Positions 1-64,000 of a stretch of DNA of 64,000 nt are shown here, piece by piece. The notes below the pieces were generated by a model that made no database searches, was not told the origin of the DNA, and saw only the letters and a list, made by a program, of their open reading frames with translations. The stretch comes from an uncultured Actinomycetes bacterium (GTDB lineage Bacteria; Actinomycetota; UBA4738; JBBDTT01): positions 704,001 through 768,000 of the forward strand of contig CAVUMN010000003.1 of assembly GCA_963742735.1 (NCBI GenBank). Reading direction: 5' to 3'. Numbering within the stretch: position 1 is the first letter of the stretch; each line of letters begins with the position of its first letter. Both the position numbers and the translations under genes were made by a program.

Positions 1-2
1 AG

Positions 3-323
3 AAGCCGGCCGACCTCCGCACGGTCGCCGACGGGGACGTCCTGGACTACGCGGGGTTCGGCCTGGAGGTCGTCCACACCCCTGGCCACACGCCCGGGAG
101 CGTCTGCTTCGCGACCGACGGCTTCGTCTTCTCCGGGGACCTGGTGTTCGCGGGGACGATCGGGCGCTCGGACTTCCCCCACTCGAACCCCGAGCACATG
201 GAGCAGAGCCTGCTGCGGTTCCTCAAGCTCCCCGACGAGCTCGACGTCTATCCGGGGCACATGGAGCCGACCACGGTCGGGCGGGAGCGCCGCACCAACC
301 CGTTCCTCGTCGCGCTCACGTGA
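3..323 (+). CDS. MBL-fold metallo-hydrolase (glyoxalase II-like), 5' truncated by window edge
   Basis: Frame 3 reads HTPGHTPGS...FSGDLVF...GRSD...YPGH...ERRTNPF, stop at 321-323 overlapping hisS GTG; typical gene upstream of hisS. Confidence 0.88.
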   Translation, partial: KPADLRTVADGDVLDYAGFGLEVVHTPGHTPGSVCFATDGFVFSGDLVFAGTIGRSDFPHSNPEHMEQSLLRFLKLPDELDVYPGHMEPTTVGRERRTNPFLVALT

Positions 324-1582
324 GCGGAAACTTCGCGCCGCCCCGAGGCACCGACGACCTGCTGCCTCCCCGGTCCGAGGCCATGCGGCTGCTGGTCCGC
401 GAGGCGTGGGGGCTGGCCACTCGGTGGGGGTTCAGGACGGCGCTCACGCCGTCGCTCGACCACACCGAGATCTTCGCGCGGACCTCGGGGGAGACCTCGG
501 ACGTGGTCACCAAGGAGATGTACACGTTCGAGGACAAGGGCGGCCGTTCGCTGACCCTGAAGCCCGAGGGGACCGCGTCGGTGGTCCGGGCCTACCTGAA
601 CGACCGACAGAGCCTGCCCCACCCCTTCAAGGCCGCCTACGTCGAGCGGACCTGGCGGTACGGACGCCCCCAGGCCGGCCGGCTCCGGGAGTTCCGCCAG
701 TTCGGCGTGGAGATCATCGGGGAGGGCGCTCCCGAGGCCGACGTCGAGGTCATCGCCCTCGCCGACGCCTACCTCCGCGCGCGAGGGCTCCAGAAGCTCA
801 CGCTGGTGGTGAACTCGATCGGCGACGAGGTCTGCCGGCCTCCGTATCGCGAGACGCTGCTGGCCTATCTCGACGCGCACCGCGAGGAGATCTGCGACGA
901 GCATCGCGCCGTCTACGCGAGCAATCCGATGCGCGTCCTGGACTGCAAGACCGCCGAGTGCCGGGCGGTCGCGGCGAACGCGCCGGTGATCACGGCCGCG
1001 CTGTGCGACCCGTGCGCGGAGCACTTCGACACGGTCCGCGGCGGGCTCGAGGAGGCCGGGATCGCCCACGAGATCGAGCCGCGCCTGGTCCGGGGCCTCG
1101 ACTACTACACGCGCACCGCGTTCGAGTTCGTGAGCGGGTCGCTGAGCGAGGCCCAGGCCACGGTCTGCGGAGGCGGTCGCTACGACGGGCTGGCCGAGGT
1201 CCTGGGCGGGGAGCCCACCCCCGGCGTGGGCTTCGGCATGGGACTCGACCGGGTGCTGATCGCGCTGGAGGCGGAGGGCCGCGCGCCCGAGCCGCCTCCG
1301 GGTGTGCAGTGCTTCGTGATCGGGATCGGCCAGGGCCGGGGGACCGCCCGAGCCCTGGTGCGCGAGCTCCGCGCCACGGGGCTCGGCGCCGACATGTCCT
1401 ACGGGGACCGCCCGCTCAAGGCGCAGCTCCGCGCGGCGGATCGGAGCGAGGCGCCGTTCGCCGCGATCGTGGGCGAGCGCGAGGCCGAGGCCGGCGTCGT
1501 CACCCTGCGCCGGCTGGCCGACGGCGAGCAGACGGAGGTCCCCCGGGAGGAGGTGGCCGCGTGGATTACCTCCCAGGGCTGA
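320..1582 (+). CDS. hisS: histidyl-tRNA synthetase
   Basis: PRGT, KEMYTF, LKPEGTA, GRLREFRQ, LVRGLDYY, GGGRYDGL motifs; C-terminal anticodon domain. Confidence 0.97.
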   Translation: MSGNFAPPRGTDDLLPPRSEAMRLLVREAWGLATRWGFRTALTPSLDHTEIFARTSGETSDVVTKEMYTFEDKGGRSLTLKPEGTASVVRAYLNDRQSLPHPFKAAYVERTWRYGRPQAGRLREFRQFGVEIIGEGAPEADVEVIALADAYLRARGLQKLTLVVNSIGDEVCRPPYRETLLAYLDAHREEICDEHRAVYASNPMRVLDCKTAECRAVAANAPVITAALCDPCAEHFDTVRGGLEEAGIAHEIEPRLVRGLDYYTRTAFEFVSGSLSEAQATVCGGGRYDGLAEVLGGEPTPGVGFGMGLDRVLIALEAEGRAPEPPPGVQCFVIGIGQGRGTARALVRELRATGLGADMSYGDRPLKAQLRAADRSEAPFAAIVGEREAEAGVVTLRRLADGEQTEVPREEVAAWITSQG

Positions 1583-3339
1583 GGACACACACCTGCGGCG
1601 GCCTGCGGGCCCCCGACGCCGGCGGCGAGGCCGTGATCGCCGGGTGGGTGGCCCACCGCCGGGACCACGGCGGCGTGATCTTCCTGGACCTGCGCGATCG
1701 CGAGGGGCTGGTCCAGGTCGTGTTCCATCCCGAGGACGCCCCCGAGGCCCACGCCGCCGCGGAGGAGGCCCGGTCGGAGTGGGTCCTGCGGGTGACCGGC
1801 GAGGTCCGCGCGCGCGACGAGCAGAACGTGAACCCGAACCTGCCCACGGGCGAGGTGGAGGTCGTGGCGAGGACGGTGGAGGTGCTGTCGCGCTCCGAGC
1901 CGCCGCCGTTCCCCATCGAGGACCGCATCGACGCCGAGGAGCCGCTCCGGCTCACCTATCGCTACCTGGACCTGCGGCGCCCGGAGATGCAGCGGGTCCT
2001 GCAGCTGCGCCATCGGGCGACGTCCGTCATCCGCCGGTTCTTCGACGAGCGGGGGTTCGTCGACGTGGAGACGCCCATGCTGACTCGGGCCACGCCGGAG
2101 GGCGCGCGGGACTTCCTGGTGCCCAGCCGCCTGCAGCCGGGACGGTTCTACGCGCTGCCGCAGTCGCCGCAGCTCTTCAAGCAGCTGCTGATGGCGGCCG
2201 GGCTCGACCGCTACTACCAGATCGTGCGGTGCTTCCGCGACGAGGACCTGCGCGCCGACCGGCAGCTCGACTTCACCCAGCTGGACGTGGAGCTCTCCTT
2301 CGTTGACGAGGAGGACGTGCTCGGCCTGGTCGAGGAGATGATGACGGAGCTCCTGCGCGAGACGGTCGGGGCCGAGGTGACGGCGCCGTTCCCGCGCCTG
2401 TCGTACGCCGAGGCGATCGCGCGCTACGGGACCGACAAGCCCGACACCCGCTTCGGGATGGAGCTGGTCGACCTGGCCCCCGCCTTCTCGGGCACCGGGT
2501 TCCGGGCGTTCGCATCGGTGCTGGACTCGGGCGGCGCGGTGCGGGGGATCGCCGCGCCGGGCGCGGCGTCGTGGTCGCGCAAGGACCTCGACGCCCTGGT
2601 CGCCGAGGCCAAGGGCCGGGGCGCGGCCGGGTTGGTCTGGATGGCGTTCACCGCCGACGGCGTCCGCTCGCCGGTCGAGAAGCACATCGCCGCCGAGGAG
2701 GTCGACCGTATCCGCGAGACCACGGGCGCGAGCGAGGGCGACCTGGTCCTGATCGTGGCCGACGAGCCCGGGCGGGTGGCCACGGCCCTGGACGGCCTGC
2801 GCCGGCTGATGGCCGAGCGCCTGGAGCTGATCCCCGACGGCGCATGGAACCTGGTCTGGATCACCGAGCCCCCGCTGTTCGAGCCGAACGAGGAGGGGGC
2901 GTGGACGCCGGTGCACCACCCGTTCACCGCGCCGGCGACGGACGACCTGAACCCCGAGACGGCGCGGGCGCGGGCCTACGACCTGGTCCTGAACGGCTAC
3001 GAGCTGGGGGGCGGCTCGATCCGGATCCACGACCCGAACCTGCAGCGGAAGGTGTTCGACGCGCTGGGGCTCTCGCCCGAGGAGGCCGAGGACAAGTTCG
3101 GCTTCCTGCTCCGGGCGTTCCGCTACGGCGTCCCGCCCCACGGCGGTGTGGCCCTGGGGCTGGACCGGGTGGCGATGCTCCTGGCCGGCAAGGACAACAT
3201 CCGCGAGGTCATCGCGTTCCCCAAGACGCAGTCGGGACAGGAGCTCCTGACCGGCGCGCCCTCCGACGTCGATCCGGCGCAGCTCCGGGAGCTGGGCCTG
3301 CAGATGATCCCCCCGCGAACCACCCGATCGGGGGATTGA
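1561..3339 (+). CDS. aspS: aspartyl-tRNA synthetase, probably non-discriminating (Asp/Asn)
   Basis: GTG at 1561 after GGAGGAGG; RTHTCG, RRDHGG, TPEGARDF, LPQSPQLFKQLLM, PPHGG motifs. Confidence 0.96.
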   Translation: MDYLPGLRTHTCGGLRAPDAGGEAVIAGWVAHRRDHGGVIFLDLRDREGLVQVVFHPEDAPEAHAAAEEARSEWVLRVTGEVRARDEQNVNPNLPTGEVEVVARTVEVLSRSEPPPFPIEDRIDAEEPLRLTYRYLDLRRPEMQRVLQLRHRATSVIRRFFDERGFVDVETPMLTRATPEGARDFLVPSRLQPGRFYALPQSPQLFKQLLMAAGLDRYYQIVRCFRDEDLRADRQLDFTQLDVELSFVDEEDVLGLVEEMMTELLRETVGAEVTAPFPRLSYAEAIARYGTDKPDTRFGMELVDLAPAFSGTGFRAFASVLDSGGAVRGIAAPGAASWSRKDLDALVAEAKGRGAAGLVWMAFTADGVRSPVEKHIAAEEVDRIRETTGASEGDLVLIVADEPGRVATALDGLRRLMAERLELIPDGAWNLVWITEPPLFEPNEEGAWTPVHHPFTAPATDDLNPETARARAYDLVLNGYELGGGSIRIHDPNLQRKVFDALGLSPEEAEDKFGFLLRAFRYGVPPHGGVALGLDRVAMLLAGKDNIREVIAFPKTQSGQELLTGAPSDVDPAQLRELGLQMIPPRTTRSGD

Positions 3340-3364
3340 TCCCACCCGGGCGCAGGCATACGAT
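3336..3364 (+). promoter_or_regulatory. sigmaA-type promoter of 6S RNA
   Basis: TTGATC (3336-3341)-N17-TACGAT (3359-3364) just before the 5' arm of the RNA hairpin. Confidence 0.65.
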
Positions 3365-3370
3365 CGAGGC

Positions 3371-3538
3371 GGCGGCGAGCCGCCCGGACCGTGATTTGTG
3401 AACCAGCATTCGCTTACCGGGAGTCCCGCTCCGACCGTGGTGCAGCACCCCGAACCTGGGGTTCTCTGAAGCGGCCGGGAGGGCACCCACCTGCGTGAGA
3501 CGCAGGTTACGCACACGGCCCAGGAGTCTCGCCGCCTC
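3371..3538 (+). ncRNA. ssrS: 6S RNA (Bacillus 6S-1/BsrA-like)
   Basis: Closing stem GGCGGCGAG 3371-3379 pairs with CTCGCCGCC 3528-3536; motifs GGGAGTCCCG and GAGGGCACCCACCTGC-TGAGA-GCAGGT resemble B. subtilis 6S-1; lies downstream of aspS; own promoter. Confidence 0.8.
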
Positions 3539-3568
3539 CCTCTGTGCCGGCGCGGCTAGTCTTTTCCC

Positions 3569-4858
3569 GTGGACACTCGGACTCCGTTGGCGGCGCGCAT
3601 GCGGCCTCGGTCCTTTGAGGAGCTCGCCGGGCAGACGCACCTGTTCGGGCCCGGCAAGGCCCTGACCACGCTCATCGAGGCGGGGCGGCTTCCGTCCGTG
3701 ATCCTGTGGGGACCGCCGGGGAGCGGAAAGACGACCCTCGCGCACCTGCTCGCGAAGGCCGTCGGCGCAGAACTCGTGCAGCTCTCGGCGGTGTCCTCGG
3801 GGGTCGCGGACGCGCGGAAGGTCATCGCCTCGGCGAAGCCGGACGCGTTGATGCCGACCGTGCTGTTCGTGGACGAGGTCCACCGGTGGAGCAAGTCGCA
3901 GCAGGACGTGCTGCTCCCGGCGGTCGAGTCCGGCGCGGTGACGCTCGTGGGGGCCACGACCGAGAACCCGTACTTCTCCCTGGTCTCACCCCTCCTGTCC
4001 CGTTCGATCCTGCTCCGCCTCGAGGCCCTGTCGCCCGACGACCTGCGCTCGCTGATCGAGCGGGCCGTGGCCGACGCCGAACGAGGACTCGGCGAGCTGA
4101 ACCTGAAGATCGCCGCCGACGCCCTCGACTACCTGGTCGAGGTGGCCGGCGGCGACGCCCGCGTGGCGCTCACCGCGCTCGAGGCGGCCGCCCTGGCGAC
4201 GAGCGCCGCCGGCGACCCGGAGATCACCCGCGAGGTCGCCGCCGAGGCCGCGCAGAAGAAGGCCATCGCCTACGACCGCCAGGGCGACATGCACTACGAC
4301 GTCGTGTCCGCGTTCATCAAGAGCCTGAAGGCGTCGGACCCCGACGCGGCCCTGTTCTGGCTGGCCCGGATGATCGAGGCCGGGGAGGACGCCCGGTTCA
4401 TCGCGCGGCGGATGGTCATCCTGGCCAGCGAGAACATCGGGCTGGCCGACCCGCAGGCGCTGGTGATCGCCACCGCCGCCGCGCACGCGGTGGAGTACGT
4501 CGGCCTCCCCGAGGCCGGGCTGAACCTGGCCGAAGCCGTGATCTACCTGGCGCGCGCGCCCAAGAGCGACCGGGTGATCGTCGCCCTGGGACGGGCGTTC
4601 GAGGACGCCCGCTCGAACGATCCGGTCCCCACCCACCTGCGCGACACCCACTACGCGGGGGCGAAGAAGCTCGGCCACGGGCGCGGGTACGTCTATCCGA
4701 ACGACGATCCGGAAAAGGCCGCCCAGCAGGACTACCGGCCGCAGCGGTTCGAGGGCCGCATCTACTACGAGCCGAGCGGCGTGGGCGAGGACGTCCCGGT
4801 GAAGCGCCACTACGGCGGCCCGGCCGAACCTCCCGATGGGGAGGACGAGCCCGGCTAG
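3569..4858 (+). CDS. rarA: replication-associated recombination protein A (MgsA/RarA AAA+)
   Basis: PLAARMRP, GPPGSGKTT, DEVHR, GATTENPYF, HYDVVSAFIKS motifs. Confidence 0.95.
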   Translation: MDTRTPLAARMRPRSFEELAGQTHLFGPGKALTTLIEAGRLPSVILWGPPGSGKTTLAHLLAKAVGAELVQLSAVSSGVADARKVIASAKPDALMPTVLFVDEVHRWSKSQQDVLLPAVESGAVTLVGATTENPYFSLVSPLLSRSILLRLEALSPDDLRSLIERAVADAERGLGELNLKIAADALDYLVEVAGGDARVALTALEAAALATSAAGDPEITREVAAEAAQKKAIAYDRQGDMHYDVVSAFIKSLKASDPDAALFWLARMIEAGEDARFIARRMVILASENIGLADPQALVIATAAAHAVEYVGLPEAGLNLAEAVIYLARAPKSDRVIVALGRAFEDARSNDPVPTHLRDTHYAGAKKLGHGRGYVYPNDDPEKAAQQDYRPQRFEGRIYYEPSGVGEDVPVKRHYGGPAEPPDGEDEPG

Positions 4859-4891
4859 AATGCCCCTCCCCGCTAACCGAAGGAGGGAGCC

Positions 4892-5245
4892 GTGGACGGA
4901 GGCGACTGGGCGCTCATCGTGCTGGCCGCGTTCTGGGGCCTGCTCGTGCTGTTCATGTCCCTCGTCCTGGTCAACATCTTCCGGGTCCTGGAGAGCACGA
5001 AGATGCTGATCGACGGCATCCGCACCGAGACCGTGCCGCTGCTCGGCGAGGTGAAGGTCACGGTCCAGGGCGTCAACCGCGAGCTCGACCGCGTCGACGG
5101 GCTGCTGGCGTCGGCCGGCAACATCACGAAGTCCGTGGAGCGCCTCTCGTCGGTCGTCGAGAACACCGTGTCCAGCCCGCTGATCAAGGTCGCCGCGTTC
5201 AGCGCCGGTGCCGCGCGGGCCATGAAGCGCTTCCGGGGCAGCTGA
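4892..5245 (+). CDS. DUF948-like membrane-anchored coiled-coil protein
   Basis: N-terminal TM helix, heptad-like body, PLIKVAAFS tail; SD GGGAG; usual position upstream of alaS in actinobacteria. Confidence 0.75.
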   Translation: MDGGDWALIVLAAFWGLLVLFMSLVLVNIFRVLESTKMLIDGIRTETVPLLGEVKVTVQGVNRELDRVDGLLASAGNITKSVERLSSVVENTVSSPLIKVAAFSAGAARAMKRFRGS

Positions 5246-5487
5246 TGCGGCGCGTCTTCACGCTCGCCCTCGGGCTGGGGGCCGGGGCCACCGCGGCCAT
5301 CCTGGTCTCGCGATGGATGCGCAAGCAGCGTAAGGCCGTCGCCCAGGCCGTGAGCCCGGCCAACCTCGGGCGCCAGATCGCGGAGGGGGGCAAGGACCTC
5401 GGCTCGCTCCTGAAGGCCGCCGCCGCGGACTTCCGGGCCGGTATGGCCGAGCGCGAGGCCGAGATCCGCGCCGCCATCCCCGAGTAG
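5245..5487 (+). CDS. small membrane protein (DUF6167-like)
   Basis: ATG overlaps previous TGA; MRRVFTLALGLGAGA...FRAGMAEREAEIR, 80 aa. Confidence 0.7.
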   Translation: MRRVFTLALGLGAGATAAILVSRWMRKQRKAVAQAVSPANLGRQIAEGGKDLGSLLKAAAADFRAGMAEREAEIRAAIPE

Positions 5488-5516
5488 CCCGGCCCCTCCG
5501 TAGACTCCGATCCGAG

Positions 5517-8137
<2,621 letters not shown>

Positions 8138-8141
<4 letters not shown>

Positions 8142-8554
8142 CCGGGCGGGTCCTGGGCCTGGACCTGGGGCAGGCGCGGATCGGCGTCGCCATCTCCGAC
8201 GAGCTCGGCCGCCTGGCGGTTCCGTTCGGGACGGTTCACACCGGGGCCCCGCAGGACGTGAAGGCGATCGCCGCGATCGTCGAGGAGCAGGACATCGCCA
8301 CGATCGTGGTCGGCCTGCCGCTGACGCTCAGGGGCGCGCGGGGCGAGGCCGCGGCGCACGCCGAGCGGTTCGCCGAGGCACTGCGGGGGTTCCTGCCGGT
8401 CCCCGTGGAGCTGCAGGACGAGCGGCTGTCCACCGTCGAGGCCGACCGGGCGCTGCGGGGCACGGGGGCGGACGGCCGGGCTCGCCGGCGCCGGGTCGAC
8501 GCCAGCGCCGCGACCGTGATCCTGCAGTCCTGGCTCGACGCCCACCGCCGCTAG
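8138..8554 (+). CDS. ruvX: Holliday junction resolvase-like / pre-16S rRNA nuclease
   Basis: GTGA overlap with alaS; LGLDLGQARIGVAISD, VVGLP, DERLST, VDASAATVILQSWLD. Confidence 0.93.
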
Positions 8555-8603
8555 CTCGCCCCCCGCGGCGAAACCGCACGCCCCTGGGTATCCTTGAACT
8601 CCC

Positions 8604-9632
8604 GTGCTGGAACCCTCCAGGCCACCCGAACGCTCCCGGCGCCGCGCGCTCGTCGTCCTCGGCGTGCTCGCGCTGGTCATGGTGGTCGTCGTCGTCGGGC
8701 TCGGCGGGTTCTACGTGTACGCCAGCGGGGCGTCCGGCCCGAAGGCTCCCCTGCAGTTCACGGTTCCGTCCGGGGCCACGACCTCCGACGTGGCGGAGAT
8801 GCTCGAGCAGGAGGGAGTGATCCGTTCCGCCTTCGTGTTCCGGCTGCTGGCGCGGTTCCGGGACGTCGCCACTCAGGCCGGCTTGTACGAGCTGACCACG
8901 AACATGAGCCTGGCCGCGGTGTTCGACGAGCTGAACGAGGGCCCGGTCCCGCCGCCCACCGTGACCTTCGGGATCCCCGAAGGGCTGAGGGTGGACCAGA
9001 TCGCGAAGCGAGCGGCCGAGGCGCTCGGGTTCACCGCGAAGGGGTTCATGAAGGCCGCGGGCAGCGGGGAGTTCTCCCTGCCGCCGTACCTTCCCGCGGG
9101 CACGACGAGCCTCGAGGGTTTCCTATTCCCCAAGGTCTACGAGTTCTTCCCGGACCCGACGCCCAAGGCCGTCATCGAGAAGATGCTCGACCAGTTCTCG
9201 ACCGAGGTGGAGGACCTCCCCTGGTCGAACGCCGACGCTCTCGGCGTGACCCCGTACGAGGTCGTCGTCGCGGCCTCCCTGATCGAGCGGGAGGCGCGGG
9301 CCGACGAGGACCGGGGCAAGATCGCTCGCGTGATCTACAACCGGCTCGAGATCGGCCAGGCCCTCGAGATCGACGCGTGCATCCAGTACGCGCTGGGGGA
9401 GAACCGGCCGATCACCAACGACGACAAGCTGATCGACAGCCCGTACAACACCTACCAGCACACCGGCCTGACCCCGACGCCGATCGCCGCTCCGGGCATC
9501 GAGTCGATCCGCGCCGCGCTCGAGCCGACGCCCGGGGAGTGGCTCTACTACCTGGTGGTCGACGAGGACTCGGGCCGCCACGAGTTCTTCGTGACCTACG
9601 ACGAGTTCCTCGCGGCCCTCAACAGTCGCTGA
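8604..9632 (+). CDS. mltG: endolytic transglycosylase MltG
   Basis: N-terminal TM; IPEG, LEGFLFP, ASLIERE, SPYNTY, GLTPTPI. Confidence 0.93.
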   Translation: MLEPSRPPERSRRRALVVLGVLALVMVVVVVGLGGFYVYASGASGPKAPLQFTVPSGATTSDVAEMLEQEGVIRSAFVFRLLARFRDVATQAGLYELTTNMSLAAVFDELNEGPVPPPTVTFGIPEGLRVDQIAKRAAEALGFTAKGFMKAAGSGEFSLPPYLPAGTTSLEGFLFPKVYEFFPDPTPKAVIEKMLDQFSTEVEDLPWSNADALGVTPYEVVVAASLIEREARADEDRGKIARVIYNRLEIGQALEIDACIQYALGENRPITNDDKLIDSPYNTYQHTGLTPTPIAAPGIESIRAALEPTPGEWLYYLVVDEDSGRHEFFVTYDEFLAALNSR

Positions 9633-10528
9633 TGCCCACCGCGAACACCCGGGTCGCCGGCGTCGTCGGATGGCCCATCGAGCACAGCCTGTCGCCCACC
9701 ATCCACAACGCCGCCTATCGCAGCCTGGGGCTGGACTGGACCTACGTCGCGTTCCCGGTGGCGCCGGAGGACTTCCCGGCGGCGATCGAGGGGTTCCGCG
9801 CGGCCGGGCTGGCCGGGGTGAACGTCACGCTGCCGCACAAGGACGCCGCCGCCGCCGCCGCGACGGTGCTCTCCGAGGACGCCGAGCGCCTCGGGGCGGC
9901 GAACGTGCTCACGTTCGCCGACGGGATCGCCGGGGACAACACCGACTGCCTCGGCTTCGCCCGCTTCCTGGCCGACGACCCCGGCTTCGATCCGTCGGGA
10001 CGCTCGGCCCTGCTGTTCGGGGCAGGGGGCGCGGGACGCGCGTGCGCGCTTGCACTGGCCCGGGCCGGGCTCGGCCACCTCGCCGTCGCGGTCCGCGAGC
10101 CCGCGCGCGCCGCCGCCCTCCGGGTCGCGCTGGCGGGCCTGGGAACCCGGATCGAGCTGGTGGAGTTCGGGGTCGATCTGGCCCCCTTCGACCTGGTCGT
10201 CAACGCGACCCCGGTGGGCCAGGGGGGCGAGTCGCTGCCGCTGCCCGGGCTCCATCCGGGCCAGGTCGTCGTGGACCTGATCTACCGTCCGGCGCTGACC
10301 CCGCTCGTCCAGGAAGCCCGTGCCGCGGGAGCCCAGGCGTTCGGCGGGCTCGGTCTGTTGCTGCACCAGGCTGCGCTCACGATCGAGCGATGGACCGGCC
10401 AGGTGGCCCCCCTGGCGGTCATGTCCGCGGCCGCTCTGGCCGAGCTCGCGGAGGACCCCACGCAGGGTTTCGAGCCCGATCCACCGCGTTCCACGCTCAC
10501 GATCGCCCCTGAGGGCCCTTTGGCGTAG
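9632..10528 (+). CDS. aroE: shikimate dehydrogenase
   Basis: GWPIEHSLSP, GVNVTLPHK, NTD, GAGGAGRA, NATP, DLIY. Confidence 0.93.
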   Translation: MPTANTRVAGVVGWPIEHSLSPTIHNAAYRSLGLDWTYVAFPVAPEDFPAAIEGFRAAGLAGVNVTLPHKDAAAAAATVLSEDAERLGAANVLTFADGIAGDNTDCLGFARFLADDPGFDPSGRSALLFGAGGAGRACALALARAGLGHLAVAVREPARAAALRVALAGLGTRIELVEFGVDLAPFDLVVNATPVGQGGESLPLPGLHPGQVVVDLIYRPALTPLVQEARAAGAQAFGGLGLLLHQAALTIERWTGQVAPLAVMSAAALAELAEDPTQGFEPDPPRSTLTIAPEGPLA

Positions 10529-10565
10529 GTCGTCCGCACTACTCGATACGGCGTTGTCTAGGGCT

Positions 10566-10592
10566 TAAGATCGGATTCCGTACGGCCGAAAG
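10566..10592 (+). promoter_or_regulatory. sigma28/WhiG-type promoter of pilus operon
   Basis: TAAG-N15-GCCGAAAG, 9 nt before ATG 10602. Confidence 0.65.
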
Positions 10593-10601
10593 AGCGGTGG
10601 A

Positions 10602-11279
10602 ATGAGCACCCCGAACTTCTCCGAGATCGCCGCTCGGGTGGCGGCGGGCTCGGACGATGTCCGAGCCTGTCTCATCGTGAGCGCAGATGGGCTCACGCTC
10701 GGCGTGTTTCCCGAGGAGCGCGAGGACGCCGCGCGCTCCGCGTGGGGACGCATGGTCGCCTCCGGCGATCCCGAGCCCGAGCGGGGCTTCCTCGTCGTGG
10801 GCGAGGAGATCTGGGCGTTCACCCGCCGCGGCGGCTACGGCGCGCTCTGCGTCGCCGGCCGCGCGGTCCGGCCCGGATTGCTCCTCGACGACCTCGACGG
10901 CGCCCTCAAGGACCTGCACCAGGAGCGCGTGGAGCGCGCCCCGGCGCCGGCCGCCCCGGCCAGGACCCCGGCGGAGGAGCCTCGAGAGGCTCGCAAGCCG
11001 GCCGAGCCGGCGCGCCGCGGACGCACCGCGATGCATCCGGAGCCCCGGCGGGAGCGCCGGGACACGCCCCGAACGCCCGGCCCTCCGGTTCGCCGGCTGG
11101 ACCTCGAGGACGTGGACGAGCCCGACGAGGCGCCGGTGGCGCCGGAGCCGGAGCCGGAGGCGGTGCGCGAGCCGGTCGCTCGCGTCCCCGAGCGGTCCGC
11201 GCCGGTCGACGTGCCGGTGGACACCGTCGAGCTCACCCGCGAATTCGGCGGCCTGCTGGATGGACCGGGCGGTCGGTAG
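10602..11279 (+). CDS. roadblock/LC7 (MglB-like) domain protein with Pro/Glu/Arg-rich linker
   Basis: VRACLIVSADGL matches the roadblock beta-hairpin signature; low-complexity middle; short C-terminal helix. Confidence 0.6.
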   Translation: MSTPNFSEIAARVAAGSDDVRACLIVSADGLTLGVFPEEREDAARSAWGRMVASGDPEPERGFLVVGEEIWAFTRRGGYGALCVAGRAVRPGLLLDDLDGALKDLHQERVERAPAPAAPARTPAEEPREARKPAEPARRGRTAMHPEPRRERRDTPRTPGPPVRRLDLEDVDEPDEAPVAPEPEPEAVREPVARVPERSAPVDVPVDTVELTREFGGLLDGPGGR

Positions 11280-13391
11280 GTGGCCGTCCTTCGCCGCGGC
11301 CAGCCCGTCGAGCGAACCCGAGCCGGAGCGACGCCGCCACCCGAGGCCGAAGACGAGAACGGATCCCTCGAGCAGGAGCTGCAGGACGTGCCCGAAGCCC
11401 CAGAGGATCTCGACGCGGCCGAGGACCTGAGCGAGCTGGCCGATCCGCTGCTGGACGACCCCGGCCTCCAGGACCGTCCGCTCACGGACGCCCTGGCCGC
11501 CTCGTACGAGGCCTCGGCGCTGGCGCCCGGCCTGCTCGAGGTCACGACCCCCGGGGAGGAGTCCATCCCGACCGCCGCCACGTGGGAGGACCAGGAGACC
11601 CTCATCGTCGACGACGGCACCTCGGCGTGGGACGCGCAGCTTCCCTCCGCCGACCGCCCCGCCCTGAGCCTCGCCCCGTCCCCCGAGGCGATCGCCGAGC
11701 CGGGAGATGGGCCGCAGGTTCCCGCTCTGGGCGCGCTCCTGGTGGCCGGCGGCATGATCACGCGCGAGCAGCTCGCCGCGGCGCTGCGCGAGCAGGAGCG
11801 CACCGGCAAGAAGCTCGGGCGCATCCTCATCGACCTCGGTCTCATGCGCGAGGCCGACATCGTCCGGATGCTCGCCCGCCAGGTCGGCCTGGAGTTCGTC
11901 GACCTCTCCGACTACCCGGTCGACCCGTCGGCCGCGGCCCTCATCCCCGAGGCCACCGCGCGGCGGTACCTCGCCATCGGCATCGGCCACGAGGACGGCA
12001 AGCTCGTGCTGGCGATGTCCGACCCTTCGAACGTGTTCGCCCTCGACGACATCCGCACGATCACCGGCGTCGAGCTGAAGCCCGTGGTCGCCGCGGCGTC
12101 GGACGTCGAGGCGGCGATCCGGCGGTTCAGCCGTATGGACCAGGCGGTCGAGGACTTCGCGTCCGAGGCGGCGGAGGCGGCCGCGCAGGACGAGATCGAA
12201 GCCCTGGACCAGCAAAAGGCCGCGGTCGAGGAAGGCCCGATCGTCAAGCTGGTCAACCTCCTGATCACCCAGGCCGTGAACGACCGCGCGTCGGACATCC
12301 ACGTGGAGCCGACCGAGCGTGACGTGCGCATCCGGTACCGCATCGACGGTGTGCTCCACGAGGTCATGCACTCGCCCCGGAACATCCAGGCAGGCCTGTC
12401 CTCCCGCCTGAAGATCATGGCCGACATCAACATCGCCGAGCGCCGGGTTCCTCAGGACGGCCGGATGAGCGTCACGGTCTCGGGAAAGAAGATCGACCTC
12501 CGCGTGGCCACCCTGCCCACCGTCTTCGGCGAGAAGGTGGTCCTGCGGATCCTGGACACGAGCCAGGCCCTGCTCCGGCTCGAGGACCTCGGGTTCCTCT
12601 CGGAGTCCTACGAGCGCTACGAGGACTCGTTCCGCAAGCCGTACGGGGCGATCCTGGTCACCGGCCCGACCGGCTCGGGCAAGTCCACCACGCTCTACGC
12701 GACGCTGAACGTCATCAACGACGTCGAGCGCAACATCATCACGGTCGAGGACCCGGTCGAGTACCGGATGCCCGGCATCAACCAGGTCCAGATCCACACC
12801 AAGGCCGGGCTCACGTTCGCCTCGGCCCTGCGGTCGATCCTGCGCTCGGACCCGGACACGATCCTCATCGGTGAGATCCGGGACCGCGAGACGGCCATGA
12901 TCGCGGTGGAGTCCGCCCTCACCGGCCACCTGGTGCTGTCCTCGCTGCACACCAACGACGCACCCTCCGCCGTCACCCGCCTGGTCGAGATGGGCGTCGA
13001 GCCGTACCTGGTCTCGAGCGCCCTGGACTGCGTGGTCGCCCAGCGGCTCGCCCGCCAACTGTGCGAGAAGTGCAAGGAGGGGTACAAGCCGGACGAGCTC
13101 GAGCTCCAGGAGGCCGGCTTCCACCAGGACGACTGGGGCGACATCGCGGAGCTCTACCGGGCCGTCGGGTGCGGCGTCTGCGGCAAGACCGGGTTCCGGG
13201 GCCGGCTGGGTCTGTACGAGGTGATGACGGTGACGGAGGATATCGAGCGACACACGGTGGCGCGGTCGTCTTCCGAGGAGATCAGGAGAACCGCAGTGGA
13301 GCAAGGTATGTTGACCCTGCGTGACGATGGCCTCGAGAAGGTCCGGGCCGGGCTGACCACGATCGAAGAGGTGTTCAGGGTGGTCGCATGA
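11280..13391 (+). CDS. pilB: type IV pilus assembly ATPase with MshEN domain
   Basis: ASDIHVEP, ERRVPQDGR, GPTGSGKSTT, TVEDPVEY, GEIRD, CEKC...CGVC; tandem LGxxL..G..Q motifs; start uncertain. Confidence 0.93.
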   Translation: MAVLRRGQPVERTRAGATPPPEAEDENGSLEQELQDVPEAPEDLDAAEDLSELADPLLDDPGLQDRPLTDALAASYEASALAPGLLEVTTPGEESIPTAATWEDQETLIVDDGTSAWDAQLPSADRPALSLAPSPEAIAEPGDGPQVPALGALLVAGGMITREQLAAALREQERTGKKLGRILIDLGLMREADIVRMLARQVGLEFVDLSDYPVDPSAAALIPEATARRYLAIGIGHEDGKLVLAMSDPSNVFALDDIRTITGVELKPVVAAASDVEAAIRRFSRMDQAVEDFASEAAEAAAQDEIEALDQQKAAVEEGPIVKLVNLLITQAVNDRASDIHVEPTERDVRIRYRIDGVLHEVMHSPRNIQAGLSSRLKIMADINIAERRVPQDGRMSVTVSGKKIDLRVATLPTVFGEKVVLRILDTSQALLRLEDLGFLSESYERYEDSFRKPYGAILVTGPTGSGKSTTLYATLNVINDVERNIITVEDPVEYRMPGINQVQIHTKAGLTFASALRSILRSDPDTILIGEIRDRETAMIAVESALTGHLVLSSLHTNDAPSAVTRLVEMGVEPYLVSSALDCVVAQRLARQLCEKCKEGYKPDELELQEAGFHQDDWGDIAELYRAVGCGVCGKTGFRGRLGLYEVMTVTEDIERHTVARSSSEEIRRTAVEQGMLTLRDDGLEKVRAGLTTIEEVFRVVA

Positions 13392-14506
13392 GCATGCGGT
13401 CGCTGGGGCAGCAGACGCCCCAGATCGAGATCGGGGAGCTTCTCGACCTGTGTCTCGAGCGCGACGCGAGCGACCTCCACCTCACGGTGGGGACGTCGCC
13501 GATCCTGCGCGTGAACGGCTCGCTGACCCGGATCGAGCAGTTCCCAGAGCTCCAGCCCGACGAGCTGCGCCGGATGATCTACGCGATCCTCACCCAGAAG
13601 CAGCGGGAGCGCCTCGAGGAGGAGCTGGAGCTCGACCTGTCCTACAACCACCCCGGGAAAGCCCGGTTCCGGGTGAACGTCTACATCCAGCGCGACGCGC
13701 TCGGCGCCGCGTTCCGGTTCATCCCCTTCAAGATCCGCACCGTCGAGGAGCTCGGGCTCCCGCCGATCGTGGCCCAGCTGGCCCGGCTGCCCCGCGGGAT
13801 GATCATCGTCACCGGCCCGACCGGCTCGGGGAAATCGACGTCGCTCGCCGCGATGGTGGACATCATCAACACCGAGCGGGACTGCCACATCATGACCGTC
13901 GAGGACCCGATCGAGTTCCTGCACTACCACAAGCGCGCCATGGTCAATCAGCGCGAGGTGGGCACGGACACCCACGGGTTCACCAACGCCCTGCGCCACG
14001 TCCTGCGCCAGGACCCCGACGTCATTCTGGTCGGTGAGATGCGCGACCTCGAGACGATCCAGACCGGACTGACCGCCGCGGAGACCGGCCACCTGGTGCT
14101 GTGCACCCTGCACACGCAGGACGCCCCGCAGACGATCGACCGCATCATCGACGTCTTCCCGACCGCCCAGCAGCAGCAGGTTCGGGTCCAGCTCGCCTCG
14201 ACCATCCAGGGCGTCGTCACCCAGACCCTGGTCCCGACCTCCGACCGCGCCGGCCGCGCCGTGGCCACCGAGGTCATGGTCGCCACGCCCGCGGTCCGCA
14301 ACCTGATCCGCGAGGCGAAGATCCATCAGATCTACTCCTCCATGCAGGCCGGCGCGAAGTTCGGGATGCACACCATGGACTCCTCGCTCGCCGAGCTGGT
14401 CCGCCGGGGCGTCGTCACCATGCAGGAGGCGGAGGAGCGGGCCCACGACGTGGAGGAGCTCTACCGGCTCCTCGGCCGGAGCACGGGGGGCGTGGGCAGT
14501 GCCTGA
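13388..14506 (+). CDS. pilT: type IV pilus retraction ATPase
   Basis: ASDLHL, GPTGSGKST, EDPIEF, LRQDPD, GEMRD, AVRNLIRE (PilT AIRNLIRE motif), GMHT. Confidence 0.95.
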   Translation: MSMRSLGQQTPQIEIGELLDLCLERDASDLHLTVGTSPILRVNGSLTRIEQFPELQPDELRRMIYAILTQKQRERLEEELELDLSYNHPGKARFRVNVYIQRDALGAAFRFIPFKIRTVEELGLPPIVAQLARLPRGMIIVTGPTGSGKSTSLAAMVDIINTERDCHIMTVEDPIEFLHYHKRAMVNQREVGTDTHGFTNALRHVLRQDPDVILVGEMRDLETIQTGLTAAETGHLVLCTLHTQDAPQTIDRIIDVFPTAQQQQVRVQLASTIQGVVTQTLVPTSDRAGRAVATEVMVATPAVRNLIREAKIHQIYSSMQAGAKFGMHTMDSSLAELVRRGVVTMQEAEERAHDVEELYRLLGRSTGGVGSA

Positions 14507-15707
14507 GACCTTCGCCTACAAGGTCCGCGACCGTCGCGGGGAGCTGATCAGCGGCGAGCTCGTGGCGGACAACCAGGCCCTGGTCCTCAACCGGCTCCGG
14601 GAGATGGGCTACATCCCGGTCTCGGTCGAGCAGAAGAAGACCGGCATGTCTCGCGAGCTCACGATCGGCCGCGGGTTCAAGCTCAAGGACCTGGCGGTCT
14701 TCTCGCGGCAGTTCGCCACGATGATCAACTCCGGCCTCTCGCTGCTGCGCGCGCTGGCGATCCTGGAGCAGCAGACGAAGGCGAAGCCCCTGGCCCGGAC
14801 GATCGGCGCCGTCCGACTGGACGTGGAGCAGGGCGCGTCGCTGTCCCAGGCCCTCCAGAAGCACCCCAAGGCGTTCAACCGGCTGTTCGTGGCCATGGTG
14901 AAGGCCGGCGAGGCCGGCGGTGTCCTCGACTCCGTGCTGATGCGCCTCGCCGACCAGATCGAGCGCGAGGTCCAGCTGCGCCAGAAGATCAAGTCGGCGA
15001 TGACCTACCCCATCGTCGTCCTGGCGTTCGTCCTGCTGATCCTGGCGGCGATGCTGCTGTTCATCGTCCCGCAGTTCGAGACGATCTACTCGGACCTCGG
15101 CGGGACCCTGCCCTTGCCCACGCGCATGTTGCTCGGGGTGAGCAAGGCATTCCGGACGTACTGGTACATCGTCCTGGCCATCATCATCGGCAGCTCCATC
15201 GCGTTCAGCCGGTGGAAGAAGACCGAGAAGGGCCGCCACGCCTGGGACACCATCAAGCTGAAGGTCCCCGTGTTCGGGCCACTGTTCCACAAGACCGCCC
15301 TGTCGCGGTTCTCCCGGACGCTGTCCGCGCTGCTCCGCTCGGGCGTGCCGATCCTGCAGTCGCTGGACATCGTCTCGGAGACCGTCAACAACGCGATGAT
15401 CGCGGACGCCATCAACGACGTGAAGTCGAGCGTCCAGCAGGGCGAGAGCATCGCCCGGCCGCTGCTCAACCACAAGGTCTTCCCGCCGATGCTCGTGCAG
15501 ATGCTGGCGGTGGGGGAGGAGACCGGCGCCGTGGACTCGATGCTCGACAAGGTCGCGGACTTCTACGACGACGAGGTCACGGCCACCGTGGACGCCCTGA
15601 CCTCCCTGATCGAGCCGATCATGATCGCGATCATCGGCGGCATGGTCGGCGCGGCCGTCGTCGCGCTCTACATGCCGATGTTCAACATCATCAACCTGAT
15701 CCAGTAG
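14499..15707 (+). CDS. pilC: type IV pilus inner-membrane platform protein
   Basis: FSRQFATMINSG, AGEAGG, IKSAMTYP, VGEETG, LIEP, YMPMF. Confidence 0.95.
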   Translation: MPETFAYKVRDRRGELISGELVADNQALVLNRLREMGYIPVSVEQKKTGMSRELTIGRGFKLKDLAVFSRQFATMINSGLSLLRALAILEQQTKAKPLARTIGAVRLDVEQGASLSQALQKHPKAFNRLFVAMVKAGEAGGVLDSVLMRLADQIEREVQLRQKIKSAMTYPIVVLAFVLLILAAMLLFIVPQFETIYSDLGGTLPLPTRMLLGVSKAFRTYWYIVLAIIIGSSIAFSRWKKTEKGRHAWDTIKLKVPVFGPLFHKTALSRFSRTLSALLRSGVPILQSLDIVSETVNNAMIADAINDVKSSVQQGESIARPLLNHKVFPPMLVQMLAVGEETGAVDSMLDKVADFYDDEVTATVDALTSLIEPIMIAIIGGMVGAAVVALYMPMFNIINLIQ

Positions 15708-15717
15708 CCCTCCCGCT

Positions 15718-15744
15718 TCAGTCCGAACCCCCTCGAGCCGATGG
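15718..15744 (+). promoter_or_regulatory. sigma28/WhiG-type promoter (leaderless pilin mRNA)
   Basis: TCAG-N15-GCCGATGG, 7 nt before ATG 15752. Confidence 0.65.
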
Positions 15745-15751
15745 TGTACCC

Positions 15752-16228
15752 ATGCCTTCGGACGGCCGGCGCAGTCGCCGGAACGATGAATCCGGCTTCA
15801 CGCTCATCGAGCTGATGGTGGTGGTCCTGATCATCGGGATCCTCATCGCCGTAGCGCTCCCGGTCATGCTCGGGGCGCGCACGCGAACCCAGGACCGCCG
15901 GGCGCACTCCGACCTCCGCAACGGGGTGGCCACGGCCAAGGTCTGGTACTCGGACTCGGAGACGTTCTCCGGCTTCACCGGCGGGCTGGCCGGCACGGCG
16001 GAGTCCCTCGAGCCGAACCTGGACTGGGGCGGCCCCGCGGATCCCGGCGCCACCCGGCAGGTGTCCATCGTCGTGGCCTCGGGCGACGACCTGCTGATCG
16101 TCCGCCGGAGCGACTCGGGCCGCTACTTCTGCCTGTCCGACCAGTTCGCCGCGCCCGGGTTCAGCCGGGGCGGCGGCGCGACCTTCGCCGCAGTCGACAC
16201 CCACGCGGAGTGCGTGGGCGGATGGTAG
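15752..16228 (+). CDS. type IV pilin paralog 1
   Basis: Class III signal RRNDESG/FTLIELMVVVLIIGIL; C-terminal FC...C..W. Confidence 0.9.
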   Translation: MPSDGRRSRRNDESGFTLIELMVVVLIIGILIAVALPVMLGARTRTQDRRAHSDLRNGVATAKVWYSDSETFSGFTGGLAGTAESLEPNLDWGGPADPGATRQVSIVVASGDDLLIVRRSDSGRYFCLSDQFAAPGFSRGGGATFAAVDTHAECVGGW

Positions 16229-16286
16229 GTCTGTACGGAATCTGTCGTAGGTCCAATGGATGGTGGCATCCGGACGAAACCAAGCA

Positions 16287-16313
16287 TAGAGTTTCCCGCG
16301 ATCGGGTCGATAG
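16287..16313 (+). promoter_or_regulatory. sigma28-type promoter of putative major pilin
   Basis: TAGAGTTT-N11-GTCGATAG vs extended consensus TAAAGTTT-N11-GCCGATAA. Confidence 0.6.
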
Positions 16314-16393
16314 GGCCCGGTAGCAGGCCTCTGGGGCGCCCCTCCCGGGGTACTTCGGATCGCCTGACTCCACGACGGAGGGAGGTGAAACGA

Positions 16394-16846
16394 ATGCTCA
16401 TGAAGATCAACCGCAAGCTCCGGGAAGAGGATGGGTTTACTCTCATCGAACTCATGGTGGTGGTCCTGATCATCGGGATCCTGATCGCCATCGCCCTTCC
16501 GACGTTCCTGGGGGCTAGGCGGCGTGCTCAGGACCGGGCGGCTCAGTCCGATCTCCGCAACGCGTTGGCGGCGGCGAAGGTGTACTTCACCGACGACGAC
16601 ACGTACACGGGATTCGACGCAGTCGACGGCGAGGCCATCGAGCCCTCGCTCGACTGGACGACCGGTGTCGGTGACGACGCAGTCCTGATCACGTCGGCAG
16701 CCGCGGGTGAGGTCTCGCTTCAGGCCGACAGCGCGTCCGGTGATGTGTTCTGCATCGCGGACTCGTCCACCGCCGGACAGGGAACCGTCCGCGGTCGTGG
16801 CGCTGCAGCGACCTTCCTCGCGTGTAGCAACCTGGCCGACTGGTAG
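16394..16846 (+). CDS. pilA: type IV pilin, probable major subunit
   Basis: Strong SD GGAGGTG; REEDG/FTLIELMVVVLIIGILIAIALP; own promoter motif and downstream terminator. Confidence 0.88.
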   Translation: MLMKINRKLREEDGFTLIELMVVVLIIGILIAIALPTFLGARRRAQDRAAQSDLRNALAAAKVYFTDDDTYTGFDAVDGEAIEPSLDWTTGVGDDAVLITSAAAGEVSLQADSASGDVFCIADSSTAGQGTVRGRGAAATFLACSNLADW

Positions 16847-16866
16847 ACCGACCGACGAAGCAACGT

Positions 16867-16896
16867 GAAAGGGGCGGCCTCTGGGCCGCCCCTTTC
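16867..16896 (+). terminator. intrinsic terminator/stabilising hairpin after pilA
   Basis: Perfect 13-bp stem GAAAGGGGCGGCC-TCTG-GGCCGCCCCTTTC. Confidence 0.8.
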
Positions 16897-16917
16897 GCGT
16901 ATCGAAAGGACGTGCCC

Positions 16918-17376
16918 GTGTGGCGTGATCTGGGCCCCAGGATCCGGCGCGAGGACGGCTTCACGCTCCTGGAGCTGATGATGGTCGTGCTCATCATCGG
17001 CATCCTGCTCTCGATCGCCCTGCCGACGTACCTGGGGGCGAAGAACCGCGCCCAGGATCGCTCCGCGCAGTCGGACCTGCGCTCGGCGATCGCCGCCGCC
17101 AAGGTGTACTTCACCGACTCCGACACCTTCGCCGGCTTCGATTCCGTCGCGGCCGAGGGGGTGGAACCCTCCTTGATCTGGTCCGATGGCGCGGGCGCCC
17201 CGGTGGGGCAGTCCCAGGTCCGGATCGCGATGGCCGCCCCCGGCGAGGTGGTCATGAACGCCGACAGCAACAGCGCGGCGCTGTTCTGCATCGCCGAGCA
17301 GGCAGGACTGGGCGTGGTCAAGGGGTTGGGGGCGGCGGCGACCTTCCTGGATTGCGCCGGCTTCGCGGACTGGTGA
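16918..17376 (+). CDS. type IV pilin paralog 3
   Basis: RREDG/FTLLELMMVVLIIGILL; shares AAAKVYFTD and AAATFLxC..ADW with pilA; GTG 16918 fits SD AAAGGA (alternative start 16912). Confidence 0.9.
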   Translation: MWRDLGPRIRREDGFTLLELMMVVLIIGILLSIALPTYLGAKNRAQDRSAQSDLRSAIAAAKVYFTDSDTFAGFDSVAAEGVEPSLIWSDGAGAPVGQSQVRIAMAAPGEVVMNADSNSAALFCIAEQAGLGVVKGLGAAATFLDCAGFADW

Positions 17377-17486
17377 CGCCCGCGGGCGTACCCTGATCGG
17401 GACATGTCCCCGCGAATCCCCCAAATGGCCGACGGCCGGACGTCCCCTTTCGAGGAAACCCGGTCCGGGTGGAGAATTGATCCAAC

Positions 17487-19286
17487 GTGAGCACGATCGC
17501 GCCCTTGCTCGCCTGGCTTCGCCGCCGGCTCCGAACCGAGGAGCGAGGCTTCACTCTCGTTGAGCTCATGGTGGCCCAGGGGATCATCCTGGTCTCGCTG
17601 CTGTCCCTGGCCTACACCGCGACGATCGGGTTCACCGACATCGCGCTCGCCCGGCAGCGGCAGGGCGCCAACGGGCTCGCCAACCGGCTCATCGAACAGG
17701 TGCGGGCCCTGCCCTTCCAGCACATCCAGACGGGCCTGTCGACGACCGACTCCACGGTCGTCGCCGGTGGCGACAGCGGCAAGATCCTGGGGAGCGGGTG
17801 CGGCACCGGGAACCTGTGCTACCGGCCGACGACGACGGCTCCGCTGGAGCGCATCGCCCGCGGCAACAATCCGGCCTCCGTACCCCTCAACCCCCACCGG
17901 GCGACCACGACCGTGGGCGTGACCCCGTACACGCGCTACGTCTACATCACCGTCGTCAACAACGACCTCACCCTGAACGCGTACCGGATCACGGTGGTGG
18001 TCGAGTGGACGCCGCCCCACCGGGGCGCCGTCCGGGCCAGCGTCCAGGCCCAGACGATCGCGTACTCCCCACAGGGGTGCACGTCGACGGCCACCCATCC
18101 CTTCGCCGCTCCCTGCCAGCCGTTCATCTACTCGGGGGCGCAGCTGCCGGCGGCGAGCATCCAGGTCATCCCGGAGCCCAACCAGTCGTTCACCGGCGGG
18201 ATCCGAGGGCTCGACCTCGAGAAGGCCTCCATCTACTCCGTGGGCCAGTCGGCGAACGCCCAGGCCGAGCAGGTCACCGCGGTCGCCGGCCGGGCCCTCA
18301 CGTCGGGGATCGACCTCAAGCGCATCGGCGTCTCGGCCACGCCGTCCGGGCAGCAGGTCGTGCTCTCGACGGCGGACAACGACCCCAGCCAGCCCGGAGG
18401 GGAGCACGACGACCTGAGCTCCGTGCTGGGCAGCGGCGGGACGACCCTGTCGCTCGTCGACGACGACCTCTTCGCGGTGAGCCACACGGCCGGCGACACG
18501 ATCAGCGCGATGGGCACCATGAACGCCGGGACGTCGCATCCCTGCGGCGGGCAGACGGACGACCTGGCCTGCGCGCGCACGACCGGGACGGGCAACAGCC
18601 TGAACCGGGTGCGGCTCCAGGTGGACCAGGGAGGCGTTGACCTGGAGGACGCGGTCATCGCCCAGATGAGCGGCTCGGCGATCGCCAGCAGCGCCCTGGT
18701 GCACCGCGATCTCCCCACGGGACTCGACGGAAGCATGGGCGTTCAGCTCACCCGGTCCCTTCCCAACGTCCTGCTGGGCGGCCTGCCCACGGACTTCGCC
18801 GGCCCGACCGGATGGAACACCGCGCTCGGGCTGGTGAGCGTGTCCGGCTACTCGGCCACCCTGGAGGCCCAGGCGGGGGAGAGCACCTCGGCGCTGCCCC
18901 TCTCGGGCGCGGTGACCGCCGGCACGGTCCAGTTCTGGAACGGGACCGGCTACACGACGATCCCCACCTCGACCCTCACCTCGACGGTGCAGACGTCGTT
19001 CCCGGTGGCGTTCGACGTCACCCGGATCATCGACGGCAAGGACGTCCGCGTCGTGATGGACGGCAACTTCCTGGCCGGCGGGCTCACGATCTCCTCGACC
19101 GGCACGTCCACGAACCGGACTCAGGCGGAGGTCCGGGCCCTGCCCGCCCTGGCCGGCTCGATGATCTACCGGATCTTCATCGGCCCGAACACCGACTCGG
19201 AGCAGCTCCAGGCCGCGCTCACCTTCAACGTGGACCTCGGCACCCAGATCGCGTCGGCCTCGTACTCGACGGCCCCGGGAGGCTGA
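17487..19286 (+). CDS. large minor pilin (PilV-position), module 1
   Basis: EERG/FTLVELMVAQGIIL class III signal; 599 aa Thr/Ser/Gly-rich with paired Cys. Confidence 0.82.
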   Translation: MSTIAPLLAWLRRRLRTEERGFTLVELMVAQGIILVSLLSLAYTATIGFTDIALARQRQGANGLANRLIEQVRALPFQHIQTGLSTTDSTVVAGGDSGKILGSGCGTGNLCYRPTTTAPLERIARGNNPASVPLNPHRATTTVGVTPYTRYVYITVVNNDLTLNAYRITVVVEWTPPHRGAVRASVQAQTIAYSPQGCTSTATHPFAAPCQPFIYSGAQLPAASIQVIPEPNQSFTGGIRGLDLEKASIYSVGQSANAQAEQVTAVAGRALTSGIDLKRIGVSATPSGQQVVLSTADNDPSQPGGEHDDLSSVLGSGGTTLSLVDDDLFAVSHTAGDTISAMGTMNAGTSHPCGGQTDDLACARTTGTGNSLNRVRLQVDQGGVDLEDAVIAQMSGSAIASSALVHRDLPTGLDGSMGVQLTRSLPNVLLGGLPTDFAGPTGWNTALGLVSVSGYSATLEAQAGESTSALPLSGAVTAGTVQFWNGTGYTTIPTSTLTSTVQTSFPVAFDVTRIIDGKDVRVVMDGNFLAGGLTISSTGTSTNRTQAEVRALPALAGSMIYRIFIGPNTDSEQLQAALTFNVDLGTQIASASYSTAPGG

Positions 19287-19930
19287 TGGAGATGCTCATC
19301 TGGCTTCGCGACCGGCTTCGGCCCCAGGAGGGGATGACCCTGGTGGAGATGATGGTCACCACGGCCCTGCTGGGCGTCGTCAGCGCGATGTTCATGGCGA
19401 TCATGGCCTCGGTGCAGTCCGGCGTGGAGAAACAGATCGATCGCAGCAACGACAACGACCAGGTCCGCCTGGCCGTCCAGCAGCTCGACCGTGAGATCCG
19501 ATCGGGGAACGTGCTCTACAACCCGAACAACACGGCCTACCTCCCCTCGGGGACGCCGGCCGGGATGGGCATGCTCGTCTACACCCAGAACAACGCGAAC
19601 ATCCGCAACCCCGGGAACCGCTGCGTCCAGTGGCGGATCATCAACGGGGAGCTCCAGCGACGGGACTGGGCGACGGGGGACCCCACCGGGACCGTCTCGA
19701 CGTGGCGGGTCATCGCCGACAACGTGGTGAACGCGACGCTCTCGCCGCAGGTCCCGGCGTTCGTGCTGGACACCGACCCGAACAAGGGGAGCCGGATCGT
19801 CAACGTCACCATCGTGACCCAGACCAACGTGAATTCGGGCAACCCCATCCGCATCTCGGCCTCGCTCACGGGGCGCAACACCTCGTACGGCTACCCGTTG
19901 AGCGTCTGCGCGGCGGTGCCGGCCGCATGA
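19286..19930 (+). CDS. minor pilin (PilW/GspJ-like), module 1
   Basis: ATG overlaps TGA; PQEG/MTLVEMMV; LDREIRSG. Confidence 0.82.
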   Translation: MEMLIWLRDRLRPQEGMTLVEMMVTTALLGVVSAMFMAIMASVQSGVEKQIDRSNDNDQVRLAVQQLDREIRSGNVLYNPNNTAYLPSGTPAGMGMLVYTQNNANIRNPGNRCVQWRIINGELQRRDWATGDPTGTVSTWRVIADNVVNATLSPQVPAFVLDTDPNKGSRIVNVTIVTQTNVNSGNPIRISASLTGRNTSYGYPLSVCAAVPAA

Positions 19931-19941
19931 GAGGAGGAGCG

Positions 19942-21405
19942 ATGTTCCTCAGGCTCCACCGGGACGAGCGGGGCGTGGCCCTGATCACCGCGATGCTCGT
20001 GGGGATGGTCGTGCTCTCGCTGGGGCTGGTGACGATCCAGCTCTCGGCGCACAACGCCGACTCGAGCTCCCTGGACCGCAAGCGCCTCCAGGCCATCCAC
20101 GCGGCCGAGGCGGGCCTGGACCTGTACCTGGCCCAGCTGCCGCGCACCGCGATCGGCGCTATCCAGTGCACGCCCGCCGTCCAGACGCTGCCCCTGGAGG
20201 GCGGCGCGCAGTACCAGATCACGGCGCAGTTCTATCCCACGTTCCCGGGGGTGACGGGTCAGCAGCTGACCTGCCCCCTGACCTCGACGACCGTGCCGGC
20301 GGGCGCGGTCATCACGTCGCGGGGCACCGCCGTTGCCGTGGGCAACGTACGGGCCGTCTCGCGGACGTTCCAGACCGAGGTCGCCCTGAACCCCATCCTC
20401 GGCGGCTTCGCCCCCGCGATCTTCTCCGACGTCCAGTTCAGCGTGAACAACAACCTGAACGTGTACGGCAACACCGGGAACGACGCCGACATGTACACGA
20501 ACGGCAACTTCGTCTGCTCGAACTCCTCGCTGGACTACGGGAGCGTGAACGCCCAGGGCTTCGCCTCGCTCTCCAACTCCTGCACCGTCGCCCAGGACCT
20601 GCGGGTGGGCGGGAACATCACCATGACGCAGAGCTCGCGCGTGGGCCACGACGCCATCTCCTCGGCCGGCACGATCACGCTGGCGAACTCGGCTCAGATC
20701 GGCAACAACGCCCGCGCCGCGGGGGCCTGCTCGGGATGCGTCCAGGGCTCGAGCGTGCTGGGGACGATCACCACCAACAGCAGCTCGGCGCCGCCCCCCC
20801 AGATCGCCATGCCCACCGTCAACTGGGCGGGCGGGACGGCCTGGTCGACGGCCGGCTACACCATCGCGAGCTTCAGCGACTGCACGGCGGCCAGGAACCA
20901 CATCCAGAACGTGGTCAGCGGGAGCAGCACCCCGACCGTCGTCCGGATCACTTCCTCCTGCGCACTGGCGTTCAGCAGCTCGGCCGACGTCTTCCTGGGC
21001 GCGAACCTGGCGATCATCACCAACGGGTCGATCAGCACGTCCAACCACTCCATCTTCAAGTCGACCACGAGCACCCCCCGGGAGATGTTCTTCATCGTCC
21101 CGCGGGACATCTTCACGCCGGCCACCCCGCCTGATTCCCGGGCCACCAACTGCAGCGGGACGACCAACAACATCAATATGGTCAACAACACCGACATCGT
21201 GAACGTGCGGCTGTTCCTGTACAGCCCCTGCACGATCAACCTGAACAACAACAACCTCGGGCTGGGCGGCCAGATCTTCGGCCAGAACGTGAACATCAAC
21301 AATCACTTCTCGTTCACGTACCGGCCGATGCTGATCCCGGGGGCGGGGAGCATCGTCGGGTTCAACTCGGACATCGCGTACCTTCGCGAGATCACGAACG
21401 CGTAG
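19942..21405 (+). CDS. minor pilin (PilX/GspK-like, no Glu5), module 1
   Basis: SD GAGGAGG; DERG/VALITAML; QAIHAAEAGL PilX N-terminal motif; Asn/Ser-rich C-terminal region. Confidence 0.82.
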   Translation: MFLRLHRDERGVALITAMLVGMVVLSLGLVTIQLSAHNADSSSLDRKRLQAIHAAEAGLDLYLAQLPRTAIGAIQCTPAVQTLPLEGGAQYQITAQFYPTFPGVTGQQLTCPLTSTTVPAGAVITSRGTAVAVGNVRAVSRTFQTEVALNPILGGFAPAIFSDVQFSVNNNLNVYGNTGNDADMYTNGNFVCSNSSLDYGSVNAQGFASLSNSCTVAQDLRVGGNITMTQSSRVGHDAISSAGTITLANSAQIGNNARAAGACSGCVQGSSVLGTITTNSSSAPPPQIAMPTVNWAGGTAWSTAGYTIASFSDCTAARNHIQNVVSGSSTPTVVRITSSCALAFSSSADVFLGANLAIITNGSISTSNHSIFKSTTSTPREMFFIVPRDIFTPATPPDSRATNCSGTTNNINMVNNTDIVNVRLFLYSPCTINLNNNNLGLGGQIFGQNVNINNHFSFTYRPMLIPGAGSIVGFNSDIAYLREITNA

Positions 21406-21419
21406 CCGAACGACGAGCT

Positions 21420-21446
21420 TCAGCGGGCGCCCTCCCGGGCCGATAT
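21420..21446 (+). promoter_or_regulatory. sigma28/WhiG-type promoter of minor-pilin module 2
   Basis: TCAG-N15-GCCGATAT, 7 nt before ATG 21454. Confidence 0.7.
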
Positions 21447-21453
21447 CTGGTGC

Positions 21454-23205
21454 ATGGCGACCATCCGCCGCATCCTTCGCGGCGCCCGCGCACGACTGGC
21501 TCACCCTCGGGATGAGACCGGCTTCACGCTGGTCGAGCTCATGGTGGCGCAGGGGATCATCCTGGTCTCGCTGCTCTCTCTGGCGTACACGGCCACGGTC
21601 GGCTTCTCGGACATCGCCCTGGCCCGCCAGCGCCAGGGGGCGAACGGGATCGCCAACCAGATCCTCGAACAGGTCCGCGCGCTGCCCTTCGACACCCTGA
21701 AGCGCGGCCTGGCGAACTCCGACCTTCCCGCCGGCGATCCGGCGATCATCACCTCCGGGTGCCCCGGAAACGCCCCGTACTGCTACCGGTCCTCCGCCTC
21801 GGCGGCGCTCGAGGCGATCCCCCGCGGCAACAACGCCGCGGTGGCGCCGCTGGTGCCGCACCGGGCCAACGTGACGGTCGGGCAGGTCACGTACAGCCGG
21901 GCGGTCTACGTCACCTACTATCAGAACGACGCCTCCCTCAACGCGTTCCGGGTCACGGTGGTCGTGTCCTGGACGAACCCGGCCCGCCGGGGCGTCGACT
22001 CCACCGTCGTCGCCCAGAGCGTCATGTACTCGCCGCCGGGGTGCGTCTCCACGGCCACCCACCCGTTCGCGGCCCCGTGCCAGCCGTTCTTCTACGGGGC
22101 GGCGCAGAACCCGGCCGGCCAGATCTCGATCGCGGGGACGCTGGCCGGGATCGATCTCACGAAGGCGACGCTGTGGACCCCGGCGCAGTCCTCGACCATG
22201 CAGGTCGAGCAGATCTCGGCCGTGCAGGGGTCGTCCACCACCGCCGGCATGAGCCTGTCCCTGGCGGGGAACGAGACGACCACGGGACGGGTCACGGCGA
22301 ACTCCTCGGCGGAGAACGACCCCGCGCAGCCGGGCCAGGACTACGAGACCGCGTCCACCTCCGGATCGAGCCAGATCCTCTCGGCGGGAAGCGGCAACAC
22401 CATCGCGCTCTCGGTGGCCGCCGGGTCGAGCGGAAGCACGATCAGCACCACCTCGGCCAACACCTCGCACCCGTGCGCCTCACAGACCGACGACCAGGCC
22501 TGCGGGCGATCGACCGCCACGCAGGGGGCGGCGCTCAGCCTGACGGCCGGGCTCAACACCGGCTTCCTGGGCCTGGGGACCGCCAACGTGGTCTCGGTCG
22601 CCACGTACACGACGACCGGCACCACCAACCGTGAGCTGGACGCCTCGGGAGACGGCAAGATCGCGGTCACGGCCAGCCGGAGCATCGGCGACGTCCGCAT
22701 CGGCGGCCTCCCGACGGGCCTCGGGGCGCTCCTGCTCCCGTTCGGCTGGCAGGGCCATCTGGTTCGGGTCACGGGGTACAGCGACTCGCTCACGGCGCAG
22801 ACCGGCATCAACACCGCCGCGCCGAGCGTGACCGCCGGCGGCACCATCAGTGTCTGGAACGGGTTCGGCTACACGAACGTGAACATCGTTCCCGGGGCGT
22901 CGGTGAACGTCCCCGTTACGTCGATCACCGTGCAGGACCCGCTCTCCCCCGGAGGTCTGCTTCGGATCACGCTGGGGGCCACGGTGCGGACGGGCGGCAC
23001 GACGGCGACGGCCACCTCGAAGGTTTGCTCGCCCTCCTGCCTGAACACGCGCACGGCGGCCACCGCGTCGGCCGCCTCGCCGGTCATCGTGGACCTCACG
23101 CTCGACGTCACCTTCGCGGGGAACTCGATCGCGGACCTCGACGTGCACGTCGACCTGGGAACCCTCCAGGTCACCGGCGCGTACACGGAGGCCCCCGGTG
23201 GATGA
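21454..23205 (+). CDS. large minor pilin (PilV-position), module 2
   Basis: DETG/FTLVELMVAQGIIL; paralog of 17487..19286. Confidence 0.82.
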   Translation: MATIRRILRGARARLAHPRDETGFTLVELMVAQGIILVSLLSLAYTATVGFSDIALARQRQGANGIANQILEQVRALPFDTLKRGLANSDLPAGDPAIITSGCPGNAPYCYRSSASAALEAIPRGNNAAVAPLVPHRANVTVGQVTYSRAVYVTYYQNDASLNAFRVTVVVSWTNPARRGVDSTVVAQSVMYSPPGCVSTATHPFAAPCQPFFYGAAQNPAGQISIAGTLAGIDLTKATLWTPAQSSTMQVEQISAVQGSSTTAGMSLSLAGNETTTGRVTANSSAENDPAQPGQDYETASTSGSSQILSAGSGNTIALSVAAGSSGSTISTTSANTSHPCASQTDDQACGRSTATQGAALSLTAGLNTGFLGLGTANVVSVATYTTTGTTNRELDASGDGKIAVTASRSIGDVRIGGLPTGLGALLLPFGWQGHLVRVTGYSDSLTAQTGINTAAPSVTAGGTISVWNGFGYTNVNIVPGASVNVPVTSITVQDPLSPGGLLRITLGATVRTGGTTATATSKVCSPSCLNTRTAATASAASPVIVDLTLDVTFAGNSIADLDVHVDLGTLQVTGAYTEAPGG

Positions 23206-23818
23206 GCTGCGCCGGCGCCTGCGCTCGGAGTCGGGGATGACGCTCCTGGAGCTGATGGTCACCACCAGCCTGCTCGGGATCGTCAGCGTGATGTTCCTGT
23301 CGATCATGACCTCGGTGCAGTCCGGGGTGCACAAGGAGACGGACCGGAGCAACGACAACGACCAGGCTCGCCTGGCGGTCCAGCAGCTCGACCGGGAGAT
23401 CCGTTCGGGGAACGTGCTCTACGACCCGGCCTCGGAGCCGGCCCCGTTCACCCCCTATTACAGCCTCCGCGTGTACACGCAGGCCAACGCCAACATCCGG
23501 ACTCCCGGCAACCGCTGCGTGCAGTGGCGGATCCTCGATGGGGAGCTCCTCCGGCGGGACTGGGACGGGGTGAACCCCGCGGCGACGGTCTCGCCGTGGC
23601 GGGTGGTCGCCGACAGCCTGGTCAACCAGGACCTCGGCGTCCCGGCGTTCGTCCTCGACGCCGACCCTCAGAAGGGCGGGCGCATCGTGAACGTGACGAT
23701 CGTGACCCAGACGGACGCCGATTCCGGCAACCCCGTGCGGCTCTCCGTCTCGCTCACCGGGCGGAACACCTCCTACGGCTACCCCGTGAACGTCTGCGGG
23801 ACGATCCCGGCGGCGTAG
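23198..23818 (+). CDS. minor pilin (PilW/GspJ-like), module 2
   Basis: SESG/MTLLELMV; paralog of 19286..19930. Confidence 0.82.
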   Translation: MDELRRRLRSESGMTLLELMVTTSLLGIVSVMFLSIMTSVQSGVHKETDRSNDNDQARLAVQQLDREIRSGNVLYDPASEPAPFTPYYSLRVYTQANANIRTPGNRCVQWRILDGELLRRDWDGVNPAATVSPWRVVADSLVNQDLGVPAFVLDADPQKGGRIVNVTIVTQTDADSGNPVRLSVSLTGRNTSYGYPVNVCGTIPAA

Positions 23819-25258
23819 ATGGGACGGCTCGCGCTGCGACGGCTGCATCGGGACGAGCGGGGCGTGGCCCTGGTCACCGCGATGCTGGTCGGCATGGTCG
23901 TCCTCTCGCTCAGCCTGATCACCGTCCAGCTGTCCGCGCACAACGTCGACGCGAGCTCGAGCGACCGCAAGCGCGTCCAGGCCATCCACGCGGCGGAGGC
24001 GGGCCTGGACTCCTACCTGGCCCTGCTCGCGAGGACCCCGATCGGCAGCATCCAGTGCACGCCGCCCCCGAGCTTGCTCCCGATCGACCCCGGGGCGCAG
24101 TTTCAGATCACCGCCACGTACTACCCGACCTACCCCGGGGTCGTGGGCCAGGAGCTGTCCTGCCCGCTGAGCCCCAGCGCTCCGCCGAAGGGGGCGGTCA
24201 TCACCTCACGCGGCACCGCGATGCCGGGAAGCGGGTCGAGGCCGGTGTCCCGAACCATGCAGACCGAGGTCCGGCTGAGCCCGATCTTCGGCGGCTACAA
24301 CTTCGCGATCTTCTCCAACAGCGGGATGAGCGTCCAGAACAACCTGACCGTGAACGGCTACGCCGGCAACGACGGCGACATCTACACGAACGGGAACTTC
24401 GCGTGCACCAACGGGACGACCGACTACGGGACGGTGACCACGCAGGGGAGCGCGTCGGTCTCGAACACCTGCAACATCCTCCAGGACCTGCGCGCCAACG
24501 GGAACATCACGATGTCGAACTCGGGGCACGTCGGGCACGACGCCACCTCGTCCACGGGGTCGATCACCATGCTGAACTCGTCGCGGATCGACAACAACGC
24601 GCGCGCCGGCACGACGTGCGTGGGGTGCGTGCAGGGGAACAACGTCCTTGGCAACCTCACCACCTCGTCGCCGTCGCCCGCGCCGATCCTGTACCCGCTG
24701 CCGCAGATCGACTACGTCGCGGCCTCGTGGCAGGCGGAGGGCTACACCGCCCACAACGACTCAAGCTGCGCCACGGCGAAGACGTTCGTCCAGTCGCTGG
24801 CCGCCTCGTCCACTCCCTACGTGGAACGGATCGGCACCACGTGCGCCCTGGCGTTCAGCAACAACAGCACGATCACCCTGGGCTCGGACCTGGCCATCAT
24901 CACCAACGGGTCGATCTCCACGGGGAACTTCACGGTCTTCAGGTCCTCGAACGCGGCGGAGCCGAGGGACCTGCACCTCATCGTTCCCGTGAGCGCCGTC
25001 TCGAGCTGCACGGGAACGCAGAACATCACCTTCGCGAACAACACCGACTTCCAGAACGTGCGGGTGTTCGTGTACACGCCGTGCACCGCCTCGATGAACA
25101 ACAACAACATCGGGCTGGGAGGCCAGATCATCGGGGGCACCGTCAACCTGCTCAACCACTTCGCGTTCACCTACTACCCGATGCTCGTGCCCGGGGCCGG
25201 ATCGATCACCGGCTACACGCCGGACATCGCGTACCTCCGCGAGATCACCAACACCTAG
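23819..25258 (+). CDS. minor pilin (PilX/GspK-like), module 2
   Basis: DERG/VALVTAML; QAIHAAEAGL; paralog of 19942..21405. Confidence 0.82.
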   Translation: MGRLALRRLHRDERGVALVTAMLVGMVVLSLSLITVQLSAHNVDASSSDRKRVQAIHAAEAGLDSYLALLARTPIGSIQCTPPPSLLPIDPGAQFQITATYYPTYPGVVGQELSCPLSPSAPPKGAVITSRGTAMPGSGSRPVSRTMQTEVRLSPIFGGYNFAIFSNSGMSVQNNLTVNGYAGNDGDIYTNGNFACTNGTTDYGTVTTQGSASVSNTCNILQDLRANGNITMSNSGHVGHDATSSTGSITMLNSSRIDNNARAGTTCVGCVQGNNVLGNLTTSSPSPAPILYPLPQIDYVAASWQAEGYTAHNDSSCATAKTFVQSLAASSTPYVERIGTTCALAFSNNSTITLGSDLAIITNGSISTGNFTVFRSSNAAEPRDLHLIVPVSAVSSCTGTQNITFANNTDFQNVRVFVYTPCTASMNNNNIGLGGQIIGGTVNLLNHFAFTYYPMLVPGAGSITGYTPDIAYLREITNT

Positions 25259-25279
25259 GGTCCGGGTACGCTTCGCATC

Positions 25280-26044
25280 GTGGCCGTGGCGATCGCCATC
25301 CTGTTCGGACTGACGTTCGGCAGCTTCCTGACCGTCGTCGTGCACCGCACCCCCCGCCGTGAGCCGATCGGGCGGGGGAGGAGCCGGTGCCCCTCGTGCG
25401 GGACGACGCTCACCTGGCGGGACAACATCCCGGTCGTCTCCTTCCTGGTCCTGCGGGGGCGGTGCCGGCACTGCGGGGCCCGGATCTCGCCGCGGTACCC
25501 GCTGATCGAGCTCGGGACCGCCGCGCTGTTCGCCGGCGCGGTGATCCGGTACTCGGACGACGCGGTCGCGGCCGTGATCGCCCCGTTCCTGGGCGTGCTC
25601 CTGGCCCTGGCCCTGGTGGATCTGGAGCACCGGATCATCCCCAACGCCGTCGTCTATCCGGCCCTGCCGGTCTTCGCGGTGGCGATCGTGGCCCTCGACC
25701 TGGCCGGCCGGGCGGCGAGCGTCGTCGACGCCGGCATCGGGTTCCTCGCCTACGGGGGAGGGCTGCTCGTGATCGCCCTCATCCGTCCCGGGGGGATGGG
25801 GATGGGCGACGTGAAGCTCGCCGGGCTGATCGGGCTGGTCCTCGGGAGCCAGGGACTCGGCGTCGTCGGCGTCGCCGCGGCGCTCGGGATCCTCTTGGGC
25901 GGGCTCGGGGGAGTGGTGGCGCTCGCCGTCGGCCGGTCCCGGAAGTCCGCCCTGCCGTTCGGGCCGTTCCTGGCCGCGGGGGCCATCGCGGCCGCCCTGT
26001 GGGGCCGGGAGATCGCCGACGCCTACCTGTCGCTGCTGACCTAG
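25280..26044 (+). CDS. pilD: prepilin peptidase / N-methyltransferase (A24)
   Basis: GSFLTVVVHR, CPSC...CRHC, VDLEHRIIPN, GMGDVKL, LPFGPFL. Confidence 0.93.
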   Translation: MAVAIAILFGLTFGSFLTVVVHRTPRREPIGRGRSRCPSCGTTLTWRDNIPVVSFLVLRGRCRHCGARISPRYPLIELGTAALFAGAVIRYSDDAVAAVIAPFLGVLLALALVDLEHRIIPNAVVYPALPVFAVAIVALDLAGRAASVVDAGIGFLAYGGGLLVIALIRPGGMGMGDVKLAGLIGLVLGSQGLGVVGVAAALGILLGGLGGVVALAVGRSRKSALPFGPFLAAGAIAAALWGREIADAYLSLLT

Positions 26045-26142
26045 TCCGGAGGGTCCCGCGCGGTCGAGCGCACCTCCGTCAACGGCCGGGAATTACAGTT
26101 CTGTCATTGAACAGGCGGGCAAAAAAGTGTCTCCCGTGATGT

Positions 26143-26171
26143 TTGACTACGACCGTGCGCATCGTTAGCCT
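26143..26171 (+). promoter_or_regulatory. sigmaA-type promoter upstream of HTH-pilMNOP
   Basis: TTGACT-N17-TAGCCT with an upstream A6 tract at 26121-26126. Confidence 0.65.
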
Positions 26172-26187
26172 CGGGCCCAGCGGTGGT

Positions 26188-26241
26188 GCTGTGAGTCTTG
26201 TTGAAGCTGTGATAGCTGTTAAACTTGTTGAAGTTGTGAAA
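26188..26241 (+). repeat. six tandem 9-bp direct repeats (putative operator)
   Basis: GCTGTGAGT CTTGTTGAA GCTGTGATA GCTGTTAAA CTTGTTGAA GTTGTGAAA; invariant TGT at positions 3-5. Confidence 0.85.
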
Positions 26242-26264
26242 GCCGCAGGTCAGAGGGCCGAAAA
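26238..26264 (+). promoter_or_regulatory. sigma28/WhiG-type promoter of HTH-pilMNOP
   Basis: GAAA-N15-GCCGAAAA, 9 nt before ATG 26274. Confidence 0.55.
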
Positions 26265-26273
26265 GGGGTAGCG

Positions 26274-26486
26274 ATGGCACCGAAGGGCCGGAGCTTCGTG
26301 GGCGACCGCCTCCTCACCGTGGGTGAGGTGGCCGGCAGCATGCGCGTCTCGAACATGACGGTCTACCGCCTGATCAAGAGCGGCCAGCTCGCCGCCATCC
26401 GCGTGGGGAAGAACTACCGGATCCGTGAGTCCGACGTCGATCGGTACCTCTCGGAGCGGTCCGTGCGCGTCGAGGAGCTTCCCTGA
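26274..26486 (+). CDS. excisionase/BldC-like (HTH_17, MerR-type) DNA-binding protein
   Basis: LLTVGEVAGSMRVSNMTVYRLIKSGQLAAIRVGKNYRI; 70 aa; TGATG-coupled to pilM. Confidence 0.88.
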   Translation: MAPKGRSFVGDRLLTVGEVAGSMRVSNMTVYRLIKSGQLAAIRVGKNYRIRESDVDRYLSERSVRVEELP

Positions 26487-27538
26487 TGCCCAAGTCCCGC
26501 ATCGGCGTCGACGTCGGCTCCACCGCGGTTCGGGCCGCCGAGCTCTCGATCGGGTCCGAGCCGCCCACACTCGTGCGGGCCGCGCAGGTCCGCCTGACGC
26601 CCGGCACCGTGGAGAACGGCGAGGTGCGCCAGCCCGAGGTCCTGGCGGAGGCCCTGAAGGAGCTGTGGCAGCGGGGCGGATTCAAGGGCAAGCAGATCGT
26701 GATGGGCGTGGGAAACCAGCGGGTGATCGTCCGCGAGGTCACGCTCCCGGCGCTGCCCGACAAGGAGCTCCGGGAGTCGCTGCCGTTCCAGGTGCAGGAG
26801 TTCATCCCCCTGCCGGTCGACGAGGCGATCCTGGACTACGACGTCATCGAGGAGTTCACCGAGGACAACCGCAAGCTCGTCCGCCTGCTGCTGGTTGCGG
26901 CGCAGCGGGACATGGTGAGCACGCTGGTGGGTGCCGCCTCGGCCGCGAACCTCGACACGGTGGGGGTCGACCTGGTGCCGTTCGCGATCGTCCGCGCCAT
27001 CGGATCGACGGCCACCATCGGGCTCGACCCCGACGTGGGCGGCGAGGCCGTGATCGACATCGGCGCGGACGTCACGAACATCTGCGTGCACGAGAACGGC
27101 ACGCCGCGGTTCGTGCGCATCCTGCCCTCCGGCGGCCGCGACGTGACCCAGGCCATCGGCCGGGCCCTGGGGATGGAGGATCAGGCCGCCGAGGACGCCA
27201 AGCGCGGCCGGGCCGACGGTGAGGGCCCGGCGGCGGACGAGGTCGACCGCGTGGCCTTCAGCCGCGCCGGCACCTTCGTCGACGAGGTGCGGTCCTCGCT
27301 GGACTTCTACCTGGCGCAGACGCCGGGAGCCCGGATCACGCGCGTCGTGGTCAGCGGCGGCGGCTCGAAGCTCGCCGGGCTGATCGATCTGCTTCGAGAG
27401 CGCCTGTCCACCAACGTCGACCGTGGCCGCCCCTTCGACCGGGTCAGTGCCCGGCTCAACCTGCCCGAAGACGAGCTTGCGGAGGCCGAGCCGGTGCTCG
27501 CCGTCGCCGTGGGGCTCGCGCTCCCCCCGGAGGACTGA
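26486..27538 (+). CDS. pilM: type IV pilus assembly protein PilM
   Basis: Actin-like motifs IGVDVGS, IDIGADVT, SGGGSKL; EVRSSLDFY. Confidence 0.93.
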   Translation: MPKSRIGVDVGSTAVRAAELSIGSEPPTLVRAAQVRLTPGTVENGEVRQPEVLAEALKELWQRGGFKGKQIVMGVGNQRVIVREVTLPALPDKELRESLPFQVQEFIPLPVDEAILDYDVIEEFTEDNRKLVRLLLVAAQRDMVSTLVGAASAANLDTVGVDLVPFAIVRAIGSTATIGLDPDVGGEAVIDIGADVTNICVHENGTPRFVRILPSGGRDVTQAIGRALGMEDQAAEDAKRGRADGEGPAADEVDRVAFSRAGTFVDEVRSSLDFYLAQTPGARITRVVVSGGGSKLAGLIDLLRERLSTNVDRGRPFDRVSARLNLPEDELAEAEPVLAVAVGLALPPED

Positions 27539-28164
27539 TGACGAAGATCAACCTTCTCCCCCCGGAGCTCATCGAGCGCCAGAAGGCCCGGCGCCAGACC
27601 ACGATCGTGGCCATCGTTGGGTTCCTGGTCATCGTCCTGCTCGGCTTCTTCTACGTCATGCAGCAGATCAAGCTGTCGGGCCTCGACGAGGACCTGGCGG
27701 CTCAGCAGGCTGAGAACGACGATCTGACCGCCCAGGTGAACGACCTCAAGCGCTTCGACGAGCTGCTCGCCGAGATCGCGGACCGCGAGGACCTGCTGGT
27801 GACCCTGCTCGAGAACGAGGTCCGGTGGTCGGGTGTGCTTCGCGACCTGTCCCTGGTGATCCCCGGGACGGCCTGGCTCGAGAGCCTCGAGGCGGCGGTG
27901 GACGATCCACTGAACCTGGTCGCCGAGGACAGCCTGGTCACGAGCGACCAGGACCTCGTCGGAGCGATCTCGTTCGTCGGGAAGGCCGACCGCCATCCGA
28001 CGGTCGCGGAGTGGCTGACGGCCCTCGAGAAGATCCGAGGGTTCTTGAACCCGTGGATCTCCGAGTCCGTAATTGAGCCCATCGGCGACGTCCCGGTCGT
28101 CAAGTTCACGTCGACGGTTGACCTCACCAGCGATATCACGGTCGAGGGGAGGGCACAGCAGTGA
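27538..28164 (+). CDS. pilN: type IV pilus assembly protein PilN
   Basis: N-terminal INLLP motif, TM helix, coiled coil. Confidence 0.9.
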   Translation: MTKINLLPPELIERQKARRQTTIVAIVGFLVIVLLGFFYVMQQIKLSGLDEDLAAQQAENDDLTAQVNDLKRFDELLAEIADREDLLVTLLENEVRWSGVLRDLSLVIPGTAWLESLEAAVDDPLNLVAEDSLVTSDQDLVGAISFVGKADRHPTVAEWLTALEKIRGFLNPWISESVIEPIGDVPVVKFTSTVDLTSDITVEGRAQQ

Positions 28165-28895
28165 GTCGCCGCGCGCCGCTCTTCGCCGCCATCGGCATGG
28201 TCCTGCTGGTGATCGTGGTCGTCTTCGTGGCCATCCTTCCCAAGATGAAGCAGGTCACCCAGCGCCAGGACGAGCTCGAGGCCGCCCAGCAGCAGGAGCA
28301 GTTCCTGCTGGCCGAGCTGCAGCGACTCCAGGACGTCCGGGGCCAGCTGCCGGAGGTTCGCCGCCGCCTGGCGAAGTTCAACCAGAAGGTCCCCGGCACG
28401 GCCGACCTCCCGGGGCTGATCCGGCTGCTCCAGAACGCGGCCGACGCGTCGAACCTCTCGTTCTTCTCGATCAAGCCGGGCGACCCGACCCCGGTGGGCG
28501 CCGCCGCGCCCGTGCTGCCGACCGTCGCTCCGTCGCCCGATGCGACCCCGACCGTCCCGCCGGTGGTCACGGCGCCGACGGGCGAGGCCTCGGTGATCTC
28601 CTCGGAGGTCGTGATCGTGGGCTTCTTCTTCGACATCGACCAGTTCCTGTTCCGGCTGGAGAACCTGCCCCGCGCGGCCAAGGTGATCACCGTCTCGATC
28701 ACCCCCGGACCCAACCAGAACGAGCTCCCCGGGGAGCTCCAGACGACCCTTCTGCTCCAGGTCTACACGACGGACGCGAACGCCGGGCCGGGGTCCTCGG
28801 TCGAGCTCCCGCCGGACGAGCCCGTGGCGAGCCCCAGTCCCGGCGCCACGACCTCGCCGGTCACCAGCCCGTCCCCGACCACCACCGGAGGCTGA
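28161..28895 (+). CDS. pilO: type IV pilus assembly protein PilO
   Basis: TM + coiled coil, VPxxADLPGLI, FLxRLENLPR; follows pilN. Confidence 0.85.
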   Translation: MSRRAPLFAAIGMVLLVIVVVFVAILPKMKQVTQRQDELEAAQQQEQFLLAELQRLQDVRGQLPEVRRRLAKFNQKVPGTADLPGLIRLLQNAADASNLSFFSIKPGDPTPVGAAAPVLPTVAPSPDATPTVPPVVTAPTGEASVISSEVVIVGFFFDIDQFLFRLENLPRAAKVITVSITPGPNQNELPGELQTTLLLQVYTTDANAGPGSSVELPPDEPVASPSPGATTSPVTSPSPTTTGG

Positions 28896-28898
28896 TCG

Positions 28899-29435
28899 AT
28901 GAGCGGCCGAGAGCGACGGCTACTGATGGTGCTGGGCGGTGTCGCGGTGCTCGCGGCGGTCTGGTTCCTGTTCTTGCGGGGCGGCGGCGAGGAGCCGATC
29001 GACCAGCCCACCGCGCTGCCCCCGATCGTCGCGCCCGAGCCCGTTCCGACGGTCAGCGGCCCGCCCAAGCTGCCGCCGCTGGCGATCTTCGGCGGACGCG
29101 ACCCGTTCTTCCCGCTGGTCCTGCCGCCCACCGCCGGAGGGGGGACGGTCGCGCCGACCACGTCCGCCCCCACGTCACCGGGACCGTCGGTCTCCCCGGC
29201 TCCGCCGCCGTCGGGCGGCAACGGGATCGGCGGCCACGACGTTCGGGTGCTCGACATCTTCGTGCGCAACGGGGAGGAGCTCGTCCAGGTCGAGGTGGAC
29301 GGCGACGTGTTCACGGTGGGCGAGGGAGACACGTTCGCCGGGAACTTCAAGGTCGTCTCGATCGACGGGCAGTGCGCCACGTTCCTGTTCGGCGACGAGC
29401 AGTTCACGAGGTGCGAACCCGGCGTCAACAAGTAA
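28899..29435 (+). CDS. PilP-position membrane-anchored protein
   Basis: TM anchor, Pro-rich linker with RDPF motif, small beta-rich C-terminal domain with two Cys. Confidence 0.6.
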   Translation: MSGRERRLLMVLGGVAVLAAVWFLFLRGGGEEPIDQPTALPPIVAPEPVPTVSGPPKLPPLAIFGGRDPFFPLVLPPTAGGGTVAPTTSAPTSPGPSVSPAPPPSGGNGIGGHDVRVLDIFVRNGEELVQVEVDGDVFTVGEGDTFAGNFKVVSIDGQCATFLFGDEQFTRCEPGVNK

Positions 29436-29490
29436 GCAAACACCACCCATAGACGTCCGGCGGCCACACCGGGGGGAGCGGCCGCCGGCC

Positions 29491-29526
29491 CAGAGACGCG
29501 GTTCGAGCGATCGAGCCGCGTCTCTG
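29491..29526 (+). terminator. hairpin ending the pil locus
   Basis: 16-bp stem (one G-U) CAGAGACGCGGTTCGA-GCGA-TCGAGCCGCGTCTCTG followed by CATTT. Confidence 0.65.
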
Positions 29527-29588
29527 CATTTGAAGCCTCAGCTGGGTTCCACCCTCGGCCTACCAGTCCTGCCTACACTGTTCGAACG

Positions 29589-30755
29589 ATGCTTCGTCTC
29601 CTGACCGCCGGTGAGTCGCACGGCCGCGGCCTCGTGGCCGTGCTCGAGGGCCTGCCCGCCGGCGTGCCGTTCACGCTCAAGGAGGTCAACGCCGAGCTCG
29701 CCCGCCGCCGTCACGGCTACGGCCGCGGCGGCCGGATGAAGCTCGAGCAGGACACCACCACCCTGCTCGGCGGGGTTCGGTTCGGCCGTACCCTGGGAAG
29801 CCCCATCGCCATCGTCATCGACAACACCGAGTGGCCGAAGTATCGCGACCGGATGGACCCCGAGGCCGAGCCTCCCGAGCTCGCCGAGGAGCCCCTGACC
29901 CGGCCCCGGCCCGGCCACGCCGACCTGGTGGGCATGCAGAAGTACGGCTTCGACGACGCCCGCAACGTGCTGGAGCGGGCCAGCGCCCGCGAGACCGCCT
30001 CGCGTGTGGCGGCCGGCGCGGCGTGCAAGGCCTTCCTGGGCGAGCTCGGGATCGAGATCCTGTCCCACGTCGTGGCGATCGGGACCGTCCGCAGCCGCTC
30101 GTCGAGGGTCCCGGTCCCGGCCGACCTCGACGCGATCGACGCGTCGGCGGTTCGGTGCGCCGACCCGCGGGCCGAGCCGAAGATGATCGCGGCGATCGAC
30201 GCCGCGCGGAAGGCCCGCGACACCCTGGGCGGCGTGTTCGAGGTCGTCGTCCACGGCGCGCCCCCCGGCCTGGGCTCGCACGTGCACTACGACCGCAAGC
30301 TCGACGCCCGCCTGGCGCTGGCCCTGATGAGCATCCAGGCCATCAAGGGCGTGGAGGTCGGCGACGGGTTCGCCACGGCGGCCCGGCCGGGCTCCCGCGC
30401 CCACGACGAGATCGTCTCCCGGGCCGGAGCGCTCACCCGGCGGACGGGGCGCTCCGGCGGCACCGAGGGCGGCATGAGCACCGGCGAGCCCATCCGCGTC
30501 CGCGCGGCCATGAAGCCCCTGTCCACGCTGTCGCGGCCCCTTGGCACGGTCGACCTCGCCACCGGCAAGGCGGCCGTCGCCATCAAGCAGCGCACCGACA
30601 CGTGCGCGGTCCCCGCCGCCGGGGTGGTGGGCGAGGCCGCGGTCGCGCTGGTCGTCGCCGACGCCGTCCTGGAGAAGTTCGGGGGCGACTCCGTGGCCGA
30701 GACGCGCCGCAACCTGGAGGCCTATCGGGACTCTCTCGGACCCGACCGGGCGTGA
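29589..30755 (+). CDS. aroC: chorismate synthase
   Basis: [36 protein letters not shown]. Confidence 0.97.
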
Positions 30756-31246
30756 AGAACGTGTACCTCGTCGGGATGCCGGGCTCGGGCAAGTCGACCG
30801 TCGGCCGCCTGCTGTCCGAACGGCTGCGGGTTGCGTTCCTGGACCTGGACGCCCGCATCGAGGCCGACGCCGGCCGGACCATCGACGCCATCTACGCTTC
30901 GGACGGCGAGGAAGCGTTCCGCGAGCTGGAGCAGGGCGCGCTGGCCGACGTGATCGCGACCTCGGACACGGTCGTGTCCTGCGGCGGCGGGGTCGTCCTG
31001 CGCCCGGAGAACCGCGAGCGGCTGAAGGCCGCCGGGCGGGTCGTGTGGCTCGACGTCCCGAGCGCGGTCCTGGACGCCCGGGTCAAGCACGAGCCCCGGG
31101 GCCGCCCCATCGTGACGATGACGGAGTCGCTCGGCCCGGTCGCCGAGGAGCGCCGGCCCCTGTATCGGGAGGTGTCCACGATGATCGTGGACGCCGATCG
31201 GGCGCCCGCGGACGTGGCCTCGGACGTGGCGAGGCTGCTCTCGTGA
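30752..31246 (+). CDS. aroK: shikimate kinase
   Basis: [28 protein letters not shown]. Confidence 0.94.
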
Positions 31247-32322
31247 GGACGATCGAGGTCGCGGTTCCCGGGGCCCCGTACGAGGTCCGGGTGGGACGCG
31301 GCCTGCTCGGCGATCCCGCGCAGCTCCCGGAGCTGCCCGGCGCCGAGAAGGCGTTCGTGGTCTCCGACGCCAATGTCGCCGGGCTGTACGGGGAGTCGCT
31401 GTCGGCCGCGCTGGCCGGGCTGGGCCTGCCCGCCGTTCCCCTGACCGTCGCCCCCGGTGAGGCCACCAAGAGCCTGGAGACCGCGCAGGTCCTGTACCAG
31501 CAGCTGGCGATGCAGGAGGCCCATCGCGACGACCCCATCGTCGCCCTCGGCGGCGGCGTGGTCGGCGACCTGGCGGGGTTCGTCGCCGCGACCTACATGC
31601 GCGGCGTCCCGTTCCTGCAGGTCCCCACGACCCTGCTCGCCCAGGTCGACGCGTCGATCGGCGGCAAGGTCGGGGTCAACCTGACCCGAGGCAAGAACCT
31701 GGTCGGCGCGTTCCATCAGCCCCGCCGCGTCATCGCCGACGTCGATGCGCTCGCGACGCTCGACGACCGCGAGTTCCGCTCGGGGCTGGCCGAGGTGGCG
31801 AAGTACGGGTTCGCGGTCGACCCCGGCATCCTGGACGTGCTGGAGAGCGCGCTGGGCGAGGTCGTGCAGCGCGATCCCGACCGGCTCGAGGACCTGGTCG
31901 CGCGGTGCGCGGCGGCCAAGGGAGCGATCGTGGGGGAGGACGAGCGCGAGCGCGGCCGGCGGGCGTTCCTGAACTACGGGCACACCCTCGGCCACGCACT
32001 GGAGCGGCTCGACGACTACCGCGGCCGATCGCACGGGGAGGCCGTGGCGGTGGGGATGGCGTTCGCCGCCCGCCTGGCGGCCGACCTGGGGATGTGCGAC
32101 CCCGCGCTGGTCGGGCGCCACCTTCGGGTGCTCGCCTCGCTCGGGTTGCCGCACGGCGCCGAGGGCGTGGACGTCGAACAGGTCCTGGAGGTCATGCGTC
32201 TGGACAAGAAGTACCGCCACGGCCTGCGGTTCGCCCTGCTCGAGGACGTCGGCCGCCCGCGCCTGGTGGAGGACGTCGCCGAGGACGCCGTGCGCGCCGC
32301 GATCGAGGGGCTTCGGTCGTGA
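31243..32322 (+). CDS. aroB: 3-dehydroquinate synthase
   Basis: GEATK, LGGGVVGD, VPTTLLAQVDASIGGK, LNYGHTLGHALE, HGEAV. Confidence 0.96.
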   Translation: MRTIEVAVPGAPYEVRVGRGLLGDPAQLPELPGAEKAFVVSDANVAGLYGESLSAALAGLGLPAVPLTVAPGEATKSLETAQVLYQQLAMQEAHRDDPIVALGGGVVGDLAGFVAATYMRGVPFLQVPTTLLAQVDASIGGKVGVNLTRGKNLVGAFHQPRRVIADVDALATLDDREFRSGLAEVAKYGFAVDPGILDVLESALGEVVQRDPDRLEDLVARCAAAKGAIVGEDERERGRRAFLNYGHTLGHALERLDDYRGRSHGEAVAVGMAFAARLAADLGMCDPALVGRHLRVLASLGLPHGAEGVDVEQVLEVMRLDKKYRHGLRFALLEDVGRPRLVEDVAEDAVRAAIEGLRS

Positions 32323-32753
32323 AGGCCCTCGTCCTGCTGGGGCCGAACCTGGGGGCGCTGGGGCGCCGCGATCCGGAGACGTACGGGGCCGCATCGCTGG
32401 AGGACGTCCGGGCCGAGCTGGAGGCGTGGGGGAGCGAGCACGGCCACGAGGTCGAGGTGGCCCAGTCGGATCACGAGGGCGAACTGGTCGGGCGGCTGCT
32501 GGCGGCCAAGGAGGACGGCTTCGGCGGGGTCGCCCTGAACCCGGGCGGGCTGACCCACTACTCGATCTCGCTGCGCGACGCGGTCGAGGCCGCGGGCGTC
32601 CCCGTGGTCGAGGTGCACCAGTCGAACATCTACGCGCGCGAGGAGTTCCGCCGCCATTCCGTGATCACGGAGGTGTGCGCCGGGGCCATCGTGGGCCTGG
32701 GGACCCGCGGGTATGCTCTGGCGTTGGAGGCCCTCCGATGGATCACCGAGTAA
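32319..32753 (+). CDS. aroQ: type II 3-dehydroquinate dehydratase
   Basis: GPNL..LGRR.PE.YG, QSDHEG, NPGGLTHYS, EVHQSN, REEFR. Confidence 0.94.
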   Translation: MKALVLLGPNLGALGRRDPETYGAASLEDVRAELEAWGSEHGHEVEVAQSDHEGELVGRLLAAKEDGFGGVALNPGGLTHYSISLRDAVEAAGVPVVEVHQSNIYAREEFRRHSVITEVCAGAIVGLGTRGYALALEALRWITE

Positions 32754-33812
32754 GACGCGAACGACTGGCCGAGCGCCTGCCCGATCTGGGCGTCGACGCG
32801 CTGCTGATCAGCCGCCTGGTCAACGTTCGGTACCTGACCGGGTTCACCGGCTCGAACGGCCAGCTGCTGCTGACGGGCCGGGGCGGCAGGTTCTTCACCG
32901 ACTTCCGCTACGAGGAGCAGTCCGCGCACGAGGTCCCCGACCTGGAGCGGACGATCTACCGGACGACGTTCCACGACGCCTTCACGCCCGCCTGCTCGGA
33001 CCTGTGGGTGAAGCGGCTGGGCTTCGAGGCCCCCGGCGTCACCTATCAGTTCTTCCGCGACCTCGGCGAGAAGACTCCCGGGGTCGAGCTCGTCCCGATC
33101 GGGCCCGAGGTCGAGAAGCTCCGCTGGGTCAAGGACCCCGAGGAGCTCGGGAAGATCCGCCGGGCCCAGGCCATCACCGACGAGGGCTTCGAGAAGGTCA
33201 TCGGCAAGCTCGCCGAGGGGCATGACCGAGCGCGACGTCGCCCTGGAGCTCGAGTTCGCCATGCGAGCGGCCGGCGGCGACGGCCTGGCCTTCGACACCA
33301 TCGCCGCGTTCGGCGAGAACGCGGCCGAGCCCCATCACGCGCCGACCGGCCGGGCCCTGGCCCGCGGCGACGTCGTCAAGCTCGACTTCGGCGCGCTGGC
33401 CGATGGCTACCACTCGGACATGACCCGGACGGTGGCGTTCGGCGACCCCGGCCCGAGGATCCGCGAGATCTACGCGATCGTGCAGGAGGCCCAGCAGGCC
33501 GGGATCGACGCGGTCCGCGCGGGCGTGGTCGGCCGCGACGCCGACGCCGTCGCGCGGAAGGTCATCGCCGATGCCGGGTACGGCGAGCAGTACGGGCACT
33601 CGCTCGGCCACGGGGTGGGCCTGGAGATCCACGAGGGCCCGACGCTGCGGGCCGCCTCCGAGGAGGTCCTCCCGGCCGGCGCGGTGGTCACCGTGGAGCC
33701 GGGCATCTACCTTCCCGGGGTCGGCGGCGTGCGCATCGAGGACATGGTCGAGGTGACCGAGGACGGATGCGTGCCGATGCCCTCGACCCCCAAGGACCTG
33801 CGCGTCCTGTAG
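32738..33812 (+). pseudogene. pepQ: Xaa-Pro dipeptidase (M24), apparent +1 frameshift at 33217-33220 (likely sequence error)
   Basis: N-half (NVRYLTGFTGS, TDFRY) from ATG 32738; C-half (D..GYHSDMTRT, HSLGHGVGLEIHE, EPGIY, RIED) in another frame; removing one G joins them. Confidence 0.8.
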
Positions 33813-33832
33813 ATCGACGAAAGGAACCCCTG

Positions 33833-34399
33833 TTGAGCGTCTCCACCAACGACCTGAAGCGGGGCATGACCCTCGACCTGGACGGCACGCTGTTCCAGGT
33901 CCTGGAGTACCAGCACCACAAGCCCGGCAAGGGCAACGCCGTCGTGCGGACGAAGCTCCGCAACGTGAAGACCGGGGCGGTCCTGGACAAGACCTTCAAC
34001 TCCGACGAGAAGGTCGGCATGGCCCGAGTGGACCGCAACGAGATGCAGTACCTGTATCGCGAGGGCGGCGACCTGGTGTTCATGGACTCGACGAGCTACG
34101 AGCAGCTCCACGTCCCGGCGGAGGCCGTCGGCGACGCCGTGAAGTACCTGGTCGAGGGGATGTCGCCGGTCGTCGCCACGCATGAGGGCCAGGTCCTGGG
34201 CGTGGAGCTCCCGGCGTCGGTGGTGCTGAAGGTCACCAAGAGCGACCCCGGCGTGAAGGGCAACACCTCCAGCGGCGCGACCAAGCCGGCGACGCTGGAG
34301 ACGGGGATCACCGTCCAGGTCCCGCTGTTCGTCGAGCAGGGCGACTCGCTGAAGATCGACACCCGCACCGGCGAGTACCTCACCCGCGAGAAGGGCTAG
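33833..34399 (+). CDS. efp: elongation factor P
   Basis: TTG after AAGGA; HKPGKG, PGVKGNT, KPATLETG, VPLF, DTRTGEY. Confidence 0.96.
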   Translation: MSVSTNDLKRGMTLDLDGTLFQVLEYQHHKPGKGNAVVRTKLRNVKTGAVLDKTFNSDEKVGMARVDRNEMQYLYREGGDLVFMDSTSYEQLHVPAEAVGDAVKYLVEGMSPVVATHEGQVLGVELPASVVLKVTKSDPGVKGNTSSGATKPATLETGITVQVPLFVEQGDSLKIDTRTGEYLTREKG

Positions 34400-34406
34400 C
34401 CGCCGC

Positions 34407-34811
34407 GTGCCCCGGCGTAGGACCGCGCGCCGCCGGGCCATCGACGTCCTGTACCAGGCCGACCTGACCGAGCGCGCCCCGAGCGAGGTGCTGGCCGAGC
34501 GCGACGCGCTGGAGCGGATCGCCCCCGTGTACGCCCGGGAGTGCGTGCTCGGCGTCCAGGACCGGCTCGGCGAGATCGACCGGGTGCTGGGGGAGGCGGC
34601 GGAGGGGTGGACGGTGGCCCGGATGCCGGCGGTGGACCGGGCGATCCTGCGCCTGGCCGCCTACGAGATCCTGTATCGCGATGACGTGCCGGACGCCGTG
34701 ATCATCAACGAGGCGGTGGAGTCGGCGAAGGAGCTTTCGACGGAGGCGTCGCGGGGGTTCGTGAACGGCCTGCTGGGCAAGATCGCGCGAGACCGCGCGG
34801 CCGCGGGCTGA
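34407..34811 (+). CDS. nusB: transcription antitermination factor NusB
   Basis: RRTARRRA..LYQ, VDRAILR, INEAVE.AK, FVNGLL. Confidence 0.95.
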   Translation: MPRRRTARRRAIDVLYQADLTERAPSEVLAERDALERIAPVYARECVLGVQDRLGEIDRVLGEAAEGWTVARMPAVDRAILRLAAYEILYRDDVPDAVIINEAVESAKELSTEASRGFVNGLLGKIARDRAAAG

Positions 34812-34816
34812 GCCGC

Positions 34817-35011
34817 CTAGTCGGGCGGAGGGGACTTCTTGGCGTCGGCGGGCTCGTCCTCGTCGACCTGTCCCTCGCGGAGGCCCTCCTTGAACTCCTT
34901 GGAGGAGCGGCCGAGCGAGCGCGCGAGCTCGGGGAGCTTCCGCGCCCCGAACAGGAGCACGATCGCAACCACGATCAGGATGATCTCGGGCGGTCCGATG
35001 TTCGCCAGCAC
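34817..35011 (-). CDS. tatA: twin-arginine translocase TatA
   Basis: IG.PE...LLFGARKLPELARSLGRS..EFK. Confidence 0.93.
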   Translation of the reverse strand: MLANIGPPEIILIVVAIVLLFGARKLPELARSLGRSSKEFKEGLREGQVDEDEPADAKKSPPPD

Positions 35012-35049
35012 GCGATCAGTCTACGCCCGCGGTGTATGCTTCGGGACGA

Positions 35050-36630
<1,581 letters not shown>

Positions 36631-36634
<4 letters not shown>

Positions 36635-37911
36635 AGACGCTCTTCAAGGGAGCGCGCGTGGTGGACCCGGCCTCCGGGCGCGACGAGACCGCCGACGTGC
36701 TGGTCGTCGACGAGGCCATCGAGGCGGTGGGCAACGGCGGCGCGAAGGGCGCCGGCGTGGTCGACGCCGCGGGCCTGGTGCTGGCCCCGGGGTTCGTGGA
36801 CCTCCACGCCCATCTGCGCGAGCCGGGCCGCGAGGACGCCGAGACCATCGAGACCGGCTCCCGCGCGGCGGCGATGGGCGGCTACACGGCGGTGTGCGCG
36901 ATGCCCAACACCGAGCCGGTGGCCGACAACGCGGCGGTGATCATGGAGGTCCGCAACCTGGCCGACAAGGCCGGGCTGGTGGACGTCCACCCCGCCGGGG
37001 CCATCACCAAGCGGATCGAGGGCGAGGAGCTCGCGGAGATCGGCGAGATGGCCGAGCTCGGGGTCCGCCTGTTCACCGACGACCACAACTGCGTGCAGTC
37101 CGCCCAGGTCATGCGGATGGCCCTGGAGTACGCGAAGGCGTTCGACGTGGTGCTCTCCCAGCACGCCCAGGAGGGGACCCTCTCCGAGGGCTGGCAGATG
37201 CACGAGGGCTACTACTCGAGCCTGCTCGGCCTGAAGGGCACCCCGGGCGAGGCGGAGTCGATCATCGTCGCCCGCGACCTGCAGCTGGCCGCGCTGACCG
37301 CCGGCCGCATCCACTTCACGCATCTCTCCGCCGCTCGCTCCGCCGAGCTCATCGCGCGCGAACGCGACGGTGACATCCGGGTCAGTGCGGATGTGACTCC
37401 CCACCACCTCACCTTCACCGACGAGGACCTTCAGTCCTACGACACGAATCTGCGGTTCAACCCTCCGCCTCGGTCCTTGGACGACCGGTCGGGTCTCCGG
37501 GCTGGCGTTCAGCGGGGTGTCATCGATGCGATCGCCACCGACCACGCGCCGCATGCCGTCGAGGACAAGGAGGTTGAATTCGATCAGGCCCGTCCGGGCA
37601 CCATCGGGCTCGAGACGGCCCTGGCCGCGTCCCTCACGGCGCTCGAGATCGACCTTCCCGGCCTCGTCGGCGCGATGTCCACGAACCCGGCCCGGATCCT
37701 GGGGCTGGCCGACCAGGGGGGGCCGATCGAGCCGGGGCGGCCGGCGAACCTCGTCCTGTTCGACCCGGCCGCGGAGTGGACGGTCGGAGAACGCCCGTTC
37801 GCGTCGAGGTCGCGGAACTCCGCCTTCCTGGGGCGCACGCTCACCGGCCGGGTGGTCCACACGATGCTCCGGGGCCGGTTCACCGTGCGCGACGGCGAGG
37901 GGGCCTGGTGA
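36631..37911 (+). CDS. pyrC: dihydroorotase
   Basis: [31 protein letters not shown]. Confidence 0.95.
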
Positions 37912-39032
37912 CGTCGCGGGACGCGCTCCTGGTCCTGGAGGACGGCACGTCCTTCCGCGGACGCGGCTTCGGGGCGACCGGGGAGACGTTCGGCGAGGCC
38001 GTGTTCAACACCGGCATGTCCGGCTACCAGGAGGTCCTGACCGATCCCTCCTACGCGAATCAGATCGTCACCATGACCAGCCCGCAGATCGGCAACTACG
38101 GCGTGAACGACGCCGACGCCGAGTCCGACCGGATCCAGGTGGCCGGCTTCGTGGTCCGGGAGGTGTCACGCCGCGTCAGCAACTGGCGGTCCGAGCGCTC
38201 CCTGCAGGAGGAGCTCGAATCGGCCGGGGTGATCGGCATCGAGGGCATCGACACGCGCCGGCTGGTCCTGCACATCCGCACCCTGGGGGCGATGCGCGCG
38301 GGCATCTCCACCGAGGACCTCGACCCGGCGAGCCTGGTCGCGCGGGTGAAGGAGCAGCCGGGCATGGAGGGCGCCGACCTGGCCAAGGAGGTCTCGACGC
38401 GCGAGCCGTACGCGGCCGCCGACATCGCCGGGGAGCTCCCCGCGTTCCAGGGTCAGCGGTACCGTGTGGCCGCCTACGACTTCGGGATCAAGCGAAACAT
38501 CCTCCGCCTGCTGGAGGCCAACGGCTGTGAGACCACCGTCTACCCGGCGGAGACCCCTGCCGAGACGATCCTGGAGGGCGGCTACGACGGCGTCTTCCTG
38601 TCGAACGGGCCGGGCGACCCCGCGGCCACCCGCTACGGGATCGAGGCCATCAAGGGGCTGCTCGGCAAGACGCCGGTGTTCGGGATCTGCCTGGGCCACC
38701 AGCTGCTCGGGCTGGCGCTCGGCGGGCGGTCGTACAAGCTCATGTTCGGGCACCGGGGCTCGAACCAGCCGGTACTCAACCGCGACACCCGCAAGGTCGA
38801 GGTCACCAGCCATAACCACGGGTTCGCCATCGAGGGCGCCTCGCTCGAGGGCGGCTCCGACTTCGGCGAGGTGAGCCTGACCCACTGGAACCTGAACGAC
38901 GACACGCTCGAGGGCCTCCGCTGCCACGACGTGCCCGCCTTCTCGGTCCAGTACCACCCCGAGGCCGCGCCCGGCCCCCACGACAGCCGGTACCTGTTCG
39001 ACCGCTTTCGCGAATTGATGGGGGCTCAGTAA
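37908..39032 (+). CDS. carA: carbamoyl-phosphate synthase small subunit
   Basis: FNTGMSGYQE, SNGPGDP, GICLGHQ, QYHPE. Confidence 0.97.
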   Translation: MTSRDALLVLEDGTSFRGRGFGATGETFGEAVFNTGMSGYQEVLTDPSYANQIVTMTSPQIGNYGVNDADAESDRIQVAGFVVREVSRRVSNWRSERSLQEELESAGVIGIEGIDTRRLVLHIRTLGAMRAGISTEDLDPASLVARVKEQPGMEGADLAKEVSTREPYAAADIAGELPAFQGQRYRVAAYDFGIKRNILRLLEANGCETTVYPAETPAETILEGGYDGVFLSNGPGDPAATRYGIEAIKGLLGKTPVFGICLGHQLLGLALGGRSYKLMFGHRGSNQPVLNRDTRKVEVTSHNHGFAIEGASLEGGSDFGEVSLTHWNLNDDTLEGLRCHDVPAFSVQYHPEAAPGPHDSRYLFDRFRELMGAQ

Positions 39033-39035
39033 CCG

Positions 39036-42000
39036 ATGCCGAAGCGGACCGACCTGCGGACGATCCTGGTGATCGGGTCCGGGCCGATCGTGATCGGGCA
39101 GGCGTGCGAGTTCGACTATTCGGGGACCCAGGCGTGCAAGGCGCTGCTGGCCGAGGGCTACCGGGTGGTCCTGGTGAACTCGAACCCGGCCACGATCATG
39201 ACCGACCCGGAGTTCGCCACCCGGACCTACATCGAGCCGCTCACGGTCGAGTCCGTGACCCAGGTCATCGAGGCCGAGAAACCCGACGCGCTCCTGCCGA
39301 CGCTCGGCGGCCAGACCGCCCTGAACCTCGCCGTCGCCCTGGCCACCGACGGCGTGCTCGAGAAGCACAACGTGCAGCTCATCGGCGCCGGCCTGGAGGC
39401 GATCAACCGCGCGGAGGACCGCCGGCAGTTCGCGGAGACCATGACCGCGGTCGGGCTGCCCCTGCCCCGCAGCGGCTTCGCCTACTCGGTGGAGGAGGCC
39501 CTGGGTGTGGCCGAGGACCTCGGATACCCGGTGATGATCCGGCCGAGCTTCATCCTGGGGGGCGGCGGCACGGGCATCGCCGGCGACGCGGACGAGCTGC
39601 GTACCGCGGCCGGCGAGGGGATCGCCGCCAGCCCGATCGGCGAGGTCCTCGTGGAGGAGTCCGTGGAGGGCTGGAAGGAGTTCGAGCTCGAGGTCATGCG
39701 CGACCTGGACGACAACGCGGTCGTCATCTGCTCGATCGAGAACGTGGACCCGATGGGCGTCCACACCGGCGACTCGATCACGGTGGCCCCGGCCCAGACC
39801 CTCACCGACCGCGAGTACCAGCGGATGCGCGACTACGGCCTGGCCTGCATCCGGGCCATCGGCGTGGACACCGGCGGCTCGAACATCCAGTTCGCGGTCC
39901 ACCCCGAGGACGGCCGGATGGTCCTGATCGAGATGAACCCCCGGGTCAGCCGGTCCTCCGCCCTGGCCAGCAAGGCCACCGGGTTCCCCATCGCCAAGAT
40001 CGCGGCCCTGCTGGCCGTCGGCTACCGGCTCGACGAGATCACCAACGACATCACGGGGGAGACGCCGGCGGCGTTCGAGCCGACCCTGGACTACGTGGTG
40101 GTCAAGGTTCCCCGCTGGGCGTTCGAGAAGTTCCCGGAGGCCGACCGCACCCTCACCACGCGGATGAAGTCCGTGGGTGAGGTCATGGCCATCGGGCGGA
40201 CCTTCAGGGAGGCCCTCGGCAAGGCCTTCCGCTCCCTGGAGAAGTCCGGCTCCGACCTGCTGTCCGACGAGCTCGGCCCGCTGACCGCGCCCGCGCCGGA
40301 GGAGGTCGCCACCCCCACCGAGAACCGCATCGCGTTCGTCGAGGCCGCCCTTCGCGCGGGGCAGTCCGTCGACGAGGTCGCCGGCGTCTCCCGCATCGAC
40401 CCCTGGTTCGTGGACCAGATCGCCCAGATGGGGGAAGCGGCCGACCGGCTCGCCGGGCGGCGACTGTCGAGCCTGGCGGCCGACGACCTTCGCGCGGCGA
40501 AGCGCGACGGCCTGTCCGACCCCCGGATCGCCCGGCTCCTCGGCACGACCGAGGGCGAGGTCCGCGCCGCTCGCCGGGCCGCCGGTGTCCGGCCGGTGTT
40601 CAAGACCGTCGACACCTGCGCCGGCGAGTTCGAGGCCCGCACCCCGTACTACTACTCGACCTACGAGGACGAGACCGAGGTCCGACCTGCCGAGAAGCCC
40701 CGGATCGTGATCCTGGGGGCCGGGCCGAACCGGATCGGCCAGGGCATCGAATTCGACTACGCGTGCGTGCACGCGGCGTTCGCGCTCCGCGAGGCCGGCT
40801 ACGAGACCGTGATGGTGAACTGCAACCCCGAGACGGTCTCCACCGACTACGACACCTCCGACCGCCTGTACTTCGAGCCCCTCACGGTCGAGGACGTGCT
40901 GGCGGTCTGCGAGGCCGAGGACCCGGTCGGGGTCATCGTCCAGCTCGGCGGCCAGACCCCCTTGAAGCTCGCCCACGCGCTGGAGAACGAGGGCTACACG
41001 ATCCTGGGGACCAGCCCGGAGTCGATCGACCTGGCCGAGGACCGGGGCAAGTTCGGCGCCATGCTGAACCGGCTGGAGCTCCCCGCGCCGGCCCACGGTG
41101 AGGCCCGCTCGATCGAGGAGGCCCGCGAGGTGGCCGGGCGCGTGGGCTACCCGGTGATGGTCCGGCCGTCGTACGTGCTGGGCGGCCGCGCGATGGAGAT
41201 CGTCTACGCCGACGAGGAGCTCGCCCGCTACATCCTGAGCGCCACCGCGGCCATGGCGGAGCACCCGATCCTGATCGACCGGTTCCTGGAGGGGGCGATC
41301 GAGGTCGACGTCGACGCGGTCGCCGACGGCGAGCGCATCTACATCGGCGCGGTGATGGAGCACATCGAGGAGGCCGGCGTGCACTCCGGCGACTCGAGCT
41401 GCCTGATCCCTCCCATCGCGCTGTCCGACGACATGCTCGACGAGATCGAGGACGCCACGCGCCGGGTGGCCGACGCCTTGCAGGTCCGCGGCCTGATCAA
41501 CATCCAGTTCGCCGTGAAGGGCGAGCGGGCGTGGATCCTGGAGGCGAATCCGCGGGCGTCCCGGACGATCCCGTTCGTGTCGAAGGCCACCGGGGTGCCC
41601 CTGGCCAAGGTCGCCGCCCGAGTGATGGCGGGAGAGACCCTGGAGGCGATGGTGGCCGAGGGCCTGCTCCCCGACGAGCCGCAGCGGTACCGCCACCTGC
41701 CCCACGTCTCGGTGAAGGCGGCCGTGCTCCCGTTCGGGCGGTTCCCGGGCGTCGACACCGTGCTCGGGCCGGAGATGAAGTCCACGGGCGAGGTCATGGG
41801 CATCGACCACGATCTGGGCTCGGCGCTGGCCAAGGCCCAGACCGCGACCGGGGCGGCCTTGCCGAAGACCGGGACGGTGTTCGTGAGCGTGAGCGACCGG
41901 GACAAGCGCAGCATCCTGTTCCCGGCCAAGCGGCTGGCCGACCTGGGCTTCGAGATCCTGGCGACGCGGGGGACGGCCTCGCTGCTCTCCCGGGCCGGGG

Positions 42001-42296
42001 TGACGGTGCAGGTGGTGCCGAAGATGGCCGAGGGCCACCCCAACGCCGCCGACCTGATCGCCTCGGGGCGGGTGGACCTGGTCATCAACACCCCGTTCGG
42101 GCGGGGGGCGCGGGGCGACGGGTACTTCATCCGCACGGCGGCCGCGCGGGCGGGGGTGCCCTGCGTGACGACCGTCCCGGGCATCCAGGCGGCCGTGCAG
42201 GGGATCGAGGCCCTGCGGCGGGAGACGGCCACGGCCCGCGCGTTGCAGGATTACCTCATGGAACCGCCCCGGGCCGAGCACGAGGTGTCCCCGTGA
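39036..42296 (+). CDS. carB: carbamoyl-phosphate synthase large subunit
   Basis: [17 protein letters not shown], duplicated ATP-grasp domains, MGS tail. Confidence 0.98.
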
Positions 42297-43255
42297 TCCG
42301 GGCGCAGTGCGAGGTGCTGAGCACGCGGCGGGTCGGCTCGTACCACTCGATCACCATCGTGGCCCCCGAGATCGCCGACGAGGCCCGCCCCGGCCAGTTC
42401 GTGGAGATCGGCGTCCCCGCGGGGCGCTCCGTGCTGCTGCGCCGGCCCTTCTCGATCCACCAGGCCTCCCGGCGGGGCGGCTGGGCGGGGACGCTCGAGG
42501 TCGTCTACGACGTGCACGGGCCGGGCACCGAATGGCTGACGACCGTCCACCAGCACGACGTGCTGGACGTGGTGGGGCCCCTCGGGCGGGCGTTCACGAT
42601 CCCCGGCCCCGAGCTGAACAACTGCCTGCTGGTGGGCGGCGGCTACGGGGCGGCCCCCCTGTACTTCCTGGCCGAGGAGCTCCGGGCCAAGGGCAAGCGC
42701 GTGGACATGGTCATCGGCGCCCGGGACCAGGAGCGGGTGTTCAAGGCCGTGGAGGGCAAGCGACTGGCCGTGGCCATCCGGATCACCACCGAGGACGGCT
42801 CGGCCGGCGCCCGGGGGAAGGTCACCGACGTGCTCCCCACGATGATCGGGCAGTACAGCGCCCAGGTCGTCTACGCGTGCGGGCCGAACGCCATGCTCCG
42901 GGCCATCGCCGAGTACTGCCGGGATCAGGGCATCCCCTGCCAGGTCGCGGTCGAGGAGCTCATGGCCTGTGGACTGGGGGTGTGCTGGACGTGCGTGGTC
43001 CCGGTCTGGCGGCGCGAGGGCAAGTACTGGGACAACCTCCGGTCGTGCCGCGAGGGGCCGGTGTTCAACGGCGCCCGCGTGCACTGGGACAAGTGGATGG
43101 GCGCTCGCGCCGACGTCCCCGCCGAGCCGGCCGGCAACGGCCAGGAGCCGGAGGGCGCCCCCCGGAGGGCTACCCGACGATCCCGCCCGTGCCCATCGCC
43201 TCGGACCGGGAGCGATAGATGCCCAAGGTCCGGGGTTCGCTCGCGGTCGACCTGA
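42293..43255 (+). CDS. pyrK: dihydroorotate dehydrogenase electron transfer subunit (tail probably frameshifted; true end ~43218)
   Basis: [33 protein letters not shown]...C.EGPVF 2Fe-2S motif. Confidence 0.92.
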
Positions 43256-44181
43256 ACGGCCTGCACCTGCCCACCCCGATCCTGGGGGCCTCGGGGACGT
43301 TCGGCTCGGGCGCCGAGATGGGCGAGATCATCGACCTCCGCCGCGTCGGCGGCATCATCACCAAGAGCGTGACCCTCAAGCCCCGCAAGGGCCTGCCCAC
43401 CCCGCGGATGGTGGAGACCCCCTCCGGCATGCTCAACGCGATCGGCCTGCAGAACCCCGGGGTGGAGGGATTCATCGCCAAAGACCTGCCGATCATCGCC
43501 GAACTGCAGACCCCGGTGATCCTGTCGATCGCCGGGGAGACCGTAGAGGAGTTCGTCTCGGTCGCCGTGCGGGCCAACGAGTTCCCGAACATCGTAGCCA
43601 TCGAGGCCAACATCTCTTGTCCGAACGTGGCCCGGCGGAACCAGGTGTTCGCCTGCCATCCGGACGCCGCCTCCGAGGTGGTGGGGGCCGTGTCCCGGAC
43701 CTCGCGGCTGCCCGTGTTCGCCAAGCTCACCCCGGACGTGACCGACATCGTCGAGATCGCCGACGCGTGCGTGCGGGCGGGGGCGCACGGGATCTCGCTC
43801 ATCAACACGCTGCTGGGGATGGCCATCGACGTCGAGACCGGCCGGCCGAGGCTCGCCGCGCTCACCGGGGGGCTGTCGGGGCCGGCCATCCGCCCCGTGG
43901 CCGTGCGGGCCGTCTACCAGGTCGCCCGGGCGTTCCCGGACGTGCCGATCATCGGCATGGGGGGCATCGCCACCGCCGAGGACGCCGCGGAGTTCATCCT
44001 GGCCGGGGCGTGGGCGGTGGCCGTCGGCACCGCCAACTTCTACAACCCCCACGCCACGATCGAGATCGCCCAGGGCCTCAAGGAGATCCTGGCCCGAAAG
44101 GGCCTCCAATCGCCCGCCGAGCTCAGGGGGAGGGTGGTTGGAGCCCAGCCGGTTCCGGAACCCGCTCATCGCGGCGGTTGA
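43219..44181 (+). CDS. pyrD: dihydroorotate dehydrogenase family 1B catalytic subunit
   Basis: [35 protein letters not shown]. Confidence 0.96.
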
Positions 44182-44821
44182 CACGGCCGACCCCGAGCGG
44201 GCCGAGGCCCTGGCCAGGGCCCTGGCGGGGGCGGTGGCCATGCTCAAGGTGGGGTTGGAGCTGTTCGTGGCGGAGGGGCCCTCGGCGGTGGAGCGCGTCC
44301 GGGCCCACGCCCCCGTGTTCCTGGACCTGAAGCTCCACGACATCCCGAACACGGTCCGCGGCGCCGCCCGGTCGGCCGGCGCGCTGGGGATCGAGCTTCT
44401 CACCGTGCACGCCCTGGGGGGTCCGGCGATGGTGAGCGCGGCCGTGGAGGGCGCCGCCGAGGGGGCGGGCCGCGCCGGCGTCGAAGCCCCGCGGATCGTG
44501 GCGGTCACGGTGCTGTCCTCGCTGGCGGGGGAGGGCCTCGCCTCGCCGGCGTCGCTCGCGTTCGAGGCGGTGGAGGCGGGCGCGGCCGGCGTGGTGGTCT
44601 CGGGCGAGGACGTGAAGGAGGTCCGGGAGGCGTTGGGCGAGGAGGCCCTGCTGGTGGTCCCCGGCATCCGCCCGGCGGGCACGAACGGGCACGACCAGGT
44701 GCGGGTGCTGACCCCGGCCGAGGCTCTCGAGGCCGGGGCCGACTACCTTGTCGTGGGACGCCCGATCACCGAGCACGCGGATCCTCGCGCCGCCGCCGAG
44801 TCCATCGTCCGCTCGCTGTGA
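44138..44821 (+). CDS. pyrF: orotidine-5'-phosphate decarboxylase
   Basis: [30 protein letters not shown]. Confidence 0.95.
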
Positions 44822-45378
44822 ACACGGCCGAGGCGCGGGCGCTCCTGGAGTCCTGCGGGGCCGTGCTGTCCGGACACTTCCAGCTCACGAGCGGACGGCA
44901 CTCCGACACCTACATCGAGAAGGGCCGGGTGTTCGAGGACCCCGCCCTGACGTTCCGTCTTGCGGGCGAGCTGGCTCGGGCCCACCCGGAGGCGGCGGCC
45001 GTCGTGAGCCCGGCGGTGGGAGCGATCCCGCTCGGGTTCGCGGTGGCCCACGCGGCGGGCGCGCGGTTCCTCTTCGCCGAGCGCGAGGAGGGACGGATGG
45101 GGCTGCGCCGTGGGTTCGAGCTCCGGGCCGGGGAGCCCACCCTGATCGTCGAGGACGTGATCACCACGGGCGGCTCCGCCGCCGAGGTGGCCGAGCTGGT
45201 GCGGGCCGCCGGCGCGCGCCTGCTGGGGGTCGGGGCGCTGGTGGACCGCAGCGCCGAGCCGCCGCCCTTCGAGCTCACCGCGGTCCTGCGGATCGAGGCC
45301 CGGTCCTGGGACCGGGGGGAGTGCCCGCTGTGCGCCGAGGGCCGGCCGCTCACCGAGCGGGGGTCGCGGCATCTCTAA
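44818..45378 (+). CDS. pyrE: orotate phosphoribosyltransferase
   Basis: [26 protein letters not shown] motif, VDRS. Confidence 0.95.
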
Positions 45379-45531
45379 TTGGGGCGACTCGGCCGCCCTG
45401 TAACCCTGGAGTCGAGGTTCAGGCTCGACCCAAAACCGCAGGTCGCTGACCGAAAGTCCGCGTTGCTCCCGCGAACGGGCGGGGAGTAGAATCCGCCGGC
45501 AGTCCTGGGGAAGACCAACAAGGAGGACTTG

Positions 45532-45846
45532 ATGCCCCTGCCCATCCTCACGGATGACCAGCGCAAGCAGGCCCTTGCGAAGGCCGCCGAAGCGCGCAAG
45601 GTGCGGGCGGAGCTGAAGGGCCGGCTGAAGGCCGAGAAGGCCTCCCTCCGCGACGTGCTGGCGAAGCAGGGCGACGAGGTCATCGGCAAGATGAAGGTCT
45701 CCGCGGTGCTCGAGGCCCTCCCGGGGGTGGGAAAGGTCCGGGCCCGCAAGATCATGGAGCGCCTGGACATCTCCATCAGCCGGCGGGTGCGCGGCCTCGG
45801 GGCCAAGCAGAAGGAAGCCCTGCTCGCCGAGTTCGGCAAACGCTGA
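45532..45846 (+). CDS. mihF: actinobacterial integration host factor
   Basis: LP.LT..QR..AL.KAAEAR..RAELK; LPGVGKVRA; RRVRGLG; SD AGGAGG; TTGCTC-N18-TAGAAT promoter at 45463-45492. Confidence 0.95.
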   Translation: MPLPILTDDQRKQALAKAAEARKVRAELKGRLKAEKASLRDVLAKQGDEVIGKMKVSAVLEALPGVGKVRARKIMERLDISISRRVRGLGAKQKEALLAEFGKR

Positions 45847-46424
45847 GCCCTCCCCCCGCCCCGGTCCCGGTTCTGGTCATCACCGGCCCCTCCGGCGTCG
45901 GCAAACGAACCGTCGGCCAGGCGCTGCTCGCCCGGTTCCCCGATCTGGTGTGGTCGGTCTCGGCCACCACCCGCTCGCCACGCGCCGGGGAGGTCGACGG
46001 TCGCGACTACCACTTCATCTCGCCCCCGGACTTCGACCGCCTGATCCAGGCGGACGCCTTCCTGGAGTGGGCCGACGTGTACGACCATCGCTACGGGACG
46101 CTGGGCCGGCCGATCGACATCGCCCGGGCCGAGGGCCGGCCGGTCCTGCTCGAGCTCGACGTCCAGGGGGCTCTGGCCGTCAAGGCCCGGATCCCCGACG
46201 CCGTCCTGGTCTTTCTGGTGCCCCGCGACGAGGCCCAGCTGGAGGAGCGGCTCCGGGCTCGGGGGACCGAGGACGAGCCCGCCCTGCAGCGGCGGCTGGC
46301 GGCCGCGCGGGAGGAGATGGCCCAGGCCGGCCGGCTCGACCACGTGGTGGAGAACGACGTGCTGGACCGGGCAGTGGACGATGTCGCCGCTATACTTGAG
46401 GCCGTCTCAGCCCCCGAGGAGTGA
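45843..46424 (+). CDS. gmk: guanylate kinase (probable CTG start)
   Basis: P-loop ITGPSGVGK lies upstream of the first canonical start; [29 protein letters not shown]. Confidence 0.93.
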
Positions 46425-46681
46425 TCCCTATTCTGATCGAGCCCAAGATCGACGACCTGATGGACAAGGTCGATTCCAAGTTCAGTCTCGTGATCCTCGC
46501 CGCCAAGCGCGCGCGGGAGATCAACGCGTACTACAGCCAGCTGGGGGAGGGCCGCGGCGAGTTCGTTCCGCCCCTCGTCGAGGTCGGCGGCCTGAAGGAC
46601 AAGCCGCTCGCCGTGGCGCTGCAGGAGATCGCCGAGGCCAAGACCGCCTACGAGCGTCCCGAGGCCCCGGGCATCAAGTAG
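46421..46681 (+). CDS. rpoZ: RNA polymerase omega subunit
   Basis: [36 protein letters not shown]. Confidence 0.95.
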
Positions 46682-46706
46682 CCAACCCCCCCAGGGAGGC
46701 GTGCGC

Positions 46707-47933
46707 GTGACCGAGGACGGTTCGCTCGCCGGCAAGCGGGTCCTGGTCGGCGTGACCGGTGGCATCGCCGCCTACAAGGCCGCCTACCTGGTCCGCCTGC
46801 TCGTGCAGGCCGGGGCGCAGGTGCAGGTCGTCATGACCCCCTCCGCTACCCGATTTGTCGGTCCCGCGACGTTCGAGGCGCTCACCGGCCGCCCGGTCCC
46901 TCTGGACGTGTTCGAGCACCCCGAGCGGGTGATGCACGTCCGCCTGGCCCACGAGGCCGACCTGGCCATCGTGGCGCCGGCCACCGCGAACACGCTTGCC
47001 AAGCTCGCGCTGGGGCTGGCCGGCGACCTGCTGTCCTCGACCCTGCTCGAGGCCCGCTGTCCGCTGGTGGTGGCCCCGGCCATGCATACCGGCATGCTGG
47101 AGAACCCCGCGACCTCGGAGCACCTCCGCACGCTGGCCGGACGGGGGGCCACGATCGTCGGGCCGGCCTCGGGCGCGCTGGCCGCCGGCGACGAGGGCCC
47201 GGGGCGGATGTCGGAGCCCGAAGAGATCCTGGCCGCGGCCGAGCGCGCGCTGGGCGCCGTCCACGACCTGGCCGGGCGCCGGATCCTGGTGACCGCGGGT
47301 CCCACCCACGAGCCGATCGATCCCGTCCGGTACCTGGGCAACCGCTCCACGGGGCTGATGGGCTTCGCCATCGCCGAGGCCGCGCTGCGGCGCGGGGCCG
47401 ACGTCGTGCTCGTGGCCGGCCCCACGGCGCTGAGGCCCCCGAGCCGGGCCCGGACGACGCGCGTGGAGACCGCCGAGGAGATGCGCGGGGCGGTGCTCGA
47501 GGCCGCCGAGGGCGCCGACGCCGTGATCATGGCCGCCGCCGTGGCGGACTTCCGCCCCGACGGGGCGGCGGAGCACAAGCTGAAGAAGGAGACCGGCCCG
47601 CCGAGGATCACGCTCGTGCAGACCACCGACATCCTTCGCGAGCTCGGAGAGGGAACGGGCGCGCAGGTGCTGGTGGGTTTCGCCGCGGAGACCCGGGGCG
47701 TCGAGGAGGCGGCCCGCAAGAAGCTCGTCGAGAAGAACGCCGACCTGATCGTCGGCAACCAGGTGGGGGAGCCCGGGACCGGCTTCGGGGCCCGCACCAA
47801 CCGGGCCGTGATCGTGGCCCGCGAGGGCGAGGACCTCCCGCTGCGCGAGTACACGAAGGACGAGCTCGCCAACGTGATCCTGGACCGCGTGCGCGAGCTG
47901 CTGGAGGCCCGGCCAACCCCGGGACCTGGATAG
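46707..47933 (+). CDS. coaBC: bifunctional phosphopantothenoylcysteine decarboxylase/ligase
   Basis: TGGIAAYKA, APATAN, APAMH, TAGPTHEPIDPVR, AAAVADF, GFAAET. Confidence 0.96.
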   Translation: MTEDGSLAGKRVLVGVTGGIAAYKAAYLVRLLVQAGAQVQVVMTPSATRFVGPATFEALTGRPVPLDVFEHPERVMHVRLAHEADLAIVAPATANTLAKLALGLAGDLLSSTLLEARCPLVVAPAMHTGMLENPATSEHLRTLAGRGATIVGPASGALAAGDEGPGRMSEPEEILAAAERALGAVHDLAGRRILVTAGPTHEPIDPVRYLGNRSTGLMGFAIAEAALRRGADVVLVAGPTALRPPSRARTTRVETAEEMRGAVLEAAEGADAVIMAAAVADFRPDGAAEHKLKKETGPPRITLVQTTDILRELGEGTGAQVLVGFAAETRGVEEAARKKLVEKNADLIVGNQVGEPGTGFGARTNRAVIVAREGEDLPLREYTKDELANVILDRVRELLEARPTPGPG

Positions 47934-47971
47934 GTGACGAGGTTTTCCCAGTCACCTAGACTTCGCCGGTC

Positions 47972-49168
47972 ATGACGCGACCCCACCTGTTCACCTCCGA
48001 GTCGGTCACCGAGGGCCATCCCGACAAGCTCGCGGACCAGATCTCCGACGGCGTCCTGGATGCGATCTACGCCGCGGATCCCAAGCCTGAGGAGGTCCGC
48101 GTCGCGTGCGAGACTCTGGTGACGACGGGGCTGGTGGTCGTCTCCGGCGAAATCCGCACCGAGGCCTACGTGGACGTCCAGAAGGTCGTTCGCGACACCA
48201 TCACCAACATCGGCTACACCGACGCCAAGTTCGGGATCGACGGCCAGACCTGCGGCGTGGTCACCTCGATCCACGAGCAGTCCCAGGACATCGCCCAGGG
48301 CGTGGACCACGCGTTGGAGGAGCGCGACGAGGGCTCGCACGACCTGCTCGACCGGATCGGGGCCGGCGACCAGGGCATGATGTTCGGCTTCGCGTGCGAC
48401 GAGACCGAGGAGCTCATGCCGGTCCCGATCTCCATGGCCCACCGGCTGGCCCATCGCCTGTCCGACGTGCGCAAGGCCGGGGTGATCCCGTACCTGCGCC
48501 CCGACGGCAAGTCCCAGGTCACCATCGCCTACGAGGGCGGCCGCCCGGTCCGCGTCGACACGGTCCTGATCTCCACGCAGCACAAGGAGGAGGTCGACCT
48601 CGAGACCCTGTTGGCCCCGGACGTCCGCGAGCACGTGATCGAGCCCGTGCTCAAGGAGTACGCCCTGGATTTCGAGGACTACCGCTCGCTCGTGAACCCC
48701 ACCGGCCGGTTCGAGCTGGGCGGCCCCGCGGCCGACACCGGCCTGACCGGGAGAAAGATCATCGTGGACACCTACGGCGGCTACGCCCCGCACGGCGGCG
48801 GCGCCTTCAGCGGCAAGGACCCCACCAAGGTCGACCGCTCGGCCGCGTACATGGCCCGCTACGTGGCCAAGAACGTGGTGGCCGCCGGGCTGGCCACGAA
48901 GTTCCAGCTGCAGCTCGCGTACGCGATCGGCACGGCCCACCCGGTCTCGATCAACTTCGACGCCTTCGGGACCAGCGAGGTCGACCCCGACCGGCTCGAG
49001 TCCGTGCTCCGCGAGCTGTTCGACTTCCGGCCGGCGGCGATCATCCGCGACCTGGACCTCCGCCGCCCCATCTACCAGGAGACCGCCTCGTACGGACACT
49101 TCGGCCGCAAGGGGTTCTCCTGGGAGGACACCGGCCGGGCCGACGAGCTCCGCCGCGCCTTCGACTGA
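47972..49168 (+). CDS. metK: S-adenosylmethionine synthetase
   Basis: [28 protein letters not shown]. Confidence 0.98.
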
Positions 49169-49172
49169 GCCC

Positions 49173-50960
49173 GTGAGCCGGCCGATCTCCGGCCGGCACG
49201 TCGACGTCGTCGTCCGCGTTCCCCGCCTGGCGGTCGACCGCCCCTTCACGTACCGGCTTCCCGAGGGGATGGACGCCGGGACCGGCTCGCTGGTCGAGGT
49301 CCCGTTCCACGGCCGGACCGTCCAGGCCTGGGTGATCGGCGACGCGGCCGAGATCCCCGCCCGCGTCTCCCAGGTCCGCCGGGCGGTCTCCGCGGTCCGG
49401 TTCTTCGACGAGCGGCTCGTGGCCCTGGCCCGGGCGCTCGGGCACCGCTTCGTGACCCCGCTCTCGGTCGTGATCGACCGGGCGATCCCGCCGCGGACCG
49501 TCTCGGAGGAGAACGTCCCGGCCGGCCCCCCGGCGGCCGTGCCCACCACCTTCCAGGCCGGGCGGCTGGACATGTACCGGCCCGGCCTGGCCGAGACGCT
49601 CGGCCGGGGCGGCGGGGGGTACCTCATCCGCCCGCTGCCCCGCGACGAGTCGGACCTGGTCGTCGAGGCGGTGGGGCGCTGCCTGATGGGGGGCCGGGAC
49701 GCGATCGTCGTGGTGCCCCAGGCCGAGCCCGTGCCCCACGCGGCCCGGGCGCTGGCGGAGGCGTTCGGCGACTCGGTCGCCCTGTTCCTGGGCGGCGAGC
49801 CCCGGGAGCGCTACCGCACGTGGCTGGACATCCTCGGGGGCCGGTACCGCGTGGTGGTGGGGACCCGGCCCGCGGTCTTCGCGCCGGTGCACGCGCTGGG
49901 GCTGGTGTGGGTTCACCGCGAGGCCCACGTGGGGCACCGCGAGGAGCGCTCCCCGTCCTGGCACGTGCGCGACGTGGGCCTGCTCCGCGCGTCCATGGAG
50001 AACGCGGTCGGCGTGGCGGCCGGACTGTTCCCCTCGGCCGAGGCACTGGTGCCGGGCCGGCTGTTCGTCGGCCGCGCGGCCCGGTCCGAGGAGCAGCGAG
50101 CGTGGCCGATCGTCGAGGCCGTGAAGCCCGGGCCCGAGGGGCGGGCTCCCCGCGTGCTCCAGGCGGTCCGCGACGCGAGCGCCGGGTTCCTGATGGCCAG
50201 CCGCCCCGGGTACGGCGTGGCCCGCGTCTGCCGCAACTGCAAAGAGCCGGCCGCGTGCGCCCGCTGCGAGGGGCCCCTCGAGCAGCACAAGGGCGTGGTC
50301 CGGTGCGCCGTCTGCGGGGCGGAGGGCGTGTGCGCGAACTGCGGGGCGCGCGACTTCGGCGTCCAGCGGCGTGGAGCGGAGCGCGTGGCCGAGTGGGCCG
50401 CCCGGGTCGCCTCCGTGACCGTGCGCGAGGCGGACGGGCCTCCCGAGGGGCGGGGGATCACGGTGGGGACCACGGCGAGCGTGCCGGACGCCGGGCCGCG
50501 AGGTCTGGACTTCGTGGGGATCCTCGATGCCGACCGGATGCTCCGCCGCCCGGGCCTGTCGGGCCCGGAGCGGGTGGTGGCCACGTGGTTCGAGGCGGCG
50601 GCGTGGGCCCGGCCGCGTCCCGGGGGCCGGGTGATCCTCGAGACCGGCGAGCCCGGCGACCCGGCCGTCCAGGCGCTGGTCCGCAACGAGCCGTGGCTCT
50701 TCCTGAAGGCGGACGCCGAGCGGCGCGCGGCGGCGGGATTTCCTCCCGGGTACCCGGTGTTCCGGGTGGTGGGGACGGCGGCGGTCGCCGCGGGGATCGC
50801 GGAGCTGGCGCCGGCCAACCTTCTCGTCTCGGAGGCCGGAGACGAGCGGGTATGCTTGGTCACCGTCTCGCCGGACGCGCTCGACGCGTTCGTCGCACGG
50901 ATCCGCGGGTGGGCTCGCACCGGCGAGGTGCGCCGGGTGGAGGCCGAGCCCCACCTGTAG
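49173..50960 (+). CDS. priA: primosomal protein N' (degenerate helicase motifs)
   Basis: DRPFTY/VPF N-terminal domain, VGTR.AVFAP, four CxxC pairs, GFPP; position metK-priA-def-fmt. Confidence 0.85.
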   Translation: MSRPISGRHVDVVVRVPRLAVDRPFTYRLPEGMDAGTGSLVEVPFHGRTVQAWVIGDAAEIPARVSQVRRAVSAVRFFDERLVALARALGHRFVTPLSVVIDRAIPPRTVSEENVPAGPPAAVPTTFQAGRLDMYRPGLAETLGRGGGGYLIRPLPRDESDLVVEAVGRCLMGGRDAIVVVPQAEPVPHAARALAEAFGDSVALFLGGEPRERYRTWLDILGGRYRVVVGTRPAVFAPVHALGLVWVHREAHVGHREERSPSWHVRDVGLLRASMENAVGVAAGLFPSAEALVPGRLFVGRAARSEEQRAWPIVEAVKPGPEGRAPRVLQAVRDASAGFLMASRPGYGVARVCRNCKEPAACARCEGPLEQHKGVVRCAVCGAEGVCANCGARDFGVQRRGAERVAEWAARVASVTVREADGPPEGRGITVGTTASVPDAGPRGLDFVGILDADRMLRRPGLSGPERVVATWFEAAAWARPRPGGRVILETGEPGDPAVQALVRNEPWLFLKADAERRAAAGFPPGYPVFRVVGTAAVAAGIAELAPANLLVSEAGDERVCLVTVSPDALDAFVARIRGWARTGEVRRVEAEPHL

Positions 50961-50997
50961 AACCACGAACGACGACCCGCCGGGGAGGGAGTGACGG

Positions 50998-51543
50998 ATG
51001 GCGAGGCGCCCACGCGAGCCGAACCCGCACATCCTGCCGATCCGCATCTTCGGCGACCCCGTGCTGAAGGAGCGCTCCCGTGAGGTCGAGGTGTTCGACG
51101 ATGCGCTTCGTCAGCTGGCCGCCAACATGCTGGTGACGATGTACGACGCGCCGGGGGTCGGGCTGGCCGCACCCCAGATCGGCCGGGCCATCCGGCTCGT
51201 CGTGTGGGACGACGGCGAGCACGGTCCCCAGGCCATGGCCAACCCCGTCCTGTCGAACAAGGAGGGCGAGCAGGAGGACGACGAGGGCTGCCTGTCGGTT
51301 CCCGGCCTGTACTTTCCCGTCCACCGCCTGAGCCGGGTGCGAGCCGACGGCTTCGACCTGGACGGGCAGCCGATGACCGTGGAGGGTGAGGGGCTCCTGG
51401 CCCGCATCCTGCAGCACGAGTTCGACCACCTGGAGGGCACGCTGATCCTGGAGCGGATCAGCCGCGAGGACCGGGCCCGCGCGATGGCCGAGATCCGCGA
51501 CGCCGAGATGGGGCTTGCCTCCCGCTTCTCCAGAAGCCGCTAG
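50998..51543 (+). CDS. def: peptide deformylase
   Basis: GVGLAAPQIG, EGCLS, QHEFDH. Confidence 0.97.
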   Translation: MARRPREPNPHILPIRIFGDPVLKERSREVEVFDDALRQLAANMLVTMYDAPGVGLAAPQIGRAIRLVVWDDGEHGPQAMANPVLSNKEGEQEDDEGCLSVPGLYFPVHRLSRVRADGFDLDGQPMTVEGEGLLARILQHEFDHLEGTLILERISREDRARAMAEIRDAEMGLASRFSRSR

Positions 51544-51546
51544 CCG

Positions 51547-52470
51547 GTGCGGGTCGCGTTCCTCGGGAGCGACCGGTGGTCGGTCCCGTCGCTGGAGGCC
51601 CTCGCCGAGTCCCCGCACCAGGTGGAGCTGGTCCTCACCCGCGAGCCCAAGCCGGCCGGCCGGGGATCCAGGCTCACCCCGACCCCCGTGGCCGATTCGG
51701 CCCGCGCGCTCGGTCTGCCGCTGGGCGAGGTGCCGAGCGTGGTGCGCGACGAGGGCCTCGAGCGCCTGCGGGGTGCGGCTCCGGAGGCGCTGGTGGTCGT
51801 GGCCTACGGCGAGATCCTCCCCGCAGAGGTCCTGGAGCTCCCCACGCGAATGCCCGTGAACCTGCACTTCTCGCTACTTCCGGAGCTGCGGGGGGCCGCC
51901 CCCGTCCAGCACGCGATCCTGCGGGGGCTGGTGGCCACCGGCGTGACCACCATCCGCATGGACGAGGGCATGGACACCGGGCCGATCCTGCTCCAGGCCG
52001 AGGAGGCGATCCTGGACGACGACGACGCGGGCTCGCTCGGCGGGCGGCTGGCCGCGCGGGGGGCGACGCTGCTCGTGGAGACCGTGTCGCGCCTGGAGTC
52101 CGGGGACCTGGCGGAGCGGCCGCAGGATTCGTCCGGCGCGACGATGGCGCCGAAGCTCGGCAAGGCGGACCGCGACCTCGACTGGTCCGAGCCGGCCGGG
52201 GCGGTGGTCCGGCGGGTCCGGGCCCTGGCCCCCGAGCCGGGCGCGACCGCCCGCTACCGGGACAAGGTCCTGAAGGTGTTCCGGGCCCATCCCGTGGAGG
52301 GAAGCGGGCCGCCGGGCGAGGTGGCGCTCGTCTCCAACGACGGGCTGGCCGTCGCCGCCGGCGAGGGGCTGGTCGCGCTGGACGAGGTCGCCCCGGAGGG
52401 GCGGCCCAGGATGAGCGGAGGTGAGTTCGTTCGTGGCTACCGGCCCGAGCCAGGGCAAGCCCTCCAGTAG
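51547..52470 (+). CDS. fmt: methionyl-tRNA formyltransferase
   Basis: VVAYG, NLHFSLLP..RGAAP, MDEGMDTG. Confidence 0.96.
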   Translation: MRVAFLGSDRWSVPSLEALAESPHQVELVLTREPKPAGRGSRLTPTPVADSARALGLPLGEVPSVVRDEGLERLRGAAPEALVVVAYGEILPAEVLELPTRMPVNLHFSLLPELRGAAPVQHAILRGLVATGVTTIRMDEGMDTGPILLQAEEAILDDDDAGSLGGRLAARGATLLVETVSRLESGDLAERPQDSSGATMAPKLGKADRDLDWSEPAGAVVRRVRALAPEPGATARYRDKVLKVFRAHPVEGSGPPGEVALVSNDGLAVAAGEGLVALDEVAPEGRPRMSGGEFVRGYRPEPGQALQ

Positions 52471-53785
52471 TTCCTCGAGGAGCCGGGGCCGGCGCGCGAC
52501 GAGCGACGTCCGGCGCCTGGCCCTGCGCGTCCTCCGCCGGGTCATCGAGCACGGCGCCTACTCGAACCTGGCGCTGTCGGCCGAGCTCTCCCACGCCAAG
52601 CTCTCCAAGCAGGACCGCGACCTGGCCTCGGAGCTGGTCCGGGGGACGCTGCGGCGCAAGGTCACGCTCGACTGGTACCTCGAGCAGGTCCTGGACCGGC
52701 CCATCGCCCGGGTCGAGCCCGGGGCGCTGGCGGTGCTCGAGCTCGGCGCGTACCAGCTGCTGTTCACGCGCATCCCGCCCCACGCCGCCGTCGGCGAGAC
52801 GGTCTCGCTCGCGGAGGAGCGGGCTCGGGGGTTCACGAACGCGGTCCTGCGCCGGCTCGCCCGGCGGACGCCCGAGCTCCCGTCGAAGCCGGACGACGAG
52901 TCGACCGCCGTCCGCACCGGCCTGGTCACGTGGGCCGTGCGGGAGCTTCGACGGCTGCTGCCCTCCGACCAGGTGGAGGCCGCCGCCGCGGCCCTGGCGT
53001 CGCAGGCCCCGCTCTCCCTTCGCGCGAACGCGTGCCGCGCCACCGTCGAGGAGGTCGCCGAGGCCCTGCGGGAACGGGGCGACGAGCCGCGCCCCGGCGG
53101 CCTGCACCCCGACGTCCTGCTGCTGGACGGCGGCGACCCGGTTCGGCTGCCCGGATTCAAGGAGGGGCGCTTCGCCATCCAGGACCAGGCGTCCGCGCTG
53201 GTCGTCTGGGCGCTCGATCCCCAGCCGGGGGAGCGGATCCTGGACGCGTGCGCCGGCCCGGGAGGCAAGGCCGCCGACATCGCCTGCCGTGCGCCGGGGG
53301 GGCCGACGGTCGCGGGCGACCTGACCGAGCGCCGGGCCCGCCTGGTCACCGAGACCGTCGAACGCCTGGGGGCGCCGGTGCACGTCCTGGTCCAGGACGC
53401 CCGGCATCCCGCGCTGAGGGAGGGGGCGTTCGACCGGGTGCTCGTCGACGCGCCGTGCTCCGGCCTCGGCTCCGCTCGCCGCCGCCCCGAGCTGCTGTGG
53501 CGGCCGATGCGCAACGACCTGTCGCGGATGGCCCGTCTCCAGGTAGCCATCCTTTCGGGCGCCGCGGCCCTGGTCCGGCCGGGGGGCGTGCTGGTCTACT
53601 CGGTGTGCACGTTTCCCCGCGCCGAGACCGACGCCGCGTGCGACGCGTTCCTTCGCACCAACGAGGGGTTCACGCCGGACCCGTTCGAAGGCCCGGACGG
53701 CCGGGCGGCGCGGATGCGGCTGTGGCCTCACCGCCACGGGACCGACGCGATGTTCGTCGCGCGGTTCGTGCGCGGCGGCGGCTAG
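52421..53785 (+). CDS. rsmB: 16S rRNA m5C967 methyltransferase (Sun/Fmu)
   Basis: NusB-like N-domain, QDQAS, DACAGPGGK, VDAPCSGLG, YSVCT; start uncertain. Confidence 0.93.
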   Translation: MSSFVATGPSQGKPSSSSSRSRGRRATSDVRRLALRVLRRVIEHGAYSNLALSAELSHAKLSKQDRDLASELVRGTLRRKVTLDWYLEQVLDRPIARVEPGALAVLELGAYQLLFTRIPPHAAVGETVSLAEERARGFTNAVLRRLARRTPELPSKPDDESTAVRTGLVTWAVRELRRLLPSDQVEAAAAALASQAPLSLRANACRATVEEVAEALRERGDEPRPGGLHPDVLLLDGGDPVRLPGFKEGRFAIQDQASALVVWALDPQPGERILDACAGPGGKAADIACRAPGGPTVAGDLTERRARLVTETVERLGAPVHVLVQDARHPALREGAFDRVLVDAPCSGLGSARRRPELLWRPMRNDLSRMARLQVAILSGAAALVRPGGVLVYSVCTFPRAETDAACDAFLRTNEGFTPDPFEGPDGRAARMRLWPHRHGTDAMFVARFVRGGG

Positions 53786-53796
53786 ACTTCGGCACC

Positions 53797-54459
53797 GTGC
53801 CCGCCAAGCTCGCCGCCTCCATCCTGTCCGCGGATTTCGCGCACCTCGCCGACCAGGTCGCGCTGGTCGAGCCCTACGCGGAGGCCCTGCACATCGACGC
53901 GATGGACGGCCAGTTCGTGCCGACCATCGGGATCGGGCCGCAGGTCGTCGCCTCGCTGCGGCCCGTGTTCAACCTGTTCTTCCACTGCCACCTCATGGTC
54001 CGGGAGCCGGAGAAGCAGTTCGCAGATTTCGCGAAGGCCGGGGCGAACCTGATCACCCCGCACCTCGAGGCGGTCGAGGATCCGGCGCGGGCCATCGCCG
54101 CCCTCCAGGCGCTGGACGTCCAGCCCGGCCTGGCCATCAACCCCGAGACGCCGGCGGAGGCCTTGTTCCCGTACCTGGACGAGCTGGCCGACGTGATCGT
54201 GATGACCGTGAACCCGGGGTGGGCCGGCCAGGCGTTCCTGCCGGAGGGCCTGCCGAAGGTCGCCGCCCTCCGCGCGGAGATCGACCGCCGCGGGCTGGCC
54301 ACCGACATCGAGGTCGACGGCGGCATCAACGAGGAGACCGGCCGGCAGTGCCTGGAGGCCGGGGCAACGGTCCTGGCCGCGGCGTCGTCGATCTTCAAGG
54401 ATCCCGACCCGTCCGAGGCCGCCCGCCGCCTGGCCGCCGTGGCCCACGGGGAGGACTGA
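53797..54459 (+). CDS. rpe: ribulose-phosphate 3-epimerase
   Basis: SILSADF, HIDAMDG.FVP, HLM, MTVNPG, VDGGI. Confidence 0.96.
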   Translation: MPAKLAASILSADFAHLADQVALVEPYAEALHIDAMDGQFVPTIGIGPQVVASLRPVFNLFFHCHLMVREPEKQFADFAKAGANLITPHLEAVEDPARAIAALQALDVQPGLAINPETPAEALFPYLDELADVIVMTVNPGWAGQAFLPEGLPKVAALRAEIDRRGLATDIEVDGGINEETGRQCLEAGATVLAAASSIFKDPDPSEAARRLAAVAHGED

Positions 54460-54488
54460 GGGCCGCCCCCCGCGAATTGAACCGTCCT

Positions 54489-56360
54489 ATGCGCGCTCGC
54501 ATCCTGGCCACGGCCGCCCTCGCGGCGATCGTCGTGGCCTCGCTCCCCACCGGCCCGGCGCAGGCGACGCCCGTCATGTGTGCCGAGGGGGACGTCACCA
54601 CCGACGGCCGGGTCTTCCCCGAGCCCCGGGTGAGCGCCACCTTCCTGCGCTTCGACGAGTTCGAGTGCGCGATCGAGCTCGTCGAGTCGCGGTACCCGGA
54701 CCTGGTCGAGGTCACGGTGGCGGGGGAGTCCGAGGGCGGTCACCCGGTCTACGACGTGCTGCTCACGGATGAGACCGTGAAGGCGAGGAAGCGGAAGCTG
54801 CTGGTGGTCTCCTCGATCCACGGCGGCGAGGTTGGCGGCCGCGAGGGCGCCGTGCGGTGCATCGAGGACCTCCTCGACGAGCGCTTCCTGGCGGGCGAGG
54901 AGTGGGTGCAGAAGGTCCTCGACCGCTTCGTCATCCACTTCCTGTTCCCGAACCCGGACGGATGGGTGAACGGCGACATCACCGGCAGCCCGGGCGCCGG
55001 CGTGATGTCCACCCGCGGCAACGTGGACGGCTTCGACCTGAACCGGCAGTTCCCGGTGAAGGGCTACATCTACAACGAGAACGAGAGCTACTCGCAGCCC
55101 GAGGCGCACGACGTGGTCCGCTCGCTGTTCGGGACGGCGCAGAAGCGGCGGGACTGGTACCTGGGCACCGACAACCACGGACAGGGACCCGACACCTATG
55201 CCGCCGCCGGCCTGCAGATCGTCGGCCAGTTCGACTACCAGAAGTCCGAGACGCTGGCGCGGTTCGCCGACGGGATCACCGAGGCGATGGCCGAGTACGA
55301 CGTCCTTTCGGCCCTCGCCACGCTGAACGAGGCGACCGGCGGGGACCTCGGGCCGTACCACTGGGGGACCCTCTACGACATGCTCGGGTACTCGGCGTCG
55401 GGCTCGTTGATCGACTACTACAACACCGAGTCGGCCACCGACGGATGGGGGTTCGCCACCGAGCTCACCGCGGGCACCGAGGTGAACTGGGTCACCCACC
55501 CGGGGCTGCTCAACCAGGTCTGGGTGGACTCCATCCGCGCCATCAACTACACAATGTTTCGCCAGGCCGTGGACCCGAAGCGATTCACGTATCGGGTCAA
55601 GGGCCGCGCCGCCTACGTGTTCGACCCCCAGGTGGTGACGAATACCGACGCCAACGGCGCGGGGTTCTTCGACCCCGAGGCCGTGCCGGCCGTCAAGCAG
55701 CAGCCCTACCGGGTCACGCGGATGCGGTTCTTCTCCGACCTCAACCGGTACGCCTCCCGCCCGCTGACGAAGGTCCGGGTGGGGGACCTCGTCTCGGGCC
55801 GGGTGAACCTCAACCGGTTCGACAGCCTCGTCCTGGCCAACGACGCGATCCCCGAGCGGACGAACCCGGCCCGGTGGTACGGGTTCCTCAAGCGGTGGGT
55901 GTCCCGCGGCGGGAACCTGATCGTCACCGACGCCGCGGCCGGGGTGCTGGCGAAGCTCGGGATCGTGGCCCCGGACGCGATAACGGTCGAGACCGGCTAC
56001 GTCGGCTCGGTCGAGGAGTTCGTGGACCGCGCGCACCCGCTGAACGCGGGCCTGCGCGGCGTGGCCAGCCAGACCTACGACACCGTGCCCATCGGCTACG
56101 CGTTCCCGCCCGCCGGGAACAACGCCCCGAACTGGAAGGTGGACCAGGCCGCCTGGGAGGCGGCCGGCGGGTACACGGCCGGGCTGAACGGCGAGGGCAA
56201 GACCATCTACGGCGAGGTGCCTCTGGGGACGGGGACGGTCCGATTCCTGGGTGCGCTCCTGCCGGACCCGACCGAGGCCTTCTATCACCCGTACGGGCTG
56301 CAGAGCTACGCGGTCACCTACACCGGCTACACGCTTCTGCAGAACATGCTCAACGCGTGA
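54489..56360 (+). CDS. secreted M14-family zinc carboxypeptidase with C-terminal GATase-like domain
   Basis: Sec signal ending AQA; IHGGE (HxxE), NPDG, R.N...DLNR, DNHG. Confidence 0.8.
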   Translation: MRARILATAALAAIVVASLPTGPAQATPVMCAEGDVTTDGRVFPEPRVSATFLRFDEFECAIELVESRYPDLVEVTVAGESEGGHPVYDVLLTDETVKARKRKLLVVSSIHGGEVGGREGAVRCIEDLLDERFLAGEEWVQKVLDRFVIHFLFPNPDGWVNGDITGSPGAGVMSTRGNVDGFDLNRQFPVKGYIYNENESYSQPEAHDVVRSLFGTAQKRRDWYLGTDNHGQGPDTYAAAGLQIVGQFDYQKSETLARFADGITEAMAEYDVLSALATLNEATGGDLGPYHWGTLYDMLGYSASGSLIDYYNTESATDGWGFATELTAGTEVNWVTHPGLLNQVWVDSIRAINYTMFRQAVDPKRFTYRVKGRAAYVFDPQVVTNTDANGAGFFDPEAVPAVKQQPYRVTRMRFFSDLNRYASRPLTKVRVGDLVSGRVNLNRFDSLVLANDAIPERTNPARWYGFLKRWVSRGGNLIVTDAAAGVLAKLGIVAPDAITVETGYVGSVEEFVDRAHPLNAGLRGVASQTYDTVPIGYAFPPAGNNAPNWKVDQAAWEAAGGYTAGLNGEGKTIYGEVPLGTGTVRFLGALLPDPTEAFYHPYGLQSYAVTYTGYTLLQNMLNA

Positions 56361-56363
56361 GAC

Positions 56364-58553
56364 TCAGCTGATCGGTGATCCCGGCCGCTCGCCGGCTGCC
56401 GACGCCACCCGCGCGGCCGCCTGACGGGCCGCGGACAGGTCCTCCTCGGCGGGGGGTGACGTCGAGAAGAGCTCGCGCTCGAACGTCCCCACGACCAGCG
56501 CCACCGCGTCGCCCTCCCGGCGGGCGACCGGATCCTCGGCCAGCAGCCGCCCGAGGTGTTCACGAGGTGTGCGGCTCGCCGGGCGAGGGATGCCGCGCGC
56601 CTCGAAGGTCCGGCACATCGCGACGAACGCCTCGGCCGCCGGCGAGAGCGGCGGACCTCGGTGCCGCCGCCGGCGGAGCAGCAGCGCGAGGGGCACGGCC
56701 AGCAACAGCGCGCCGGCCACGACCGGCCAGGCCCGGGCCGCGGCCACCCCGGCCCGCCCGATGGCCCGCCCCGCGTCCTTCACGGCCTCGCGGACGGGGC
56801 CGGGCACGAGGCCTCCCAGGAACTCGGCGACGTCGCGCAGGACCTGGGCGGCGATCCAGCGGGGCCCGGAGCTCTGCCCGACGTTGGGCACGCCGAAGGT
56901 GGGGTCGAACTGGACCCACCCCGTGAACGGGAAGTACACCTCCACCCAGGCGTGGGCGTCCGCCTCGGCCACCTCGAAGTAGCCGGTGAACACGTTGCGG
57001 GTACCCGGGCCGAAGCCGACCGCGAGCCGGGTGGGGATCCCCACCGCCCGCAGGAGCATGGCCATCGACGTGGCGATGTGCTCGCAGAACCCCTCCCGGC
57101 GCTCGAACAGGAACTCCTCGAGTGGGTCGCGGCCCTCGATCTCTGGGGGGATGTCCAGGTTGTAGCGGGTGTTCGCCCGGAGCCACGACTGGACGGCCAG
57201 GGCCCGGTCGTAGTCGGTGGGGGCGCCGGACGTGATCCGCCGGGCCAGCGCGCGGACCCGCGGCGAGAAGTCGCCTGGGACCTGCGTGTAGCGCTCCAGG
57301 TCGAACCCCTCGGAGTAGTTCACCGACTGCCGCAGCAGGAACGGGTCCCGCGAGGGGATCGTGGAGACCACGCTGTAGACCATCCCCTCCTCGAGCAGGA
57401 GGGGCGAGATGACCGAGCCGTACGCGTCGACCTCCACGCCGGCCGCCGGGAAGTACAGCTGCCGGGGCTGATACGCGCCGAACACGATGTTCGGCTGCTC
57501 GACCTGCACGTAGAAGGTCTGCACCAGCTCCTCGCCCACGCCGACCACATCGTGGTCGGGGACGGGGATCGTGAGGGGGGCGGGGCCGCCGACCGCGTCC
57601 AGGCTGGTCAGCGACGCGGACCACCGCACGCCGTCGAAGGCGTCGTAGGCCTGCCCCCGCCACAACGACGGCTCGGGGGAGCGGACCTTCAGGACGACCC
57701 GGTCCGACAGCATGCCGCGCGATCGGAGGTCGACGCCGGCGCCGAACCCCGGGTACCCCAGCCCGCTGAACGGCGCGGGGTTGTCGCCGCGCGACGCCGG
57801 CAACGCGGGGTTCACCACGCCACCCCCGCCGGACTGGACGCGCTGGGCGACCGAGAACGGCAGCGCGGTCACGTTCATGCCCTTCAGGCGCGGGAGGGAG
57901 ATGAACAGCAGGCCGGTGACCAGGACCCCGACCACGGCGATCCGGATCCCCGTCCGGGCCGCGCCGAGCAGGTTCCGCCGGGGCCGGGGTGGCCCGCTCG
58001 GGCCGAGCGCGATCGCCGTCGCCGACGCCTCGGCCGACCGGTGCTGCGACACGTACAGCCACAGGCCGGCCAGGATCGAGTACGGCAGCAGGAAGAGCAG
58101 GAACGTCGTGTCCAGCGAGAGCGATCCCGCCTCGGCCATGAGGATCACGCTCGAGGCGATCGAGAACGCCAGGTCCCGCCGCCGGGGGAGGTCGAAGGAG
58201 TGCAGGATCTGCACCCACAGGAACAGCGACGCCAGCGAGGCCCGGGCCTCGTCCACGGAGACGGCCAGGTTCACCTGGAGCAGGAACCCGCCCAGGGACG
58301 CCAGCAGCCCGACGGCCAGGACGATCTTCAGGACCACGTTCTTCTCGTGCCGGCGCACGTGAGAGAAGGCGTAGCCGACCGGGACGAGCACCAGCGACCC
58401 GATCGCGGTGGCGGCGTCCACCGCGCCCTGGACGATCACCGCGACCACCGAGACGAGCACGACGGCCAGGACCAGCGCGCGCAGGCGCACCGAGTCCTCC
58501 GGGCCCTCCTTCGGCCTGCGCAGCAGCCGGATCTCGGGCGGGCGGCCGCTCAT
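56364..58553 (-). CDS. transglutaminase-like membrane protein (TgpA/DUF3488 + TGase + DUF4129-like)
   Basis: N-terminal TM bundle; GFCEHIA (Cys), AHAWVE (His), FDPT (Asp) triad; ATGA-type overlap with DUF58 gene. Confidence 0.88.
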   Translation of the reverse strand: MSGRPPEIRLLRRPKEGPEDSVRLRALVLAVVLVSVVAVIVQGAVDAATAIGSLVLVPVGYAFSHVRRHEKNVVLKIVLAVGLLASLGGFLLQVNLAVSVDEARASLASLFLWVQILHSFDLPRRRDLAFSIASSVILMAEAGSLSLDTTFLLFLLPYSILAGLWLYVSQHRSAEASATAIALGPSGPPRPRRNLLGAARTGIRIAVVGVLVTGLLFISLPRLKGMNVTALPFSVAQRVQSGGGGVVNPALPASRGDNPAPFSGLGYPGFGAGVDLRSRGMLSDRVVLKVRSPEPSLWRGQAYDAFDGVRWSASLTSLDAVGGPAPLTIPVPDHDVVGVGEELVQTFYVQVEQPNIVFGAYQPRQLYFPAAGVEVDAYGSVISPLLLEEGMVYSVVSTIPSRDPFLLRQSVNYSEGFDLERYTQVPGDFSPRVRALARRITSGAPTDYDRALAVQSWLRANTRYNLDIPPEIEGRDPLEEFLFERREGFCEHIATSMAMLLRAVGIPTRLAVGFGPGTRNVFTGYFEVAEADAHAWVEVYFPFTGWVQFDPTFGVPNVGQSSGPRWIAAQVLRDVAEFLGGLVPGPVREAVKDAGRAIGRAGVAAARAWPVVAGALLLAVPLALLLRRRRHRGPPLSPAAEAFVAMCRTFEARGIPRPASRTPREHLGRLLAEDPVARREGDAVALVVGTFERELFSTSPPAEEDLSAARQAAARVASAAGERPGSPIS

Positions 58554-59773
58554 CGGGTCACCTCCGGGACCGCGGACAGCGACTCGGCCAGGTCGTGGCC
58601 GGCGGCCAGCCGCGACACCGTCGCCCCCCGCGAGACGAGCATCAGCGACGCGCGTCCGGCGCCCTCGCCGTCGAGCGCCGGCTCGCGACCCGGGGTGAAC
58701 GTGGCCGCGTCGACCAGGCTCACCTGGATCGCGACGCCCCGCGCCGCGAGCGCCGCCACCAGGGCCGGGGCCCGCTCCAGGTTCGCGGCCCACGTGGGCG
58801 CGACGATCAGGACGGCGTCGGGGTTTCCGAGCGACGCCATCGCCTCGACGAGGCCGTCGAGGGGCACGCCTCCCTGCGCGCGGGCCGCCGCCAGCCCGGT
58901 GAGCAGCTCGCCACGCGACGCGGACGCCACCGTCTCGACCCGGCCGTCGCGGCCGGCGGCGAGGCCGACCGAGGCTCCCCGGGCCAGCGCGTGGACTCCT
59001 ACCGAGGCGGCGACGGCGCAGGCGAGGTCGAGCGCGGTCTCCGGGTCCTCGGGGGCCGAGTCGGCCCACGTGTCCAGCATGATCGCCAGCCGGCGGGGTT
59101 CCTCGCGCTCGAACTCGCGGACGATCAGGGTCCCGTGGCGGGCGGTCGACGGCCAGTGGACGTGGCGAAGGCTGTCGCCGCGCCGGTACTCGCGGATCCC
59201 CATGAAGTCGCCGCCGGCCCCGTGGCGGGGGGCGGTCTGCGGCGAGGGCTCGGTGCGGGCCGGCCGGTCGAGCAGGGGTACCCGGCCGAGGGGTACGACC
59301 CGCGGGTAGATCACCGTCCGCCCCCCCGCCGGGACCCGCCGGCGCGCGGTGGCCACGCCGAACGGGGCGGACGAGGACACGACGACCGGGTCGCCCTCCA
59401 CCATCCCGCGCCTCGCCGGCGCGCGGGGGGTGGACGCGCGGGCGTGCGCGCGCGGACCGAGCGAGGGCACGAACGCCGACGCCGGCGCGATGAACGGGTC
59501 GGTCACGAGCACGGAGAGCTTGGGGCGCCGCGTCGTGTTGCGGATCACCAGGTCGACCGAGACGGCTTCTCCGGCGGTCGCCTCGGCCGGAGCCCGGCGC
59601 TCGACCTCGATGCCCCGAACCTGGCGCGCGGGCAGGATCCACCCGGTCACCGCCGCGCCCAGCAGGAGGGCGGCGAGGGTCAGGACCCATCCGGACTGGA
59701 CGTTCGTCCCGACCAGGAACAGGATCGCCGCCCCGCCGATCAGCCCGACGGCCCGGCGGCGTGGACGGGGCAC
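58550..59773 (-). CDS. DUF58 domain protein
   Basis: IREYRRGDSLRHVHW.STAR, VREFE, LD. Confidence 0.9.
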   Translation of the reverse strand: MPRPRRRAVGLIGGAAILFLVGTNVQSGWVLTLAALLLGAAVTGWILPARQVRGIEVERRAPAEATAGEAVSVDLVIRNTTRRPKLSVLVTDPFIAPASAFVPSLGPRAHARASTPRAPARRGMVEGDPVVVSSSAPFGVATARRRVPAGGRTVIYPRVVPLGRVPLLDRPARTEPSPQTAPRHGAGGDFMGIREYRRGDSLRHVHWPSTARHGTLIVREFEREEPRRLAIMLDTWADSAPEDPETALDLACAVAASVGVHALARGASVGLAAGRDGRVETVASASRGELLTGLAAARAQGGVPLDGLVEAMASLGNPDAVLIVAPTWAANLERAPALVAALAARGVAIQVSLVDAATFTPGREPALDGEGAGRASLMLVSRGATVSRLAAGHDLAESLSAVPEVTR

Positions 59774-59780
59774 GACCGGC

Positions 59781-60743
59781 CTAGACGGGCTCGTCCACGC
59801 CGAGCGGGACGGGGACCTGCTCCAGGACCTCGTCGATCACGCCCCGGGCCCGCAGCGCCGTCGAGCCGCCCTGCGTCCGCAGCATCAGGCGGTGGGAGAG
59901 GATGGCCGGGACCAGGGCCTTGAGGTCGTCGGGGAGCGCGTAGTCGCGGCCGCGCACCATTGCGAGGGCCTGCGCGCAGTGGGTCAGGGCCAGGCTCGCC
60001 CGGGGCGACGCGCCCAGGGCCACATCCCGGTGCGACCGGGTGGCCTCGACCAGCGCCACCGCGTACTCGACGATCGCCGGCGCGACGTGCACCTCGCGCA
60101 CCAGGTGCTGCATCCGCACGAGCTCGTCCGCCGCCAGGACCGGCGCGAGGTCCTCGATCGGGTGCCGGCGGAGCTGCCGCGAGACGACCTCACGGGCCTC
60201 GTCGCCCTCGGGGTAGTCGACGTGAAGGGCCATGGTGAACCGGTCGAGCTGCCCCTCGGGGAGCGGATAGATCCCGTGGTGCTCGGCAGGGTTCTCCGTC
60301 GCCACCAGGAAGAACGGCGTGGGCAGGGGATGGGTGAGGCCCTCCACCGTCACCTGCCGCTCCTCCATGGGCTCCAGGAGCGCGGACTGCGTGCGCGGTG
60401 TTGCCCGGTTGATCTCGTCGACCAGGACCACGTTGGCGAACAGGGGGCCGGGGATGAACCGGAACTCGTGGCGGTCCTGGTCGTACACCGACACGCCGGT
60501 GACGTCCGAGGGCAGCAGGTCCGGGGTGGCCTGCACCCGGTTGAACGTGCCGTCGATCGAGCGGGCGATCGAGCGGGCGAGCATCGTCTTGCCGACCCCG
60601 GGGACCCCCTCGACCAGGAGGTTGCCGTCGGCCAGCAGGCACACCACCGCGGCCTCGACGATCGATCGCTTTCCGGAGATGACGCGCTCGACGTTCGCGA
60701 TCAGGCGGCGGACGTTCTCGGCGCGGTCGGGGCCCGTGGACAC
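59781..60743 (-). CDS. MoxR family AAA+ ATPase
   Basis: EGVPGVGKT, TPDLLPSD, DEINRA.P.TQSALLE, YPLPEGQLDRF, GASPRA; GTG 60743 (or ATG 60752). Confidence 0.93.
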   Translation of the reverse strand: MSTGPDRAENVRRLIANVERVISGKRSIVEAAVVCLLADGNLLVEGVPGVGKTMLARSIARSIDGTFNRVQATPDLLPSDVTGVSVYDQDRHEFRFIPGPLFANVVLVDEINRATPRTQSALLEPMEERQVTVEGLTHPLPTPFFLVATENPAEHHGIYPLPEGQLDRFTMALHVDYPEGDEAREVVSRQLRRHPIEDLAPVLAADELVRMQHLVREVHVAPAIVEYAVALVEATRSHRDVALGASPRASLALTHCAQALAMVRGRDYALPDDLKALVPAILSHRLMLRTQGGSTALRARGVIDEVLEQVPVPLGVDEPV

Positions 60744-60827
60744 AGCACGCATTGTCCCAGGTGGGAGCGGGTTCGCGGAAGGGAGAACCCTTCCAGACGC
60801 GCCGGTATACTCGGGTGAGAAGACAAG

Positions 60828-60952
60828 CTCGTCTTCGGGGCGGGGTGTGATTCCCCACCGGCGGTGAGAGTCCGCGACCCTCTGGCATCCGGTCAGGGGT
60901 GGACCCGGCGAAACTCCGGGACCGACCGTACAGTCGGGATGAGAGAGGACGG
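60828..60952 (+). ncRNA. FMN riboswitch (RFN element)
   Basis: GTCTTCGGGGCGGGGTG..ATTCCCCACCGGCGGT..AGTCCGCGA..GACCCGG.GAAACTCCGGG.CCGAC.GT..AGTC.GGATG.GAGA.GAC upstream of ribD; -10 TATACT at 60806. Confidence 0.95.
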
Positions 60953-61026
60953 GCAGCGACGACCGCGGCGCCTTCGGCGCGCCGCCCTCGCCCGCTTCCC
61001 TTCCCCCCGCTCCGGAAAGGCACGAC

Positions 61027-62151
61027 GTGACTGAACATCCGGGAGCGGAATCGCCCGCGGGCGACGAGGACCTCATGCGCCGGGCGATCCACCTGGCCGA
61101 GCGGGGGCGGGGCCTGGTGTCCCCGAACCCCCTCGTCGGCGCGGTCCTGGTCCGAGACGGTGAGGTCGTGGGCGAGGGGTGGCACGAGGGACCCGGCACG
61201 CCCCACGCCGAGATCGGCGCACTCCAGGCCGCCGGCGAGCGCGCCCGCGGCGCGACCCTGTACGTCACCCTCGAGCCCTGCAGCCATCAGGGCCGGACGC
61301 CCCCGTGCGCGCCGGCGGTCGTCGAGGCCGGCGTGACCCGGGCCGTCGTGGCGATGCAGGACCCCAACCCACTCGTCGACGGCGAGGGCCTGAGCCTGCT
61401 TCGCGACGGTGGCCTCCAGGTCGAGGTCGGCGTTGCCGCCGCCGCGGCCGAGGAGCAGAACCTGGCCTTCGTCCACCACGTGCGCACCGGCCTGCCCCAC
61501 GTGACCCTCAAGATGGCGGCCTCGCTCGACGGCAAGGCCGCCGCGCGCGACGGGTCCTCCAAGTGGATCAGCGGCGAGGAGTCCCGCCGGCGCGTCCACC
61601 GCATGCGGGCCGCGGCCGACGCGATCATGGTCGGCGCGGCGACCGCGGCGAAGGACGACCCGGCGCTCACGTGCCGGGACCCCGGCTACCACGGCAAGCC
61701 GAAGCTTCGGGTCCTGGTCGACGGCCGAGGGATCGTCCCCGCCACGCACACCCTGTTCGACGGCGAGGCCCCGACGCTGGTCGCCACCACGCCTGCGGCG
61801 GACGAGGCGCTCGTCGAGGCGTGGAAGCGCGCGGCCGACGTCGTGGTCTACGAGACCCCGGAGGGGGTCGTCCCCCTCGAGGCGCTGATGAAGGACCTGG
61901 CCGCCCGCGGGGTCCAGTCGGTGCTCCTGGAGGGCGGGCCGACGCTGGCCGAGGACGCGATCCGGGCCGGCGTGGTCGACCGCGTGACGTTCTTCTACGC
62001 GCCGATCCTGGTGGGCGGCGCCGGGGCGCCCGGGATCCTGATGGGGGCGGGGGTCGCGACGATCGGCCAGGCGATCCGGCTGGAGGACGTTCGCTACGAG
62101 CGCTCCGGCGACGACCTGGTGGTGGTGGGGGATGTTCACCGGCATCGTTGA
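61027..62151 (+). CDS. ribD: riboflavin biosynthesis deaminase/reductase
   Basis: PNPLVGAV, HAE, TLEPCSH.GRTPPC, SLDG, KWIS, EGG. Confidence 0.96.
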   Translation: MTEHPGAESPAGDEDLMRRAIHLAERGRGLVSPNPLVGAVLVRDGEVVGEGWHEGPGTPHAEIGALQAAGERARGATLYVTLEPCSHQGRTPPCAPAVVEAGVTRAVVAMQDPNPLVDGEGLSLLRDGGLQVEVGVAAAAAEEQNLAFVHHVRTGLPHVTLKMAASLDGKAAARDGSSKWISGEESRRRVHRMRAAADAIMVGAATAAKDDPALTCRDPGYHGKPKLRVLVDGRGIVPATHTLFDGEAPTLVATTPAADEALVEAWKRAADVVVYETPEGVVPLEALMKDLAARGVQSVLLEGGPTLAEDAIRAGVVDRVTFFYAPILVGGAGAPGILMGAGVATIGQAIRLEDVRYERSGDDLVVVGDVHRHR

Positions 62152-62707
62152 GCACCTCGGGCGCGTGACGTCGATCGAGGGGCCCCGGCTCACGGTCTCG
62201 GCGGGCCCGGTGGCGGCCGACGCGAACCCGGGCGACTCGATCTCCGTGAACGGTGTCTGCCTGACGGTGGTCGCGCGCGACGGCGAGGACCTGGCGTTCG
62301 ACCTGGCCGAGGAGACGCGTTCCGTGACGACCCTTGGGAGGCTGGCGCCGGGCGATCCGGTCAACCTGGAGCGGCCGGTCACCCTGGCCACCCGGCTCGG
62401 GGGCCACGTGGTGCAGGGCCACGTCGACGGGGTGGGCACGGTGCGCGAGGTGGCCCCGGCCGGGGGCGGACGCGAGGTCGCGATCGGGCTCCCGAACGGG
62501 CTCGGGCGGTACCTGGTGGCGAAGGGGTCGGTCACCGTGGACGGCGTGAGCCTGACCGTGGCCGCGCTCGACGACGACTGCTTCCGGGTGGCGCTGATCC
62601 CGCACACCCTGGCCGTGACGACCCTCGGCTCCCTCCGTGAGGGCGACGCGGTGAACCTGGAGGTCGACGTGCTGGCGAAATACGTCGAGCGGCTGATGCA
62701 GCCATGA
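62132..62707 (+). CDS. ribE: riboflavin synthase
   Basis: [37 protein letters not shown]. Confidence 0.96.
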
Positions 62708-63942
62708 GCGAGGAGGAGCCCGTGTTCGCGAGCATCGTGGAGGCCGTCGACGACATCCGCGCCGGGAAGGTCGTGATCGTCGTCGACGACGCCGACCGCG
62801 AGAACGAGGGCGACTTCATCATGGCCGCCGAGCTCGCCACCCCGGAGGCCGTCAACTTCATGGCCACCCACGGGCGCGGGCTGATCTGCCTGCCCACCAC
62901 CGGCGAGCGGCTCGACGAGCTGCGGATCCCGCTGATGGTCAGCCAGAAGGACGGCACACACGAGACCGCGTTCGCGGTCTCGATCGACGCGAAGGACATC
63001 ACCACGACCGGCACGAGCGCGCACGACCGCGCGGCCACGGTGCTGAAGGTCTGCGACCCCGGCGCGCAGCCGGACGACTTCCTGATGCCCGGCCACTGCT
63101 TCCCTCTGCGGGCCCAGGAGGGCGGCGTCCTCAAGCGGGCCGGCCACACCGAGGCGGCGGTCGACCTCGCCAAGCTCGCCGGCCTGTTCCCGGCCGGAGT
63201 CATCTGCGAGATCATGCATCCCGACGGGACCATGGCCCGGCTCGACGAGCTCGGCCGGGTGGCCAAGGAGCACGACCTCAAGCTCATCTCGATCGCCGAC
63301 CTGATCGAGTACCGGCGGCGCCAGGAGGTGCTGGTCGAGCCCGTCGCCGAGGCGAAGATCCCGACCGACTACGGCGAGTTCCGTGCGGTGGCGTACCGCA
63401 GCGTCGTGGACGACCGCGTTCACGTGGCGATGGTCCTCGGTGAGATCGACTCGGCGAGAGACGTCATGGTCCGCGTGCACTCCGAGTGCCTGACCGGCGA
63501 CGTGTTCGGCTCGCTGCGCTGCGACTGCGGCACCCAGCTGGCCGACGCCCTGAACCGGATCGGCCAGGAGGGCGCCGGCGTTCTCCTGTACATCCGTGGC
63601 CACGAGGGGCGGGCGATCGGGCTCGCGCACAAGCTCCGCGCCTACCAGCTGCAGGAGGACGGGCAGGACACCGTGGAGGCGAACGAGGCCCTCGGGTTCC
63701 CGGCCGACCCCCGCGACTACGGCATCGGCGCGCAGATCCTGCACGACCTCGGCGTGCGCTCGATGCGCCTGCTCACGAACAACCCCTCGAAGCGGGCCGG
63801 CCTCGAGGGCTACGGCCTGTCGATCGCCGAGCGCATACCGCTGCAGACCAAGCCCACGGAGCAGAACCTCGAGTACCTGCGGACCAAGCGGGAGAAGCTC
63901 GGCCACCTGCTCGACAACCTCGACGGCGTGGAGGCGACGTGA
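62704..63942 (+). CDS. ribBA: DHBP synthase / GTP cyclohydrolase II
   Basis: [42 protein letters not shown]. Confidence 0.97.
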
Positions 63943-64000
63943 CCGTTCACCGGGGGACGACCGACAGCTCGCGCGGACGGCGATTCGCGGTCGTCGCCTC
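63939..64000 (+). CDS. ribH: lumazine synthase, 3' truncated by window edge
   Basis: GTGA overlap; [21 protein letters not shown] matches RibH N-terminus and operon position. Confidence 0.7.

Follow-up and report, generated by a model that had tools for sequence, protein, structure and literature searches.

The pilus locus of the window (the whole stretch of 64,000 bases that was analysed) was found to contain three sites, here called 1, 2 and 4, which are likely, together with a probable fourth (site 3), to act as promoters read by RNA polymerase with the single sigma-28-family factor of the genome, a WhiG ortholog. The motif, its geometry, enrichment and conservation, and the presence of WhiG and its anti-sigma factor RsiG, were all found computationally. 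A published kind of regulation would thus be extended to an uncultured actinobacterial lineage and to a bacterium in which no flagellar genes were found. The kind of regulation is already known, because WhiG control of type IV pili has been published for Rubrobacter (PMC8325347), as the sequence-only reading had stated, and has been predicted phylum-wide (PMC13595943).

Gene content and proposed sites of the pilus locus

The sequence-only reading had proposed five WhiG-type promoters of identical N15 spacer, all intergenic, four of them lying 7-9 nt upstream of an ATG. Each of the five strings was confirmed by direct reading of the window, the intergenic position was borne out by independent codon-usage gene calls (genes and starts were called with our own simple codon-usage gene finder), and the gaps to the ATG were measured as 9, 7, 7 and 9 nt for sites 1, 2, 4 and 5, respectively. 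No Shine-Dalgarno sequence was found between site 2 and the pilA1 ATG. The leader downstream of site 3 is about 80 nt long because the pilin ATG, preceded by the ribosome-binding site GGAGGGAGG, lies at 16394.

Table 1. Positions of the sites, genes and other features in the window
Feature	Position	Strand	Description
Site 1 (CTTAAG-N15-GCCGAAAG)	10564..10592	+	9 nt upstream of ATG 10602, first gene of the pilB operon; as read: TAAG 10566-10569, N15, GCCGAAAG 10585-10592
225-aa conserved protein	10602..11279	+	first gene after site 1; family not assigned
pilB (703 aa), pilT (372 aa), pilC (402 aa)	11280..15707	+	Pfam T2SSE, MshEN, T2SSF
Site 2 (CTTCAG-N15-GCCGATGG)	15716..15744	+	7 nt upstream of pilA1 ATG 15752; as read: TCAG 15718-15721, N15, GCCGATGG 15737-15744
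pilA1, prepilin, 158 aa	15752..16228	+	Pfam N_methyl, 37.6 bits
Site 3 (TAGAGTTT-N11-GTCGATAG)	16287..16313	+	about 80 nt upstream of pilA2; as read: TAGA 16287-16290, N15, GTCGATAG 16306-16313
pilA2, prepilin, 150 aa	16394..16846	+	Pfam N_methyl; strong ribosome-binding site
GC-rich hairpin AAAGGGGCGGCC-TCTG-GGCCGCCCCTTT	16868..16896	+	downstream of pilA2
Pilin-like gene and first minor-pilin module (599, 214, 487 aa)	16912..21405	+	Pfam N_methyl, PilX_N
Site 4 (CTTCAG-N15-GCCGATAT)	21418..21446	+	7 nt upstream of ATG 21454, second minor-pilin module; as read: TCAG 21420-21423, N15, GCCGATAT 21439-21446
Second minor-pilin module (583, 206, 479 aa) and prepilin peptidase PilD (254 aa)	21454..26044	+	Pfam N_methyl, PilX_N, A24_N_bact, Peptidase_A24
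Sigma-70-type promoter TTGACT-N17-TAGCCT	26143..26171	+	about 100 nt upstream of the HTH gene
Six phased 9-nt units (TGTGAGTCT TGTTGAAGC TGTGATAGC TGTTAAACT TGTTGAAGT TGTGAAAGC)	26190..26243	+	direct reading
Site 5 (GAAA-N15-GCCGAAAA)	26238..26264	+	WhiG promoter status not supported; as read: GAAA 26238-26241, N15, GCCGAAAA 26257-26264, ATG 26274
HTH_17/excisionase-family gene (70 aa), pilM, pilN, pilO, 169-aa gene	26274..29435	+	Pfam HTH_17, PilM_2, PilN, PilO

The 225-aa protein had no Pfam or NCBIfam match, even at E<=1, and was found in Atlas among actinobacterial hypothetical clusters only, besides a weak Roadblock/LC7 lead (0.84, rank 13); 18 loci of relatives have an ortholog of it between aroE and pilB. 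The genes pilB, pilT and pilC overlap or abut, and the two minor-pilin modules are paralogous, as found from their cross-matches. The hairpin downstream of pilA2 is likely a terminator; it was missed by the terminator scan because its T run is short, and its sole Rfam match was sub-threshold and hairpin-like. The 70-aa HTH protein matched NCBIfam 'excise' with 63.5 bits and the BldC subfamily with only 28.2 bits against a cut-off of 77.

The motif in the genome and in relatives

A loose pattern covering all five sites, [TG]NRR-N15-GYCGAWRN, was found to have 16 matches on both strands of the window, and the 5 noncoding ones were precisely the five proposed sites, in 2,748 noncoding bases. Genome-wide it gave 681 matches, with 0.127 per kb in noncoding and 0.109 per kb in coding DNA. 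The pattern was fitted post hoc to the five sites and lacks genome-wide enrichment, and is therefore by itself no evidence. On this ground, and because the earlier -35 tetramers share no more than 2-3 of their 4 positions with TAAA, the sites could be taken as chance matches in AT-poorer intergenic DNA, selected by a flexible pattern. Such an origin is highly improbable, as it is opposed by an enrichment confined to the right spacer length and to noncoding DNA, by orthologous sites across families with clear same-genus footprints, and by a peak of the distance to the start codon at 7 nt.

The sites 1, 2 and 4 were found to match a sharper motif, CT(CA/TC/TA)AG-N14-16-GCCGA(A/T), of which 11 noncoding copies (3 of them these sites) and 4 coding copies are present in a genome that is 11.2% noncoding (binomial P ~3e-8). 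With wrong spacers, the noncoding share was 1/14 (9-11 nt), 0/5 (19-21 nt) and 1/7 (24-26 nt). The -35 element had been given as TAAA, which was not borne out: TAAA-N15-GCCGA had 0 matches in the genome, and the element is CTCAAG, CTTCAG or CTTAAG, one base upstream of the earlier placement, in agreement with the predicted phylum-wide WhiG consensus (-35 XT(C/A)AX and -10 GCCGA, separated by a 16-nt spacer, the CGA core being fixed; PMC13595943).

A position weight matrix trained on 41 sites of relatives only, the own genome being left out, scored at least 16 at 19 noncoding and 18 coding places of the own genome, an 8.2-fold density excess. Site 4 scored 16.5, followed by site 1 with 15.4 and site 2 with 12.5, and sites 3 and 5 both scored below 8. 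Outside the pilus locus, the noncoding part of the window contained a single match of at least 10, located at 33198 of the minus strand (score 13.2, 17% coding, without a close downstream gene). Among the 22 genes downstream of noncoding matches of at least 13, whose start codons were called independently of the motif, the -10 box was found exactly 7 nt from the start codon in 7 and 7-9 nt from it in 9. GCCGA(A/T) beginning at -15 from the start codon was found in 11 genes genome-wide versus about 3 at neighbouring positions.

The relatives' sample contained 20 pilus loci of published genomes, one from the same genus and the others from other families of the order, which as kin are non-independent observations. 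The strict form of the motif was found 26 times in 572 kb-strand of these loci, and 19 of the 26 matches lay no more than 130 nt upstream of an ortholog of one of six gene types: the site-1 gene (5/18), pilins (4/22), the module gene (5/11), pilB (3/21), pilM (1/12) and pilC (1/17). No strict match was found upstream of pilT (0/19), pilD (0/13), pilN (0/10) or aroC (0/8). With a looser score of at least 13, sites were found upstream of the site-1 gene in 17/18, pilins in 8/24 and the module gene in 7/12, against 18/1000 random windows; the seed of this score was selected after the sites were known, and the higher counts depend on it. The strict expression overlooks many relatives, as is seen from its low counts for the first three gene types.

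In the same-genus genome, site 1 was found to contain the invariant -35 block GGGCTTAAGATCG and the -10 box GTCGAAAG, with indels in the flanks. Site 4 retained both boxes and the geometry, and its spacer and upstream DNA had diverged, including 25-nt and 5-nt insertions. Site 2 is weakly conserved, because both boxes differ in the same-genus sequence CTCCAG-N15-GCCGACAG, located 8 nt upstream of the ATG. For site 3, the same-genus genome contained CTACAG-N15-TCCGAGAC, and the pilin genes of relatives were found to have a site 44-69 nt upstream, with a score of at least 12 in 15/24 against 59/1000 random windows. In the 3.08-Mb genome, just site 3 and one other place match the extended sigma-28 consensus TAAAGTTT-N11-GCCGATAA at 13/16 positions or more, both of them noncoding; the -35 of site 3 has a G at a position where relatives have A. 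The sites 1, 2 and 4, and probably site 3, are beyond what chance would give, unlike site 5; a chance origin is contradicted for sites 1, 2 and 4 and stays the likely reading for site 5 alone.

Site 5 and the predicted transcription units

The region upstream of the HTH gene was found to contain a TTGA(C/A)N-N17/18-T(A/T)NNN(T/G) promoter 109-180 nt upstream in 11/11 relatives having that gene, and the leader after it ends in GGAGG. Runs with 9-nt spacing were found in the window, and at least 6 of the 11 relatives have them too; the array of the window was not reported by Tandem Repeats Finder. The supposed -35 of site 5 sits within the last unit of this conserved array, and its -10 overlaps a purine-rich stretch where relatives carry GGAGG. 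Site 5 could still provide the HTH-pilMNO unit with a second, leaderless transcript, so that all five sites would be WhiG promoters; GCCGAAAA fits the -10 consensus at 7/8 positions and ends 9 nt upstream of the ATG, and one relative without the HTH gene contains CTCAAG-N14-GTCGAAAC 56 nt upstream of pilM. This is unlikely, given the low matrix score, the strict motif found upstream of the HTH gene in 0/11 relatives, and the sigma-70-type arrangement in all 11. Site 5 is on these grounds not supported as a WhiG promoter and appears better explained by the conserved sigma-70-type promoter with its repeat array, in whose leader it falls, which leaves four credible promoters of the five proposed.

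With sites 1, 2, 3 and 4 read as WhiG promoters, the pilus locus would be divided into separate transcription units. Site 1 would serve the gene of the 225-aa protein, pilB, pilT and pilC; site 2, pilA1; site 3, pilA2 with its leader and ribosome-binding site, followed by the hairpin; and site 4, the second minor-pilin module and pilD; the pilM-N-O unit would have a housekeeping-type promoter instead. At sites 1, 2 and 4 the -10 ends 7-9 nt upstream of the start codon, so transcription would start at or beside the ATG and the mRNAs would be leaderless. The earlier claim that a flagellar-type sigma factor drives the pilus genes through mostly leaderless mRNAs is thus supported at the level of sequence; site 3, the main conserved pilin promoter, is predicted to yield a leadered mRNA instead, and the claim does not extend to the unsupported site 5.

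The sigma factor, its anti-sigma factor and known systems

The genome was found to contain a sole FliA/WhiG-family gene above the curated cut-off (G000:C3:589438-590232; 267.7 bits against 189.6), about 114 kb upstream of the window start, which agrees with the earlier proposal of a sigma factor encoded outside the window. It attains the NCBIfam WhiG equivalog (343.1 against a cut-off of 343), and among solved structures its best relative is the WhiG of Streptomyces (6pfv_A, E 6.5e-90). The earlier suggestion of a search for whiG/fliA and rsiG also yielded a twin-motif RsiG, which matches PF22802 in two stretches (58.8 bits) and 6pfj_T over residues 22-173, nearly its whole length (E 1.6e-15). 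In each of its two c-di-GMP motifs a single residue deviates from E(X)3S(X)2R(X)3Q(X)3D (Leu instead of Glu, and Phe instead of Gln), and c-di-GMP binding is therefore not assured. With c-di-GMP bound, RsiG would probably keep WhiG inactive, and pilus gene transcription would then follow the c-di-GMP level. FlhA and flagellin were not found in the genome, an absence short of proof because the genome is 88.9% complete. Of 31 genomes of the order, including the unpublished G006, G014, G027 and G030, 29 were found to have WhiG, 30 RsiG and none FlhA.

The motif may instead be real and conserved and yet be read by another sigma factor or bound by a transcription factor, with the targets of WhiG elsewhere, since WhiG is assigned to the motif by sequence comparison, at least 30 further sigma-70-region-4 matches are present in the genome, and the pilus locus of one relative (G003, 93% complete) has the motif where WhiG was not found. 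We consider this quite unlikely: the GCCGAT(A)/CGA-core -10, the T(C/A)A -35 and the 15-16 nt spacer are the published FliA/WhiG specificity (PMC8325347, PMC13595943), the next best family candidate reaches only 124.5 bits against the cut-off of 189.6, and an unconserved spacer of fixed length with a fixed 7 nt to start codons suits a promoter rather than an operator. Beyond the pili, the predicted regulon of WhiG contained response regulators of the LuxR and CheY types as well as a histidine kinase and a PilT-like ATPase, with weaker candidate sites upstream of both GGDEF genes, and it resembles published WhiG regulons.

In Rubrobacter radiotolerans, a (RsiG)2-(c-di-GMP)2-WhiG switch governs the type IV pilus genes (PMC8325347). 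Common to both are a non-flagellated, non-sporulating actinobacterium having WhiG and RsiG, several sigma-28-type promoters within the pil cluster (three in Rubrobacter, predicted here) and c-di-GMP enzymes as further targets (PMC8325347). The RsiG of Rubrobacter has one motif and forms a homodimer, whereas the RsiG here has two motif-bearing stretches and is Streptomyces-like; the Rubrobacter promoters were located with TAAA / GCCGATAA and each of the three has a mapped start, whereas those here, with a -35 of CTCAAG or CTTCAG, are predicted from sequence (PMC8325347).

The phylum-wide study drew on 673 annotated genomes and named pilus targets for Cellulomonadaceae, Cryptosporangiaceae, Sanguibacteraceae, Rubrobacteraceae and Jonesiaceae, with a WhiG2 clade that is found together with RsiG but not with flagella (PMC13595943). 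The targets that recur there are type IV pilus clusters, response regulators and c-di-GMP enzymes, as is predicted here, and the word 'leaderless' is absent from its text (PMC13595943). In Actinoplanes missouriensis, FliA-family sigma factors direct zoospore flagellar and type IV pilus genes (cited in PMC8325347, PMC13595943), and a sigma-28-family factor for type IV pilus genes in an actinobacterium is thus common to both, predicted here. Actinoplanes is flagellated and has several FliA paralogs without RsiG (PMC8325347), whereas one WhiG, one RsiG and no flagellar genes were found here.

The closest solved relatives of both proteins belong to the WhiG-RsiG sporulation switch of Streptomyces venezuelae (6pfj, 6pfv). 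The twin-helix architecture of RsiG is common to both. The targets predicted here are pilus genes and LuxR-type response regulators, which may or may not be counterparts of WhiI or BldM, whereas WhiG of Streptomyces acts on the sporulation regulators whiI and whiH.

Arrangement of the pilus locus and its candidate promoters

The genome (3.08 Mb, 71% G+C, 5 contigs, 88.9% completeness) was found to contain 2,872 genes and to be 88.8% coding according to our own codon-usage gene finder, with families assigned by Pfam. The window spans C3:704001-768000 of this genome. The pilus locus starts with aroE and a 225-aa gene, followed by pilB, pilT, pilC, two prepilin genes (pilA1 and pilA2), a third pilin-like gene, two paralogous minor-pilin modules of three genes each, pilD, a 70-aa HTH_17 gene, pilM, pilN, pilO, a 169-aa gene and aroC. 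The nearest named PilB loci, at 53-66% identity, were found in metagenome-assembled genomes labelled Actinomycetota, Acidimicrobiia, Frankiales or Mycobacteriales.

The sequence-only reading had proposed five sigma-28/WhiG-type promoters in this locus. On direct reading all five were present exactly as described, each containing a tetramer, a 15-nt spacer and an octamer opening with G(C/T)CGA(A/T). They were also confirmed to be intergenic, and the gaps of the pilus locus that hold them total only 917 nt. The octamers of sites 1, 2, 4 and 5 were found to end 7-9 nt ahead of an ATG, as had been stated, and site 3 was found about 80 nt ahead of a pilin ATG that carries a strong ribosome-binding site.

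Features of the pilus locus (window positions) and of related loci elsewhere in the genome (contig positions); scores of sites 1-5 and of the pilA2 and pilC candidates are those of a matrix (PWM) trained on sites of relatives
Feature	Position	Sequence	Score	Context
Site 1	10564-10592	CTTAAG-N15-GCCGAAAG	15.4	225-aa gene, ATG 10602
Site 2	15716-15744	CTTCAG-N15-GCCGATGG	12.5	pilA1, ATG 15752
Site 3	16287	TAGAG(TTT), -10 box GTCGATAG	below 8	pilA2, ATG 16394
Site 4	21418-21446	CTTCAG-N15-GCCGATAT	16.5	second minor-pilin module, ATG 21454
Site 5	26238	'-35' GAAA	below 8	70-aa HTH_17 gene, ATG 26274
Candidate inside pilC 3' end	15465-15492	CTCAAC-N14-GCCGATGC	17.6	259 nt ahead of pilA1
Dropped pilA2 candidate	16252-16280	TCCAAT-N15-GACGAAAC	8.9	pilA2
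Sigma-70-type promoter	26143-26171	TTGACT-N17-TAGCCT		70-aa HTH_17 gene
Six phased 9-nt units	26190-26243	TGTKRAWRN		leader of 70-aa HTH_17 gene
Conserved block	16235-16268	TACGGAAT..TG.CGTA....AAT..ATGGTGG		upstream of site 3
Hairpin	16320-16345	GGGGCGCCCC		pilin 5' leader
Near-perfect palindrome	17399-17440	GGGACATGTCCC		ahead of 599-aa gene
First minor-pilin module	17487-21405			599/214/487 aa
Second minor-pilin module	21454-25258			583/206/479 aa
PilB N-terminal extension	11280-11700			PilB called at 703 aa
whiG	C3:589438-590232			outside the window
rsiG	C4:1073602-1074138			178 aa
BKACE-rsiG-HD_5 unit	C4:1072727-1074897 (locus L137 1126-3293)	TTTCAG-N14-GCCGATAA		7 nt ahead of GTG of BKACE gene
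Response regulator	C3:812622-814398	ATCAAG-N14-ACCGATAC	16.0	ahead of response regulator
First GGDEF gene	C3:812622-814398	CTCAGC-N15-GCCGATAG	12.7	ahead of GGDEF gene adjacent to response regulator
Second GGDEF gene	C4:84463-86422	GTAAAG-N15-GCCGAGAT	9.1	44 nt ahead of gene

The family search gave no match for the 225-aa protein, and the Atlas gave Roadblock/LC7 as a weak lead. The N-terminal extension of PilB, about 140 aa long, was found to be acidic and proline-rich; the open frames of PilB in relatives are mostly 560-680 aa and their match begins only at about residue 140, and the true pilB start may lie further downstream than called. The Rfam search over 9500-30000 at E<=1 gave no riboswitch and only two sub-threshold matches.

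WhiG, RsiG and the promoter motif in the genome

A single gene of the FliA/WhiG family was found above the cut-off (TIGR02479, 267.7 bits against 189.6), and it lies outside the window, where the cognate sigma factor had been expected. The same gene reaches the WhiG equivalog NF004935 (343.1 against 343), and among solved structures Streptomyces WhiG is its best match. The search also gave the anti-sigma factor RsiG, which contains two stretches of PF22802 (58.8 bits, cut-off 27) and aligns over nearly its full length with the RsiG chain 6pfj_T (residues 25-171 of 176) in the twin-helix architecture. The exact c-di-GMP motif expected on both helices, E(X)3S(X)2R(X)3Q(X)3D, gave 0 matches in the predicted proteins and the six frames of the genome; RsiG was first found with one mismatch allowed and then confirmed by the profile and the structure-chain alignment. 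Its two motif copies were found to be L(X)3S(X)2R(X)3Q(X)3D and E(X)3S(X)2R(X)3F(X)3D, each agreeing at 4/5 positions. No FlhA or flagellin was found in this genome (88.9% complete). Across 31 genomes of the order, including the unpublished G006, G014, G027 and G030, WhiG was found in 29/31, RsiG in 30/31 and FlhA in 0/31. The traits of the WhiG2 clade, namely the co-occurrence of RsiG and no flagellar genes found, were present, which makes this WhiG a putative member.

The -10 boxes of sites 1-4 were found to be of the sigma-28 type, i.e. GCCGATAA-like with the CGA core. The consensus given for actinobacterial WhiG contains a -35 element XT(C/A)AX, a 16-nt spacer and a -10 element GCCGA with a fixed CGA core (PMC13595943). 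The -35 elements of sites 1, 2 and 4 agree with it, that of site 3 is a poorer fit and that of site 5 does not agree. The -35 element had been misplaced by the sequence-only reading, CTTAAG/CTTCAG being found one base upstream of the position proposed, and TAAA-N15-GCCGA gave 0 matches in the genome.

A loose pattern covering all five sites gave 681 matches in the genome with nearly equal noncoding and coding density, so that the motif in this form was not enriched over background; in the window it gave 16 matches, of which the only five noncoding ones were sites 1-5. Enrichment was found with a sharper motif, derived from a list of the GCCGA-type boxes whose spacing to the start codon is fixed. 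This strict form, CT(CA|TC|TA)AG-N14-16-GCCGA(A/T), was found 11 times in noncoding and 4 times in coding sequence, the noncoding share of the genome being 11.2% (P about 3e-8), and it agrees with the published consensus as given in PMC13595943. The enrichment depends on spacer length, since copies with wrong spacers showed no noncoding bias (1/14 noncoding at 9-11 nt, 0/5 at 19-21 nt and 1/7 at 24-26 nt). The 11 noncoding copies include sites 1, 2 and 4. Contig C3, which makes up 31% of the genome, was found to hold 10/11 of the noncoding copies, and the PWM matches were more evenly spread.

The PWM was trained on 41 sites from relatives only. At a score of at least 16 its matches in this genome numbered 19 in noncoding and 18 in coding DNA, an 8.2-fold excess in noncoding density. 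Among the 22 genes behind noncoding matches of at least 13, the gap from the -10 box to the start codon was exactly 7 nt in 7 and 7-9 nt in 9, and the 7-nt spacing would fit leaderless transcripts that begin on the start codon.

The extended sigma-28 consensus is TAAAGTTT-N11-GCCGATAA. Genome-wide, only two matches of at least 13/16 to it were found, both noncoding: site 3 (TAGAGTTT-N11-GTCGATAG) and a leaderless site with 7-nt spacing elsewhere. Site 3 was retained despite its low PWM score because this test picks it out. The alternative pilA2 candidate was dropped, its -10 box not being kept in the same-genus genome. The candidate inside pilC may be an internal promoter or a chance match, and coding constraint bars a conservation test there.

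Conservation among relatives and the region of site 5

The pilus locus and its synteny were found to recur throughout the order. The comparison set contained 20 loci of published genomes, one from the same genus and the others from other families of the order. The strict motif was found 26 times in 572 kb-strand of these loci, with 19 copies within 130 nt upstream of pil-locus orthologs. It was found ahead of the site-1 gene (5/18), the pilins (4/22), the module gene (5/11), pilB (3/21), pilM (1/12) and pilC (1/17), and was absent ahead of the HTH gene (0/11), pilT (0/19), pilD (0/13), pilN (0/10), aroC (0/8) and the second and third module genes (0/6, 0/9). By eye, nearly all orthologs of the site-1 gene contained CTCAAG, CTTAAG or TTCAAG followed by 15-16 nt and NNCGA(T/C/G), and the CGA core is kept in the orthologous sites. 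With a looser score of at least 13, whose seed was picked after the sites had been seen, matches were found for the site-1 gene in 17/18, the pilins in 8/24 and the module gene in 7/12, against 18/1000 among 130-nt windows drawn at random from these loci; the genomes are kin, and therefore the counts are not independent trials. Among 80 named PilB loci, including locus L044 of the unpublished genome G031 (no match), 12/80 carried the strict motif no more than 130 nt ahead of a pil ortholog.

For sites 1 and 4, the same-genus genome keeps the two boxes, their 15-nt spacing and the ATG distance, and the spacer and upstream DNA have diverged, with insertions. The footprints of site 2 (CTCCAG-N15-GCCGACAG, 8 nt ahead of the ATG) and site 3 (CTACAG-N15-TCCGAGAC) were weaker.

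Other elements were found beside these sites. Ahead of site 3, the block at 16235-16268 is preserved in the same-genus genome and could be an activator site or an upstream element of the pilA2 promoter. A GC-rich hairpin opens the pilin 5' leaders shortly after the -10 box, in many relatives as GCGCGC...GCGCGC, and may be a 5' stabilising stem-loop. The palindrome ahead of the 599-aa gene and an adjacent block are kept in the same-genus genome amid diverged DNA; the palindrome is unlike the WhiG motif, and a different regulator may bind it. Of the two minor-pilin modules, only the second was found to have a WhiG-type site, relatives owning one or two modules, and 3/21 relatives carry such a site just ahead of pilB.

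The region of site 5 was found to be of another kind. In all relatives with the HTH gene (11/11), a TTGACA-like box and a TANNNT-like box, separated by 17-18 nt, were found 109-180 nt ahead of the gene, and the leader behind them ends in GGAGG. A counterpart was found in the window by eye and regular expression; a sigma-70 consensus scan of 10000-29999 gave 0 sites and missed it because the scan demands 4/6 matches to TATAAT. The leader of the HTH gene was found to hold direct repeats of phased 9-nt units. Their phasing comes from reading and regular expression, Tandem Repeats Finder having reported no array at 26050-26300. The '-35' of site 5 lies within the last unit and its '-10' overlaps the purine-rich ribosome-binding stretch. 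On these sequence features site 5 is concluded to be a look-alike that lies in regulatory DNA of another type, better explained by the conserved sigma-70-type promoter with its repeat array. Of the five promoters proposed, sites 1-4 (4/5) are regarded as credible WhiG-type promoter candidates, and site 5 serves as a warning.

The small protein BldC, comparable in size and fold class, is described as binding 9-bp direct repeats in a head-to-tail arrangement (PMC5859096). The 70-aa protein, of the HTH_17/excisionase family, scored below the BldC subfamily cut-off (28.2 against 77); by analogy, it may regulate itself and pilMNO through the 9-nt repeats in a BldC-like manner.

The candidate regulon and comparison with known systems

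Other candidate targets were found to include two LuxR-type response regulators, a CheY-like receiver, a histidine kinase, an ANTAR protein, a response regulator followed by a GGDEF gene, a PilT-like ATPase and several secreted proteins. Both GGDEF genes of the genome carry weaker sigma-28-like sites. Perfect GCCGATAA boxes were found only 6 times in the genome, one of them ahead of the gene preceding rsiG. In this unit a beta-keto acid cleavage enzyme (BKACE) gene comes first, then rsiG, then a gene with an HD_5 domain that may encode a c-di-GMP phosphodiesterase. The BKACE gene seems to shift frame near L137 1410, by a possible assembly error or as a pseudogene. A WhiG-driven rsiG unit, if true, would be a feedback loop.

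Taken jointly, these observations suggest a WhiG-RsiG switch with the pilus locus as a conserved core regulon across a non-flagellated, apparently uncultured order of Actinomycetota, with feedback loops and separate control of pilMNO; we hold this reading tentatively, at slightly less than an even chance. Under it, divergence of the families would have left in place the promoters that precede the pilins, the minor-pilin module and the gene opening the pilB operon. Feedback on the switch would run through the perfect GCCGATAA box before the apparent BKACE-rsiG-HD-domain unit and the weaker sites of the diguanylate-cyclase genes. The pilMNO platform genes would stand under a housekeeping promoter gated by the small BldC-like HTH protein on its 9-bp direct-repeat array. 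If so, the fibre and motor genes and the platform genes would answer to two separate inputs.

Promoters conserved position by position across families are stronger comparative evidence than motif matches in a single genome, and the coordinates are concrete and testable, with a fixed leaderless geometry. The result is confirmatory and not surprising to a specialist, because the principle has been published: WhiG-RsiG control of type IV pili was established in Rubrobacter with mapped starts in 2021 (PMC8325347), and was predicted phylum-wide in five further families in 2026 (PMC13595943). The locus described here shares with Rubrobacter WhiG-RsiG and, as predicted, WhiG-type promoters of type IV pilus genes. 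What appears new is the further lineage, an uncultured non-flagellated actinobacterial order, by which the lineages where WhiG, with its c-di-GMP-armed anti-sigma factor RsiG, appears to control type IV pili gain one order.

What the first reader, a model, noticed from the sequence alone, without database searches (positions are those of the whole stretch)
26121..26486. Six 9-bp tandem repeats between two promoters upstream of an Xis/BldC-like HTH coupled to pilMNOP
Seen: TTGACT-N17-TAGCCT (26143-26171), then six AT-rich 9-mers with invariant TGT (26188-26241, two identical CTTGTTGAA), the last overlapping the -35 of the sigma28 motif, then a 70-aa HTH gene coupled to pilM. Established: BldC/Xis-type MerR-like domains polymerise head-to-tail on direct repeats. 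Inference: the HTH protein coats its own operator, blocking the sigmaA transcript and repressing or activating the sigma28 promoter, an apparently undescribed switch for pilus alignment genes. Best candidate for a novel system in the window.
Basis: partly seen in the sequence, partly recalled or inferred. Interest (0 to 1): 0.85.

Follow-up and report, generated by a model that had tools for sequence, protein, structure and literature searches.

The report
Repeat-array operator before pilus regulator gene
A row of six 9-base repeats sits just upstream of a tiny BldC-like DNA-binding gene that heads the pilus-assembly genes pilM, pilN and pilO, and it is most likely the site where many copies of that protein line up to control their own operon.

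Summary
Six head-to-tail 9-mers with an invariant TGT (26188-26241) lie between a sigmaA-type promoter (26143-26171) and a 70-aa HTH_17 gene (26274-26486) whose stop overlaps the pilM start.

- **Not chance:** it is the only such run in the 3.08-Mb genome.
- **Conserved:** of 91 distinct orthologous loci, 65 have a strict 9/18/27-nt periodicity and 60 have 3-8 phased units. The HTH gene is followed by pilM in 111 of 113 loci.
- **Not coding:** the invariant bases fall on synonymous sites, and the start codon takes all three frames relative to the repeat unit.
- **BldC-like protein:** the closest solved structures by sequence and by fold are BldC chains. BldC protomers each cover 9 bp of direct repeat, head to tail. 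The arginine with which BldC reads a TpG step is invariant here, and TG is the invariant core of each unit.

Best reading (about 0.6): a BldC-type autoregulatory operator for the HTH-pilMNO operon. An RNA-level leader element cannot be excluded, because about half of the arrays reach the ribosome-binding site.

'PilP' is not supported.

I found no printed description. Earlier notes of this scan reached the same reading on other genomes.

New here: a conserved 18-bp dyad upstream (26091-26108), which belongs to a genome-wide regulon.

The parts
25280..26044 (+). pilD (prepilin peptidase), the gene upstream of the regulatory region
   Evidence: Pfam A24_N_bact E 4.3e-33 and Peptidase_A24 E 1.4e-13. 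A pilD relative lies upstream of the HTH gene in 24 of 30 relatives' loci.
26091..26108 (.). 18-bp dyad AATTACAGTTCTGTCATT (consensus AATTACA-N4-TGTAATT), the likely site of a separate dimeric regulator
   Evidence: Present with 3 or fewer mismatches of 14 in 58 of 89 orthologous loci, against 0 in coding and 0 in shuffled controls. In the window's own genome there are 2 exact sites, 4 with one mismatch and 7 with two. The binder is unknown.
26143..26171 (+). sigmaA-type promoter: -35 TTGACT (26143-26148), 17-nt spacer, -10 TAGCCT (26166-26171). The predicted start near 26178 is an inference.
   Evidence: Sequence. TTGAN-N16-18-TANNNT at the equivalent place in 54 of 91 distinct orthologous loci, with a strongly conserved consensus. 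The generic scan did not flag it.
26152..26169 (+). two degenerate unit-like 9-mers inside the promoter spacer and -10 (ACCGTGCGC, ATCGTTAGC; CGT in place of TGT)
   Evidence: In 47 aligned promoters of relatives, unit-like 9-mers start at +9 (28 of 47) and +18 (37 of 47) from the first base of the -35. The background is 3.8% per position. In this window the two are weak, read directly.
26188..26241 (+). array of six 9-bp direct repeats (consensus across relatives G-W-T-G-T-K-R-M-A), the proposed operator
   Evidence: establish presence and non-randomness. establish conservation. One search shows that non-coding arrays occur only at this locus.
   Evidence: Chance-level frequency and not conserved. 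A FliA/WhiG-family sigma gene does exist in the genome. No flagellin gene was found in the 88.9%-complete genome.
26263..26268 (+). Shine-Dalgarno-like AAGGGG, 5 nt before the ATG
   Evidence: Read from the sequence; inference.
26274..26486 (+). 70-aa BldC-like winged-helix gene (HTH_17 / excisionase family), first gene of the operon
   Evidence: 80-97% identical across the order. Best solved relatives are BldC 6AMA/6AMK by sequence and by fold.
26486..27538 (+). pilM, whose start overlaps the HTH stop (TGATG)
   Evidence: PilM_2 E 9.1e-51; TIGR01175 205 bits against a cut-off of 133.
27538..28164 (+). pilN
   Evidence: PF05137 23.3 bits against a cut-off of 22.8.
28161..28895 (+). pilO
   Evidence: PF04350 36.7 bits against a cut-off of 22.
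28899..29435 (+).
   Evidence: No Pfam or NCBIfam hit.

Best explanation
The array is a DNA operator of the BldC type.

A sigmaA-type promoter (26143-26171) transcribes the HTH gene together with pilM, pilN and pilO. Monomers of the 70-aa winged-helix protein each occupy one 9-bp unit. The invariant Arg32 in the recognition helix reads the invariant TpG step, and the wing sits in the A/T-rich junction between units. The monomers polymerise head to tail over the 54-bp array, about +11 to +64 from the predicted start. In many relatives they would also cover two unit-like 9-mers in the promoter spacer and -10.

Occupancy hinders RNA polymerase by occlusion or roadblock, so the operon represses itself cooperatively. 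Because the HTH gene is translationally coupled to pilM, its level reports operon output, and the loop would hold the PilMNO alignment proteins at a set level. An upstream dyad (26091-26108), bound by some other dimeric regulator, probably supplies the external signal.

**Shown:** the array, its conservation, its exclusive link to this gene, and the fold and residue likeness to BldC.

**Inferred:** binding, polymerisation, the sign of regulation and the transcription start.
For: **1. Period.** A motif-free 3-mer autocorrelation of the 150 nt before the start codon in 91 distinct loci peaks at lags 9, 18 and 27 (0.076, 0.057, 0.050). Shuffled sequence gives about 0.018. Lags 3 and 6 are flat (0.020, 0.021). 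The top lag is 9, 18 or 27 in 65 of 91 loci, and in 63 of 87 without the unpublished genomes. BldC protomers each bind 9 bp of direct repeat, head to tail, on sites with varying numbers of units (PMC5859096).

**2. Link to the gene.**
- 60 of 91 loci have 3-8 phased units directly upstream of the HTH gene.
- Among loci not used to build the matrix, 40 of 62 do.
- Arrays also occur in other orders of the phylum: 6 of 23 loci.
- A three-unit pattern searched in 41 whole genomes hit 29 places, and 23 of them are this leader, in 12 genomes. The reversed-pattern control gave 1. The three others that I inspected lie inside long open frames.
- The window's own genome has no second array.

**3. The protein.**
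- The best PDB hits by sequence are BldC 6ama and 6amk, at E 6e-4.
- The AF2 model has pLDDT 84.
- The top seven Foldseek rows are all BldC chains. Five of them superpose at rmsd 0.9-1.5 A over 50-52 columns with 42-44% identity. The other two rows are longer alignments (60-62 columns, rmsd 3.7 A).

**4. Residues.** By the alignment, BldC Arg30, which reads a 5'-YpG-3' step, equals Arg32. Arg32 is invariant in 80 homologs, and TG is invariant in every unit. Written in BldC's notation the unit is A-W-S-T / N4 / C, against BldC's AATT / N4 / C (my reading).

**5. Untranscribed DNA.** Unit-like 9-mers sit in the promoter spacer of relatives, in 28 of 47 at +9, against a background of 3.8%. In some lineages the units occur on both strands (reverse-strand scores of 20 or more in 9 of the 105 rows scored). 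Both facts fit recognition of duplex DNA.

**6. Conservation.** The HTH core is 80-97% identical across families in which PilM is 55-82% identical. This is expected of a small protein that uses most of its surface for DNA and neighbour contacts.
Against: - No binding data exist.
- The array lies in the transcribed leader. In 28 of 60 loci it ends 0-9 nt from the start codon, with the GGAG of the ribosome-binding site inside the last units. That placement suits an RNA-level control at least as well.
- The HTH core is invariant whether or not an array is present (62 loci with a strong array, 25 without). There is therefore no protein-site covariation, and the gene clearly works without a long array in some lineages.
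- A 62%-identical paralog with a nearly identical recognition helix exists (C4:1148758) and could be the binder.
- Five of the nine named BldC DNA-contact residues differ: K26>M28, T29>Y31, W31>L33, H46>N47 and R47>Y48.
- The protein scores 28 bits against the NCBIfam BldC cut-off of 77.
- In this window the promoter-embedded units are degenerate (CGT for TGT).
Confidence: 0.6

Rival explanations
1. RNA-level leader element. The periodic (N)UGU(K)(R)(M)A repeats act in the mRNA. They would be bound by an oligomeric RNA-binding factor, conceivably the HTH protein itself, or would serve as an unstructured standby or enhancer region, controlling translation of the HTH gene and the coupled pilM.
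For: - The array always lies downstream of the conserved promoter and always on the coding strand.
- In 28 of 60 loci it ends within 9 nt of the start codon and contains the GGAG ribosome-binding site.
- The leader is G/U-rich and not more structured than shuffles (z = 0.16), so the repeats would be single-stranded and accessible.
Against: - No RNA-binding protein gene is linked to the locus.
- There is no Rfam match even at E up to 10.
- The strict 9-nt register, with no looser spacing, is typical of protein-protein contacts on duplex DNA.
- Unit-like 9-mers also occur in the untranscribed promoter spacer and, in some lineages, on the opposite strand.
- In 32 of 60 loci the array is 11-140 nt away from the start codon.
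- RNA binding is not known for MerR/Xis-type winged helices (recalled).
Confidence: 0.15
2. A DNA operator for a different protein. The binder would be the conserved HTH_17 paralog (C4:1148758-1148931), or another repeat-binding regulator such as a response regulator or DnaA.
For: - The paralog is 62% identical, with recognition helix MRVSKMTVYRLIK against MRVSNMTVYRLIK, and is present in most genomes of the order.
- Some relatives' units (TGTGGAA, TGTGGCA) resemble the reverse complement of a DnaA box (recalled consensus).
- HTH-pilM loci without long arrays exist.
Against: - Non-coding arrays are found only in front of this HTH gene in the 41 genomes searched, and not in front of the paralog.
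- None of the six window units contains TGTGGA.
- OmpR-type regulators use 10-11-bp periods (recalled), whereas the period here is strictly 9.
Confidence: 0.15
3. The repeats encode a short leader peptide or an N-terminal extension of the HTH protein. Many metagenome gene calls of 113-117 aa run through the array.
For: - The frame in register with the units can hold no stop codon, and in this window it gives a 42-codon ORF (26143-26271).
- Every unit carries ATG, TTG, GTG or CTG.
Against: - The HTH start codon falls in all three frames relative to the unit (22, 20 and 18 of 60).
- The other two frames carry stops in most arrays: they are open in only 21 and 16 of 60.
- The invariant T and the G/T choice fall on synonymous third positions, with almost no C (2 of 101) in a 71% G+C genome.
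- There is no 3- or 6-nt periodicity.
- The window's ORF starts at the -35 hexamer, upstream of any likely transcript.
Confidence: 0.03

Closest known systems
BldC of Streptomyces (PDB 6AMA, 6AMK; Schumacher et al. 2018, PMC5859096; abstract, passages and section 10 read)
   Same: - A single-domain MerR/Xis-like winged helix of about 70 aa.
- The best sequence and fold match.
- Each BldC protomer covers 9 bp of direct repeat, head to tail, with variable numbers of units. This is the same period as the array here.
- The Arg that reads a YpG step is conserved.
- An A/T-rich tetrad lies 4 bp from that step.
   Different: - The protein falls below the NCBIfam BldC cut-off (28 against 77 bits).
- Five of nine named contact residues differ.
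- The unit core is TGT rather than AATT.
- Arrays reach up to 8 good units and sit in the leader of the protein's own operon.
- The target is a type IV pilus operon, not developmental genes.
- Binding is untested.
Excisionase filaments (phage lambda Xis; mycobacteriophage Pukovnik Xis, PDB 4J2N) and D29 Gp36 (PMC12266134; passages read)
   Same: - The same fold class (4j2n is at rank 9-10).
- Monomers bind cooperatively to direct repeats.
- Gp36 acts as a repressor through repeats upstream of genes.
   Different: - There is no integrase, att site or prophage context here. The flanking genes are pil and aro genes.
- The module is vertically conserved across orders.
- The Gp36 repeats are GC-rich and spaced 15-19 nt apart.
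ParR/parC of plasmid R1 (recalled, not tested)
   Same: A small DNA-binding protein coats an array of short direct repeats that overlaps the promoter of its own operon, and that operon also encodes an actin-fold ATPase.
   Different: - ParR is a ribbon-helix-helix protein and its repeats are 11 bp.
- The actin-fold protein here is a genuine PilM, followed by PilN and PilO in a chromosomal pilus cluster.
- This is only a resemblance of layout.
TRAP and the trp leader of Bacillus (recalled): the model for the RNA-level rival
   Same: Many short, regularly spaced repeats in a leader, reaching the ribosome-binding site.
   Different: - TRAP repeats are triplets with variable 2-3-nt spacers, bound by an 11-mer ring.
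- No such protein is linked here, and the repeats here have a strict 9-nt register.

Membership tests
BldC family (small MerR-like regulators that bind direct repeats) | Single winged-helix domain of about 68 aa without a coiled-coil or effector domain | tested here: met
   70 aa; HTH_17 spans residues 13-63. The model is strand-helix-helix-strand-strand-helix.
BldC family (small MerR-like regulators that bind direct repeats) | Score above the curated cut-off of NCBIfam NF033787 (HTH_BldC) | tested here: not met
   28.2 bits against a cut-off of 77. The protein is therefore not filed as a BldC ortholog.
BldC family (small MerR-like regulators that bind direct repeats) | Fold superposes on BldC | tested here: met
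   The top seven Foldseek rows are BldC chains. Five superpose at rmsd 0.9-1.5 A over 50-52 columns with 42-44% identity, and two longer alignments at 3.7 A. All E-values are above 0.001, as expected for a 70-aa query.
BldC family (small MerR-like regulators that bind direct repeats) | DNA-reading residues (Arg30 for YpG; Lys26; wing His46, Arg47, Arg48) | tested here: inconclusive
   Conserved: Arg30=R32, Thr27=T29, Lys33=K35, Arg48=R49. Changed: Lys26>M28, Thr29>Y31, Trp31>L33, His46>N47, Arg47>Y48.
BldC family (small MerR-like regulators that bind direct repeats) | Cooperative head-to-tail binding to 9-bp direct repeats | not testable with these tools
   Only the cognate-looking 9-bp array is shown. 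No protein-DNA folding tool was on hand.
Excisionase / recombination directionality factor | Encoded beside an integrase within a mobile element | tested here: not met
   The neighbours from 11280 to 32322 are pilB/T/C, pilins, pilD, pilMNO and aro genes. The same synteny holds in 111 of 113 loci.
Type IV pilus alignment genes pilMNO(P) | PilM, PilN and PilO family matches above cut-off, in order | tested here: met
   TIGR01175 205 against 133; PF05137 23.3 against 22.8; PF04350 36.7 against 22.
Type IV pilus alignment genes pilMNO(P) | A PilP gene after pilO | tested here: not met
   ORF 28899-29435 has no family hit.
Sigma28 / WhiG-dependent promoter | TAAA-N15-GCCGATAA-like motif (recalled consensus) that is more frequent than chance and conserved in orthologs | tested here: not met
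   3 of 4 plus 7 of 8 positions match. There are 2 genome hits against control means of 1.2 and 1. It is not kept in L002 or in other loci. A FliA/WhiG gene is present.

The most novel reading that the evidence does not exclude
The periodic UGU-core repeats work in the mRNA as well as, or instead of, in the DNA. The winged-helix protein would polymerise on its own leader transcript, or on leader DNA and RNA in turn, and mask the ribosome-binding site. That would set the translation of itself and of the coupled pilM. RNA binding in this mode is unknown for MerR/Xis/BldC-type domains. It would explain why about half of the arrays are fused to the ribosome-binding site.
Probability: 0.08. Interest if true: 0.8.

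Novelty: new variant of a known kind. Interest (0 to 1): 0.55.

Why it matters
Regulators of type IV pili in Actinomycetota are almost unknown, and BldC is the only studied cellular member of its DNA-binding class. This locus offers a second, natural test case of head-to-tail polymerisation on 9-bp repeats. Its operators are unusually long and clean (3-8 units), it has a different base-recognition core, and the target is obvious: the protein's own operon, which encodes the PilMNO alignment complex. The module is shared by many uncultured soil lineages.

If binding is confirmed, three things follow. It gives a simple model for how unit number sets cooperativity. It gives a handle on pilus expression in these lineages. 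And it gives a rule (TpG, then 4 bp, then an A/T-rich tetrad, period 9) for predicting sites of other HTH_17 proteins.

Tried and rejected
- **Tandem Repeats Finder:** nothing at score 30. The units are too diverged; the repeat finder and my own scans found them.
- **Rfam:** no family in the leader at gathering threshold or at E up to 10.
- **RNA fold of the leader:** not more stable than shuffles, z = 0.16.
- **Complex prediction, three copies of the protein:** no verdict. It is not used as evidence either way.
- **The look-up of sequencing runs:** no RNA holder listed and only small DNA shares, so no reads were laid and the transcription start stays predicted.
- **Protein-site covariation:** impossible, because the HTH core is invariant with or without an array.
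- **A second array in the genome, to define a regulon:** none. The next-best tandem score, 32.4 at about 21163 on the minus strand of the window, was not inspected.
- **Coding readings** (leader peptide or N-terminal extension): rejected.
- **Sigma28 promoter:** chance level.
- **The dyad as a LexA box:** rejected. lexA and recA carry canonical TCGAAC-N4-GTTCGA boxes (recalled consensus).
- **DnaA boxes:** none of the six window units has TGTGGA.
- **Array upstream of the paralog:** none seen.
- **Paper searches:** 'pilM + excisionase + helix-turn-helix + type IV pil' gave 36 papers with at least 3 of the 4 terms, and none of the 15 listed was relevant by title or abstract. 'BldC + pilM' gave 0 papers. 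'BldC-like / BldC family / BldC homolog' gave 6 papers, none on pili.
- **One notes look-up** failed on a word format and was not repeated.

Full report
**What is there.** The window comes from a 3.08-Mb, 71% G+C genome in five contigs.

Positions 11280-29435 hold a type IV pilus cluster. It runs from the pilB-type and pilT-type ATPases through pilC, several pilin-like genes with N-methylation motifs, pilD, a small HTH gene, pilM, pilN and pilO to an unknown ORF. Chorismate synthase and dehydroquinate synthase genes follow.

Between pilD (ending at 26044) and the HTH gene (starting at 26274) lies a 229-nt spacer of 54-57% G+C. It contains, in order:
- an 18-bp dyad, AATTACAGTTCTGTCATT (26091-26108);
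- TTGACT-N17-TAGCCT (26143-26171);
- six contiguous 9-mers with invariant TGT (26188-26241);
- an AAGGGG ribosome-binding site.

The 70-aa ORF ends in TGATG, which overlaps the pilM start.

**Is the array real?** Yes.
- The six-fold TGT-N6 pattern appears in none of 100 shuffles of the window.
- It is the only run of 5 or more such units in the whole genome, on either strand.
- A tandem position-weight score puts it at 50.6, against a next best of 32.4 and a genome mean of -14.3 with sd 3.1.
- Tandem Repeats Finder missed it because the units are only 63-81% alike.

**Is it conserved?** I collected the orthologous gene from three sources: 41 genomes of the same order, 80 public genome records that are all MAGs labelled Actinomycetota, one of them 'Solirubrobacterales', and 151 genomes across the phylum.
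- Of 117 distinct loci, 113 had at least 700 nt downstream, and 111 of these carry pilM within 450 nt. In 28, an extra small gene, a second HTH copy where I looked, lies between the two.
- The HTH protein is 80-97% identical across families in which PilM is 55-82% identical.
- A motif-free test on 91 distinct loci shows 3-mer self-matches at lags 9, 18 and 27 at three to four times background, and no rise at lags 3, 6, 12 or 15. Lag 9, 18 or 27 is the top lag in 65 of 91 loci.
- With a matrix built from the first 30 loci, 60 of 91 loci have 3-8 good units in one phased run.
- Among loci not identical to any training locus the figure is 40 of 62. Without the five unpublished genomes' loci the figures are 63 of 87 for the top lag and 59 of 87 for the phased run.
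- Outside the order, 6 of 23 loci have three or more phased units.

The consensus unit is G-W-T-G-T-K-R-M-A.

**Is the array specific to this gene?** A three-unit degenerate pattern with at most one mismatch, searched over 41 whole genomes, gave 29 places. Twenty-three are the leader of this HTH gene, in 12 genomes. The reversed-pattern control gave one hit.

Six places lie elsewhere.
- Two lie in ORFs that encode PVA and TPV tripeptide repeats.
- Three are one conserved 25-mer. The copy I inspected lies inside long open frames. Its family was not tested.
- One is a contig-end duplicate.

**Not coding.** Four observations argue against a coding role.
- The start codon of the HTH gene falls in each of the three frames relative to the unit (22, 20 and 18 of 60).
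- Two of the three frames carry stops in most arrays.
- The invariant T, and the G/T alternation with almost no C, fall on what would be synonymous third positions in a 71% G+C genome.
- There is no 3-nt periodicity.

Metagenome gene calls of 113-117 aa are therefore over-extensions through a stop-free, start-codon-rich stretch.

**Where the array sits.** The promoter is conserved. TTGAN-N16-18-TANNNT is found in 54 of 91 loci, with a strong consensus. The array always lies downstream of it, on the coding strand.

In this window the array would span about +11 to +64. The start site is predicted, not observed; no RNA data could be found. In 28 of 60 loci the array ends 0-9 nt from the start codon and the GGAG of the ribosome-binding site lies within the last units. 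In the other 32 it ends 11-140 nt away; here the gap is 32 nt.

In relatives, two further unit-like 9-mers lie in phase inside the promoter spacer and -10, in 28 and 37 of 47 loci, against a 3.8% background. The second may simply be an extended -10. The first is not explained by polymerase contacts. In this window both are degenerate (CGT for TGT).

**The protein.**
- It matches HTH_17 and the excisionase family. It scores below the cut-off of NCBIfam's BldC model, 28 against 77 bits.
- The only significant solved relatives by sequence are BldC 6AMA and 6AMK.
- The AF2 model (pLDDT 84) finds BldC chains as its top seven Foldseek rows. Five superpose at rmsd 0.9-1.5 A over 50-52 columns with 42-44% identity. 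Two longer alignments of 60-62 columns give 3.7 A. CadR (a MerR-family regulator), mycobacteriophage Xis, RacA and further MerR-family proteins follow.

**What the BldC paper says.** Each BldC protomer binds a 9-bp unit of a direct repeat, head to tail, on sites of differing length. Arg30 makes a 5'-YpG-3' contact, and the wing reads an A/T-rich narrowed minor groove.

By the alignment, Arg30 corresponds to Arg32 here, which is invariant in 80 homologs. Thr27, Lys33 and Arg48 are also kept. Lys26, Thr29, Trp31, His46 and Arg47 are not.

The invariant TG of each unit is a YpG step. Four base pairs further on lies A-S-W-T, against AATT in BldC. This correspondence is my inference, not a test.

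**How it most likely works.** This is a cooperative autoregulatory operator, as set out under Best explanation.

I favour repression, because the sites lie on and just downstream of the promoter. BldC itself can act either way (title and abstract of PMC6428758 seen in a listing only), so the sign remains open.

The main rival is an RNA-level mechanism. It is favoured by the fusion of many arrays to the ribosome-binding site. It is disfavoured by the strict register, the spacer units, the occurrence of units on both strands in some lineages and the lack of any linked RNA-binding protein. A close paralog with an almost identical recognition helix could also be the binder.

GAAA-N15-GCCGAAAA is there, and the genome does encode a FliA/WhiG-family sigma factor. 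No flagellin gene was found in the 88.9%-complete genome.

However, the motif class occurs twice in the genome, against means of 1.2 and 1 in controls. It is altered in the same-genus ortholog. It has no counterpart where arrays abut the start codon. I treat it as chance.

**Novelty.** My paper searches found no description of an HTH_17/BldC-like gene heading pilMNO or of this repeat array. About 1.7 million PMC articles and all subscription-only papers are not searchable here.

Earlier notes of this scan, which are AI notes and not independent evidence, describe the same gene and a 9-bp repeat array at the head of pilMNO in other genomes, with the same BldC reading (e1-1166498 and e1-755356). 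I reached that reading from my own calls before seeing them.

The system is a new variant of a known kind: BldC-type binding with a new recognition core, long operators in its own leader, and a pilus operon as target.

**Unpublished genomes.** The counts include loci from genomes marked unpublished: G006, G014, G027, G030, G031, G039, G041, G085 and G178. G057, G117 and G152, also marked unpublished, enter only the genome tallies. One search shows that the main counts hold without the five of them that entered the 91-locus set.

Noticed in passing
window 26091-26108; own genome C4:1332758, C4:1441923, C2:55150, C4:160523, C4:252005 and others: An AT-rich 18-bp dyad, AATTACA-N4-TGTAATT, lies about 35 bp upstream of the -35. 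It is conserved in 58 of 89 HTH-pilM loci, including lineages that lack the 9-bp array. In this 71% G+C genome it has 2 exact sites, 4 with one mismatch and 7 with two. By eye, these lie near genes that look like guaA, recA, dnaE, lon, a MoxR ATPase and a lysine-rich histone-like protein (families not tested). It looks like the box of an unidentified global dimeric regulator. It is not the LexA box.
   Followed up: partly
relatives' loci, e.g. L009, L011, L013, L038 (about 20 nt upstream of the -35): A conserved GTGCCGA(A/T)AG string lies between the dyad and the -35 in many families, but not in this window's genus. It resembles a sigma28/WhiG -10 element (recalled consensus), but I saw no matching -35.
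   Followed up: no
L021, L038, L042-L070 and others: In 28 of 111 loci the gap between the HTH gene and pilM exceeds 150 nt. In L021 the extra gene is a second, 80%-identical HTH copy in tandem.
   Followed up: partly
proteins P0123, P0145, P0127: Natural concatemers of this domain exist. P0123 has 8 HTH_17 stretches in 479 aa, about 60 aa per domain with no long linkers, and P0145 has 5. This fits domains that line up side by side on repeated DNA.
   Followed up: partly
L015, L019, L096, L097, L026, L101: In some families the leader carries the unit motif on both strands, as a long inverted repeat or as CATG-linked palindromic units such as TGTGCAACATGTTGCACA, instead of a one-way array.
   Followed up: no
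own genome C3:589537-590208: A FliA/WhiG-family sigma factor gene scores 267.7 bits, above the cut-off. No flagellin gene was found in the 88.9%-complete genome. It may be a WhiG-like factor with a non-flagellar regulon.
   Followed up: no
own genome C4:1148758-1148931: A second small HTH_17 gene is 62% identical, has a nearly identical recognition helix, and is conserved in most genomes of the order and beyond. No 9-bp array lies upstream of it.
   Followed up: partly
window 60827-60954: An FMN riboswitch, 109 bits against a gathering score of 66.
   Followed up: no
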